This document shows, in pieces, positions 1 to 64,000 of a stretch of DNA of 64,000 nucleotides; within the stretch, counting starts at the first letter, position 1, and the number at the start of each line of letters is the position of its first letter. This DNA is from Rhina ancylostomus (lineage: Eukaryota). Both the position numbers and the translations under genes were made by a program. The stretch covers positions 11,309,337 through 11,373,336 of the forward strand of contig JARFYF010000068.1 in NCBI GenBank assembly GCA_030265395.1, read 5' to 3'. The notes below the pieces were generated by a model. That model made no database searches, was not told the DNA's origin, and worked only from the letters and a program-made list of their open reading frames with translations.

Positions 1-356
1 AGATGCAGATCAGATCTTGCTGTAAATAATCAAATAATAGTGAGTTCAAAATAAACGGCATTTATTCCAGAGAAACGTTCTCAACTTCATATGAAATATA
101 TCACATAGCTCTGGTCTGCTATTTCACTGACAAAAATTATTAAAGGCTAAAACCTCATTATCCATCTCAATACTTTAACCGTTATCAGAAACTAAACACA
201 ACCTAATTGATGATATCAATTTACTTAATGATTTCAGCCATCTTGCGTGATGATTCCACTCAGAAGAATATTCTAAGGTAAAAGTTACAGCCAAAGTTGA
301 AATCAGAAAATCGGCGTTGCTGTTCAGCTGTCTGGAAACTTTGCTTCTCTTCGATT

Positions 357-1941
357 AAGGAACAACCATTAATCTAGCAGACGGAAATTATATATTATTC
401 TATTCTTGTAGTAACCGGAGTTCTATAGAAACATAGAAAACTTACAGAACAATTCAGGCCCTNNNNNNNNNNNNNNNNNNNNNNNNNNNNNNNNNNNNNN
501 NNNNNNNNNNNNNNNNNNNNNNNNNNNNNNNNNNNNNNNNNNNNNNNNNNNNNNNNNNNNNNNNNNNNNNNNNNNNNNNNNNNNNNNNNNNNNNNNNNNN
601 NNNNNNNNNNNNNNNNNNNNNNNNNNNNNNNNNNNNNNNNNNNNNNNNNNNNNNNNNNNNNNNNNNNNNNNNNNNNNNNNNNNNNNNNNNNNNNNNNNNN
701 NNNNNNNNNNNNNNNNNNNNNNNNNNNNNNNNNNNNNNNNNNNNNNNNNNNNNNNNNNNNNNNNNNNNNNNNNNNNNNNNNNNNNNNNNNNNNNNNNNNN
801 NNNNNNNNNNNNNNNNNNNNNNNNNNNNNNNNNNNNNNNNNNNNNNNNNNNNNNNNNNNNNNNNNNNNNNNNNNNNNNNNNNNNNNNNNNNNNNNNNNNN
901 NNNNNNNNNNNNNNNNNNNNNNNNNNNNNNNNNNNNNNNNNNNNNNNNNNNNNNNNNNNNNNNNNNNNNNNNNNNNNNNNNNNNNNNNNNNNNNNNNNNN
1001 NNNNNNNNNNNNNNNNNNNNNNNNNNNNNNNNNNNNNNNNNNNNNNNNNNNNNNNNNNNNNNNNNNNNNNNNNNNNNNNNNNNNNNNNNNNNNNNNNNNN
1101 NNNNNNNNNNNNNNNNNNNNNNNNNNNNNNNNNNNNNNNNNNNNNNNNNNNNNNNNNNNNNNNNNNNNNNNNNNNNNNNNNNNNNNNNNNNNNNNNNNNN
1201 NNNNNNNNNNNNNNNNNNNNNNNNNNNNNNNNNNNNNNNNNNNNNNNNNNNNNNNNNNNNNNNNNNNNNNNNNNNNNNNNNNNNNNNNNNNNNNNNNNNN
1301 NNNNCAGCATGGAATCCATGTGCTGGACAACAAGGCATTAATGGAGCCAAATTGATGGCCAGAACTCAGAACCATGACAAAATCACGAAGAGTAAGGTCA
1401 TTTTGTTGAGCATGTCGGAAAACTCTCCAATCTATTTTGTTATTAAATCTTGGGAAATAATTAACAATGTGCCATGGCTTGTCAAACATCTGCGCCTCAT
1501 AGAATTGGGTCGTGCTTTTGTCTCTTGAAACTACTTTAACCCCATTTGGACCACGATCTGTATTCCTGTGGCATTAATTCCCTGACCATAAGACGTATTA
1601 TAGTTGCAAATATTCAGGAGAAAGCTCCGTGGAAATAACAGTAAGAGATACAGCATTTATCAATACACTAAAACTAGAAGGGAATTGATGTAATTGCATG
1701 ATGCATGGTAAATCTAATATTCTTCTTCTGTGTACAATTTGCAGATACTGGATTTTGTCCACAGAGTTCAGCAACTCTTTCTCAAATGCGGAACGCAGTG
1801 GCTATATGCTTTGGTGTTTGTGGACTTGCACAAACTCCTTTATTTATGCGGAATCTTAGAGAAATCTCGAGAGGAGCTAAATAATACGATCCAAAGTCCT
1901 CTTTTTTTCCTCATTTGTTGAAAAGTTGTATTTATGTTTAA
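357..1941 (+). pseudogene. GPR139/142-like GPCR pseudogene (gene 1)
   Basis: Exon-1 homologue at 357-425 has ATG changed to AAG and an in-frame TAG (AAG GAA CAA CCA TTA ATC TAG CAG ACG GAA ATT ATA TAT TAT TCT ATT CTT). A decayed exon-2 remnant (TM4 onward) at ~1380-1941 aligns by eye with the intact paralogues (ttaacaatgtgccatgg; acttgcacaaactcctttatttatgcgg). The middle is an N-gap plus a repeat. Confidence 0.85.
1305..1379 (+). mobile_element. 3' end of ~406-bp TGTCA...TGACA solo-LTR-like element (copy 1)
   Basis: cagcatggaatccatgtgctggacaacaaggcattaatggagccaaatt...agaaccatgaca is nearly identical to the ends of the copies at 6964-7402 and 47013-47302. It abuts the gene 1 exon-2 remnant. 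Confidence 0.85.
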
Positions 1942-3289
1942 GACTAAAGGAACAGTATCTAAACAAACAAAATGTACGGGATTCAGTACATGCGCAGACA
2001 TATTAATATGTAAAATATCATATCTTTTGCCGCTGTTGTCATTTCTAATATTTGTTTGGATTTTACTTTTTTTTGTTATTTTGAAATTATAATCAATAGA
2101 AAGCGATTCTTTTTCGGATCTGCTATAAATGCAATGGAACACGTGCATTTACTTTATTTTACTAATGTAAACATATCAATGGTGCAGAAAATGCTGACTG
2201 TACATGACGTGCTCCGATGTATTTGTGAAGACAGCACTACTTCCGGTTTATGATTGCTCATTGGGGCCAGATACAAAATTCGAATGCAATTGATGTGATA
2301 TGCAGAAAAGAGGGCGTGTGACAAAATTAAGGAAGATGTAATTATCTGGTCTGATAGGTACCGAGAGTTCTGGAAAATATAATTTATGCTGCTATCAATT
2401 GATAAATTGTCTGCAGTCTTGCAAGTCGCACTGAATCTCCCTGGAGGAGATCGGAAGCGAAGCAGCAGAAATGTGAAATGCTATCAAATGAGGTGGAACT
2501 GCAGCTGCAGAAAAATACTCCAATTAAAAGAATTGTGGAAACACTCAGCACGTCAGGCGATACAAATGTGAGAGGAAACAGAGCAGCTAATAGTGCTGTT
2601 TGATGACCTATCCTCGGACTTTGTCTATTCTGATGCAAGCATGACAATCTCGTTGTCGGCAATTGTGGAATTCAATGCCCTGAGGGATCAGCGCAGGAGT
2701 GTAGGTGGAATAGGCAACGAGATGTTCAGGATTTATCCTGCGCACTGAAGCACTGTTTTTTTAAAGCAGGAAAACGGTTCAGCTATTTTGCATTAGTGCA
2801 TATTTCCACTGCAGGAAAGACCACGTTTTCAACAACAATTATAGTGCAGTAAAATAGAAAAATATTTTAATTCCTGCTTATGCTTNNNNNNNNNNNNNNN
2901 NNNNNNNNNNNNNNNNNNNNNNNNNNNNNNNNNNNNNNNNNNNNNNNNNNNNNNNNNNNNNNNNNNNNNNNNNNNNNNNNNNNNNTGAAGATGAGTTCGG
3001 TCCGTTTGAATGGCGGAAATGAAATAAGTGCAGCTACAGGTGCAATACCTCGCGCGGTTGGATGGAGGAGGACCGATAAATATGAACGTTTCCAAGGGAT
3101 TAAAGAGTGAAGCATGGAACCTGAAAAGGGAGGACAGGAACAGGCTGATAGCTTCATCACTTCCTTTCAATGTGGGGCTAATGCTGTGAAGGATAAGCAA
3201 GTGAATCTAGGTTGTCTTCTGAAATGGGGGAATGCTGGTTAATGTTTAGATGAAAGAAATTGACAAGCACGTTTCTGAAACTGTCAGCA

Positions 3290-3960
3290 CTTTAGTAATC
3301 AAAGGCACCGTGATATAAAAATGAACTCATCTGGAAAGCCTTACTATGGGATATTTCGGCATCAGAACAAGTATGACGATGTTTATCAAACTGGCACAAT
3401 GGCATGAATAAGTTATGGGAACGTGGGAAGAGATGCAGTGAAGATAATAATTGGAAATTTGGCTTATAACCTATTATATGAGATGGAAACAGTGAAGCTG
3501 AAGGAAAACCAAGAGTTGGAAAGTGCACGCGTGAAAGCAATACGGGACTGGAGCTGTAGAAATGTAAGATTCACTGTGAGTACAGGAAGTAACATAAATA
3601 CATTCACTAAAGCATCAGATAAAGTTGTGATAAGTTTGATCATACACTGAGTCAGACAGATGTACAGGACAGACTCTCTACCTTTGGTCCACAACGCCCA
3701 TGCCGACCTTGTTATCCATTTACACTCTTCATAATTTGGCAGTATTAGTACAGCATCCCTCTTTACCTTGCTTACCCAAATGCCTGTTTAACTTTATATT
3801 AAACATTGTTACTGTATCGTATTCCACCACCTCTATTGTTAACAAGTTTCAGATATGGAACACTCTTGGTATTATCTAAAAATGGCAAACTCCTGTTTAA
3901 AACTTCCTTCCTCTCAACATCAACCAAGTCATCGTGTTTTTGATACCCATAGAATGCAAC
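3290..3960. mobile_element. Decayed CR1-like LINE fragments
   Basis: Degenerate text resembling CR1 3' regions, homologous to 21040-21700. No intact ORF. Confidence 0.4.
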
Positions 3961-4037
3961 ACAATTCTAACTATCTGCACCATCATGATTTTATATACAC
4001 ACACATGACTATCTGCTCTCATGACTTTATACACAAA

Positions 4038-4064
4038 CACACACACACACATACGCGCGCGCGC

Positions 4065-4103
<39 letters not shown>

Positions 4104-4117
4104 TGTGTGTGTGTGTG
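4038..4117. repeat. Compound microsatellite (AC)n-(CG)n-(GT)n
   Basis: Read directly: acacacacacacacatacgcgcgcgcgcgcgtgtgtgtgt..., followed by an N-gap. Confidence 0.95.
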
Positions 4118-6963
4118 NNNNNNNNNNNNNNNNNNNNNNNNNNNNNNNNNNNNNNNNNNNNNNNNNNNNNCCTCTCGCTCCAGGCAAGCAAAAACGTCCT
4201 GCAGTGTTATGAACAGAACTTCACATCAAAATATTATATTCTATCCACGACCTATGAAGTCAATCATGCCGTATGCATTCCTCGCCACCTGATTTAATTG
4301 TGTTGCCGCTTTCAGGGATGTCAAGTGGTTTATGAAGTTGCAGCCCAAGAATTCCGGTACATCCACTTTGTTGAGCACCCAACCATTTATTCTGTATGTC
4401 CCCCGGCGTCTTCTACTCTCAAAATACGAGTTGAACTTGCCATCTATTCGATATCCTGTCAAGCATCGTCGCAATCTCCACATCACCAATTTTCCTCTCA
4501 CCGACAAGCTCACAGAGCATACTTCCTGCATTCCCTTCCAATTCCTCATTGATAACACAACAACAAGGATTACATAACCGATAATTGCAACAGAAAAATG
4601 GTCATAGATTTCCAACAAAAAAAAACAAATTTACACGCCACCACTTGCCCCCTATCACCAAAACGAAACAGATCGCCTTGTGAATGAGTTTTCTGGAGCA
4701 GGATACGTATCCTGGGCAAATGCATTATTGAAGGCCATATGGATAACGTCAAATGTTCTGCCTTCATAAATTATTTTGGAACGTTCTAGCAGTCAAGCAA
4801 ATTTGTGATCGAGCTTTCCTTGCAGAAGTCACTGCTGATTATCTGCGATCAGCCTCTAAACTTCCAAATGTAAATAAAACCTGTCTTCTCGATTTTTTTC
4901 AATAATTTGCTACCCCAGGCATAAGGATCAGGGTTTTTTTTGTTATCTTATATACCTGCTGCCCTTATTAACTGCATGGACATTATCCAGTATCTTCACC
5001 TCATCTGTGACGAATGAAGGTTGCTGTCAGATCACAAGCTTTCTCCGTCCTTGGTCACAACGAATGTAGTTCCATTTCTCATTCAGCCATATAGCACTTT
5101 TGGATTATCCACCCTTCTATTTTTCATGACGTGCAACTCCTCCGGTAAGAAGTAAGGCTTGGTCTTTCTGACGAAGACGAAAGAAGTTCGAGTTAATTAC
5201 AGTTAGTTGTATCTGAACTTATGTCTAGCTATTTTAGTTGGGGACCGAGAAATCGCCTCATGTTGGATGTCATCGTTTATGCTCTCCCTGAAAGGGAAAT
5301 CGGCACAGAATTGGGGACAATTGTGTAAGAGTTTTAACAGAAATAGGGATTTTAATTCTCAAAAGGCTCTCCTGCGGGCAATCCAGGGAACGCAGATCTG
5401 ACCTCCTTCGAAAATAATGATTTTTTTCGGGAGTGTGATGGATACATTCAAACCGATAAAGAATTTTGAATGCTCCAAAGAAAGCAAATAATGAGTTTAG
5501 GAAATAAAAGAAAAACACTGAGAATCTGAAATTATCAGATCCTATCGGTGGGAAGAGAATCACAATTAACCGTTCATCTAAACAAATATTTCCCAGGACA
5601 GGAAAACTGTGTATTTTTCCATGGAATAGTTGAGAATGGAAAGAACAAAGTCAATGGCTGTGATCGATGGAGACCAAGCTACTGATGGAATTTCAGCTGG
5701 AATTCAAACAAAGGTGCACGAGCATATATTCACAGTGGAAAGAGACGAATCAGCGGCGGCCACTTCTCTTTAGTATCTAATATAATAATGCTTTAATAAT
5801 TATTTATGCTCAATGCCAAATGTCATAATTCCAAAATACACTGTTGGGATGCCAACAACGATCAGGTCATGCTTCCATACAAACCAAAAGCCCTAATGCA
5901 TGTATGCAAAATAGATTCTGTTCTTGTTCCGTATTAAAATTATAAATGCAAATAAAACATACTTAAAAAGTTGAAATAATGGATTTATTATCGAAACGAG
6001 TAATTCATGAAAAAGAAACAATTCACAGAGATATATCACGTAAATATTTCGGATACTCCGACCTAGTTTCACTTTCGCTCTTATAACTTTATATTGGTTA
6101 TCTTCCCATTACTCTGTCAGTCATGATGCAGGGTCTCATCCCGAAACGTTTTGCCTCCACAGAGGCTACCTGACCAGCTGAATTCATACTGCAGTTTCTT
6201 TAAGGCTGCATTCCAGCATCGCTCGGCTCCAGTATCCCTGTTTTCTATGAACTTCGATGCGATATATTCGTCAAGTAAACAAACAATTCGGTGTTATTTC
6301 CCCGATCTCTCTCCTTTAGTGTGAACAGATTACTATTGGCAATAATACAGTATGTAAACATAGAATTTTGGGGGTAGGGCTATGAAATCCCACGTTGCCA
6401 GTTACGTCAGTCTGTCCTTCATAAATCAAGTTAAAACTTGTCAATATGTAGAGGAAACATAATCACTGGCGGGATAAGGCCAGCATTGTCCAAGTACACA
6501 ACCGCCTTCATGGAAATGGATATGGGGGTGGACATTATTTATTGTGTGTGCAGCCTATAATCAGCGAATGTTATCAGACAAATTATTTTTTTGTTAATAT
6601 GACATATAGGAGGCAGTGGCACAGGCAGCCTTGTGATCTTATAAACATATCCAGCGAAGAATGCCTGACAAACGCATTTCTCTGCAAGTAATGTTTCCCA
6701 AAAATTGGTCAAGAAGCTTTTGTGTTGTGCCACAAGCTGTCTGCCACAATACGAAATTCATCCTGATTGACGATTTTCCATTAATTATCATATTTCAGCA
6801 TAGATTTGAAATTTATCTGACAACCGTAGCCACGGAAAAAAAAAAGAACAACCAGTTCTGGAACATATATGATCAATCCCCTTCTTTTCTGCCCGCTTTT
6901 CTGATAAATTCCAGAACCATGCTTCTATACTTAGCATCAAAACATCGGCAATATTGGTAATGG

Positions 6964-7402
6964 TGTCACAATATTGATCCGGAGCAAACTCACAGAGAAC
7001 CCAAACACGGTACACTGATACAAGACTGGAGTCAAGATACTTCCTCAGGACAAATGCAGGCAGTAACTGGAAGGAATCTTGCCTTGGAGATCANNNNNNN
7101 NNNNNNNNNNNNNNNNNNNNNNNNNNNNNNNNNNNNNNNNNNNNNNNNNNNNNNNNNNNNNNNNNNNNNNNNNNNNNNNNNNNNNNNNNNNNNAATCTAC
7201 TCTAAGCAACTAGAACCAAAGTATACCTAAAGGTAGACCAATACTCTGGCAACTAGTGCCAGAGAAACACTGGTTGTTATGCTAGGCCCCTGAAAGGGCT
7301 CAGGTGTGCACAGTTGTCTAATCAGTCCAGCAAGGACTCCATGTGCTGGACAACAAGGCATTAATGGAGCCAAATTGAGGACCAGAACTCAGAACCATGA
7401 GA
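6964..7402 (+). mobile_element. Solo-LTR-like element (copy 2), 5-bp TSD AATGG
   Basis: Starts TGTCACAAT at 6964 and ends ...AACCATGAGA at 7402. AATGG lies on both sides (6959-6963, 7403-7407). The paralogous empty site is at ~22345-22360. Contains an internal N-gap. Confidence 0.9.
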
Positions 7403-8995
7403 AATGGACAAAAATGAAAGAACATATGTTGATTATTCAGTAGGTTTGTACAGCCTCTTCTTCCATTTTCTTATAATTGCCAATAAAACGCTACCCAGCA
7501 ATACTGTGTGAGGCCCAAACAGTGGAACTATAAAGCATTTACTGGTCGTTAACTAACTTAATTTAGGTTTGAAATTGTTTGAACTGTCAGTCTTTCTGAA
7601 TTCATAATTGCAAGATTACGAATATGTAGTCAATCCCTCTCCTACCAATCGATTTAAACAACCTCCACATTCTGCAATGATGAAGCGCATTGAACACGTT
7701 CAATTCCTTATGACTTTGAAGAAAATGTCTTTATGGTCGCATTGTGACAATGCTTTTCTCCCGCGTGATCACATAATTAGGATGCAGTCAGTGCCTTGGG
7801 GCTGGGAAGAAGGTTTGTATTCTATCCAGTTATGAGTTATAGAACTGAACATCGATGTTGCTTCAGTAAATCAATGACCTCCCCACTTGGTCAGTGACTC
7901 TGGCTTTCTTCTCGAAAAAAAAGCATAAAGCTAGAAGAAATAAAGGGGTCAATCAGCAACAATGGGGACACTATTTTTGAGTGCACATTTCTGGTGCAGA
8001 ACCGTAACAGCTATGAGAGGGAGTTTGCCAGTGCATCGCAGCATTTGGGGGTTGGTGAGATACAGTGGCGAGAGGGTGGCTGGAGGAATCAGCTCATGGA
8101 ATGGATGATTGGTAGATAGAAACGTATTGGTAAATTGTGGGACGGAGACTGATGTCTTATGGGTGTAACGAAATTGTGAGGGGATGAAGTTTAGAAAGAC
8201 CCCGTTAGGAAGAAAATGGAGAGATTAAAAAAAGAGAACTTTTTTTTGTGGACAGACAAGTGCGTGGGAGCATTGCAGCGGGAAAATGAAAAAAAGTGTT
8301 TTCAACATTGAGTTGTAAGCTACACGATCAGAATGTGCAATGTTGCTCTTCTTATCTGAATTTGGCCTCTCCGTGTGGGAAACGGAAGTACAGTTGAAAC
8401 AATTTTCAATCTGCATCTGGATATAGCTATTGGGGATAAAGTGCATGTCTCCTACGAAACAGTCGTCAAGTCTGCCCTTCAATTCACCAAAGTAGTTGAG
8501 GTTATATCTCGAGCACCGAATGCACTACACTATTTTGGTAGGTCAACGTATATTGTTAAATTGCTTGTCATAATGCACTATTTGTCCTCTTCATCTTAAA
8601 CGCAATTCGTTCTGCGACGTATTTGGCATGCCATTGACATATTTGCAACTGAGTGCGATTAAAAAAGGTCACAACCTTCAGAATTTTTTTTCTTTGATTT
8701 GGTTTGTGCGATATTTCTATAAAATTGTCAAACCGCATCAAATTCTACGGATGTGTGTTCGTATTTTTAGTTATTCGGCATGTAGTTGCTGATTATAATA
8801 TTAAATTGATACACGACAGTAATGAAAGAAGCTGCAGATCAGATCTTGGTGAGAATAACCATGAAATCAAATCGGTGTCTTAATAGAAAAGGCATTTGCT
8901 CTAGTGGAATCACGCTTAAAGTCTTATTGTTCCTGCCTGGTGTTTCATTTGTTGAATAATATAAATGCTGAAACCTCTGTACATAATTTACCAAA

Positions 8996-9164
8996 TTAAC
9001 CGTGATCAGAGACACATAGGCTTATTAATGTGATCAATAATTCGAACAATCTTGCTTGCTGGTTCCACCCTGGAAATTTCTCTGATGTATAATAATAGCT
9101 AAATTTGAAACCAGCTGATCCGTATGCCTTTTGAACTGTCTAGAAACGTTGCATTCTTACGATT
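8996..9164 (+). promoter_or_regulatory. Putative core promoter of gene 2
   Basis: TTAACCGTGATCA motif (8996), TTATTAATG, CCACCCTGGAAA, and TATAATAA at 9088, 77 bp before the ATG. Same order and spacing as in the paralogues. Confidence 0.55.
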
Positions 9165-12100
9165 ATGGAAAATACTGATATCCTGCAGATTGAAAGTACT
9201 TACTATCTTATACTTGTCATAATCGGAGTTCCAGGTGAATCACACATCGAATGGCATTGCCCGCATGCATTTATGTGTTTCACTTGTTGACATTAATATA
9301 CCTCAGGTAAATAACTGAAAACGATTTTTCTCTCATGTTACTAATGCAAAAACGTTACCGAAATGGAAAAAAAGAATTAAACTGATGGTCTATCGTCAGT
9401 ATTGTTCCTAAACTGTGATGTTATGAGGTATCTATTGCGCTTTAGATTGAGCAATTCCCCCAGCGATATTTGCAGACTTCATTGGGCCAAAAGTATATTG
9501 TTATTTTATTCCATCGAGCAGAAATTGAAGTCCTCATTCCGCTCCTCCGAAATGAGAATCAAAGAGATAATGCCGAGTTTCATGCATTTTCTGTTTTGAT
9601 TCTATGCACCACTTTCTTCCCGTATTCGGCACACACACACAAAGAAACAGTTGCTACCCTGCAACTACTGTTCCTCAGTGCCAAAGACGATGGACAATTT
9701 CCGATATAAAATCCATTGATTAAACGGAACAAAAAAAAATCTGCAACAACATTTTTATGGATTCTCCCGATTTCACTCTGGATCTCTTGAGGAAAAGAAG
9801 CCGAATGTGCAGGCGAATCGGTGCAAAAGATATGGATGCTGAACTTTCCTTTTTACTGATAAGTTATCAGCAGATAGTACATGCATTGACAACATGATGC
9901 AATGAGTGGGATATTTTAATGACGATTAAGTTAAAATTCGGGCAATGGAACTGCAAACTCATCTGTAGATACTGACTGGAACCTACAGTTTGATGAACTG
10001 CGATTTATTGTTCATAATTGCTAATTTTATTCCAATTGGTTGAAAGAATGTTTCTCACCATTATTCGCTTTTAAAAAAAATGAGCATAAGCGTTTATTGC
10101 AAAACGAAAAACACGAAAAATATCGTACCGGAATATGGGAATCAACGGGACTTCAAAATCTCCAGAGCAGTGACATTTCCGGGAGATTTAATTTTATTTT
10201 TTATCGACATTTGGAAGAAAGACAATACCTGTTTCCTCGAAGAGCAGTAATTAAAATGTTGAAGATCCATTCCGAAACGAGTGACCGGGAAGCAGGGCAG
10301 AGGCGGAGTGAATGGCATTACTGAGATTCAGCTGTCTGACTTGAACCATTTCATGACATGTCTTCCAAGAAACTTGCAAGACTTCAGGAAATTCTAAGAT
10401 ACCAATCAGGATCACACCGAACCGAACCGTTGTCCATTTACCCAATATCGCCCAAATTTAGTATTAACGCGGTTTCTGATCTTATTAAGCGATGTCGCAA
10501 CATATTTCTGTTCAATCCACCACATTTATGACACCCATAACTCGAGAAATTTAATCCTGACACTATACGTTTACATATGCATGTCTGTTTGCGATTGTTG
10601 TAGATTATCAGGCAGAATTAAAAGCTGGTATTACAGTAAGTGTTTTCAAAAGGCCACCTGATTTTCCAATGGCAGAAATGCAAAGTCTTATCCCCTGTCT
10701 CCTGTTTCCTTTCTATGCGCTGGCTTCCCTTTTCACGATGGCCGATGAAGCCAGGTTTGTAAGACATTGTGAACGGCAAGTCTTCAAACAGGAGAATGAG
10801 AAAGCGTCCGTTATTACAGAGAATGGGGAAAAACACGAATCGCGGGATGTTTCGAGTAGGTTCGGGCCATTACACCATTGAAATTGTATGCCTGTTAACC
10901 CAAATCTTGCTGTCTGCTTGATCGAAGCAAAGGACAACATTCTGTTATTGACTGTATTCCAAGATCTTCAATATNNNNNNNNNNNNNNNNNNNNNNNNNN
11001 NNNNNNNNNNNNNNNNNNNNNNNNNNNNNNNNNNNNNNNNNNNNNNNNNNNNNNNNNNNNNNNNNNNNNNNNNNTCAATATTTTCCGCCCTTGTGTGTTG
11101 AAAGCTGAACTATAAGAGGAGATGGAGGTCCTGGATCAGATACTTTTAGTCTACCTTTCTGCTTATTGTTAAAATAACGTGCCGAAGAGAAAGTACGAGC
11201 ACAGTGTGCACCCGGCTCTCAGTTTGCCGGGATTATAGATATTGAACAGCAAACAGGTAAACTTCAAGGAGGACTGCAGAGTCTGTTGAGGAGAGTTAAT
11301 ATAATCAATGGTTTGTACTTCCCTTGTCAGTATATTTTATTTTAATTATTTGTCAGTAACTTACTTTTAATGAAAGAAATATCTTTGTGTAATGGTGAGA
11401 ATGTTTCATTTGCGTATATTGTCTCTAGCGATCAGAGATATTTAAAAGAAAACGGTGTTAAAAGTCGAAAACCATTGAAATGTCAAATCTTTTCGTGCTT
11501 TCCAGCAGGCTGCGAGTCAGAAGACACTGTGATCTAATCATCGTCGAGTATGTTAACGGGACTAGGAAACTCAGCTTGAATGGACGATCGTATCGCAGTT
11601 GAAGTGTAGAAATGGTGTATTTGACCTGTGATTCTGGTCACAATGCCCCTTTATAACAAACATTCACATTATTGAAGCTGAACAATACTTAGCAACTGCA
11701 GTGATGAAAATAAAATTAGCCGATATCAACTTCACAGATGGATATTTTTCCATTCACAAATTAAACAGCCTTTTCTAAAGCATTCACTAAGGGCAGACAA
11801 TTGGAATAATTTAGGAATGCTTTCGAAATCATTGTTTACTAATTCTAAGGTGCAGTAAAGGGAGCAACTATTTCTCGCGTTATTTCTCATTTTTAATTCA
11901 ATTCCTTTTCATAATTTGCAGCTAATTTAGAGGCAATCATCATCCTGTCCTCTGGAAGGTGTGGTGTCTCCAGATGGATCATCAAATATCTTATATCAAT
12001 GGCAGAAGGAGATCTTATAGTGTTGGTTTCAAACATAATGCTCCATGAGTTTAAAGAGGCGTTTTTTCAGCATTCATTCCTCAATTATACACCTGTTTTC

Positions 12101-12596
12101 AGTTTTCTTATTGTAATGATGTATGTTTCCCTTGACATCTCTGTCTGGCTAACTGTCGCTTTTACATTTGTCGATGTGTCGCTATTTCTTGTCAGTCATT
12201 ACGGACAAAGTATTGTACCACCAGAATGGCATCGAAAGTAATAGCATTTGTGTGTTTGTTATGCATCTTCGAAAATATTCCGGTCTATTTTGTATTTGAA
12301 CCTTGGGGAGTAATTAACAATGTTCTATGGTCCTGCGTTGTAAAGGCAATCTCCCAAACTGCACCATTTTGTTCTGTGTTCTTGTGGATGGACACCATCT
12401 TAACCCCGTTTGCTACATTTTTGCTCATCCTACTGCTCAATTCCTTGACTATAAATCGTTTTATACTGGCCAACATCGTCAGGACCAAGCTCCGAGGAAG
12501 TAACAGTGAGAGTTGCCAGACTGATCAAGAGACGGATCACAGAAGGAAATCGATCATTTTACTGGTACAATATCTAGTAAATTTATTGCCTTTTGG
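9165..12596 (+). pseudogene. GPR139/142-like GPCR pseudogene (gene 2); exon 1 9165-9234, exon 2 from 11922
   Basis: Exon 1 reads MENTDILQIESTYYLILVIIGVP|gtgaat. Acceptor tttgcag at 11921, then ANLEAIIILSSGRCGVSRWIIKYLISMAEGDL...VWLTVAFTF. There is a 1-nt frameshift at the DRF motif (tttgtcgat vs tttgatcgat, ~12171). The sequence continues in ORF 12226-12651 to RRKSIILLV and is interrupted by an LTR-like insertion at 12597. Confidence 0.92.
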
Positions 12597-12691
12597 TGTC
12601 ACAATGTTGATCCGGAGCAAACTCACAGAGAACCCAAATGCGGCACACTGATACAAGACTGGAGACAGGATACTTCCTCAGGACAAACACA
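12597..12691 (+). mobile_element. Solo-LTR-like element (copy 3, 5' part) inserted in gene 2 TM6
   Basis: TGTCACAATGTTGATCCGGAGCAAACTCACAGAGAACCCAAATGCGGCACACTGATACAAGACTGG matches the other copies. The rest lies in an N-gap. Confidence 0.9.
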
Positions 12692-14411
12692 NNNNNNNNN
12701 NNNNNNNNNNNNNNNNNNNNNNNNNNNNNNNNNNNNNNNNNNNNNNNNNNNNNNNNNNNNNNNNNNNNNNNNNNNNNNNNNNNNNNNNNNNNNNNNNNNN
12801 NNNNNNNNNNNNNNNNNNNNNNNNNNNNNNNNNNNNNNNNNNNNNNNNNNNNNNNNNNNNNNNNNNNNNNNNNNNNNNNNNNNNNNNNNNNNNNNNNNNN
12901 NNNNNNNNNNNNNNNNNNNNNNNNNNNNNNNNNNNNNNNNNNNNNNNNNNNNNNNNNNNNNNNNNNNNNNNNNNNNNNNNNNNNNNNNNNNNNNNNNNNN
13001 NNNNNNNNNNNNNNNNNNNNNNNNNNNNNNNNNNNNNNNNNNNNNNNNAGGTAACTACAGTCTCAGAAATTGCTGGACGCACGGTATCGAACACATTTGC
13101 TACATCAACGACGGTCAGGTACATTATTGTTCACTGGGGCCAGAAAAAAAACAATGTCAAATCAACATGATGTGGTTTACCAAAACGGTAGAGTATAAAT
13201 TGACTAAAAATGTAATAATATGCTCTGAATGACATCAAGAGTGAAGGAAGATACATATTATGCTATCGGGTTTGCAAATTTTTTAATCGCATTTGATCCT
13301 TCTGAAGAGGGTAGAAAACGAAGGTGCAGGAAATGCAGTGTGAGCAGATCAAGTGGAAATGCAACTGCAGAGAAAGAAACACACAGAATGAAACAGTCGG
13401 CAATCTAAGTGACATCTGTGTTGAAAGAAAACAGACCTCATGGTGCAGGTTGATGAACTATGAACGGGCTTCGTCGGTTCTGCTACAAATAGAACAAACA
13501 CGTTTTCGAACATAGTCGAATTCAATGCCCTGAGGGATGTTCGTAAACTGCCTGATGTCTAAATGCCGGGAGTTCGGAGCGGAAGGCAACATGGGACAGT
13601 GGGATAGGTAACGGAATGCTCAGTATTTCTCCTAAGACTGGACATCTATTTTCTGGGGGGGCGGGGAAACAGTGAAACAGGCAAGCTATTCTTTATATTT
13701 CCATTGTCGAGAAGATAACATATACATCAATGAGTGTAGCGCAGTAAATTGCAGGTATGCATTCATTCCTGCTTAGTCCAGGTGATAATTTGAACCCGCC
13801 TGGATGGTGGTAAGCCCTCTCGTGGAATGAGATGCAATGCATTGCAGATGCAATGTCCCGCATGATNNNNNNNNNNNNNNNNNNNNNNNNNNNNNNNNNN
13901 NNNNNNNNNNNNNNNNNNNNNNNNNNNNNNNNNNNNNNNNNNNNNNNNNNNNNNNNNNNNNNNNNNNNNNNNNNNNNNNNNNNNNNNNNNNNNNNNNNNN
14001 NNNNNNNNNNNNNNNNNNNNNNNNNNNNNNNNNNNNNNNNNNNNNNNNNNNNNNNNNNNNNNNNNNNNNNNNNNNNNNNNNNNNNNNNNNNNNNNNNNNN
14101 NNNNNNNNNNNNNNNNNNNNNNNNNNNNNNNNNNNNNNNNNNNNNNNNNNNNNNNNNNNNNNNNNNNNNNNNNNNNNNNNNNNNNNNNNNNNNNNNNNNN
14201 NNNNNNNNNNNNNNNNNNNNNNNNNNNNNNNNNNNNNNNNNNNNNNNNNNNNNNNNNNNNNNNNNNNNNNNNNNNNNNNNNNNNNNNNNNNNNNNNNNNN
14301 NNNNNNNNNNNNNNNNNNNNNNNNNNNNNNNNNNNNNNNNNNNNNNNNNNNNNNNNNNNNNNNNNNNNNNNNNNNNNNNNNNNNNNNNNNNNNNNNNNNN
14401 NNNNNNNNNNN

Positions 14412-14617
14412 AGAGTGGTGTACTCCAGAGCAGTCCTGTGTTCTCTATTCCTTTGTGAAGATCCAGTTCGTGTTGGGATTCCTCTTCTCATCTCCGAGGC
14501 AAGATTCCTTCCAGTTACTTCTTGTGTTTGTCCTGAGGAAGTATCCTGACTCCAGTCTTGTATCAGTGTGACGCCTTTGGGTTCTCTGTGAGTTTTCTCT
14601 GGCTCAACATTGTGACT
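14412..14617 (-). mobile_element. Solo-LTR-like element (copy 4, partial, reverse orientation)
   Basis: agagtggtgtactccagagcagtcctgtg...gaggcaagattccttccagt...aacattgtgac matches the 22473-22878 and 35005-35411 copies. The left part is in an N-gap. Confidence 0.88.
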
Positions 14618-15157
14618 TCCCGCTCGACACAAAGACAGACATCTGGAAAACCTCAAAGCAGCAACCGTGAGAGCAATATATTCGAATGGATATTCCGGAT
14701 CGATGCCTGCATTAGTACTAATAGGGAAGAGGCAACATTACAGTATGTAGTACCACTTATTGGTTGGAAAATAAACAGAGGCTTCGATTTGAATGGAGGA
14801 ATCAGGAGGTGGAGAGGATTATGTGTAGTTTGAACCCTGTTTTCAAAGGGTGGGGTAGAGCCTGGTATGTGAATCATGGAAACAGATTACGAGGGGTTCA
14901 TGGGCAGGAGGAACCGGTGAGGGATCAAATGAAAGGGTTGAAGAAAGGAAGGAAAAAAGCATTGCAAGCCTGTAGGATCAGAGCACAGAGAAACAGAAAA
15001 TTCAACGTTTTTATCAATGTTCAAAACGATAAGAGCAGAATATGAAATGGTGCTTTTGCATCTATGTTGCAATGGATATTGCCTAGAAAAGACGTTGATG
15101 TGAGAGAGTGATGCAGAGTTGAATGAACATGCAACTGAAATATCACGCTAGCCATGC

Positions 15158-15250
15158 CAGAGAGAGAGAGAGAGATAGATAGAGAGAGAGGGGGGGGGAG
15201 AGAGAGGGGGGGAATGAGAGAGAGGGGTAGAGAGGTAGAGAGAGAGAGAT
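15158..15250. repeat. (AG)n / purine-rich simple repeat
   Basis: Read directly: agagagagagagagagatagatagagagagagggggggg... Confidence 0.95.
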
Positions 15251-16000
15251 ATTATAGAAAATGCACAAAAGAATGGTCACGTATACAGTTCATTTCACCA
15301 GAGCAGCAGAGGTTATATCACCACAACCGAATGCAGTCTACCAGATTGGACGGGCGACATAACATGTTCGTCATATCACACTGGTTGCACTATCATTAGG
15401 CACACAACTGAATCAACGACATATCTGTTCAAACAATGCAGATTGCTTTTATTTAGCAAGATTCTCGCCTGAGAGACACTCCAAAGGATCACTCTCCTTT
15501 AAACACTTCGCTCCTTTGTTGTTGTTTGCTGTGAACAACATGTCCATTCAGAATCAAACGGTCCATTTTTTTTGTTTGACTTACCTATACTACATGCAGC
15601 TGCAAATTACAATATTTAACTATTACGTGGCGGAAATGAAAGAAGATGTAGATCAGGTCTAGAAAATAACTAATGAAGTATTCGTGAAATAGAAACGGCA
15701 TATATCCCATAGAAACTGTTCTCAGTAATATGCAATACATATTATTGCTCTTGTCTAGTGTTTCATTTGTTGAAATATTTACATGCTGGGACATCGGTAT
15801 GCAGCTTACCACTTTAACCGTGATCACAGTCACATGTTAAGCACGGCCAAATTAATAAGATCAACGTGACTGAATAATCACAGCAATAGTGCCTGTTGAT
15901 TCCACCCTGGATATTTATAATCAAATTTAAACATATAAATTTGAAATCAGGAGCTCCGTGTTGTTGTGAAAATTTCTGGAACTGTTGCTTCCCTTGCATT

Positions 16001-19000
16001 ATGAAACAGCTTGTAATCCTGCAGACGGGAAGTATTTACTATTCTCTGCTTTTAATAATTGTTCCAGGTAATCACCTACAGATGGCACTGCAGACATATA
16101 TTGATCTATTATACATGAATAAACCACAGATAAAATGTCCGAAAGTGACTTGTTTTCTCTCAAGTTATCAACGCAAATAACTGACAGAAATTAACAAAAT
16201 AATTCCGGAAGTTTACTTTTCCTCAGTAATGTACCTGAACGGCAATATTCTGCTGCAATCATTTGTGCACTGGACTGAGCAATGAAAGCAACGATATTGG
16301 AATATATAGGTGCAAAACTTCAATATCTGCTTTATTTCACTCAGCCGAATGAACGATGTGCTTCCGCTCAGTCGTAAAGTCTGTTTTAACAATGGGAGAA
16401 TGCAAGTTTCCAACGAAGGTTCTGCAGGAAAATTGAGAGTTTCGTGCATGTTCTGTTTTGATTGTACGCAACAGATTCTGCCCAGATTTATTACATGGAA
16501 GAAAAGTAAATTAACGTGCCAAGCAACCTTTGCTGCTTAGAGCTAAAAATCACGAAAAATTCCAATTATGAATTTATTGTTGAAACTAACGGGTTGCAAA
16601 AACATTTTCATGGATGCTCTCCGGATATCTGACGAACATATGCAATATATTCAGACGAATCATTCACAGGATATGCACGCTGCAGTATACGTTTTAATTG
16701 ATAAGTTATCGGCAAGTTGGCTATGCATTAACAACAGAACGGAATGTGTGGTTTATTTTAATGCTTGGTACCCTCGGCAGTAATGTGCGCCATGAAAATG
16801 CAAACTATTCTCTAGCTTACAGTTTGATGAACCGAGATTTATTGTTCTTAATTATTACTACTTTTAATGTATGTATGTATGGGACTTCCTAAGCCGTAAG
16901 TTGTTTTGAAAAAAAAGAATACCAAGAGCTTTCTGTAACGATGGACACGGACAATAAGGCATTATAATAAGGCAAAGAATAAGACTTCTAACATAGCGGT
17001 AACGTTTCCAGAAGGGTGAACTGATAATTTTCTAAGATATATTGAAGAAAGATAACGCCCTCTGCTTCTCGCTTGTTCCGCCCAGTTTCCTTAAGGAATG
17101 GTGATTTACGTGTTGAGGATCCATTTAGACATAAGTGTTGTGAAAGGACATCAGGGGAGGAGAGGATGGGTTGCCTGAGATTCAGCTGTTGGTGTACACA
17201 CATTTCGTAATGTGGCGTTCGAGAACTTCTACGTGCATCAGGAAATTCAGAGACACAGAGCATATACACATGGAAAGGAATCGTTGTCTCTTTACTCATG
17301 CTGTTACATGTCACCAAGTTTTTGTATTGAAGCGGGAGCTGACCTTATTGAGTTAATGGTGCCACATAATTCCTACCGAACCCATCCGATATACAGTAGC
17401 CAAAACACGAGACATTTCGTCATGTTATTTTATTTATTTAAAGATGAGTGTGTATTTACAATCTTTGCATGTAATTTTAAAAAAACAATGGAAAGCCCAT
17501 CGTAACAAGGTGTTGTGAAAAGGCCCCTGTATTTCTCCGGGAGAGAAACACAGACTTTTTTATTTCTGTGTGATCGGTTCGCCTTGCAAGATTGCCGATG
17601 GAACCACATTTCCAGGGTATTATGAACAGGAGGTCTTCATTAGCAGAATGCACGAGAAGCAGTCAGGACAGAGGGTGGGATATAAACACGATGTTTCTGG
17701 CATGTCTGCGCCATTAACTTATTGAAATATTGTGCCAATTGGCCCAACTCGTGCTGTCCGGCTGGATGCAATGTTATTCTATCTGTTGTGAAGAACAGTC
17801 TAAAACTTCCAAACTTCAACCCTTGTGTTGAAAGTGGAACTGCATGAAGAGCTGGGGATCAGATGTCGGACTTTCCTTCAGTCCACCTCTCTGCTGATTC
17901 GAATAATGAGTAGCTGAATGGAATTAATGAGGTCAATAAACATCCTGCTATCATTTTGATGCAGGGGCGGCAGACATCGAAATGTTAATTTCAGAGTGGT
18001 TGCAAACTCGGTGAGTGAAATTAAATGAAAGCATCAGTTGGTATTATATTTTCAAGTATCTTCTAATTATTTGCCAGTAACATACTATTTTAAGGAAATC
18101 AACTTCTTCGATGGGCAGAATGTTTTACTCACTTTGTGAAATATTTTCGAATAGTTGTTGCACTCCAGAAGTTCAATGCTATTTAACTGCCAAAGGATTT
18201 CGGGCTTTCCAGGAGGGTGGGCCTTATGGTATATTGATTGACACCGAATCACCATTCTGATCTAATCCGCGGGGAGTACCTCTACGAGACGTCCCGACTG
18301 GACATGGAAAGTCAGCTTGCTTCGTCCACCATATCGGAGGTGTCACTGTGGACGTGGCTTCTATGGTTCGTGATTCACGGTAGAATGCTGCTTCCAATAC
18401 AAATGTTCTCACTATTGAAACAGAGGAAACTATTGTAAGTATCGAGTAAAAATAAGGAGGATATTTCGTGCCTAGGATAGTTTAGTAATTGTACACTGAA
18501 CAGCCATTTCGAAAAGATTCTTCAAGTGCAAGTGATTGGAATAAGATAGGGGTGATTTCGAAATCATTGTTTCATAATTCTAAAATTCGTTCCAAAATTT
18601 TGAAGGGGAATAAAAAAGAAACGAGCATGAGTAACAAATTGCAGCAAACATTCCATCTACTTCTCTGTGTTTTTTTTTGTCTCATGTGCTTCTTTTTCTT
18701 TGTTTGTTGGTAATGTGCTTGCAATCTTCATCCTTTCTTCCAAAATATGTCTTAAATCAATGATGTCACCGGACCCAATGATATTAGTTTTCTATGTAAT
18801 ATTGTATCATTTCAAGGAGGCGATTTCCTTTATTATTTTCTCAATTGTGTAGCCTTCTTTTTGTTCTCAATTATCTTCTGCTTGATTACTCTGTCAATCT
18901 ACCTGTTGCTTTTGTACATTATCGATGTTTTGCTGTTTATTTCCAGTCACTGCGCACAAAGTATTGCAGAACTAAAATTACATAGAAGGCTTTTGCATTG

Positions 19001-19848
19001 GTGATTTTGTTAAGCATCTCTTAAAACATACTGATCTATTTTATATTTGAATCTCGAGAAATAATTAACAATGTTCCATGGACCTGTTACAGAAAGTCAA
19101 GCTTCTTCAGTTCACCGAACTCGTCGTGTTTTTGTGGTTTGCAAATGTCAACCCCAAAACAACATCTGATGTGACCCTGTTGCTTAATTCCGTGAAAATA
19201 AAACATACATTGGAAAACAAGGTCAGAATCAAACTCCGAGGAAATAACAGTGACAGATGCAAGAATAATCAAAAGACTGATGACAGAATGATTTTACTGG
19301 TTATACTATCTGCCAATTTTATAATCTTATTGTGGTAAATCTTCCGTGCTTCATCTATGTAGAGTTTATATATACCCAATTTCTGGAAACAGATTACAAT
19401 GTTTATTTTGTAGCGGATAGCTACGGATAAACGAGATACTCGTGTGCAGTCGGAGGTCGTTGAGCCAGAAGTCCTGAATCACCCCCTACCGGCGCTTATA
19501 TGCCGTTTGAAAGTTCCGCGCTATCTTCGCTTTGCTGACGTCACGCTGGTCATCTGGCCTTTGCCGCGCCCGGGCTTTCATTGTTATTAATGAAGACGTA
19601 GGGCCTGGCTCCATCTTGGGCCGGGAAGTTCCGTCAACGCGAGCCGCCGCGGGAGCCGGTTCGGAGCAGGTAGGTGCGTCGTTACAATTTCATAATTTCA
19701 GAAAAAAATATGGGTATATGCTGATGTATCTGCATATACTTCCACAAATATCTTCATTTGTGCGGTTTCAGAGTAGCTACAAAGAATATGGCTTGGCGTT
19801 CTTTTTTTTCTTATTTCACATTTGTTCAAATACTATATGCCTGTTTAG
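16001..19848 (+). pseudogene. GPR139/142-like GPCR pseudogene (gene 3); exon 1 16001-16067, decayed exon 2 ~18709-19848
   Basis: Exon 1 reads MKQLVILQTGSIYYSLLLIIVP|gtaatc. The exon-2 homologue has lost its AG acceptor and has many stops and indels, but keeps NVLAIFILSS, NKVRIKLRGNNSD and ILLVILSANFIILLW. It is split by a 278-bp LTR at 19409. Confidence 0.88.
19409..19686. mobile_element. GC-rich solo LTR (probably Gypsy-type), 4-bp TSD ATTT
   Basis: Ends are TGTAGCG...CGTTACA. ATTT occurs at 19405-19408 and 19687-19690. GPCR homology (gattacaatgtttattt|cataatttcagaaaaa..gggtatatgctg) is continuous once the element is removed. Confidence 0.85.
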
Positions 19849-22190
19849 GACGAAAGGGACTGTATGCAAACAAAGTTACTGTAGCACTTAATTTGAGACG
19901 CGGACATATAAATCTGCAAGATGCAATTTCCTTTGGCGTCGTCTTCATTTCTAACATTTGTTTGGATGTTTAAATTTTAAAACAATAAGCAACAGCAAGC
20001 AGCCTTTCTTCGGAAATGTAACAAATACAATTAAATAAGTGCATTTGCTTTATTTTACTGAATTAAAAATAAGAACGGCCGCAGAAAATGCTGAACATAC
20101 ATGACGTACGCGGACGCTTTTGGGAAGAGAGCACCTCTTCAGGTTGATGATCGTTCATTGGGGCTGGAGAAAAAGTTAAAACGAACGTGATGTGATTTTC
20201 AGACAATAGGTTGTGCATGCTGCATGACAGAAGAAGGCATTACGTTGTCTGATAGATGCCAAGAGTACGGGAAAATATAAGTTATGTTACTGTCAACTGA
20301 TAGAGTAGGTGTAGTCTTATAAATCGCGCTTAATCTCCTGCAGGAGAAAGAAAGCGGGCGGCAGAAACTGAGGTTCTAGTAAATGAGATGGAATTGCAGC
20401 TACAGGGAAAAATATGAAAAAAAATCGAAACACTTAACAGTTGAGACAATACAGTGGAGAGAGAACACAGAGCTAATGGCGTAGGCTGATGACCGATCCT
20501 CGGATTCTGTGTGTTATGATGCAAGTGGGAAAACCTCGTTGTTGGAAATTGTCGAATTCATTACCCATGGGGTCGAGACCGCCTAGAGTGTGAGTGGAAT
20601 AGGAAACAGAATGCTCAATGTTTATCCTGCGGACTTCACAATTGTGTTCGCCAAAACAGTAAAATAGTTCACTGTAGACAGACCACATTTTCATAAATAA
20701 GTTTAGCGTAGTGAATTCGAAGTACATGTCAATACCTACTAAATCTAAGAGGCTTGCTGGGTCTTCTTGGGTGCCACTAGTAATAATACAGGTGGAAGGT
20801 CTCGCGTGGCTGCATGGTGAAAAGCCGAAGAAGGTGAAGATTTGCTTGGGATTGAAGAGTGAAACAGAGTATCTGAAAAGGGACCAGAGGGACCGAATGA
20901 TAGTCTCATCACTTACGTCAATAAGAGGCTGATGGGTGTAAAGGGTGAATCAATGGAATCTCTGTCGTGTTCTGGAATGGAGGAATGTTAGGACAGATGC
21001 AGAGACGAAGCAATGGAATCGACATGTTCTGATATATTAAGGTCTTGACAAAGCGAATGTACGGTGAATTAAAAATGAACTATTCTAGAAGGTCCAAGTA
21101 TATTTCGTCAGCAGAAGTATGACAAAGATGATAAAACTGAGGAATGCACTTAGAACTAATGGGAAGCTAGGAAATGTCCAGTTAAGGTGACAATTGCAGT
21201 TTGTGGAATTATAACCTATTATTTGAGATGTAAATAGAGTATTCGAAGAAAAACAAGGAGATTGGATGCATGAAATAAGCTTAGGGAAAATTAAAACCAG
21301 ATTTGCAGAAAATTGAGACCAAGTGTGAGAACAGAATCCAACATGGATACAGTCATCAATGCACCAGTATTGATGTCACAGAGTTGACCTTAGTCAGTCA
21401 CTGAGATGTACAAGACAGATACTCTGCATTCTTTCCTCAACGCCCATCCTGACCTTATTTTCAATTTGCACTCATTCCATTTGGCAGCAGAAGAACTGTG
21501 CCTTGCATAGCCGTCGGAAATGCCTGTCTAAGTTTACAGGATACGTGGTGATTGCATTTGATTCTACCATCTCCTCTGCTAGCGAATATTAGATATCGAC
21601 CACTCTCGGTATCAGCGAAAGAACGGACCTTCGATTTCTTTTCAAATCTACCTTTTTCTCGCTAAAAATATGTGCCCTCTTGTTTTTGATGACATGACAT
21701 CTGTCATAATGTCTGGAGTATTTTATTCTACACCACCATCGTTGGAGGTAAACAGGCGTTACACCTTATTCACCAACATACTTAACACTATTGCCAACTT
21801 CGTGGCCATCCGATGTCTAAGAATTCTCACCCCAAAAGCCCTGGGGGTAAGTGTAGAAATCACACAGTGCCTGTGTTGCAAGCTATAGTCGGTGTGCCCT
21901 TCAGAAATCAAGTTAAACCTTGCCAATGAATGTACAGAAAAGAATCACTTGATTCTTTTCAAGAAACGCCAGCATTTCTGAGTACACATCTGTCTTCATG
22001 GAAATTAATTTAGGGGTGAACGGCATCATTTGTGTGCATATCACATGTGTGACATCAGCGATTGTTGACAAAAATGCAATTTCTTGCGAGTATTCTCACC
22101 CAAAAATAAGCTTTAGTGTAATACCACAATACCACTTTCATCCAGATTGAAAGTTCAAAGTTCATTACTATAAGTCGGTATAGTTTATTA

Positions 22191-22246
22191 ACAACCGTAG
22201 CCATCTGGAAAACTGACAACCGTAGCCATCTGGAAAACTAACAACC
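22191..22246. repeat. 25-bp tandem duplication
   Basis: acaaccgtagccatctggaaaact(g/a) occurs twice. The paralogous site at ~6820 has one copy. Confidence 0.9.
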
Positions 22247-22472
22247 AGTTCTGGAACTACTGTGATCTATACATTTCTTCTGTAAACTCTTCCCTCATAA
22301 ACTCCAATACCATACTTCTATTTTACACATCAAATCATGGACGATATTGATATTGGACAAATATGAATGAACATATGTGAATATTTTACCACGTTTTTCC
22401 ACGCTATCCTTCAATTTCATATACTTCTTAATGCAACAACTCTACGTGAGGCTGAGACAGTGGAAGAGGAAG

Positions 22473-22878
22473 TGTCATGGTTCTAGGTTTTGGACCTCAA
22501 TATTTCTCCTTTTAATCTTTGTTATATAGCATGTGGTTTCCATGCTGGACTGTTTGCATAATGACACACACCTGATCCTCATCAGGGGACTAGCATAAGT
22601 ACCTGTGTTTCTCTAGCACTAGTTTACAGAGTATTGGTCTACCTTTGGGTATACTTTGGCTCCTAGTTGCTTCGAGTGGTCTACTCTATAGCTGTCCTGT
22701 GTTCTCTATTCCTTTTCGAAATCCGGTTTGTGTTAGGATTCCTCTTCAGATCTCTGAGGCAAGATTCCTTCCAGTTGCTGCCTGTGTTTGTCCTAAGGAA
22801 GTAGCCTGACTCCAGTCTTGTACCAGTGTGTCGCATGTGGGTTCTCTGTGAGCTTCCTCTTTGTTCAGCATTGTGACA
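22473..22878 (-). mobile_element. Complete 406-bp solo-LTR-like element (copy 5), 5-bp TSD GGAAG
   Basis: TGTCATGG...ATTGTGACA, with GGAAG at 22468-22472 and 22879-22883. Confidence 0.92.
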
Positions 22879-23305
22879 GGAAGGCGCTTAGTGATAATTA
22901 ATAACCAGTTAGGCTCAAAATTGTTCGCAGTGTGAGTCTTTTTGAATTGATAATTGGCAGATTGCGGAATGATATTTTTCCTGATAGTGAATTAATCTCC
23001 CTCCCATTAATCGAGTTGAACGTCTCCACATGCTGCAATGACGACGCGCACTGAATACGTTGAAGTGTTTTAATTCTGAAAACAACTGCCATTAATTTAT
23101 TTTTGTTCACCACTGTCCTTGCATTGTGTTGTAAGCTGCACGTGAAAAATGCACAATGTCGCTCTTCCTATTTGCCTTCGTCCTCTCCGAAACAATGTGG
23201 AAGGTCAAAGACAAACAAGTCAATGTGGGAGACAGAAGCAAGTTGAAACAACATTCAATTGAAAGTTGGATATGGCCGTTAGGGACAGAGTGCAGGTGGA
23301 CCACT

Positions 23306-23343
23306 TGTTACGGACTCAGACTATTAGTGAGGTTCCTTTAAGA

Positions 23344-23379
<36 letters not shown>

Positions 23380-23479
23380 NNNNNNNNNNNNNNNNNNNNN
23401 NNNNNNNNNNNNNNNNNNNNNNNNNNNNNNNNNNNNNNNNNNNNNNNNNNNNNNNNNNNNNNNNNNNNNNNNNNNNNNN

Positions 23480-23529
<50 letters not shown>

Positions 23530-25870
23530 CTTGGTTTAGTTTGATCAATATCTAATATCTAAAGTTTTCTTTTCTTTTCTCTTAACAAATAGATTGCAAC
23601 GTGGAAACCTGTCTCATTGTGTTTCTATTGATACTGGCACGTAACAAAATGACGGGCTCGTCCGGGACCCATCCAAGATTGACGAGAGCCATCCGGGATC
23701 GAACACAAGACTGCACGATATGTCTGCGTTTGAAACAAATTGGGGCTTATTGAACGAATGATTGTCTATCTACCTGATAAATTACTTTTCGATTGGCCAG
23801 CGTACATGGAAACCAACAACAATGGATGTTGATGCATTCCTAAGATCTCCAACCCCAGAGGGATTGCAGGGAGCAAAGAAGACAGATTTGTTGAGCATTG
23901 AAAAAATGTTAAAAGTTGAAGCAACAAAGCCCCCTATAAAAAAAATTCAGAGACTGATGGCTGCAAGTTTTGTGTGTAAGGCGTGTTGGAGGAGGACGTG
24001 TTAGAACAGTTTCCTGGGAGTTAAAACATCTCTGAGGTCGAGCGGCAGCTGGCAAAGATGCAGTTCGAGCAAAAGAAGCTAGAAATAGAGCTTGAGCTAG
24101 AACAAAAGAGGATAGACACTGAAATAGAACAAGGTAAGATAAATGATGAGATATAAATGAAGAGGCCAGAGGCGATAGAACAGGAGAAACAGTGGCAGCA
24201 TGAGGTAGAAATGAATCGTCGGGGTTCTGTTTCTGATCCTGCTGGTTGCCTTATGGCCATTAGTGAGGTTCGATTAGTTCCTCCTTTTGAAGAGGATCAG
24301 GTTGATCAGTATTTTCAGCATTTTGAAAAAGTTCTCGGAGTTCAACGTGGCCACGGTACGGTTGGGCTTTTATGTTGCAATGTTTCATTAAGGGTAAAGC
24401 TCAACGAGCTTCTTTTTCCATGTCTGTTTGTGAAGCCGCGATGAAATAGTAAAACAGGCTGTGCTTAAAGCCTATGAATTGGTTCCTGAAGTTTACAGGA
24501 AAAAGTTAAAGGATCTGAGGAAATCTGTGGAGCAGACTTGCACCGTATTTGTTAATGTAAGAAGTGTGTGTTTTGAACGATGGTGCACGTCTACAGGTAT
24601 AAATGATGATTATAACAGAATGTAAGAGTTGATTTAGAGGAATAATTTATAAGTTGTGCCCAGGATGACCTTAAAACATATTTAAATGAGAAGGAAGTGG
24701 CAGCTTGGCACGAAAATGATAAGTTAGCAGATGAGTTTGCTGGAAACCACAACTGTAAGTTGCGACAAACTAAGACCTTCCAGAAGAGTTACAGGGATGA
24801 TCCAGGTAAATCAGAAATTAAGTTGGGAAGTAGGACAAAGGGCAAGAATTATCGGAAGCAAATGTTGGATAAACCTGTGTAACGGACTTTTTATTATTTG
24901 AGAAATCTGATCATGCGATTGCTAATTGTTCCCTCCTGAAGAAAAAGAAAGAAAAGGAGGCAGTGCCAAATACTTGTTTGCATGTAGTTGAAAGAACTAG
25001 AAATGAAAAGGGTTCTGGACATGCTGATGAACTCCATCCTTGCCAGAGGCAAATGCTGAAATGTCATCGGAGATAGGGATGAATTTCGTTCTTTTCAGTC
25101 AGAGGGTTTTGTTTCAGTGAAAGATGGGTCACCCTAAGTGCCAGTGAAAATAGAGATACTGGTGCCTCTCAGTCCATCTTGTAAGACAGTGTTTTAACGT
25201 TTGTTGAGGAGATTGCCACTGATGAGGAAAATCTATTGCGAGGCATTACAGTTGTCACTGTGTCTGTCCCTCTGCATAAGGTAATTTTGAAGAGAGTTAG
25301 TAGAAGGAACTATTAGGATAGGACGACGGCCTAGTTTACCAGTGGAAGGAGTTTCTTTGTTATTAGGGAATTACCTTTCAGGTGATGAAATTGTCGCCGA
25401 GGCACAGCTGACAACGAAACCAATAAAGATCGATTAAATTGTGTATCGATCCTGTGCAGTGACTCGAGCTAGGACTAAGGAATTGACAAATGGAGATGGC
25501 CTTGTGCAGCCTGATTTTATTCCCTGTGACAACCCAAAACAGGATTCAAGTTAGGATGAGTCGTCATAGCCTTTTATTTTATTCACTTCTGGATCAAAAT
25601 CCTTGTGTTGAGTCCGAGTGTAAAGATTTGTCTCTATCTAGAAAATAGTTTATAATGGAGCAGACTAAAGAACGTGAGCTCACGATGTTGAAAGAAAAAG
25701 TACTCTCAAGTGATGAGATTGAGGAAGTGCCAGTTGGATATTCTTTCAAAAATTGAGTGATAATGAGGAAGTTGAGACCTCCTGATATTCCTGCTCGTGA
25801 GGAATGGACACTTGTTCACCAGGTTGTGGTTCCTAAATTTTATAGCATAGCGATGAGATTTTAAGCACGA
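23306..25870 (+). mobile_element. Decayed, 3'-truncated Gypsy LTR retrotransposon (Gmr1-like): 5' LTR, PBS, gag, protease, start of integrase region
   Basis: LTR TGTTACG(23306)...CGTAACA(23646), then tgacgggctcgtccgggac, which resembles the tRNA-Pro PBS TGGGGGCTCGTCCGGGAT. Broken ORF pieces include MDVDAFLRSPT..., a coiled coil, RLVPPFEEDQVDQYFQHFEKV, a decayed zinc knuckle (~24890-24930), protease RDTGASQS (~25153), GVSLLLGN, CAVTRA and HQVVVPKFY (~25820). Many stops and frameshifts. Confidence 0.85.
23346..23527. repeat. (GT)n-gap-(AC)n microsatellite within the Gypsy LTR
   Basis: Read directly; the two tracts are in opposite orientation either side of a 100-N gap. Confidence 0.9.
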
Positions 25871-26129
25871 CCCACCATCTGACCATATGTTTTTGCCAAG
25901 GGGTCATAATTGACCACATGATTGCAAATCAAATGCTGCCGTGAGACGCGTTGGAATATTTGTCACGCATCCACTTATGAATAATTGAACGGTTATGCTT
26001 GTTGATTCTGAGAATGAATAGACTTGTGTACATGTGCAGGGACTTCTGCAGCTACCCAACATGACGAAATAACGTTGGAAGATTCCAGCTGCGAAGCATC
26101 AACCGTTGAAAGAAACTGTGTAATCGAAT

Positions 26130-26520
26130 TTCCGGTGCAGATCTTGCAGAAGGAGTGAGAGGGCACGGGAAAAATGCCAGCCTAGTGCCATACGTAGCTG
26201 TGTGTGTAAAGGTGTAGGGCAAAGTTTAGAAATAATAGGTGGTACCAGATGGCGGGGACGATGGATAGATTGAACTCGTTGAGACTAGGTTGAGCAGCGA
26301 CTGGGAAGTGATAGCGAGAGCCAGATGGGGAGGAGATGCTATTATTATTGGACCAGCAGTGGTGGTGGGCGAGGACAGAGCTGGCAAGTGTTAGGTAGAA
26401 CCACACGGAGAGAGGGTGATTGAGGGATGAGATGGTATTGGCTGAGAGGCTGGTAGGTGATGGGTGGAGCCAGATGTGGACTGAGTGGTGGCCATCCAGG
26501 GCCGGAAAGGAGGGCGCACA
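26130..26520. mobile_element. Decayed purine-rich repeat, probably Penelope-derived (paralogue at ~52150-52540)
   Basis: G/A-rich tract (aataataggtgg..ccagatgg..gctggcaagtg..aggtag) resembling Penelope-type terminal repeats. Family assigned by recall only. Confidence 0.35.
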
Positions 26521-27149
26521 GGAAGACGAATAAACGGAGAGAAAAACTGGACAGGCAAGTGTGCCATATCTTTGTGTTGTAAGGTACCCAAAAGCAGTAT
26601 GATATATTGCACTTTCTTTTTTTTCTCTCTATCCGGAGCAATGGATGACAGATAGGTGGGTGTGTAGTGGGAAAGAGGGGCAAAATTAAATGCAACAGTA
26701 ATCTCGAATTGACGGTGCGGACCGAGCGGCAGTGCCCAGTCAACGCTTGGTTTCAGAGGACACAACATCTCCAACACCGAATGTTGTCAAGCCGGTTTCA
26801 AAAGGTCCAACTAAATATTGTCCTCCCCTTGAAGGACTGCCCGCCGTCTTTGTGATGTTCCTCTTAAAAATAACATTCAATCAGTCGCATATCTAGTTAA
26901 ACAATGTCAATCGTCAATATTGGAATACAGTTGACAATTCCCGTGTGAATGCCACTGTATGCGATGACAACCTTTAAAAAAATACCTTTTCTGGTTTGCT
27001 TTAGAGGGAAATATTTCTGACAAGTTTTCAAGCTGCATCACAGTTTCGGAAAATGTGAATGTTTTTTCCCTTACAGAACTGAACTAGCTTCAGACTTTAT
27101 TTGTAAATGGTACGTGGTGGAAGTAAAGTGAGATACAAATCAATGGTTG

Positions 27150-27450
27150 CCTCAACCAATGGAAAAGCGCCCGTTCAGGAAAAAAGACATTTATTCAACA
27201 GTACTTGATTCATTTTCCATTTGCTGACGAATGTATACAATGAAATAATTGTTTACAGCTTACCACTTTAACCGTGATCAGATGCAAATTTTTAACATTA
27301 CCTAATTAATGTATCTAAATCCTTCCAACTAATCACTGTGTGTGCTGAATACCCTTGGAGGTCTCTCTGAGATATAAGCAACAGCAACATTTAAAATCAG
27401 GAGATCAGTGTAGCTGTTGAAATAACGGGAAACATAGATCCCGTCCGATT
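27150..27450 (+). promoter_or_regulatory. Putative promoter of gene 4
   Basis: CCAAT box (caaccaatgg ~27153), TTAACCGTGATCA (27268), CCTAATTAATG (27301), ACCCTTGGAG (27351) and TATAAG at 27373, 78 bp before the ATG. Conserved at 53190-53475. Confidence 0.6.
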
Positions 27451-27520
27451 ATGACGAAGCCTGTGATCATGAAGACGGAAGCTATTTACTATCCTATTCT
27501 TGCAGCAATTGGCATTCCAG
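27451..27520 (+). CDS. GPR139/142-like class A GPCR gene 4 (subtype A), exon 1
   Basis: MTKPVIMKTEAIYYPILAAIGIP+G followed by donor gtaaat. Phase 1, in frame with the exon at 30500. Homologous mini-exons precede every paralogue. Confidence 0.9.
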
Positions 27521-28659
27521 GTAAATCAGTCATAGAACGGTTTGCAAATATATGTTGATGTGATTGACTCCAGATGTTAAATATCAACAACAAAGATATA
27601 TGGCAAAATGCGTTTTGGGATCCCATCAGATTATTAACATAAACAACTTACTGAAGTCGAAAAATAACTGACTGTTTATCATCAGCAATATCACGGGATT
27701 TTTAATATTGTGCTTGGATCATCTGTACACTGGATTGAACTATCAAACCGATAATGTTTGAATACATCCAATAAGGAGTATATAACAATTTCTCTTGATT
27801 TATGTCCACCCAGCAGAACTACTGCCCACTTCCACTGCGACAAAAAAAAAGGTTGCCATAGGAAGGGTGGATTGCTTGCTTCAAGCAAAGGATCGTCGTG
27901 AAAATGTCTATTTCATGATTTTTTTAGATTGTATATCATGGAAAATAAATACATCGTGACTTCCAAATTTTGTTGCTCAACGTCAATGTTCATTACTAAT
28001 TTCAAATTCGCAAATCATGGCAAAAACTGAACGGCTGCGAATACATACTGATGAATTTTCTTCGGTTAACTTTGCACTTCTGCAGGAAAAGGTACTAGTC
28101 GTGCACGTAAATCCAGGTGCAGGACTGTCATTGCACGATGGACTTTCCTTTCGACTAATATCGACAACAAGTAAGTCATGCATGGTCACAGGCGGGAATT
28201 CATGGTTTATTTTAATACTTGATACTTTCGGCATTAACTCGTGAAATGGAAGGTAAAATATGTTGCTGACAGTTGATGAAGTTTGAACTGCAAGCATCAT
28301 ATTTGCAGTCTGATGAACCCTGAATCATTGTTGAAAATAATACACTATTCAATCTATTTGTTGACTGGTACCTTTAAATACGTTGGTATTTAATGAAACG
28401 AGGACAAACGCTTTTATTTAAAAGTGAACGCATAAAATAGTGGCAGGTAGTAACGCAAAAGGACTACCCTGTTTACCTGGCAATATCACGTTCTGAATAT
28501 TCAATGTATAATATTGACAGACATTTGGAAGTAAAACAACGCTTGTCTCTTGTATATTGTTCCAATCGGTTTCAATGCCATACAATGTTTGTCATGACGA
28601 AGCTGGAATATTAATTATACATGTATATAGCAGGGGACAATTCAATTTTTATACAGGAT

Positions 28660-29075
28660 TAACTCGGACCGTCCGTACAATATTGTGTTCAATTTTGGTC
28701 TTCTGATTGAATAAAGAAAGTAATTGCCATAGACAGAATGCAGTAACGATTCACTAATTTGACTCTCAAGATGACGGTATGTGGTATGTGGAGGCAGTTA
28801 CTAGAATGAGATTTAGTGCAAAGATAGGAAGATAAAATATGTTGCCGTTCAAAGAAATAATTCATGAAATCAACCGGTCAAATACAAAGAAAATGTTTCG
28901 ATTAAGAGAGAAGATTAAGGCCGGTGACCTTCAGAAGAATGAGGTCGCTGATCTGAGTCACAGAGGAATGTATTCGACCAGAGGGTAAAGAACCTTTGGA
29001 ACGTTCGATCCCAGACCACGAACAAGGTTCAATCAACTCATTCAAACCATTGTTGACAGGTTTCAGTACATAGGG
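28660..29075 (+). mobile_element. Decayed CR1 LINE 3' fragment in gene 4 intron (paralogue ~54160-54570)
   Basis: tattgtgttcaattttggtct...gccatagacagaatgcagtaacgattcact resembles the CR1 ORF2 C-terminus (YCVQFWS...QRRFT). Confidence 0.6.
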
Positions 29076-30499
29076 AAGAAGTATGAGCCACGAGGAAAAC
29101 GCGGAGAAAATGGCGCTGAGAAGGAAAATCTGCCGGGATCTTACTGAATATATTCGTGTCACCTACTGTTTTGCTCGGAAAGATTCTGTGCAAAGTCTGA
29201 ATTTAGCTGTACCAAGAGTGCACCGCTTCAATTACGATCGATTGTTTACTCAGCAGTGGTTGCATTCAATAATGTGACAGTAATTTGTCGGCAGGTGCTC
29301 TTGAACTGATTTCTACCATGAACATGAGACCAAGCTTGGTGGTTATCACATTATCACATTAGTGGATGTGGATTGACCCTCTTTACCGAACTGTGATTTT
29401 TCATTTTAATATTTTAATACTTTGTTGAAACGTTTATCGATTGACTGCAAGCTTATTTTAATATTGTTTGTGAAGAACATGCCGTAAGATATGTAGTTAG
29501 AGTTCTTCGAAAGAGTAGTTAACGTTACAAAATGAAAGTGAAAAGGGTTGGAGGAAACAAGCAAATCTGTAGTTTAAAAAAATATTTCAGGTACTGGTAA
29601 TTCAAGCAGCCCTTCCCAAATATTGTATGAGAAATCTTCACAACGACTGTGGATAGACATTTTTCTCAATTTCTGATTGAATTTCTTGTCGAATAACTCT
29701 CCATAAACCGGTGGTATTGCGGCATACTAATTATAAATAGTCAATCCACATCCAGAGGGAAATCCGGTAAATATTGCTTCGGTATTTATGGAATGTTCCT
29801 CATGCATCCTTATATTTGCGCTGTGATTGCGTTACTTCTGTTGAATGTGTATCTGTATGCAGCAGATTCACGCGCGGAGATAGTTGAATAAATGTTTAAT
29901 GCATTGCATTTGAGCTTGCTGATAATTCACTATCTGTGGTCACTTACAGAGGGTATTCGCCAGCCGTATTAGCCGTCCCCAATGTGAAAATAACAGTACG
30001 TTACAAATCCACTCATTCCATTCAATACGGCAGTAGATTTACATGGCGATAACAGAAGACGAGCGGCATTTCCAATATGAAGCTTGTTTTAACGTTGGAT
30101 CAGAGATGTGATGACCTTCTTTTTTTCCTAATTGAATTCTAACCCTCTTGAACAAAAATTAAATATAACTGAAAGCTTGGCTGATATGATGTTAGGTAGC
30201 GAAAGGTAGGAGATGTGAACACACATTCTTACGATTGAATACGAGTAAAATATTGAACTGTCGAGATGCAAGTTTGCAATAGTTTTCCCAGAGTATTTTG
30301 TTAGATCAAACCGCACTCCATGCAGACAATAAAAACGGAATAAGTCGGGTATGTTTTCCGAACCATTGTTTCATAAATTTTAAGTTGATTCAAAAGTCGT
30401 GAAGGAACAAAAGGTACACAGGGTAAATTTGTCACCAGGAAAAGCCTGTTTTGCCGGTTGAGCCTCGTTTCTAAAGTAATTTGTTTTCTTTGTTTACAG

Positions 30500-31419
30500 C
30501 GAATTTGGTGGCAATCGTCATCCTGTCCTCTGGAAAATGCGGCCTCTCAAGGTGCATCATCAAATATCTAGTATCGATGGCAGTTGCTGACCTCATGGTT
30601 TTGCTAATTAATGTAATGTTGAATGAACTGAGAAAGGCGTATTTCCCGTATTCATTCCTGAATTACACGTCTATTTGTAGTCTTATTTTTCTACTAATGT
30701 ATATTTCCCTAGATTGCTCTGTCTGGCTAACTGTCGCTTTTACATTTGATCGATTTGTTGCTATTTCTTGCCAGTCGTTCCGGGCAAAATATTGCACTCC
30801 TCAGATTGCATCGAAGGCTATAGCAGTGGTTTTCTTGTTAAGCATCTTGGAAAATATTCCCATTTACTTTATATTTGAACCTATGGACATAATTAACCAG
30901 ATGCCATGGTCCTGTTACGTAAAATCAAGCTTTTACACCTCACCCGCTTGGGTCGCGTTCTTATGGATTGAAACAACCTTAACACCATTTGCACCATATG
31001 TTTCGATTCTTCTGCTTAATTCCTTTACAATAAATAATATTATAATGTCCAACAAAGTCAGGAGCAGATTACGAGGAAGCAACAAAGAAGGTGGCCAGAC
31101 TGATCAAGAGACTGACAACAGAAGGAAATCAATCATTTTACTTGTCGCAATATCTGGTAATTTTATTCTCATGTGGATGGTAAACCTTGCAACTTTCATT
31201 AGTGTTCAATTTACAGATACTCAATTTCTGGAAACCGATTACAAAGACTCTTTCACCATTACAGAAAAATGTGGCTATATGCTAAGGTGTTTGAGCACTT
31301 GCACAAACACCTTCATTTATGCGGTATCTCAGAAAAACTTCAGAGAGGAAATGAAGAATATGATTATGCGTGTTCTTATTCTTACTGGTAGTTTACGCAA
31401 GTGCTGTATGTTTCTTTAG
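30500..31419 (+). CDS. GPR139/142-like class A GPCR gene 4, exon 2 (spliced product 329 aa, intact)
   Basis: Acceptor tgtttacag at 30499. Open 7TM frame with MAVADL (TM2), DCSVWLTVAFTFDRF (TM3), PWSC (ECL2), RRKSIILLVAISGNFILMW (TM6) and CTNTFIYAVSQKNFREE (TM7/H8). Ends KCCMFL*. Confidence 0.95.
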
Positions 31420-31739
31420 CACTTAAAGAGCTATATAGAAACTGAATGAATCAACTGATGTAAATTGAACATAGATACATCCCTTAACATAACATACTGT
31501 GGCATCGAGTCCCTTACTTAAATTTCTTGGAATTTGTTATTATTTTCAGTTATAATCAAATAATAATGGAAACGACGCGATTTATTCTCAGATATTAAAG
31601 AAACTTATTGAAACAAGCACAGTTGTTTCATTCGACTGACGTAAAGATCACAACATTATCAGAAAATGCTGACGGACACGAGTTACAATGCATTTGTGAC
31701 GAGAACAATACTCCATAGAATATTTTCAATTTGACACGC

Positions 31740-34700
31740 AACAGTACATGGCAGGAGCAGACTATTCGACTCAGATGTTTGTGCCGACCATGCTGCTATT
31801 ACAAACTGAGCCACGTTGCCTGCACATGGGCCATATCTCTCCCTTCCCTGCCTCTCTATGTACTTGTCATTTTTTTTTCTTAAACGTTGGTGTTGGAATG
31901 GCTTCCTCCACTTCCCAAGCGGACAAGTTCCAGGCACTGACCATTGCCTGAGTTAAAGCAAAATCCCCTTAAATTTCATTTAATCGCCCACCCGCCATTA
32001 AACCTATAATCTATGGTCTTTCCCATTTCCTTCCCAGGGGATAAAAACAGACTATGTACCCTGTATTTGCCTCTCATAATGTTGTAAACATCTATCAAGT
32101 CGCCCTTTAGCCTCTAATGTTTCATAGAAAACAGACCATGTTTGTCTAACCGCTCATTTTAGCTTATTCTTTGTAATCCACGCAACATCCCAGTGGGCAA
32201 TCATCTGAATACTCCCGAAAGTCTGCTCATCCTTCTTAAAATGTCAAGAGCAGAATTGCACACAGCATTCAAAATATTGCCTTAATAAAGTTTTGCACAG
32301 CTGCAACATGGCTTCCGAGGTTTGCAGTGAATGCTCCTACTAAATCTAACAGGTCTACTCTCCACCTTTTTTTAACCACCTTTTCTACTTGCTTTGTATC
32401 TTTCAGGAAGCTATGTTTTTGCTCCCCTACATCCTTCTGTAGGTTAGTGCTCCAGCGGGTCCTGCTATTTGCTGTATACTTCTCTCATAAATTTGACCTT
32501 GCAAAATGTAACACCACACGCTTGCTCGGATTATCACCTTTGGTATTTCTCTGCCAACTTCTTCAACTTATCGTTATCGTGCTGCATCGCTTGACAACAT
32601 CCCTCAATATCCAGGAAATTACCATTTTTAGTGTCATCAGCCACCGCAGTCATCAGCCAACCTACATATCCGTCCAATCCATTTATATACAGTATATCAC
32701 AAACAACAGAACGACCAACAAAGTTAAAATGAAATGGTGGATGAACTCCGCAGGTCAGGAAGCATCAATGGAGGGAAATGAGCAGGTGACGTTTCGGACC
32801 GAGACCCTTCATCAATCCTGATGAATGGATGAATGGTCTCTGCCCGAAAAATTGACTGCCTGACCTGCTAAGTTCCATAGAGGAGCATACAGAGATGCTG
32901 CTTGACCTGCTGTGTTCATACAGCATTTTTGTGTATTGCTCCAGATTTGCAGAATCTGCCGTGTTTCTTGTGTCCCAGCAATGCTTCTTGTGAAACACCA
33001 CTGGTCACAGAACAACAGTCAGAATAACACCGTTGCACCACTACCCTATATCTTCTGTGGCCAACCCGATTTTAAATATAATCCACCTACTCTCCAGGGA
33101 TCCCTTTTGCGTTAATCTTCTGGATCTGCATGACATGAAGTGCCTTGTCGAAAAGTTTACTAATGTCCACAACAATCACGGCCCTACCCTCGACAATCAC
33201 GTTCTCTGTCTTCTCAGAAAATTCAATAAAGTTTGGACGTTGTGGTTTACCCAGATTTGAAAATGACCAGCAAAGGAATAAGTTTCCTCAAGAAGTTAAA
33301 CTTTTATTTGCAAACAAAAGCTGTGACAGCCAAACAGCCAGTTACCAGTCACTGGTCTCTCTGACTGCCCCCAAGCGTAGCTCGAGGCCCTTTTTTATGC
33401 CTTTCTAAGAGCTTGATTATACTTTCACAATTCATCTTGTCTCCATATCTTCACAATTCCATCCTTTAACCATTTGCCCATCCTTCAACCATTTGTCTCC
33501 TGTCACAGTGTGCCCCAATTACTTATGGGCATTGGGGTACTAGACTACAATACTATCAGCCATTGGACAATACCAAGCTTATTAGTTGCAAAGCTACCAG
33601 TAATAAAACATCAAAATGTGCCACCATTGTTTATGTGTCCTGAGATATGCTGGCACCAGGTTTCTCAGTTATCAGAACTTAAAGCCACAGAACTGCTTTA
33701 AAATCATTAGTCGCACTGGCTATAACAGCCATTAGCTTCACAATAAATCAACAGCGTCTTCCTAGGAATGTTCTTACCATCTACTTAATGACCTACATGT
33801 TCCCGCACTGATAATTTCCCGCACTCGGGATGGACATGAAAGAGGTCCAGCGGTTATCATAAGGAGACCAGCAGCCATCTGAAACACAGATCAGACTATG
33901 AATAAAAAAGTGTACAATCTCTATTTTCTACATATTCTATAGAAGCTGTGACCTGCCCCGTACAGAAACATGTTTACTCTCTTTGTTAAGTTTACATTTT
34001 CCAGATACGATAGATCCTATGTCTGAGGATCCTACGTGCTGAGCCAACTTTCTGGACCAGTCTACCAAGGCGGATCATTGTTAAATGCTTTCCAAACATC
34101 TTCCATTACGCCTTTAACAATCTTCCGAGCTCGGTCCTCAAAACCTCAAGCAAATTCATGAGACTGGATTTCCTTCACAGAAAACGAAACTGACTATGCC
34201 TGATCAGCACCTGTTTTTCCAAGTGTAGCTAAGTCCTATGGCGCTGAATTTATTGCTGTGATTTCTCTTCTGTTGATGTAAAGCCTGCAGACCTATCCTG
34301 AACTGCCTTATCCTATTTGCCATTCCGAAATAAAGGAACATTATTAGTTTGTCCTACAGTCTTTTTGACCTCAGAACTCACTACCGAAAAAGCAAAAATA
34401 ACCAACAAGGCCCCATGCATCATATTCCCTGCTGCCCATAGGACGCTGCAAGCATTCGGTCCGATCAATATTTTTGATTTATCAAGCCTGATGCATTCCT
34501 TCAAACAGCTCCCACTTCCTTTTACGGAAAAGCTTCATGCTACCGTATTTCCCCTTCCTGAAATCACGGTCTTCCGCGTCCTATCCTTGGTCACTACAGA
34601 TGAGAACTAATCCTAGCCCATATCCCCTGGCACCAACCGTTGATTACTTACTTGATCCTGACGAATCCCTAAACTTATCCGCGATACATTTTTACTCCTA

Positions 34701-35930
34701 AAATACTTAAATAATATCTGTTGGTTATCTTTATTCTACCCGCCAAATATATTCTATGGCCCGTTTTTGTCTGTCAAAATGTCTATCTTTCTTGAAATGT
34801 ACGTTGCTGTTATTCCTCATGAGACGTATTCAATTCCATTGCCTATTTGATTCCTTCTTCATTCCAATCAAACGTTTCATATATGTTGTCATTCATGGTT
34901 TCTTAATCATATCAAGCTTTGTATTTCATTATGTTGGAAATTATTGCCCCTGAACTTTTAAAACTACTTTCCCAAAAGGTCAAATGTTATTGATGTCGTT
35001 TTAGTGTCATGGTTCTGGGTTCTTCCCCTCAATTTGACTCCTTTAATGGCTTGTTGTCCAGCAAATGGATTCCATGCTGGACTGATTACATAATGACACA
35101 CACCTGAGCCCCATCATGGGCCTAGCATAAGTAACTGGGTTTCTCTAGCACTAGTTGCCAGAGTATTGGCCTACCTTTGGGTATACTTGGGCTCCTAGTT
35201 GCTTAGAGTGGTCTACTACAGAGCAGTCCTGTGTTTTCTGATCCTTTCTGAAGATTCCGTTTGTGTTAGGATTCCTCTTCGGATCTCTGAGGCAAGATTC
35301 CTTACAGTAACTGCCTGTGTTTGTCCTGAGGAAGTATCCTGAGTCCAGTCTTGTATCAGTGTGCCGCATTTGGATTCTCTGTGAGCTTGCTCTTTGATCA
35401 ACATTGTGATATTTAGCCGCTAGCATATGATCTAAAACGACTTTCACGAGGCTGCACCTTATTGTATTGAATCATCCTTCCAAAACGTTGGGCAGGAATT
35501 TGAGGACGAAATTTATCCTACTACGTAACTTTCTTGATATTTAGAGAATTATCGTCACTGTTCTCAAAGTGCCCTCACCGATACTTCCCCAATCTGCTCA
35601 TCTTAATTTCCTGAGATATGGTCGAGCAGTGCTTCGTCTCTACATATTATATCTTGAATAAACTTATGAAATACCGAACAATAGAGCAAGCCCCATGCAC
35701 CAATGCAATCCCTATCAATTTTCGGAAGAATAATCTCTGCCAGTCATGACAATAGTTTGACCCTATTGTTTTTACATCTTCCGGATGACGTTTGGAGATC
35801 ACTCTACCAAAGTAATAGACAATCATTTATTCTTAATTTATCCACATATGGTTTTATTGGACGATTACAGTCTATTATACTCTCTAAATGAAATTCTGAT
35901 TTCCATATCCAATGAGATTTCATTCACACG
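31740..35930 (-). mobile_element. Long tract of decayed CR1-like LINE sequence with nested insertions (paralogue 57245-60330)
   Basis: Reverse-strand CR1-like 3' end and RT remnants. The paralogue translates to NLQMTKK...YEFNPDKCVLLHFARTN (ORF 57868-58206), typical of the CR1 RT C-terminal region. Confidence 0.65.
35005..35411 (-). mobile_element. Complete 407-bp solo-LTR-like element (copy 6), 5-bp TSD TTTAG
   Basis: TGTCATGG...ATTGTGATA, with TTTAG at 35000-35004 and 35412-35416. The paralogous empty site is at ~59785-59795. Confidence 0.92.
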
Positions 35931-38069
35931 AGGATTACAAAAACTGCGATTTTTGTGTATATAGTGTTTGGTTAAAACCATAAGAGTTCAGCAGGGGAAT
36001 GTGCATGTTTGTGAATGGCAACTTGTTTGGCGGCTCAACGTGAAAGAATGAAAGTACATACGGTTTTCGGCACGTGGACGGCAATAGTGAAAAACCACTG
36101 AGCCAAGACAAACTTGAAATATTCAAAGAAGCGGAGTGCATAATGTCATTACTGGTGCAAGCGGGGTAAAACTGCAAGCAACAATAATCAACAGTTTCAA
36201 AGACAGCAAAATATATATTTGCAACAAGTAATGGCTAAAACTCTTGTTCCACAATGGCATCACGTATGCATCTTTGAGACAAGGTACTGTAACCTTTTGT
36301 AAGATGTAGTGTCTAAAGGCTGTGGAGGAAATGCCACGCGACAGCACGACACCACTAACTCTCTTGGAGACAATCGCCTGATAGTTAATGGTGCAGGAGC
36401 ATTCCAGGTGAAATCTGATGTTGCATCAAATAGATGCACATAAAGCAATAGTTTTTGCACTGACAATTCTACGAACAGCGGACAGCACGTATTGTTGAAT
36501 GTGGCGTGATACGTTACGTGTTGTTTTGAAAGGGTTTTTTTGCTCTAGCCACGCTGAAGATAGATAACACCCAATTCTGGACAAGAGTTGTGACTGATTC
36601 ATGTTGTAATTGTTTACAACACAATTTACATCCAAGAATGGCGGATAGAAATCGAGAAGTTTATTCCTCAGTAACGCACGGTAACCACACCATTGATGGT
36701 TTGCAGTTACCCGAAAGGAAAAGGGAAAATGCTACAGCGGGATGAAAACATTTAAGGGAAAACTGACACGCTTCGCCCGCAAAATAATATTAACTGTTTT
36801 CCACAGATGTTGCTTGACCTATTGATTTTATCCACCACTTGCTGCTGTTATTTTGGGTTTGAAGCAACAGGAGTACTTTTCCCTCTGCTACTGGACTGCA
36901 GGTGAGCTGTGCATGGTTTATCCAACTGCATTTTATTTTAAGTAGAAAGGGGGAGCCAAGAATAATTCAGTTGCAACATACGCGTTTGGGGAATGCTCTG
37001 ACGCCGCAGTTATTCATAATTATGATAGGAATGGGTACAATTCAACATCCCTGTCTTTGATTCCGGGCACTTTATCTTTTATCGTGATGTTTGCTAAATT
37101 GCTTCTGCGGACTTCATTGTTAACTGAAACTGGTATTGTTTCCTCAATCGAAATTCGTCCACAAGTGGAAACATTCGATAGCAACCCTGCAACTCTCCGT
37201 TCAACATTTCATGTCCAACACAGATCCTCATTCTTATAAACTCCGAAGTATACAGATCGAATTTCTTTTGCCGCTTACGATAGGACAATCTTCTCGTCCA
37301 AGGACTTCGCCTGATCGCCTACATTTCGGCTGACAGCAGGAGACAACAACTGTTGACAAATATGAACTTCTGCATGACAGACTTTTTGCTCTGAAATATC
37401 ACATGGTAAATTAACATGGATATGACCTGTTCTCGACTCACGATATAATAAAAAGTTCGGCCAGACAGTCAAAAGTTTCTTCTGTCATTTCAACACATTA
37501 CCATTTTTTAAAGTAATCTCTCGCATCTGTAAGTGGTGATGGACGGGGGCGGGGGTGAGATGTAAGGGCTTTTCAAGTCTCTTCTTTACTGGTTCCTCCT
37601 TTCTATCAGGTTCAAAACCTTGTCCTATTTGAAATAGGTGAAACTTCGTTCATGGATTTAAGATACGTTTTTATCAAATATATATTGTTTACTTTTGCAT
37701 TATACTTCCATAAATCCTCCACTCTTAAGAACAACAATCAAACTTCATTTGCTGTTTGATAGCTGCACTTACGGCAAAACAAATGGACAATTCTTCTGCA
37801 GATACATTGCATTCTCCTTTACTGGGCACGCTTTTACTTCACACAAGTAGATTAAAACAACGTATTAACATGTTAAATAGTGCACATGCAAGGGGATGTA
37901 GATTAGTATTCTGCGGAACTGTCCAGTGGAACGCTATTTCAAGAAAAATAATTGCACATTAAATATAACATTGTAAATAAATGCATACCTAAAGATACCC
38001 AGAGTTCTGACATGCCGAATTTATTATGAAATATAAACGTAGAGGTATTTTTGCAGAGAGGATCATACA

Positions 38070-38241
38070 CACATGAGAGGAAGTAAAAAAAAATCAGCAT
38101 CATCGGTTTGATCATACTCTAATTGTCGTGCAGTGTTCATGTCACCTTAGGGACTTCTGGAAGATATAAAGATGACCTAATTTGAAAGCAAGAGATCAAC
38201 GAATCTGTCGAACTAACCCGCAACATCGCTATTCTCTGATT
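38070..38241 (+). promoter_or_regulatory. Putative promoter of gene 5
   Basis: GAGAGGAAGT (~38076), CTAATTG (~38119), CACCTTAGGGAC (~38143) and TATAAA at 38165, 77 bp before the ATG. Conserved at 63265-63444. Confidence 0.6.
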
Positions 38242-38311
38242 ATGGGAGAGCCAGTGATTCTACAGATCGAAAGTATTTACTATCCTATTCTTGCAATAAT
38301 TGGCATCCCTG
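38242..38311 (+). CDS. GPR139/142-like class A GPCR gene 5 (subtype B), exon 1
   Basis: MGEPVILQIESIYYPILAIIGIP+G with canonical donor gtaagt; phase 1. Confidence 0.92.
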
Positions 38312-39619
38312 GTAAGTCCTTTCCCGAAGTTTATCAATTTGTTCCTGGAAGTATTGTTCTGACTACTGACTGTCAGCAATCATGTTGAGAATCCATTGCC
38401 TTCTCAATTGATGATAGGTTTATTAGAATGTGAAATGAGCATCTACCTCAGAAAATGTTTGAACAGCGTGCTGGAATCCATTCAGAACCGCCCATTTAAT
38501 ACCTCCATTTAGATATGTTTCCGTTCAACAGAGAGCAAAGAGCATGTTTCACGGTAAAATAGTCATTGATTAGTAAAATGATCTGTTAAAGTCATAGTGA
38601 GTGTTCTTATTGTATTCTCTTTCGACTGCACCCAAAATTCAGCTGATTTATTTAGCAATACCATGCATAAGCAAAATGAGCTCATGCCCACGCGCAGTGT
38701 GGATCCCAACGGTATCATGGTTGCCACATCTGCCATCGAAGCAATACCGGCCTGTAGCAGGTAAGCAATTGGGTGTCCTGTTGTGGCGATACAAACAAGT
38801 ATGTTCGAGTCAACAATTAGTTCACTTTGTGCCCAGCACCATCTTGTGAGCAGAAGCTTAACCTTCTGATAAGCTTTTTGACTTGATTACCTTCTTTCCC
38901 TCCCTGCTTCGAGCAGAAGAAATGAAACAACTCTGCAGATATAATCAATGTAATTTCTCAATTGTATTCGACCGGTACTGACATTCAACTGTGCATTCAT
39001 ATCCTGGCCCACCATTTTTGGGATCTTAGTCAGCAAAACATACGTTTACAATTGATTCCACAGTTGGAAAGTTTTGGGCATCATGAGTACAAATGCTGCT
39101 GGCAGACTATGCGTAACTACTCAAAGTGTATTTGTCATTTCAACATAATATACTTAACTTCGAACGCAACGGGAAAAACATCAGGAGATTCGGAGAAGTA
39201 ATGCTAACTGTGAGGAGGATATGAAATGAACTCTTAGACACTGCTGAGTCTTTACGAACGTCATGGAATCGCATCGACTGTTACGTTCGATGAAGATGAA
39301 TGAAAACAAAGGTAATGGTTTATGTTAATGAGATATTCGTAGTTTCTGCAGCTACTTTTCTTTTGACTCTGAGTTCATGGAATGGGGAACATGTCTCTCT
39401 CTATTAATGAGTATCCAATTTAAGTTTTAATTTGTGAACGTCAAGGATAATAATGGCTCGTGGATCACACATGGAAAGATGTACGGCCAACAATAACGTC
39501 CTGACCTTACTTCCATTTTCTGAAAATCATAGAGACAATGTTTTCACAAGTTTTGCGAATGTATTTGTGATAACTATTTTCAAAGGAATTTCAATTATCA
39601 TTAATATTTCAAAACTCAT

Positions 39620-39990
39620 GATCATAGAGTCAGTCATTGTGGAAACAAACCCTTCTACACAACGAGTTCGTACCTAACATCAACCATCTGTTTGCACTCA
39701 TCCAGTATTTATCGTATCCGATATTCTTCAGACAGTCTCATCGACATCCCCCCCCCTCCGGATTCTGACAATAACCTACTTGGCACAGAACTACCACTAA
39801 GCTGCACACCAGGGGCTATTTACAGAGCCAGTTAAATCATAATCCCTCATTAGAAACTGGAGCACCCGGAGAAAACACATGCGGTCACAGGAAAACATGC
39901 ACACGACACACAGCAAGCACCACAGTTTGTGATAGAAGCCGGATTTCTGGGGGCAGTGAGGCAACCTCTCTATCAGCTGCACCACGGTTC
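39620..39990 (-). mobile_element. SINE-like element (V-SINE-like core) in gene 5 intron
   Basis: gaaactggagcacccggagaaaacacatgcggtcacaggaaaacatgc...gcagtgaggcaac..tcagctgcaccac resembles the reverse complement of a common fish tRNA-derived SINE core. Confidence 0.6.
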
Positions 39991-41763
39991 CATCATCGTT
40001 CTCAAATTTTCTCAGTATTTACTTTCTACTATAATTTCAATTGTATTTAAATCTGTGTCATCTATCCACACAGCAACATAAATATTTACAAACGTGCGAA
40101 TAGAGGCAAAGTTCACTGCAATATTGTTGGGATGGCAAGTGCTTCTACTGCAGAACAATTAAGCGAACTAGGCAAGTACAATTTAAAAGAATGAGATGTA
40201 ATTTCATGGAAACGCACCAAAACTTTGACAGAATAAATGAGGAGTTCATGCTTTCTGCTGACTCTCAATTTAGCCAGTCTTACTGTATCAAAAATTGTGG
40301 TTGGCAGTTGAGAGCAGAGATGTAAACAAATATCTTAACGCAGAGGCTTGTAAATCTTTGTATGTTCTATTCAAGGGAGGGGACGATTAAGAGAAGCTGC
40401 CAAGCGAGTAACCATCTCTGTTTCTGGAGACTTTACTGCTCCGCTTTAAATGTTGTACAAATATACGACCATCCAATTCATTCAGAGCTGCAAGTCGACA
40501 AAAGGAGAGAAAATAAATAACCAAACGATTAACTTGGGGATTGAAGGTCTACTCAAGGTGCAGATTATTTCAAGTATAGTCGGGCCATTAGCGTACTCAT
40601 CCGTTGCCGAACTGAATTTACGGTGCTTTTCGGAGAGATTGATATTTTATCAATCGAAGGCATCCAATCACCTTTCTGAATACAGTAGCTGTGTTGCAAA
40701 TGGAAGTCTGATTTGAGATGGGTGTCAGATTCCCGCTCGCACAGCTGTAAAAGCCTATTCTGAAAAGAAAAAAAACATTATTGAAGGACTTGTCAGGTCA
40801 AGCCGCATTTCTGGAGTCAAAAGATGTAAGGCGATTCAAACTGTGCAACCGGTCTCTGCTGTTATTACCAGAAAATGCGGGAGTCGAGTACCGATGTGCC
40901 CAATGGAGTGTCCGAGTCACTCACAATCCAATGGTCCGCCAGAAATTGCAGCCGAATACTCAACCAACACCTGTTTTTATATTGAACTAATTTATCTGAA
41001 TGTAACGAGTTTTTGTTTCAGTATGAAACTTATATTTTAAGTATAATTGCTTGTCTGATTATTTGGGCATCATTTGAACGATTTTCTTTATAATTTTGTC
41101 GCTCTATGTACTTATCAATTCAGAAAATTATGACAGTGGGAACGGTCAAATGTTCTCGAACTTTCTCGTGCTCCCGCCATAAAGTGAAATTCAGTTCTTC
41201 ATTCTGTTAAAACGGGAGGAAAATATATAATCAGTTGAGAGTTAGCTTACCTGTCCCAGCACAAAGACAACGCAGTCGGGGTGAATAAGTGGGCGGAGAT
41301 TCGGATCTGGAGGCTCAGTTAAAGCTAATCCAGACAGACTAAAGATGTTCCGAGATGGCATCTGGAAGTATCTCCTCAGACAAAACAATATAGATTAGCA
41401 CATCGGATCCGATGTAGTATACATTATGAAAATACAAATATGGAAGGACAGATACATCTTGAGGTCGCTCTTGGCATAGATTTGCAGTTTGTTATGTGCA
41501 TTAATCCACACAATCAGAACAACATCAAAAGCATCTGGAAGATAGTTAAATCGGTCTCATCGAAGGTATCGAGGTAATCCCGAAACTGTTCAAGTTCTAG
41601 TTAGTCGAATATGTATATATTAGACCAACAAAACATCCGTTTGATTTGAAGAAAAGTTGAATATAATTTCCTACAACAAAACAACGACAAATTTCCTGCA
41701 AAGAATTGTTGATAGGTCGTTTATTTAATGTAAGAATTATAATATATTCCTTCTATTTTACAG

Positions 41764-42668
41764 CTAACATAGTGGCAATTTCCATTCTCTGCCGGGGGTG
41801 CTGCGGTCTTTCCAAATGCATCACCCGTTATCTGGTGGCCATGGCAGCAGGAGATCTAATGGTTTTGATCGTTGACGTGATTCTGTATGAAATCAAGAAT
41901 GTGTACTTCTCAAATTCATTCCTGAATTATACCCCCATTTGCAGTCTTAATCTGACCCTTCTATTTGTTTCCCTTGATTGTTCCGTCTGGTTAACCGTTG
42001 CTTTCACCTTTGATCGATTTATTTCTATTTGCTGTCAACGTCTCCGAATCAGATATTGCACTGAAAAAAATGCATCTATTGTGATAACCGTGGTGTGCTC
42101 CTTCAGCGTTTTAGAAAATGTGCGTACTTACTTTACGTATGAACCACGAGAAATAATTGACAATATGCCATGGTTCTGTGCTGAAAAGGCAAGCTGCTTT
42201 ACCTCACCTGTGTGGATCGCATTTCTTTATTTTGATCTTATCTTAAACCCATTTGCGCCATTTATTTTGATCCTACTGCTTAATTCAATAACCGTAAGGC
42301 ATATTTTAGTGGCCAACAGAGTAAGGCAAGGACTTAGAAAACACAATAATAGTGAGGGGACAACTGATTCCGAGGTTGAGAATCGAAGGAAGTCTATTAT
42401 ATTACTGCTCGCGATAACCGGTAGTTTTATACTACTCTGGATGGTAATTTTCATATGTTTTCTGACTATGACATTTACAGATAATCAGACGTTATTAACA
42501 ACCTACAACGATCCTTTCACTATTGCAGAGAAATCTGGGTACATGCTGAGAAGTTTAAGTGCTTGCACAAATACATTTATTTATGCCGTATCCCAGGTCA
42601 AATTCAGGAACGAAGTGAAGAATTTGGTCATTTATCCTTTCCATCTACTTCATAATTTACTTCAATAA
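41764..42668 (+). CDS. GPR139/142-like class A GPCR gene 5, exon 2 (spliced product 324 aa, intact)
   Basis: Acceptor ttttacag at 41763. Reads ANIVAISILCRGCCGLSKCITRYLVAMAAGDL...DCSVWLTVAFTFDRF...PWFC...RRKSIILLLAITGSFILLW...CTNTFIYAVSQVKFRNE. AATAAA at ~42665 and ~42878. Confidence 0.95.
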
Positions 42669-44532
42669 ATCAAGTGGATTCACAGAAAGTGTGTTACATT
42701 CAACACTAGAATGTTTTCCAATTGTCATCCTGTCGTCGTGAACTCGAAAAAGACCATTGCCATTTTAGCAGATTCTGTATTATGCGTGAATACCTGAAAC
42801 GCCAAATTATCAGGATATTATTCCTTTCGCAGAGATCATTTTAGTTTGGTTTAAACGCCTGACCTTATTCAGATCGAAATAAAATCAATTAAACAAAGTT
42901 GTCAACGATATTTCAAATGATTTGAAGCCTCACGGAACATTTGAAGTCCTCTTTTATCAAGAAAATAGGCGCCAACTCTTCATTTTGTTCAGAGGTTCAC
43001 CCGAACGCCTTTGAAACCATTGGTACGAAGCTACAATCTAATTTAACTCATTCATCTTCAAAGTATGAAATTAAAATTTCAGAGAAGTTCAGGCGAACGA
43101 TTCAGATATTTGAATCAAAGAGACATTCAGTAATCAAATGTATCAGATGAAATTACCAAGATGTTTGCCGTGAACATTCAATACCTCAGAGGATTGAAAC
43201 CGAATGTAAGAACACGAGAAAATATGAATATAATTTGGAAAACATCAATAACAAATGATTCTTACTGTACAGGTGGGGCATATCTTATAGGGTAAATTGG
43301 AATTTACTCTCATTAACAGTTGCCCTTTCACTCATTCTTCAGCCGAAGGTTCACGATAATCTCACAATACCACACTCATACTTAATTCCACTGGTGATGT
43401 GCGAACGACGACCGGGCACACCCAAAACAATTCAGATAATCCAGACATCAACGTGGAATGAACGCTGTATTTTTTTCGAAACTATGATTTATTTAACGGT
43501 AGGAACATCCCACACAATCTTGGAAAGGTAATCGCCATAACAAGTGAAGAAAATTGTGAAAAGGAATCAGTTATTAAATAGAAGATAAAACAGGATCGTC
43601 GAGGAACAGTTGAAAATATTTGTCTGAATGATGCATTGATATTTATGTTGTTCCAACTAATTTTGACGGAGGACTCAATTTGATATCAATGGGGTTTCGG
43701 TTTCGAAGCAATACCGAATAGAATTCAACCTTGAGATTTATCTTGGTCATTTTCAATTTGAAAGCCGCAGCTGGAAGAAGTATGACCAACTTTCCCTCCA
43801 TTTCTGCAAAGTATTAGTGCATCGAAATTGTTTAACACAGCTCTTCAACATAGCACTGCAGTAGCAGCAGAACAAGGAAGGTGTGTGACGCCATGTTGAC
43901 TCAGCCGAAGTTTAGAAAGTATGAGCAAATATATGCCCTCCACGTTGGATTGCATCTAAATCAAAGCCACATTCGGTAAATATAATTGCAAAATCAAATT
44001 CCCGAGTTGCTCTCCATACATGTTCAATATTGTAAAGGACTGAATTAAAATATGACAACGCGGTAACAAATTTACACTTTTGACAAAATATTACTGATAG
44101 GTTTTACTGTGCATTCAAAGCAGATCTCATTAGACGTAATCGAGTTTACTATCAAATTCATTGTCTGTACATACTTCTGATAAGGAAGGGTTTGGGCAGA
44201 ATGCCGTGGTTCCGGTAAGGATAACTGACGAAAGGCGTGGAAAGCTATCCTTTGAAAATAAAGTATAAGGAAAGTCTGATTGTAAAGTGAGATTTAAAAC
44301 GGCTCAGTCTGAGAACAACGGGACTCCGAACAGACGAAAGCACAGCATGCTTAAATTCTGCTGGGGCACTGAATTAACAAGAAATGTTTTAATCGTTCAT
44401 CAATCTTTGGAGGCGAGAAAATGGAGTTACCATTCGACTTATCCTCGTTTATTTGATTACGCGTGACACTTTGCAGAGTTGTTTCAAAGCAAAATGCAAA
44501 TGCATTGTAGTGGTGAGGCAGTTGGACGTATG

Positions 44533-45190
44533 TAGATTTGTCAAGGGCAACTTGTAAGTGGACAACAGTTAGTAGAGTGGATAATTCGGAGAATTAACCC
44601 CGTTTTCTTGAGAAAGAGGCTGAGGTAATAGGACAGAGTTAATCAAAACCATGAAGATGTGGGCGGTAAATAAATGGCTGAAACTAAACAGCAAGTGCTG
44701 GAAATCTGTTACAAATTTGGAGGGAAATGGGTGGTCGAGACTTGCGGTCACGGTCGATGAGAAGAAAAACAAATGAAATAGTTTATCTCAATCCAATCTG
44801 GAATAACATCATTAAAATGACGGAATATACACTGTTGTCAGTGCAGATATCAATTGGAATATCTGCCCAACATTGCAGTTGTAGTTAGTTCAACTGACAG
44901 ACCTGAAACATACTATTCCATTTTGGATTGACAGAAAATATTGCATTTGTTTTTCTTCTCACCGATGGTGCCGCAAAGTTATGCAACACATTACCTTCAA
45001 ATTTGCAGTAGATTTCCAGCATTAGCTGCTTAGTTTCAGCTTTTTGATTTCCGCCCACATCTTCATGGCTTTGATCACCTTTGTCGGATAACCTCAAACT
45101 CTTTCTCAATAACATGGTCAACAGCTTCCCCGAGCAATCCACTCAACTAATGGTTGATTATTTACAAGTTGCCCTTGGGAAATCCAAATA
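44533..45190. repeat. ~650-bp imperfect palindrome (fold-back element or MITE-like)
   Basis: caagggcaacttgtaa (44542) pairs with ttacaagttgcccttg (45162). ccatgaagatgtgggcgg (44649) pairs with ccgcccacatcttcatgg (45051). gagaagaaaaacaaatg pairs with catttgtttttcttctc. Confidence 0.93.
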
Positions 45191-45269
45191 AAAAGAAACG
45201 TAGATTTTTTTCCCCAGAGTGGAAGTGGTATTCCGGATGATTTTGGACTCTAAAATCGGGAAAATATTC

Positions 45270-45810
45270 TTTTGAAAAAGTGGTTATCCCTCTTCCATAT
45301 TTGATGGAGACGTCTCCCTCATATTATATTGTCCATTTTATACACCTTTTCTCTCATACACCTCTCAAGAGACAGAGCAGCAATATCGTTACCTTTCACC
45401 TCCCTGCCTCTGCATCCAACATATCATCCTCCGCCATTTCCTCCAGCTCCAAAGTGACCCGACTACCAGTTTCATTTCCCATTTCTACTCTCCGCGACGT
45501 CAACTGTCTTCCTGACTCCTTGGTCCACCCATCCAACCCCACCCACCCCTGACGACCTCTGGACCAGTACCCTGCAACCGGAGGATGCGTCACTTCCTCA
45601 CTTACCAACATCCAGTTAGCTATGCAACACTCCAAGTGTGAAAGAGGTATACCATCCACCATTCTATTCTGGCGTGCTGTTTTTGGGCCTCACTATCTGG
45701 CTGCTCTGAAAACTGAAAACAAAGGTTGGCCAGGACACAGTTCACCAGAGCATCAGCGCTCAGTACAAAACGGTCATCACACTATGCTGTTTTCAAGTCA
45801 CATTACAAGG
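45270..45810 (+). mobile_element. Penelope-like element fragment (C-terminal/GIY-YIG region)
   Basis: Decayed pieces such as VTFH..., aacatatcatcctccgccatttcctccagctccaa (HIILRHFLQLQ) and ttcaccagagcatcagcgctcagt resemble vertebrate Penelope elements. Confidence 0.55.
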
Positions 45811-47012
45811 ACCGACACTCGATTTCCCGCTCCACTGGAACTAGAATAAGCAGAAAAGGAGATTATTTTCCTTTTGCGCAGGCGTCAAAAACAAAGCACA
45901 AACAATGACAACCGTTTGGCAAAGAAACCAAACGTCGTGTGAGGAAAACGCTGTGCTTCGTTTGGTGTCGAATTCTGCAATAGCAATCGTGAAGATCCGA
46001 AATATATTGTATGTGTTTCTGGAGGCAAATCATTTCCATGGTTGTATTGATAGCTGGGGAGTGGGAACACCTGGATACTCATAGATGGAGCAGTTAAAAA
46101 AACAATGAATCGAATGTCATCCTTCCCACCTGCTGTTTTACTATGATCCTGTTAGTGTATCTCTCTTCTGAATTTCGTCTGCATGGGTTAATGATGCATG
46201 ACTATTAAAATTCTATTGGTTTCATCTCTCAGAATATTCAAAATGCACCATATTCTCACAGTGCTTGCCTTCGAATAAACAATGAGTCTCCTAGTCTTAG
46301 ATGTATTCATGTTCCAAACTGGCAAAAAAAGAAAAAAAGTGCAGCACATGCTCACCAGATAGCTGAGGTTGATGTGGTTTTGGGCGATTTGATATCTCAC
46401 CGCGGCATTTACCTTACCAGAAATTGTTGTGGTCCGAGCGGTGTCTGATAATATGACATGAAACGATCAGACTATAAGAAAATGTTATTAATCTTGGAAT
46501 ATACAATAACGCATAAATATTTTAACAGAACAGCACCACGCTGAAGCTTGTACATTTTACATAAGTTCCAATGTACAAAAAGAAAGCATTATCCTTTCAC
46601 CAACTCACTGCCGAGTCGCGTGGATTGCAGCGACCACAGCAGATTAGCGAATGCAAATTACATTTAACAGTTTTGACAGAAGTGGTCACAGATTGCTGCC
46701 AATTGTGAAGTACAATCACCTCTCAAAGAATAAAATATTCAGGAACAATTCACGATAGCAAATCGGAGGGAAAGTGTTATCAGGAACACGAATAAAACAC
46801 CTGTTGCATAAAGCATTAAACCCAATAACAAACAGTTCTCTGTGCCCTCAGCTGACACGTCAAGAGCCGAACCCAGATTCAAGGTCGGGATAAATAGAGT
46901 CAAAATAGCATGTATTTATTTTTGTTGCAGGCCATATTTATTGAGGAAACATAAACATCAACAATCCGTAGAAGCGGAGAAACTGCGGGAACAGGGTCCA
47001 CAAATGCCATTG

Positions 47013-47302
47013 TGTCACAATTTTGATCCAGAGCAAACTCATAGAGAACCCAAATGCGGCACACTGATACAAGACTGGAGTCAGGATACTTCCTCAGGAN
47101 NNNNNNNNNNNNNNNNNNNNNNNNNNNNNNNNNNNNNNNNNNNNNNNNNNNNNNNNNNNNNNNNNNNNNNNNNNNNNNNNNNNNNNNNNNNNNNNNNNNT
47201 CAGGTGTGCACAGTTATCTAATCAGTCCAGCATGGAATCCATGTGCTGGACAACAAGGCATTAATGGAGCCAAATTAGGAACCAGAACACAGAGCCATGA
47301 CA
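47013..47302 (+). mobile_element. Solo-LTR-like element (copy 7) with internal gap
   Basis: TGTCACAATTTTGATCCAGAGCAAACTC...gap...GAGCCATGACA. The flanks CATTG and GAGTG do not form a TSD. Confidence 0.88.
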
Positions 47303-48110
47303 GAGTGAGGGTTTTTAAGCTCTTGTAACTCCTCGCCGACGGTATTAACTTGAAGAAGGCGGTGAAGGTCCTTAGTGATGGAGGCCCTCTTCTTGAAGCA
47401 CCGCCTCTTTACGATGTGCTCGATGTCGGGGAGAGATTTGCACTTGATGGAGCTGGCTGAATCTACAACACTCTGCAGCCAACTTCGATCCTGCACATTG
47501 GAGACTCTTTCCCAGGCGGTGATTAAACAATACTCTCACCCGAAGATCTGTAGAAATTTGCAAGAGTCTCTGTTAGCTTACCATATCTCCTCAAACTCCT
47601 CGTGAAGTAGAGTCGCCGGCATGCCTTCTTCATTATTGCATCAATGTGTTGGGCTCAATGTACATCCTCTAGATTTCGACGCCCACGAATTTGAAGTTGC
47701 TTCCTTGTCCACCACTGACACCTCAATAAAGACTGATGCGTGTTCTCCTGACTTCCGCTTCTTGAAGTCCACAATGAGTTCCTTGGTTTTGCAAACGTTT
47801 AGTGCGAGGTTGGTTTTGTGACGCAACACAACCAGCTCATCTATCTCACTCATCTATGTCTCCTCATCGCCATCTGAGTTTCTGCCTACACCAGTGGAGT
47901 CTTCGGTAAATTTATAGATGGAGTTTGAGCTGTCCCCAGCCACAGTCGTGAATGCAGAGAGAGTAGGCTAATCTCGCATCCTTTAGATGTACCTGCAATG
48001 CCAGGTAGAGAGGACGAAATGTTCCTGCCGATCGACATTGACTCTGGTTTCTCTATAAGGAATTCGAGGATCCAGTTGTAGAGGAAGCTGCAGATGCCCA
48101 GTCATGAAGC
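47303..48110 (-). mobile_element. Rex1/Babar-type LINE reverse transcriptase fragment
   Basis: Minus-strand NLALNVCKTKELIVDFKKRKSGEHASVFI and LQSVVDSASSI..SLPDIEHIVKRRCFKKRASITKDLH match the Rex-Babar RT C-terminus. Frameshifted. Confidence 0.8.
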
Positions 48111-48349
48111 TTTCGTTCAAAAATGTATTTTATTCTATTTTAGTATGTAAATTATCCGCCAGAAGACTTAATGCAGTACTGATTAATATTTTCCTGCACG
48201 TTATTCTAGAGGAGATATTTTTTGTTCTAAATCTTTATTACATATGACACCGAGTGTCGTTTTCATTTAAATTATGTCCTCCACGCCGCAGAAAAAGAAG
48301 AATCTCTATGACAAAGCAATACAAAAAAGAAACAGGGAACATGAGCAAT

Positions 48350-48910
48350 CCACATGCGCCTCCAGCCTTCGCAGCCTTTCAGGATGATCATTGCTGAATT
48401 TCCTTTGGTCTTTTTAGCGCGTCTGTGCCAGTTTAACAAAAATGAATTCCATGATCTTTCAAAAATGTACATCTACTTCCCGGTTAAATATACCGATTGA
48501 TTTAGCCTCCGTGGTAGAGAATTGCAGAGAGTTACTGCCCTCAAAGACACGAAATGGCGAGAGACATCAGCTTAATTGACCGGTCCTAACTTTGTAACCA
48601 GGTACGATTGATCTAATTTCTCCCACTGGTGGAAACATGTTGGTAACAAACATAATATTCCCTACAGGACCCGCGATTGCAATATGATCATCACTTATTC
48701 TTCGAAATTTCGAAGAAAGCAGATCCAATTTCTTTAGCCATGTGTTATAGCCCAACCCTCTCATTGGAGGAATTAAACTGATCTCCGACATTAATCTGAG
48801 AATAGGAGCGACAAACTGCTGAACAAAACAAAGTTGCATGACTGTTTTGTAGGTATTGAACCTTATACAATAAACGAACACGGATGTTATCTGTCTTAGT
48901 CCTTGGTGCA
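48350..48910 (-). mobile_element. Decayed CR1 LINE 3' fragment
   Basis: LIPPMRGLGYNTWLKKLDLLSSKFRRISDD resembles the CR1 ORF2 tail (MIPGMRGLSYEERLxxLGLxSLExRR). Confidence 0.65.
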
Positions 48911-51900
48911 GTAGAAAATTTTCCTCATGTCATTTTATATATCTAACATTACCGAGTCGAATTAGTTGGCTAAAACATCGTTCATGTATCTGCTCATTCT
49001 AAAACGGATTGATTTTACTTCTGCATAATTAGTTCCATCTGTTCTCTCAGTTTTATGCCAGTTATGTACATAGGTCAATCCGTTCCACAGGTTCAAGTGC
49101 TAAATCGGTGCAAGATTAATTTTGACCGTGGGAGACAGGATATTGTTAAGGTTTATTGGAGTAGATTGTTTGCGGCAAAGATTCCGCAGACAACTGTCAG
49201 CATTTTATCGTGAGGTATTGAGAAGTCAATGCCTGCATGTCCCTGAGAGAGTGAAAGGCAAGGCTTGCCGGAGCAGAGAACCCTGGATGACGAGGAAGAA
49301 TGAGGACCTGGCAAGGGAAAAAAGGAGGCGTGGTCATGTACAAGCAGCTGAACATAGAACATTGCAGCTCAACACAGTCCCTTCGGCCGGCCGCGTTGTG
49401 CCGACATTTTATACTGCTCTGAGATCTATCAAACCATTCTCTCCCACATCGTGGTCCGTTCCTTTATCATTCATGTGGCTATTTAAGAGTCCTTTAAATG
49501 ACCCTAATGTATCTGCCTCAACAAGCTCTTTCGGCAGTGCATTTCACACACCCACAACTCTCTGTGCAAAAAAACGTACGTCGTGGTATCGAATATATGG
49601 ACAGTTTGCGGAGCAGAAAACGTATTTTGTCCTCATCCCACTGAAAGTGAAAGATATGGAATATTTGACAAAGTTGCAAAGTTCTTGAAAATTACAGTTG
49701 GCTGCATCTCAACATATTGAATTAAGGGGCAGGGAAATGGAAAATCGGATCATTCTAGACACCATTGTTCATCTCCAAACCAGATAGCCAGCAACCCTTG
49801 CATAGGATTGCTGATAAGGTGTGCATGATTCAACCAAATAGAAGTTTTATTCAGAGAACGTCCGTTATGCGTGTGACCAAGGAAGCCAGAGATGATCGCT
49901 TTGGAACAGAATACATCGTTCGGAATTCTTATGGATAAATTCAAACTGTTAAACAGGACAGATATACAGAAAGGAAACCAAAACCCGTATGGAATTAAAG
50001 ACAAATGCTGTTACGGATACTCAGCAAGTCTGGACTCATTGGTTGGAAGAAAAACAGAGTTAACTGGTCAACTCCACAAATGTTTCTGAGAACAGAATGT
50101 AAATGTTGTTTAAGTTTCAGACTGGTGACAATGAACAAATGAAATATATGATAAGATGAAGAACGTTCTTTTTTTCCAGATGGCAAGACTTATTTTATTG
50201 TAGAGCAAAGTTCTGATCAAGGTGGATGCGACCGGTGAGGAATGGAATTTTCGCTGGAAGTCTCGCGAGATACATTGGATACGAAGCCATTAATTTCGGA
50301 AATGGGGTATCGATTCCTCGTTAATAACTTAAGGAAATATTTCACAGCAGTGATCTTCACCGCATCACATTGCTCTCTCTATCCCTTCCACCCCTCGCAG
50401 TTTTAAATGCATTTAATTTCCCTTTTTCAGCTGCTAATGATAGATTTGGAAGAGCCACAGTGGTAAGGTCATTCAAAGGACCCTCCGCTCTTCCTATCCG
50501 CGCTACCCATCATTCCTTTAATGCTAATACAATTATTGCAACAGAGTTAAAATCCAACAAGATCTCATTATAAAACCACATTAAAAGCAGTTTTAATACT
50601 AGTAAGTATCTGTGAGGTGTCCAGATAAACCAAAGGCTGGATAATTAGAACTCTATTAGGTCCTGATTTTGCAGCGGACTAAAATTATAAATGCAAAAGA
50701 ATGCATTAAAAGATGAACCGTCGTATTTTTATTCGAACATATTATTTCCATGAACTGTTAACTTCATAAAATATGTACATGTGTTTAAAATGCAGGTAAA
50801 TCCGAGCGTCAGCCTATGTCTTAGCCGTACTCTTAAATGACTTCCCTCTGAACCCTCAGGTCTGATGCAGGGCTCGATCCAAAGCGTGAAACGTCCCTTT
50901 ACCTGCTCAGTTGTTGCCGATCCGCTGCATTTCTCTGGCAAATTTCCTTTCGCTCCAATCCCAGCATCTGTCTTATCTGTTGTATGCATTTTCAAAAATC
51001 CTAGTTGTAGAATACCCGACAAGGAACGAATAATAGGTAGTCATTTCCCTAAATTTACCTGTGATTTAATATTGCAGCAGTCATACCTGTATTCAAATAA
51101 TTTCGGGTTTTGGAAAGGGAAATCTCACGTTGCCCGTGTTGAAAACTGTATAACGGCTGTCCTTCAGAAACCAAGTTAAACGTGTTACCAAAATATGGAG
51201 GAAACAGAATAACTTCCTGAGATTATTCCCATTATCCAAAATAGTTTATGAATTTCGCTGATAACGGTAGACACCCGAACAAATGTAGAGTGCTTTCTGT
51301 CGGCAAAACACAATAGGGTCCATCTAACAAAAATGGTATCAGACTCGATTTAAGGTTCGTCTCCACGGAACCCACGGAAGGTGAAGGTACTTTACAGCCC
51401 AGCAAGGATGGAGGTTGGCCCCAGCAGCATGGAATGTTCGAAAATAAAGCTTTTGCATCCATTGTTAGTGAGGCGCAGACAGTAGAATTTAAAGGCAGTC
51501 ACTGATCATCAACGATGTTCGTGTGCACCACTTTAGCCTGAAATGTGTTCGATAAGTGAGTCTTTTTGAATTTATACTTGCAAGAATGCAAGTTTCACGG
51601 GAGAGTACCTGAAAAAAAAACTTGTCCCACCAATCGCCTTAAAGTTCAACACATCCTGCAATTGTTGTGTACACTGGACGTGTGAAATTTACCTATGAAA
51701 TGGTAAAAATACTACGACATTTTTTTTATTGATCACAGTTGTAATCACCTCGAATCCCTGATGTATAGCTGTCAGGAGGACGATTTTGGAATCTGTGAAG
51801 ATGGTTATTAGTTTACAAGAATGTTTTAGTAAGACTATTACTGATGTGCTATGTTGCGAATGCTTGGCAAGAGAAGATACATGACAAAACATGTACCACC

Positions 51901-53189
51901 ATCTAACCATGTATTATTATCAAAGAGTCAGAATTGACCACAAGATTGCAATACAAATGCTGCCGCGAGACTCGTTAGAATATTTGTAATTCATACAGTC
52001 AGGAACAATTGAAAGGCTATGGTTGTTGCTTCTGGGAATGCACAGATTTGTTATTTGTGCCGCGACTCCAGCAGCTACCTAACATCAGGAGAGAACTTTG
52101 GAAGAGTTAAGCGGTTAAGCAGGAACTGTCGAAGTAAACTGTAAGTCGACCTCTCAGGTGCAGATCTTGCAACGGGAGTTAAAGAGAACTGGAAAATAGT
52201 CTACATGGCTGGTTGGAGAGGTATGGGGCAAATCTTGGAAATAATAGGTGAAACCAAACGGCGGGGTTGAGGGATAGATTGAAGTTAGTGAGGCTGGTTG
52301 GAGCAGAGGCTGGGAAATGAGAGCTGGAACCACGTTGGGAGAGCGTACTATGTTTTTTGGTCCAGGAGTGGTGGTTGGCTGGGACACAGCTGGCAAGTGA
52401 TAAGTGGTAAAACATGGGGAGTGTATGTTAGATAGATTGAGTGGTGGGGTGCAATCGTGGCAGAGGCTGGTAGGCGATACGTGGGGACGGATGGGGATTG
52501 GATAATGGACATATGGGGCCAGTAAATAGGGCGCACGGGAAGGCCGAACAAACGGAGAGAAGAACTGTCCAGGGAAATGTATCACATCTTTGTGTTGTAA
52601 GGTACCTAAACGTGGCATGAATGTTTGTACATTCGATTTGTTTTAGTCTATCCATAGCAATAGAAGACATATATGTAGGTGCATGGTGGGAAGGAGGGGT
52701 AAAATTGCATGCAACAGGAAGCTCGAATTGACCGTTGCACACCCAGCTGCAGGACTCTGCAAAACGGTTGCCCAGTCAATGTTTTCTTTCACCAGTTTAA
52801 GGTAGGCAGCATCTCCAACACAGAATGCAGTAGAATGCAGTTTGGAAAAAGCTGCAATTAAATATGTTCCTCACCTGGAAGGACTGCTTAGAATGCTTTT
52901 TATGTTCCTCATAAATAATATTGAATCACTCACAAACGATATATTGTCAATATTGGCATAGAGTTGACGATTCCATGTGAATGCAACTGCATACGTTGAC
53001 AATCCTAAAGGATAATGCTATATTTATTTGTTTCTTAGGGAGAGTTAGTAACATGTTTCTGACAAATTTTCAAGCCGAATCACACTCTCCGAAATTGTGA
53101 ATGTTTTTTCCCCCTTATATTACACATCGAGCTTCTGACTGATACTGATACGAAGCGGAAATAAAGTAATATACAGGTCAATACATGTC

Positions 53190-53475
53190 TCAACCAATGG
53201 AGAAAGGGCCCTTTCAGGACAAACCACAGTAATTGGGCCATTTTACATTTGTTGACGAATGAAATTGATGAAATAGCTGTTTACAACTTACCAGTTGAAC
53301 CGTGATCAAATGCATTTATTAAACATTGCCTAATTAATGTGATTGAATAATTCAAATCATCGTTTGTGCTGAATACACTTCGAGGTTGCCCTGAGATATA
53401 AGTAACAGCTAAATTTACAAATCAGAAGATCCGTGTAGCTGTTAGACGAACCAGAGTCGTAGATTCCCTCCTATT
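53190..53475 (+). promoter_or_regulatory. Putative promoter of gene 6
   Basis: caaccaatgg (53191), TGAACCGTGATCA (~53296), CCTAATTAATG (53329) and TATAAG at 53397, 79 bp before the ATG. Confidence 0.6.
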
Positions 53476-53545
53476 ATGAAAATGTCTGTTATCCTGCAAA
53501 CGGAAGCTATTTACTATCCTATTCTTGGAGCCATTGGGATTCCAG
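53476..53545 (+). CDS. GPR139/142-like class A GPCR gene 6 (subtype A), exon 1
   Basis: MKMSVILQTEAIYYPILGAIGIP+G, donor gtaaga. Confidence 0.9.
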
Positions 53546-56013
53546 GTAAGACAGTCATCGAACGGTTTTGCAGATATATGTTGACGTGTTTGATTCTCGA
53601 TGTGAACAGACAACAACAATGATATCTGGGGATAAACGTGTTTTAGGATCCCATCATAGTATTAACGCAAACACCTTACTGAAGTAAAAGTAGTCTGACT
53701 GCTCGTCATCAGTAATGCAAACGATTGTCAACAATGTGCTTGGGTCATTTGCGTACTGTATTGAGCTGTGAAACTGCTAATGTTTAAATATATAGAATAA
53801 GGGTAGATAATAATTTGCACTTTAGTTATGTCCACCGAGCAGAAATAAGCATCCCGTTCGGCTTCAAGACAACAGTCTGCCACAGGAATAGCGGATTGCA
53901 TGCTTCAACTATAGGATCTTCGTGAAAATGTTGCATTTCATGCATTTCAGCTTCGATGCCATGGAGTAGTTTCTGCCCAGCGTCACTGAACAGATGGAAA
54001 GTAAATGCACCGTATATTTCGCACGTTGTTGCTCAAGGTCGGTGTTTAATGCTAATTTCAAATTCGGAGTCATGGCAGAAACTGAACGGCTGCAAAAACA
54101 TAGTGATGGATTTTCTTCACTACTTCTTCAGGAGAAGATGCTGGTCGTGCAGAACCTTCCGTAGAGAATTGTATTCAATGTTGATCTTCAAATAGAATGA
54201 AGAAAGTAATTGCCATAGACAGAATTCCGTGACGATTCACAGATTTGATTCCTGAGTTGGCGGTTTGCCTGATGGGGAGACAGTAACTAAAGTGAGATCT
54301 ATTTTAGAGATGGAAAGATAAGCAATGTTATCGCTGAAAGAAATAATTTGCGAACAAACCGATCAGTAACAAAAAATGTTTCAATTACGTGAACAACTTT
54401 AGAAAAACTGGCCATCGAAAGAATGAGGAAGTTATTTCAGACTCAGTTGCGGAGAAATTTCTTCGTCCAGAGTTTGGTGAACCTTTGAAATGCTCGATTT
54501 CAGAGCACGATCAAAGCTCAATTAACTCTTTTATAACGCTTTCTGACAGGTTTCAGAGCACAATTAAGAAGTATGAGACACGAGGATAACGCGAAGAAAA
54601 TGTTACTGAGATTTCAGATCGCCAGGATCTTACTGAACGGAGGATATTTTTGTTACCTACTGTTATGCTCTGAAAAATTGTGTGCAAATTCTGTGTTCAG
54701 CTGTACTAAGTATGCACGCGTTCAACTACGATCGACTTTTTTTTTCCCTCAGCAGTCGTTTTATTTAATCACGTAAAAGGAGTTGGCAGTTAAGTCGTCT
54801 TGAACTCCTGTTTTACCATGAACATGAGACCAAACATGGTGCTCATCACCTCAGCGCTTATTCAGTAGATGTGGAATTAGCCTCTTTACCGATTTAATTA
54901 TGTTTTACATTTCAATGCTTTAATATTTTATTGAAACTTTAAATTTCGATTAAATTCGATCGACTTCAAGCTAACGTTAATGTTGTATACGGAAACATTT
55001 CCAGGAGAGATGTAGTAAGAGTTATTCCAAAGAATAATTAATGACCCAAAATGCAATTTTAATTCGTTGTCAGAAACTGTAGAAAATTCTTAGATTATAA
55101 AATATTTCAAAATTTGTTAATTCAAGCTGAACTTACCAAATATTGTATTTCAAAGCTTTACAAACACTACTGATAGAAATCAGATTTGTTTTATAATTCT
55201 GATAGGATTTCTTATCAAATAACTCTCCATAAACCGGTGAAATTGTAACGTAGGATTTATATGTCGCCTATACATATCCAGAAAAAAATCAAGGATAAAT
55301 ATCGCGACGGAATTCAAGGAAGGTTACTCACGTAACCTTAAATTTTCTCTGTGTTTTGAGTTACTTCTGTTGAATGTTTGTCTGTACGCAACCGAACCAC
55401 ACGGGAGATAGTTGAACAAATGTTTAATGCATTGTGTATGGACCAGCTGAGTAACCATCAATTTGTGGACTCGAACTGAGGGTACTCACCAGCCATATTA
55501 GCCATCTCCAGAAGTGAAAACAACAATACGTTACAAATCCTCTCATTGCATTCAAACCCGCAGAAGAGATAACAGAAGAAGAGCAGCATTTCCAATATGA
55601 AGTTTGGTTAAACAGTGGAGCACAGATGCGATGAATATTTCTTCATTTAATTAAATTACAACGCCCCTGAGATAAAATGAATAGAACTGTAAGCTTGGTT
55701 AATGTGATGGTGAGTAGCGAACTGTAGGTAAAATGAAGCACACATTCGCAAGATTGAATAAGAGCAACATATGGATCTGTCGAGATGCAAATACTTAATA
55801 TTTTTCCACAGTATTTTGTCTGACAAAACCGTACTGCGTGCAGGCGTAAAATACGAATGTCAGGGATGTTTTCGGAACCATTATTTTATATTTTTTAAGT
55901 TGCTTTAAAAGCCCTGAAGGAATAAAAATGGGGATAAAATTTTGACAAAGGAACGCCCTATTTTTTTCCTATTGAGCCTTGTTTCTAAAATAATTTGTTT
56001 TCGTTGTTTGCAG

Positions 56014-56879
56014 CTAATTTGGTGGCAATCGTCATCCTGTCCTCTGGAAAATGCGGTCTCTCCAGATGCATCATCAAATATCTAGTATCGATGGCAGTTG
56101 CTGACCTCATGGTTTTGATAATTAATGTAATGGTGAATGAACTGAAAGAGTCGTGTTTTCCGTATTCATTCCTGAACTACACGTCTATTTGCAGTCTCAT
56201 TGTTCTATTGATGTATATTTCTCTTGACTGCTCTGTCTGGTTAACTGTCGCTTTCACATTTGATCGATTTGTTGCGATTTCTTGCCAGTCGTTACGGGCA
56301 AAATATTGCACGCCTAAGATATCATCGAAGGTTATAGCAATGGTCTTCTTTTTAAGCATCTTGGAAAATATTCCAATTTACTTTATATTTGAACCTCGAG
56401 ATATAATTAACCAGATGCCATGGTCCTGTTACGTAAAAGAAAGCTTCTACACCTCACCCGCTTGGATCGTGTACTTATGGCTCGAAACAGCTTTAACCCC
56501 TTTTGCACCATATGTGTTGATTCTTCTGCTTAATTCCTTGACCATAAAGGATATTATATTGTCCAACAGAGTCAGGAGCAAATTACGAGGAAACAACAAA
56601 GAGAGTTTCCAGAATGATCAAGAGACTGACAACAGAAGGAAATCAATCATTTTGCTCATTGCAATATCTGGCAATTTTATTCTCTTATGGATGGTAAATC
56701 TCGTGTGCTATATCTGTGTGCAGTTCACTGACTCTCAGTTTTGGGACTCAGATGCCAACGATGCTTTCACCATTGCGGAGAAATGTGGGTATATGCTAAG
56801 GTGTTTGAGCACTTGTACAAACACTTTCATTTATGCAATATCTCAGAAAAACCAGAGAGGAAATGAAGAATATGATTAA
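56014..56879 (+). CDS. GPR139/142-like class A GPCR gene 6, exon 2 (311 aa spliced; 7TM intact, C-tail frameshifted; possibly an incipient pseudogene)
   Basis: Acceptor gtttgcag at 56013. Closely paralogous to gene 4 through NTFIYAISQKN. A 2-nt deletion (~56852) then gives QRGNEEYD*. The ancestral stop (KCCIFL*) is still visible at 56927-56929. Confidence 0.85.
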
Positions 56880-57244
56880 GCGTCTCATTTTTCCTACGTA
56901 ATTTATGCAAGTGCTGTATTTTTCTTTAGCATTTAAAGAACTGTATCGAAACTAAATGAACTAACTCATGTGAATTGATCGCAGAAAAATCCCTAAAAAT
57001 AACATATTGTGGCATCGAGTCCCTTTCTAACATTTCTCGGTATCTATCATTATTTTCAGTTATAATCAAGTAATAGTGAAGAGACGCGCATTATTTTCAG
57101 ATATGAAATAAATTAATTGAAACAAGTGCATTTGTTTCATTCAACTAACGTAAACACCACAATGTGAGAAAATGCTGACATCCACAGGATAGCATGCTTT
57201 TTTGAATGGAATAATATTCCGTAGAATATTTTACATTTGACATA

Positions 57245-60200
57245 GACTACTTCACTGGAGCAGGCCATTCGACCAGACTACTTGTGCCCACCATTAGTTC
57301 CAAACTAATCCACGTGGATTATATTACCTGCACATGATCCATATCCTTCCATTCACTGTATGTTTATATACTTGTCTAAATTACTCAAACGTTGTTATTA
57401 TAACTGTTTCCACCACTTCCTAAGAGGTCCAATTCCAGGCACTGATCACTGTATGCTTGAAAAAAATCCCCTAAATTTCTTTTAAACGACCCCCCCATGC
57501 CATATTAAATCTATTCACTCTGGTCTTTTCGATTTCCCTCCCGGAGGAAAAATCATTGACAATTTACCCTGTCTATGCGTCTCATAATGTTGCAAACATC
57601 TATGAAATCGCTCTTCAGCCTCTAATGCTCTAAAGAAAACAAACCATATTTGTCCATCCTCTCCTTTTAACTTATTTACTGTCGTCCAAGCAAAATCCTA
57701 GTGGATATATTCTGGCTCCTCTCGAAAGCCTCCGCATCTTCTTAAAAATACAAAGAGCAGAACCGCACACAACATTCCAAATGTGGCCTAAATAAAGTTC
57801 TGTACAGCTGCAGCATGACTTCCTGAATTCTACACTGAACGCACCGAAGGAATATTACAAATCGACTTTACTCCTTCTTTGCCGCCCTTTCTACTTGTTT
57901 TGCCAGTTTCATAAAGCTGTGGATTTTCTTCACAGCATCCCTCTGTATTTTGGTGCTGCACAGTGTCCTGCTATTTGCTGTGTGCCTCCATCGTGGATTT
58001 GTTCTTGCAAAGTGTAACAACACGCATTTGTCCGGATTGAACTCATATGTCATTTCTCTGACAAGATGTCCAACATAAATATTGTGTTGCATCGTTTTGA
58101 CATTATTCCTCAATATCCACAAAATCGCCATTTTTTTTGTCATCTGCAAATTACTCATCATCCAACCTACACATCCTCTCAAGGCATACATGTATATCAC
58201 CTGCAAAATAATTCCTGGTATTAATCAAACGAAATGCTAGATGAGCCCCGCAGATCAGGCAGTATCAATGGAGGGAAATGTACAGCGGACCTTTTGTGCC
58301 GAGACCCTTGATCAGCCCGAATGAATGGATGAATGGTCTCTGCCCGAAATATCTACTGTCTGACTTGCTCAGTTCCATAGATGAACATTCATAGATGCTG
58401 CTTGACCTGCCGTGTTCCTTCAGCATCTTCTGGATGATTTCAACATCTGCAGTGTTCCTTCTGTCCCAGCAATTATCCTTGGGAAACACCACTGGCAACA
58501 ACAGTTACAATAACGCCGTTGCGCCACTACCCCCCGCCTTCTGTGGACAATCCAATTTTGAATTCAATCCACTAAGTGATCAGGGATCCCGTCTGTGTTA
58601 ATCTTCTGGAAATGCATAACATGAAGTACATTGTCGAAAGCTTCAGTAATGTCCACAACAACCATTTCCGTACACTAATCAGTCATCTTCGCCGTCTCCA
58701 TACAAAACCCAATAAAGTTTGGAAGGTTTTAACTGCCTCGCAGAGACTCATGCTGACTATCACTGTTAGGTCTATGCTTTTCCAGATGCGAACAGATCAT
58801 AAGTCTGAGGTTGCCATGTGCTCTGCCAACCTTCCGACCAGTCTCCCAATGGGGTTCATTGTTAAAAGTCTTACAAAAGTCGCCTTCAATTCTGCCTTAA
58901 CCAATATTCCCAGCTCGCTCCTCAAAATCCACAACCAAATTAATCACGAGATTTCCTTCACACAAAACCATTTTGTCTATCCATCATCAGCAGCTCCTTT
59001 TCCAAATGCTCCTAAGACCTGTGGCACTGAATTTATTGCAGTGATTGTGGTTCTGATAATGTAAGGACCGCAGGTCTATAGTTACTTGACTGATCCCTGT
59101 TGCTATTCTTAAAGAAAGGATTCACTATCATTCGCTATCCTACAGTCTTTGTGATCTCAGCACTGACTACCAAAAATACAAAAATAACCATTAAAGCCTC
59201 TATTGCTTCCCATGACACGCTGCAGGAGATCTCATTCTCCACGATCAATCTTTTTGTTTTATCAAGCATAATGCACTCATTAAAACAGCTCCCCTTCCCT
59301 TATACTGATAGATTACATGCTACCTTGATTTCTCTCCCTGAAATCACCATTTTCCACGTCCTTATCCTTGGTCAATTCAGATGAGAATGAATCCTGGCTC
59401 ACATCCCGCGGCTACAAACATTGATTACTCCTTTGATCCCGAAGTGTCCCCAAACTTACCGTCGCTACATTCTTACTCCAGATATACTTAAATTATGTCT
59501 GTTTGTTCTCTTTATTCTTACCTGCCAAATGTATTTCATGGCCTTTTTTTGTCCTGCGGAATGTCTATCTTAACTTGTATCATTGTGTTATTCTTTATGA
59601 GATTCATTCAATTCCAATTGCTCACACCTGTTATATGCTTACTTCTTTTCCCCAATCATACGTTTGACATATTTTCTTATTCTTGGTTTCGTAATCATAC
59701 CAAGCTCCGCCTTGCATCATTATCGGACATTACTGAACGTAAGCTCTTCATACCACTCTTCCAAAAGGCCCCAGTTATTGATATTGTTTTCGCCGCAAGC
59801 GTATGCTTTGAAACTTCTTTAGCCAGGTTGCCGCTTATTGTATTAAATTAAGCTTTCCGAAATCATTGGACCAGAATCTGAGGACTAAACTTTACATTTG
59901 CTTAATTGTGGACTCTATTCTCACAGTGTCCCCTACAGATACCTAGACAATCACACAATCGACTCAGTTTTATTTCTTCAGATGAGGTCCAGTAGTGCCC
60001 CGTCTCTACAGATTAGCTCTTGGACGCACTTTTAAATAAAGTCCCATCAATGCAGGCTCCACACACGAAGGCAAACCCTGTCAATATTGGGAAGTATAAT
60101 GCCAACTGCCGTGATGCTGTTTTGACTCTATTTCCCTTACACCTTCCGGCTGGCCATTGGGACCTAGAGCATAACACCAGCAAAGTCATATCACTTCATT

Positions 60201-60330
60201 TATTCTTAATTTCTCCGTGTATGGCTGCATTCGACGATTCCGCCAGAGTATATTCTCTAACTGAACCTCTGATTTCCATATAACGAGAGATTTCCTGCAC
60301 ACGAGCGTTCCCAAAACGACGATTTTAGTT
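57245..60330 (-). mobile_element. Decayed CR1-like LINE tract
   Basis: ORF 57868-58206 (SNLQMTKK...YEFNPDKCVLLHFARTN..IHSFMKLAKQVERAAKK) resembles CR1 RT. Duplicate of 31740-35930. Confidence 0.7.
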
Positions 60331-63264
60331 CATAGGGTTGGGGTACAACCATCATTCACAATAAGCTTTCAGCAGGCGGCTGTACATGTTTGTGAATAAG
60401 AACTTGTTTGGGGTCTTAACGTTGAAGAATAAACGGGCAGACTGTGTTGGACACGTGGATGGGCATAATGAAAATAAACCACTGAGCCAAGGGACACTAT
60501 AAATATTCCAGGAAGCGGAGTGCACAATGCTATCACTGGAACAAGAGGTATAGAACTGGAAGCAGCAAAAATACAACAGTGTCAAGCAGAACAAAAAAAA
60601 ATACTCTGCGACAAGCAATGGCTAAAATTGTTGTTCTTCAATGAAGTCTAGTGTACATCTTTGAGACAGGGTACAGCAACCTTTCGGAAGGCAATGCGTC
60701 GAAAGACTGTGGAGGGCATTCAACCTGACAAGTTGACACCACTTACTCTCTGAGAGACAATAGTCTGAGAGTTAATAGTGAAGGAGAAATCCAGGTGAAA
60801 TCTTGATTACGTGACAAAGAACAGCTTCTAAAATGTTGCACCAAAGCGATATACACAAAGCGATCCATTTTGCACGTTCGATTGTCAGAACAGGGGACAG
60901 TACATATTGTTGAATGTGGGGATAGGCGTTGCATGACCTTATGAAAGCTTTTGTTTTGCTCTGGCCACCCTGAAGATAGATAAGATTGAAACCCTGAGCA
61001 TGTGATATGACAGATGCATGTTGGAATTGTTGAGAACAAAACATACATCGAAGAATTGCGGATGGAGTTCGGAATGTCTATTCATGCGTAACGCACAGCG
61101 ACCAAACCATTGATGGTTTGCATTTCCCTAACAGGGAAAGGGAAAATGATTCTGAGGGATGGAAATAGACAATGTGAGGAATATGAGGGAAAACGGACAG
61201 CTTTCGCCCGCCCGAAATGTTGACTCTTTCCCACAGATGTTGCTTGACCTACTGATTTGCTCCGGCCCTTTCTGCTGTTTTTTTGGGGTTTCCAGCATCT
61301 GGACTATAGTTTTTTTTTCCAGTTTTCCTTCTCCTACCGGACTTAAGGTAAGCTGTGCATAGGTTAAGCAACTGCGTTTTTCTTACAGTCAGGAGGAATG
61401 GCCAATTATAATTTAATTGCAACAACTACGTTTCAGAAATTTTCTGATTCAGTTATTCATAATCACGAAAGAAATGTGTCCAATTGACTTCACCGTCTAT
61501 GATTCTGGGATAACTTACCTTCCAACAGACTATAATTATGAATTTAGTTCATCGTGCTGTAAAGTCGAAATAACTCAAGTGCATGGAAAAGATGTCCAGG
61601 AGAAATGTTATACTAAAAATATGAGCAAACTTTCGGAAAATCTCTTAAAATTAGCGTATTCTTAAATCGACATGACATTTATTTTTGCAAAGAAGCAAAG
61701 AATAAAATGTTAATACTTCCGATTCAACCTCTAAAATCGTACGAGCCATTCTTTGTTGTGCATGGTTTTTAAGATAAGTAAAGTTGAAGTGATCAAATAT
61801 CTTCAGGGACCACAAGTTATACACTAAAGTTGATCCAAATGGAAGACGCTTCATGGCTTTCGTTTTCGCAGTGATAGTTAATGTTGATATAAAATGAAGT
61901 CAGCAGCAACTATCCAGAACCCTGATAGATATCTTTTGCAAATTATGCCGGCAGAGGATTTATTCTTATCAATACAAGGTCTACAACGAGTATCGTTGGA
62001 TTGCATATCATTGACCTCTGACCAATGCGAAAGCTTAAGATCGCTTCTATGCATCGACAAAAAAAGTCGAGAAAAGCACATAAAATATGAAATTAGGAAA
62101 ATAATCATGCCAGACAGCCCATCGAGACTGCTCCACCATTCAGGATGGCTTTTGCTACATTGCGTTTTGTCTCATATCTTCGTATGTGCCTTGATTTTTC
62201 AAAAAAATAGACTTCCCCATTAAATATCCAGAATGATTTAGCCTACATAACTCTCCAGAGTAGAGGTTCCCTGTCCTCTACGAGAAGAAACTACGAAGCA
62301 TGTCTGATTTATTTGACGGATCCTAATCTTGTAACAAAGTTTCCCAAATCCAGATTCGTCCAGATGTCGAAAATTCTCGACAACAAACTTGCTCTTCCAA
62401 CTGAAGTACTCATGTTTCAAAAAGATAGCCCCATTCTTATGAACGGTAAAGAATACAGACCTATATGTTTTGCCTCATGTGACAGGAGAATCCTCTCATC
62501 CCAATACTTAGCCTGATCGCCTTATTTAGTCTGACAACAGAAAACAACAACTGTTGACAAATATGAACTGCAGCACGGCTGGCTTTTTGCTCGGCAACAT
62601 ATCATATAGTAACTTCACAAGGATACGACCTATTCTAGACTCATGACACAATAAAAAGTTCGGCCAGACAGGGGAAAATCCTCATGTTATTTCAACACTT
62701 TAGATTTTTTTTTAAAAGTAATCACTCGCACCTGTAAATGGTGTCTGTACGCTGCGATGCAAAGCTGCGCATGTGCCTTCTGTACCGTTTCCTGCTTGTT
62801 ATGTTCAAAAACTTCTATTTGAAATGGCAAGGCGATACATCGTCTATGAATCTGTAGATTTTTTTGTTCTCAAATAGATTGTCTTACATTATATTTCCAT
62901 AAATCCTCCACTCTTAAGAACAACCATCAAACTTCATTTGTTGTTTGATTACCACACTCACGGCAAAACAAATGAACAATTCTTCTGCAACTGCATTGCA
63001 TCATCCTTCACTGGACAAGCCTTTACTTCTCACAAATAGATTAAAACAACGTATTAACGTGTTAAATTCTGTACATGCAAGGGAATGAAGATTCGTATTT
63101 TGCGGAACTGTCCAGTGGAATGCTATTTCAGGAACAATAGTTGCAAATTAAGTGAAACCTTGTAAATAAATGCATACTTAAAGTTACACAACATTCTGAC
63201 TTATGCCAAATTTATTAAGAAATCTATATGGAAAAGTACGGTTTGAAGGGAAGATAAAACACAC

Positions 63265-63444
63265 ATGAGAGGAAGTAAATAAAATTAAGCATCGTTGTTT
63301 TGATCAAACAATTCAAAAACTCCAATTATCGTGGAGTGTTCATGTCACCTTCGGGACTTCTGGCAGATATAAAGAGGACTTAATTTGAAAGCAAGAGATC
63401 TGCGCATCTGCCGAACTAACCCGAAGCAGACCTATTCATTGATT
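63265..63444 (+). promoter_or_regulatory. Putative promoter of gene 7
   Basis: GAGAGGAAGT, GTGTTCATGTCACCTTCGGGACTTCTGG and TATAAA at 63368, 77 bp before the ATG. Confidence 0.6.
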
Positions 63445-63505
63445 ATGGTACAGCCAGTGATTCTACAGATCGAAAGTATTTACTATCCGATTCTTGGCGT
63501 CCCTG
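63445..63505 (+). CDS. GPR139/142-like GPCR gene 7 (subtype B), exon 1; the rest lies beyond the window
   Basis: MVQPVILQIESIYYPILGVP+G, donor gtaagt. Paralogue of gene 5 exon 1 with a 9-nt in-frame deletion. Confidence 0.85.
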
Positions 63506-64000
63506 GTAAGTCCTTACTCAAAAGACGGAATAGATGTATTTTTTGTATGTTTTGTATGTTTAATTTCAAGACGTTATGAACTGGAATCAAATGGGAATGA
63601 AACGTTTTAAGTGTTTTTTATCAACTTGTTCAAGTAAATATTGTGTTGGCTACTGACATTGCTTCTCAATTGATGCCAGTTATATTACAATGTGGCGAGA
63701 ATATGTACCTCAGAAAATGCTTCAATAGCGTGTTGGAAACCACTCTGAACGTTCTATTTGATACCTCCCTTTAGATACATTTCCATTCAGTACAGAGCAA
63801 GAGGCATATTCCGTGGTCAAAAGATTGAATCGACCTTAACTGTTAAAGTCATAATAAGTGTACTGATTGTATTCTATTTCGACTGTACCCAAAAATTCAG
63901 CTGAATTATTTGGCAGTACCATGCACAAGCAAAGAGAACTAATGGCCACTGCGCAATCCAATGGTATCCTGGTTCCGACATCCTCCGTTAGATGCAAGAC

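Follow-up and report, generated by a model that had tools for sequence, protein, structure and literature searches.

A large elasmobranch family of GPR139-related receptors as a candidate olfactory repertoire

Seven receptor genes in the window

The window, i.e., the whole stretch of 64,000 nucleotides from Rhina ancylostomus analysed here, contains seven two-exon genes for G-protein coupled receptors (GPCRs) of class A, all on the + strand. The initial annotation had described seven co-oriented paralogues of one shared structure, in states from intact to decayed, and the genes were found at all seven of its exon-1 positions. Briefly, the first exon is 61-70 bp long and ends in ..IG.P/G-GT (phase 1), and the long second exon begins with AG/xx-Asn. 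Two genes are intact (genes 4 and 5), one is probably intact (gene 6), and four are pseudogenes (genes 1, 2, 3, and 7). Gene 4 (exon 1, 27451..27520, 70 bp, phase 1; exon 2, 30500..31419) and gene 5 (exon 1, 38242..38311; exon 2, 41764..42668) encode intact class A receptors of 329 and 324 amino acids, respectively. Gene 4, including its intron, is covered by two public DNA runs, in which no splice joint was found and both of which behave as DNA. Gene 6 (exon 1, 53476..53545; exon 2, 56014..56879) encodes 311 amino acids with all seven helices; the assembly is 2 bp short after TM7, and the gap is attributed to an assembly error or an allele because both bases are present in run X1, in a 245-bp contig that otherwise differs by a single letter. 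Run X1 may be the source of the assembly itself.

The four pseudogenes are decayed to different degrees. The exon 1 remnant of gene 1 (357..426), in which AAG replaces ATG and the donor is lost, is separated by an 842-N stretch (463-1304) from the 3′ part of exon 2 (1364..1874), which carries stops and frameshifts and whose 5′ counterpart lies under the N stretch. Gene 2 (exon 1, 9165..9234; exon 2, 11922..12596) has a frameshift near 12170 and a dispersed repeat that breaks TM6, and gene 3 (exon 1, 16001..16067; exon 2, 18694..19427) is heavily decayed. Exon 1 of gene 7 (63445..63505) has a 9-bp deletion; its exon 2, located just beyond the window, contains 8 stops and shares 88.5% identity with gene 5. 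The Pfam profile 7tm_1 matches genes 4-6 at E values of 1e-19 to 5e-16, and no match was obtained in a Pfam scan of 42 other window ORFs of at least 95 aa (of 62 listed). Class A membership is also evident from seven helices plus helix 8, DR(Y/F), W6.48, and N7.49xxxY7.53.

Two tandem duplications account for the layout of the window. A unit of approximately 13 kb with gene 4 and the start of gene 5 (copy A, 25872..38730, +) recurs with gene 6 and the start of gene 7 (copy B, 51896..63982, +) at 69-77% identity, and the second duplication relates 1-3880 to 15644-21620. The seven genes belong to a local cluster of at least 35 loci within 0.9 Mb.

Size, ancestry, and selection of the family

Genome-wide, the family comprises at least 734 loci, genes and remnants together, by a count of a TM3 motif that recovers 72 of 84 full-length members (reversed-pattern control, 0). 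The large birth-and-death repertoire related to GPR139/142 that had been proposed from the window is thereby borne out, with broken and open copies as well as tandem duplications. Among 20 sampled motif loci, 11 were open, 8 broken, and 1 unclear, and approximately half of all loci have open frames. All 20 small-contig copies tested were at most 88% identical to every other fetched locus and are therefore not alleles of fetched loci; for these 20, and relative to fetched loci only, allelic inflation of the count was rejected. The loci are enriched toward scaffold ends: on nine long scaffolds, 34 of the 90 listed motif hits lie <1 Mb from an end, vs 3% of the length. Strong OR loci in the same genome number approximately 3, as do V1R loci, and both are distinct from the expanded family.

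Among the best 120 protein matches, all 110 named ones are from elasmobranchs (15 genera, at most 76% identical), and shark and ray members are intermixed in the tree, with subfamilies common to both. The tree thus places the origin of an elasmobranch-wide family before the shark-ray split. The lineage-specific expansion suggested earlier holds at the level of elasmobranchs, far beyond the window, and does not hold for the species. The members are catalogued as single models, yet no paper reached by the search treats them as one family. RefSeq/UniRef models of sharks and rays labeled "probable G-protein coupled receptor 139" are members; the label is automatic, and other members are named sex peptide, vasopressin V2, C5a, galanin, or capa receptor-like. 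A literature search, mostly of sources other than subscription journals, returned no account of the expansion, and the names GPR139 and GPR142 were not found in the searched supplements of the little skate paper or in 12 of the 24 files of the whale shark paper. Earlier surveys would have missed the family because known families alone were sought.

Identity of the family to GPR139 is 24-30%. Joint ancestry with GPR139/142 is supported at 100/100 in a tree with three outgroup receptors only, a long-branch warning, and neither invertebrate relatives nor TAARs, and the phase 1 intron at Pro/x-Asn in TM1 is common to the family and GPR139/142. Against solved structures, the family profile matches GPR139 best (66.5 bits), followed by peptide receptors (48.6) and, further down, chemokine receptors (39). 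For gene 5 exon 2 alone, the vasopressin V2 receptor was the best match; it was rejected as the closest relative, since GPR139 overtakes it with the profile and a full-length member. The predicted model of the relative P0001 (pLDDT 78) has a fold that matches class A receptors, the nearest being peptide receptors, e.g., TRHR, NTSR1, and GALR2. Orthology to GPR139 or GPR142 was rejected: true single orthologues are located elsewhere in the genome (C112 and C50), and the family forms a separate clade (100/100), as the initial annotation had expected of proteins that are not 1:1 orthologues of known receptors. A gene present as a single copy in sharks, coelacanth, sturgeon, teleosts, amphibians, and reptiles groups with it as sister (96/94), and a second single-copy orphan relative is present in chondrichthyans including Callorhinchus. 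The GPR139/142-like assignment is accordingly upheld for joint ancestry and the shared intron, and is amended in that the nearest relatives are these two single-copy orphan paralogues rather than GPR139/142. The phylogeny places the family on a branch derived from a GPR139-like ancestor, apart from GPR139/142 proper.

The receptor scaffold is held by purifying selection. dN/dS is 0.32 over 18 independent paralogue pairs (range, 0.16-0.55) and 0.26 between genes 4 and 6. Residues for activation are kept in nearly all of 113 members (C3.25, 110; D-R, 111-112; W6.48, 112; N7.49 and Y7.53, 113). The binding pocket varies: by a numbering aligned to a receptor only 25% identical, entropy is 2.22 bits at pocket sites vs 1.38 at other TM sites (p=1.4e-4), and the sites variable in the family are invariant in 9 GPR139 and 7 GPR142 sequences, in agreement with the diversified repertoire proposed at the outset. 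Pocket dN is 0.193 vs 0.115; pocket dN/dS (0.44) stays <1, so that positive selection is not indicated. The Trp/Phe site of GPR139 includes H187(5.43), R244(6.51), and N271(7.39) (PMC5430874, in excerpt). The family does not preserve the set F3.33, H5.43, W6.48, R6.51, and N7.39: among 113 members, 3.33 is F/Y in 78, 5.43 is D/E in 80 and H in 14, 6.48 is W in 112, 6.51 is variable, and 7.39 is Y/F in 92 and N in 4. Amino-acid ligands, which had been proposed by likeness to GPR139/142, are not inferable from these receptors because the three residues are replaced in most members.

Predicted promoter elements

Proximal promoters were predicted, allowing 1-2 mismatches, for four window genes (all +). 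Gene 4 (27303..27377) has homeodomain sites at -148 and -121, an O/E-like site at 27350 (2 mismatches), and a TATA-like box at 27371; gene 5 (38120..38169) has TAATTG at 38120, an O/E-like site at 38144 (2 mismatches), and a TATA box at 38163; gene 6 (53331..53401) has a homeodomain site at 53331 and, directly next to a TATA-like box, an O/E-like site at 53387 (1 mismatch); and gene 7 (63323..63372) has homeodomain, O/E-like, and TATA elements. The family promoters share a TATA box; of 41, 20 have an O/E(EBF)-like site, 21 a homeodomain site, and 11 both, vs 9.6%, 6.5%, and 0.5% of 3000 TATA-anchored control windows; p-values for such comparisons overstate independence because the promoters are paralogous. 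The elements recur in clades between which the flanking DNA aligns hardly better than shuffled sequence does, and a positionally conserved homeodomain, O/E-like, and TATA promoter is predicted for the family. Each element is absent from approximately half of the genes, the O/E site being present in only 1 of 8 genes of the MGYPA clade. Upstream of 43 family genes, a 26-bp satellite was not found (0/43), and only four repeats of 20-23 bp in 2-3 copies were observed. Motifs for ETS/PU.1, RUNX, IRF, NFkB, OCT, and CRE were not enriched in the family promoters.

A homeodomain-O/E-TATA pattern searched genome-wide gave 31 hits (30 distinct), vs 22 for the control. Ten of the 12 fetched hits outside the training set, which were picked for nearness to clusters or for location on small contigs and leave out 17, had a family exon 1 located 84-115 bp downstream. 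The homeodomain-to-O/E gap is 2 bp in the shark pattern vs 1 bp in the mouse Sfaktiria probe; the 1-bp-spaced pattern occurs at background genome-wide (21 vs control 25), and in the window genes the two sites are mostly at least 14 bp apart. The composite site was not found upstream of the V1R, GPR142, or clade-A loci of the genome; in the same check, a span of 30 kb yielded no exon 1 of GPR139. One candidate composite site was observed near an OR-like locus. Other neurons likewise use EBF and LIM-homeodomain factors, and EBF1 is active in B cells. In published excerpts, mouse OR promoters are defined by enrichment of O/E, homeodomain, and TATA elements (PMC3247239), V1R promoters are also marked by O/E sites (PMC3247230), and OR enhancers are marked by adjacent Lhx2/Ebf sites (PMC5608512).

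Possible function and relation to known receptor families

The family is probably an olfactory receptor repertoire that has gone unrecognised, approximately ten times the known shark repertoire. We consider this reading likely because the promoters carry predicted signals of mammalian smell-receptor genes; a large, clustered birth-and-death family with a variable pocket and, by prediction, proximal O/E, homeodomain, and TATA elements is what such a repertoire would look like. The chemosensory role proposed earlier hence gains independent, if predicted, support from promoter motifs. Several hundred class A GPCRs of elasmobranchs would have arisen from a GPR139-like ancestor and grown by tandem birth and death; homeodomain (Lhx2-type) and EBF (O/E) factors would switch the genes on in olfactory neurons, and the variable pockets would detect different water-borne molecules. 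Expression would be in olfactory sensory neurons, sparse or with one receptor per cell. Signalling may proceed via Go or Gq, PLC, and TRPC2, given that essentially all olfactory neurons of the catshark are described as Go+/TRPC2+ (PMC10116579, in excerpt), and the ligands may be cationic, i.e., amines, basic amino acids, or short peptides, because of acidic residues at 3.37 and 5.43. Excerpts of PMC10869828 give cartilaginous fishes many olfactory neurons yet 20-62 receptor genes. Against the olfactory reading, the top-50 genes of catshark brain plus olfactory epithelium include no GPCR in the part of PMC11979771 available, though no V2R as well, and the shark nose has been called V2R-dominated, though with probes for known families only (PMC10116579). 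More tentatively, and with somewhat less than even confidence, sharks and rays might smell mainly via several hundred GPR139-like receptors, an independent family that would have replaced ORs, captured the Lhx2/EBF choice machinery, and filled most neurons negative for V2R, TAAR, and ORA probes.

Size, birth-and-death pattern, and pocket variability would suit any repertoire for external ligands, including an extra-nasal one in chemosensory cells of the skin or mouth, in taste buds, in enteroendocrine cells of the gut, or in trigeminal or lateral-line-associated neurons. GPR142 is a nutrient sensor, and EBF and homeodomain factors are active in many neurons, both of which favor such a location. 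However, the octamer motif, which characterizes taste and tuft cells that depend on POU2F3, is unenriched (4/41 promoters vs 8/40 introns), and it is for OR promoters that the O/E, homeodomain, and TATA set is documented; we regard the extra-nasal location as unlikely. An immune repertoire, either of FPR-like leukocyte chemoattractant or pattern receptors or of EBF1-driven B-cell receptors, would share the clustered birth-and-death organization and variable pockets that typify immune receptors too, and would account for the enriched EBF-like site and for C/EBP-like sites in 5/41 promoters (0/40 introns; 2.2 shuffled). By contrast, ETS/PU.1 (2/41), RUNX (4), IRF (2), and NFkB (1) sites are at background, the EBF site comes paired with a homeodomain site, and chemokine receptors rank below GPR139 and peptide receptors in the profile comparison, all of which makes an immune role rather doubtful. 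Endogenous signalling, with neuropeptide or metabolite receptors of brain, gonad, or sperm expanded for dosage or cell-identity coding, would be in line with the peptide-receptor fold and with an ancestor in the GPR139/142 group, which counts MIP, proctolin, and FMRFamide receptors among its relatives (PMC12208981, in excerpt); it is quite improbable, as endogenous-ligand receptors of the GPR139/142 group are single-copy with invariant pockets, and approximately 40% pseudogenes and hypervariable pockets ill suit a fixed ligand set. A mostly neutral expansion, arising as a side effect of subtelomeric duplication and leaving most copies silent or redundant, would explain the strong scaffold-end enrichment and the broken loci (8/20 sampled; 4/7 in the window), but is very improbable, being largely refuted by purifying selection in 18/18 pairs; the subfamilies common to sharks and rays, and splice sites and promoter elements conserved across deep clades, also speak against it.

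Of all vertebrates, cartilaginous fishes are credited in print with the smallest olfactory repertoire, 43.8 complete genes on average (PMC10869828), and their GPCRs are said to show a "relative paucity" (PMC8455134), both in excerpt. Even without a function, the elasmobranch GPCR census changes with at least 734 loci of one family, under purifying selection, in one ray genome. If expression is olfactory, the puzzle of the shark nose, with many neurons and few receptors, would be resolved, an extra, independently evolved chemoreceptor family would be added, and a natural test of the recruitment of a new family to Lhx2/EBF-driven receptor choice would become available.

Compared with its relatives, the family has the motifs YY..L..G.P-xN and S.W.TV..T.DR in common with GPR139/142, together with W6.48 and a mostly aromatic 3.33, whereas H187, R244, N271, H113, and E108 are not kept. 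Cys3.25 and the ECL2 Cys are present, unlike in GPR139/142, which have no Cys at 3.25, and there are hundreds of copies vs one each of GPR139 and GPR142. The non-mammalian GPR139-like orphans placed beside GPR139/142, i.e., "Orphan 139-like" (PMC5207463) and GPR210A/B (PMC6504862), are also single-copy; the available portions of the two papers describe no expansion, and that of PMC6504862 mentions neither sharks nor cartilaginous fishes. Membership in established olfactory families was rejected for ORs (no Pfam match to 7tm_4; the OR loci of the genome are distinct), for V1R/ORA (no Pfam match to PF03402; V1R loci distinct), and for TAARs (no conserved Asp3.32, 3.32 being the most variable site at 3.65 bits, in an analysis whose tree is without TAARs). 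An N-terminal glycosylation sequon was not found in the family, the first sequon being N78. Like OR, TAAR, and V1R families, the family is a large, clustered birth-and-death repertoire with a short N-terminus, near single-exon coding, a variable pocket, and predicted O/E, homeodomain, and TATA promoters; unlike them, it has one conserved coding intron and an independent origin on the GPR139-like branch.

Tandem Array of Receptor Genes

Seven co-oriented two-exon genes are found on the + strand of the window (C68:11309337-11373336), in the places where the initial annotation had put them. Six of the seven first exons start with ATG and end at a phase-1 GT donor following Gly-x-Pro, and the second exons start at AG|xx-Asn. 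Genes 4 and 5 are intact and encode 329 and 324 amino acids (aa), respectively, gene 6 encodes 311 aa with seven complete helices, and genes 1, 2, 3, and 7 are pseudogenes, which bears out the described range from intact to decayed copies. The 2 bp of gene 6 missing from the assembly after TM7 are present in a near-identical contig from a public DNA sequencing run (X1). Gene 4 shares 83% identity with gene 6, and gene 5 shares 59% with either; a 13-kb unit comprising gene 4 plus the beginning of gene 5 has a second copy that covers gene 6 plus the beginning of gene 7. Exon 2 of gene 7 shares 88.5% identity with gene 5. The recurring unit, the paralogue identities, and the pseudogenes therefore indicate growth by tandem duplication followed by decay.

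A SINE-like dispersed repeat (window 6964-7400, 12597-13048, 14412-14616, 22471-22878, 35003-35409, and about 47000-47300; aligned copies 78-89% identical, several with N cores) breaks gene 2 within TM6 by one of its copies. A short open reading frame at 24157-24441 (+) has no Pfam match, and we take its PPFEE..YFQHFEK stretch to resemble gypsy-type gag.

Size, Distribution, and Ancestry of the Family

A genome search with gene 4 yielded 3497 first-look candidates, and each of the 129 that were scored matched at E ≤1e-39; on the scaffold of the window (C68), 32 of the scored loci and three decayed genes of the window lie within 0.9 Mb. The degenerate TM3 pattern W[LFI]TVxF[TS]xDR, which detects 72 of 84 fetched full-length members and would overlook heavily decayed copies, e.g., genes 2 and 3, occurs at 734 places in the genome (reversed control, 0). 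Among 20 motif loci sampled from the first 100 listed, the frame is open in 11 (spanning an assembly gap in 5), broken in 8, and unclear in 1. Twenty small-contig copies share ≤88% identity with any other fetched locus. We estimate 400-500 intact family genes in Rhina ancylostomus, and the total probably exceeds 1000 loci. On nine long scaffolds, 34 of 90 listed motif matches lie within 1 Mb of a scaffold end (not necessarily a telomere), compared with the 3% of the length that these end regions make up. Loci L146 (C54:37.04 Mb) and L152 (C2:97.16 Mb), near the ends of different scaffolds, share an identical 34-bp promoter stretch, which suggests recent exchange between subtelomeres.

Of 2909 candidate public proteins, 2040 reach E 1e-10 or better, and all 110 named sequences among the best 120 matches belong to sharks or rays of 15 genera, mostly auto-named "probable GPR139." Other members in sharks and rays are auto-named sex peptide, FMRFamide, neuromedin U, vasopressin V2, galanin, capa, C5a, or GPER receptor-like, and such names could mislead gene inventories. 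A search that covered mostly non-subscription literature found no paper describing the expansion, and GPR139/GPR142 are absent from the main text of a catshark sensory genomics study (PMC11979771).

With a profile of 41 members, GPR139 scores highest among receptors of solved structure (66.5 bits, against 48.6 for the runner-up). The TM1 intron position is common to GPR139, GPR142, and the family; the array genes share just 24-30% identity with GPR139. 1:1 orthology with these receptors was rejected: the single true GPR139 (99% identical to a stingray GPR139) and GPR142 of this genome lie on scaffolds C112 and C50, respectively, and the array falls into a separate clade (100/100). In the IQ-TREE phylogeny (53 proteins; three-receptor outgroup, with long root branches flagged by the program), all family members form a single clade (100/100), followed outward by clade A (sister, 96/94), clade B, and GPR139/142. 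Shark and ray members are intermixed, and part of the expansion is thus older than the shark-ray split; the proposed lineage-specific expansion stands as an expanded, separate family and is to be corrected as to its age.

Clades A and B are single-copy GPR139-like orphans. Clade A (L083, C53:27.24 Mb), labeled GPR139 in databases, occurs in sharks, coelacanth, sturgeon, teleosts, amphibians, turtles, and squamates, with no mammal or bird among 120 matches listed, and keeps R6.51 and D7.36. Two clade A models are named TMEM183A isoforms, suggesting linkage. Clade B (L055/L163, C2:82.06-82.07 Mb), with only rays, sharks, and Callorhinchus among the matches listed, keeps H5.43, R6.51, and D7.36 and has T at 6.48. 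The otherwise near-universal Cys3.25 is absent from GPR139 and GPR142 (L001/L002, P0121-P0240) and kept in clades A and B and the expanded family. Non-mammalian orphans are placed beside GPR139/142 in a table of PMC5207463 and, as GPR210A/B, in PMC6504862, which does not mention sharks.

Receptor Structure and Putative Ligands

Among 113 members, C3.25 (110), D-R 3.49-3.50 (111 and 112), W6.48 (112), and N7.49 and Y7.53 (113 each) are conserved. The predicted model of a 76%-identical relative has seven helices, an ECL2 hairpin, and helix 8, and its fold resembles peptide-type class A receptors. The GPR139 Trp/Phe site, as defined in the relevant section of PMC5430874, is lost at 5.43 (D/E 80/113), 6.51 (variable), and 7.39 (Y/F 92/113). 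Acidic residues are conserved at 3.37 (D 98/113) and 5.43, in a numbering that depends on distant alignment, and suggest, by analogy with teleost TAARs, in which an Asp of TM5 binds amines, that the ligands may be cationic. Our verdict, from sequence, is that the family is real and would represent an independently evolved, expanded repertoire of GPCRs for ligand detection.

Promoters and Proposed Role

In 41 genes with exon 1 located and 400 bp upstream, a TATA-like box mostly lies 60-95 bp before ATG. An EBF-like palindrome precedes this box by 10-32 bp in 16/41 (shuffles 2.0, max 5). Within 60 bp, 22/41 carry a TAATT(A/G)-type site (shuffles 3.3, max 8). With the O/E consensus tabulated in PMC3247239 and 3000 TATA-anchored genomic control windows, predicted O/E sites occur in 20 of the promoters vs. 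9.6% of controls, homeodomain sites in 21 vs. 6.5%, and both in 11 vs. 0.5%. The predicted sites recur across clades with upstream DNA that aligns barely above shuffled sequence; one clade has an O/E site in only 1/8. The combined homeodomain, O/E, and TATA pattern has 31 matches genome-wide (30 distinct; 22 in the control), one being a training gene; among the 29 non-training matches, 12 selected for nearness to clusters or small-contig location were examined, and in 10 of these the first exon of a family gene lies 84-115 bp downstream. A composite-like homeodomain and O/E site (L158:5363, C1), which precedes one of the few OR-like genes of this genome by ~4 kb, may be due to chance.

The most likely reading, held with moderate confidence, is that each intact gene encodes a receptor that would be chosen, through predicted homeodomain and EBF factors, in a subset of olfactory neurons and would signal upon binding a water-borne ligand. 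This genome has ~3 strong OR loci and 3 V1R loci; a survey of vertebrates puts the olfactory receptor genes of cartilaginous fishes at 43.8 on average (20-62; PMC10869828), and GPCRs are relatively scarce in cartilaginous fishes according to a passage of the whale shark paper (PMC8455134). According to PMC10116579, essentially all catshark olfactory neurons are Go+/TRPC2+, with 5.9 cells per mm labeled by v2r1 and 0.45-2.8 by the other probes tested; judged from these per-probe densities, most of the neurons may lack an assigned receptor. Chemosensation outside the nose is unlikely. An immune role is similarly doubtful. Myeloid, lymphoid, octamer, and CRE motifs are not enriched in family promoters, with the exception of a slight excess of C/EBP motifs. 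Reception of endogenous ligands is quite improbable; variability is higher in the pocket than at the remaining TM positions (2.22 vs. 1.38 bits, p=1.4e-4; dN 0.193 vs. 0.115), with a pocket dN/dS of 0.44, i.e., <1. Neutral expansion is very improbable, the pooled dN/dS of 18 independent paralogue pairs being 0.32 (range 0.16-0.55).

The putative olfactory role may be compared with known promoters. Published studies report enrichment of O/E, homeodomain, and TATA elements in mouse OR promoters (PMC3247239), O/E-like sites in 39/39 V1R promoters examined (PMC3247230), and juxtaposed Lhx2/Ebf sites marking OR enhancers (PMC5608512). A genome-wide search for the mouse-type spacing gave counts at background; relative to the mouse Lhx2/Ebf probe, the homeodomain-O/E spacing of the family is longer by one base.
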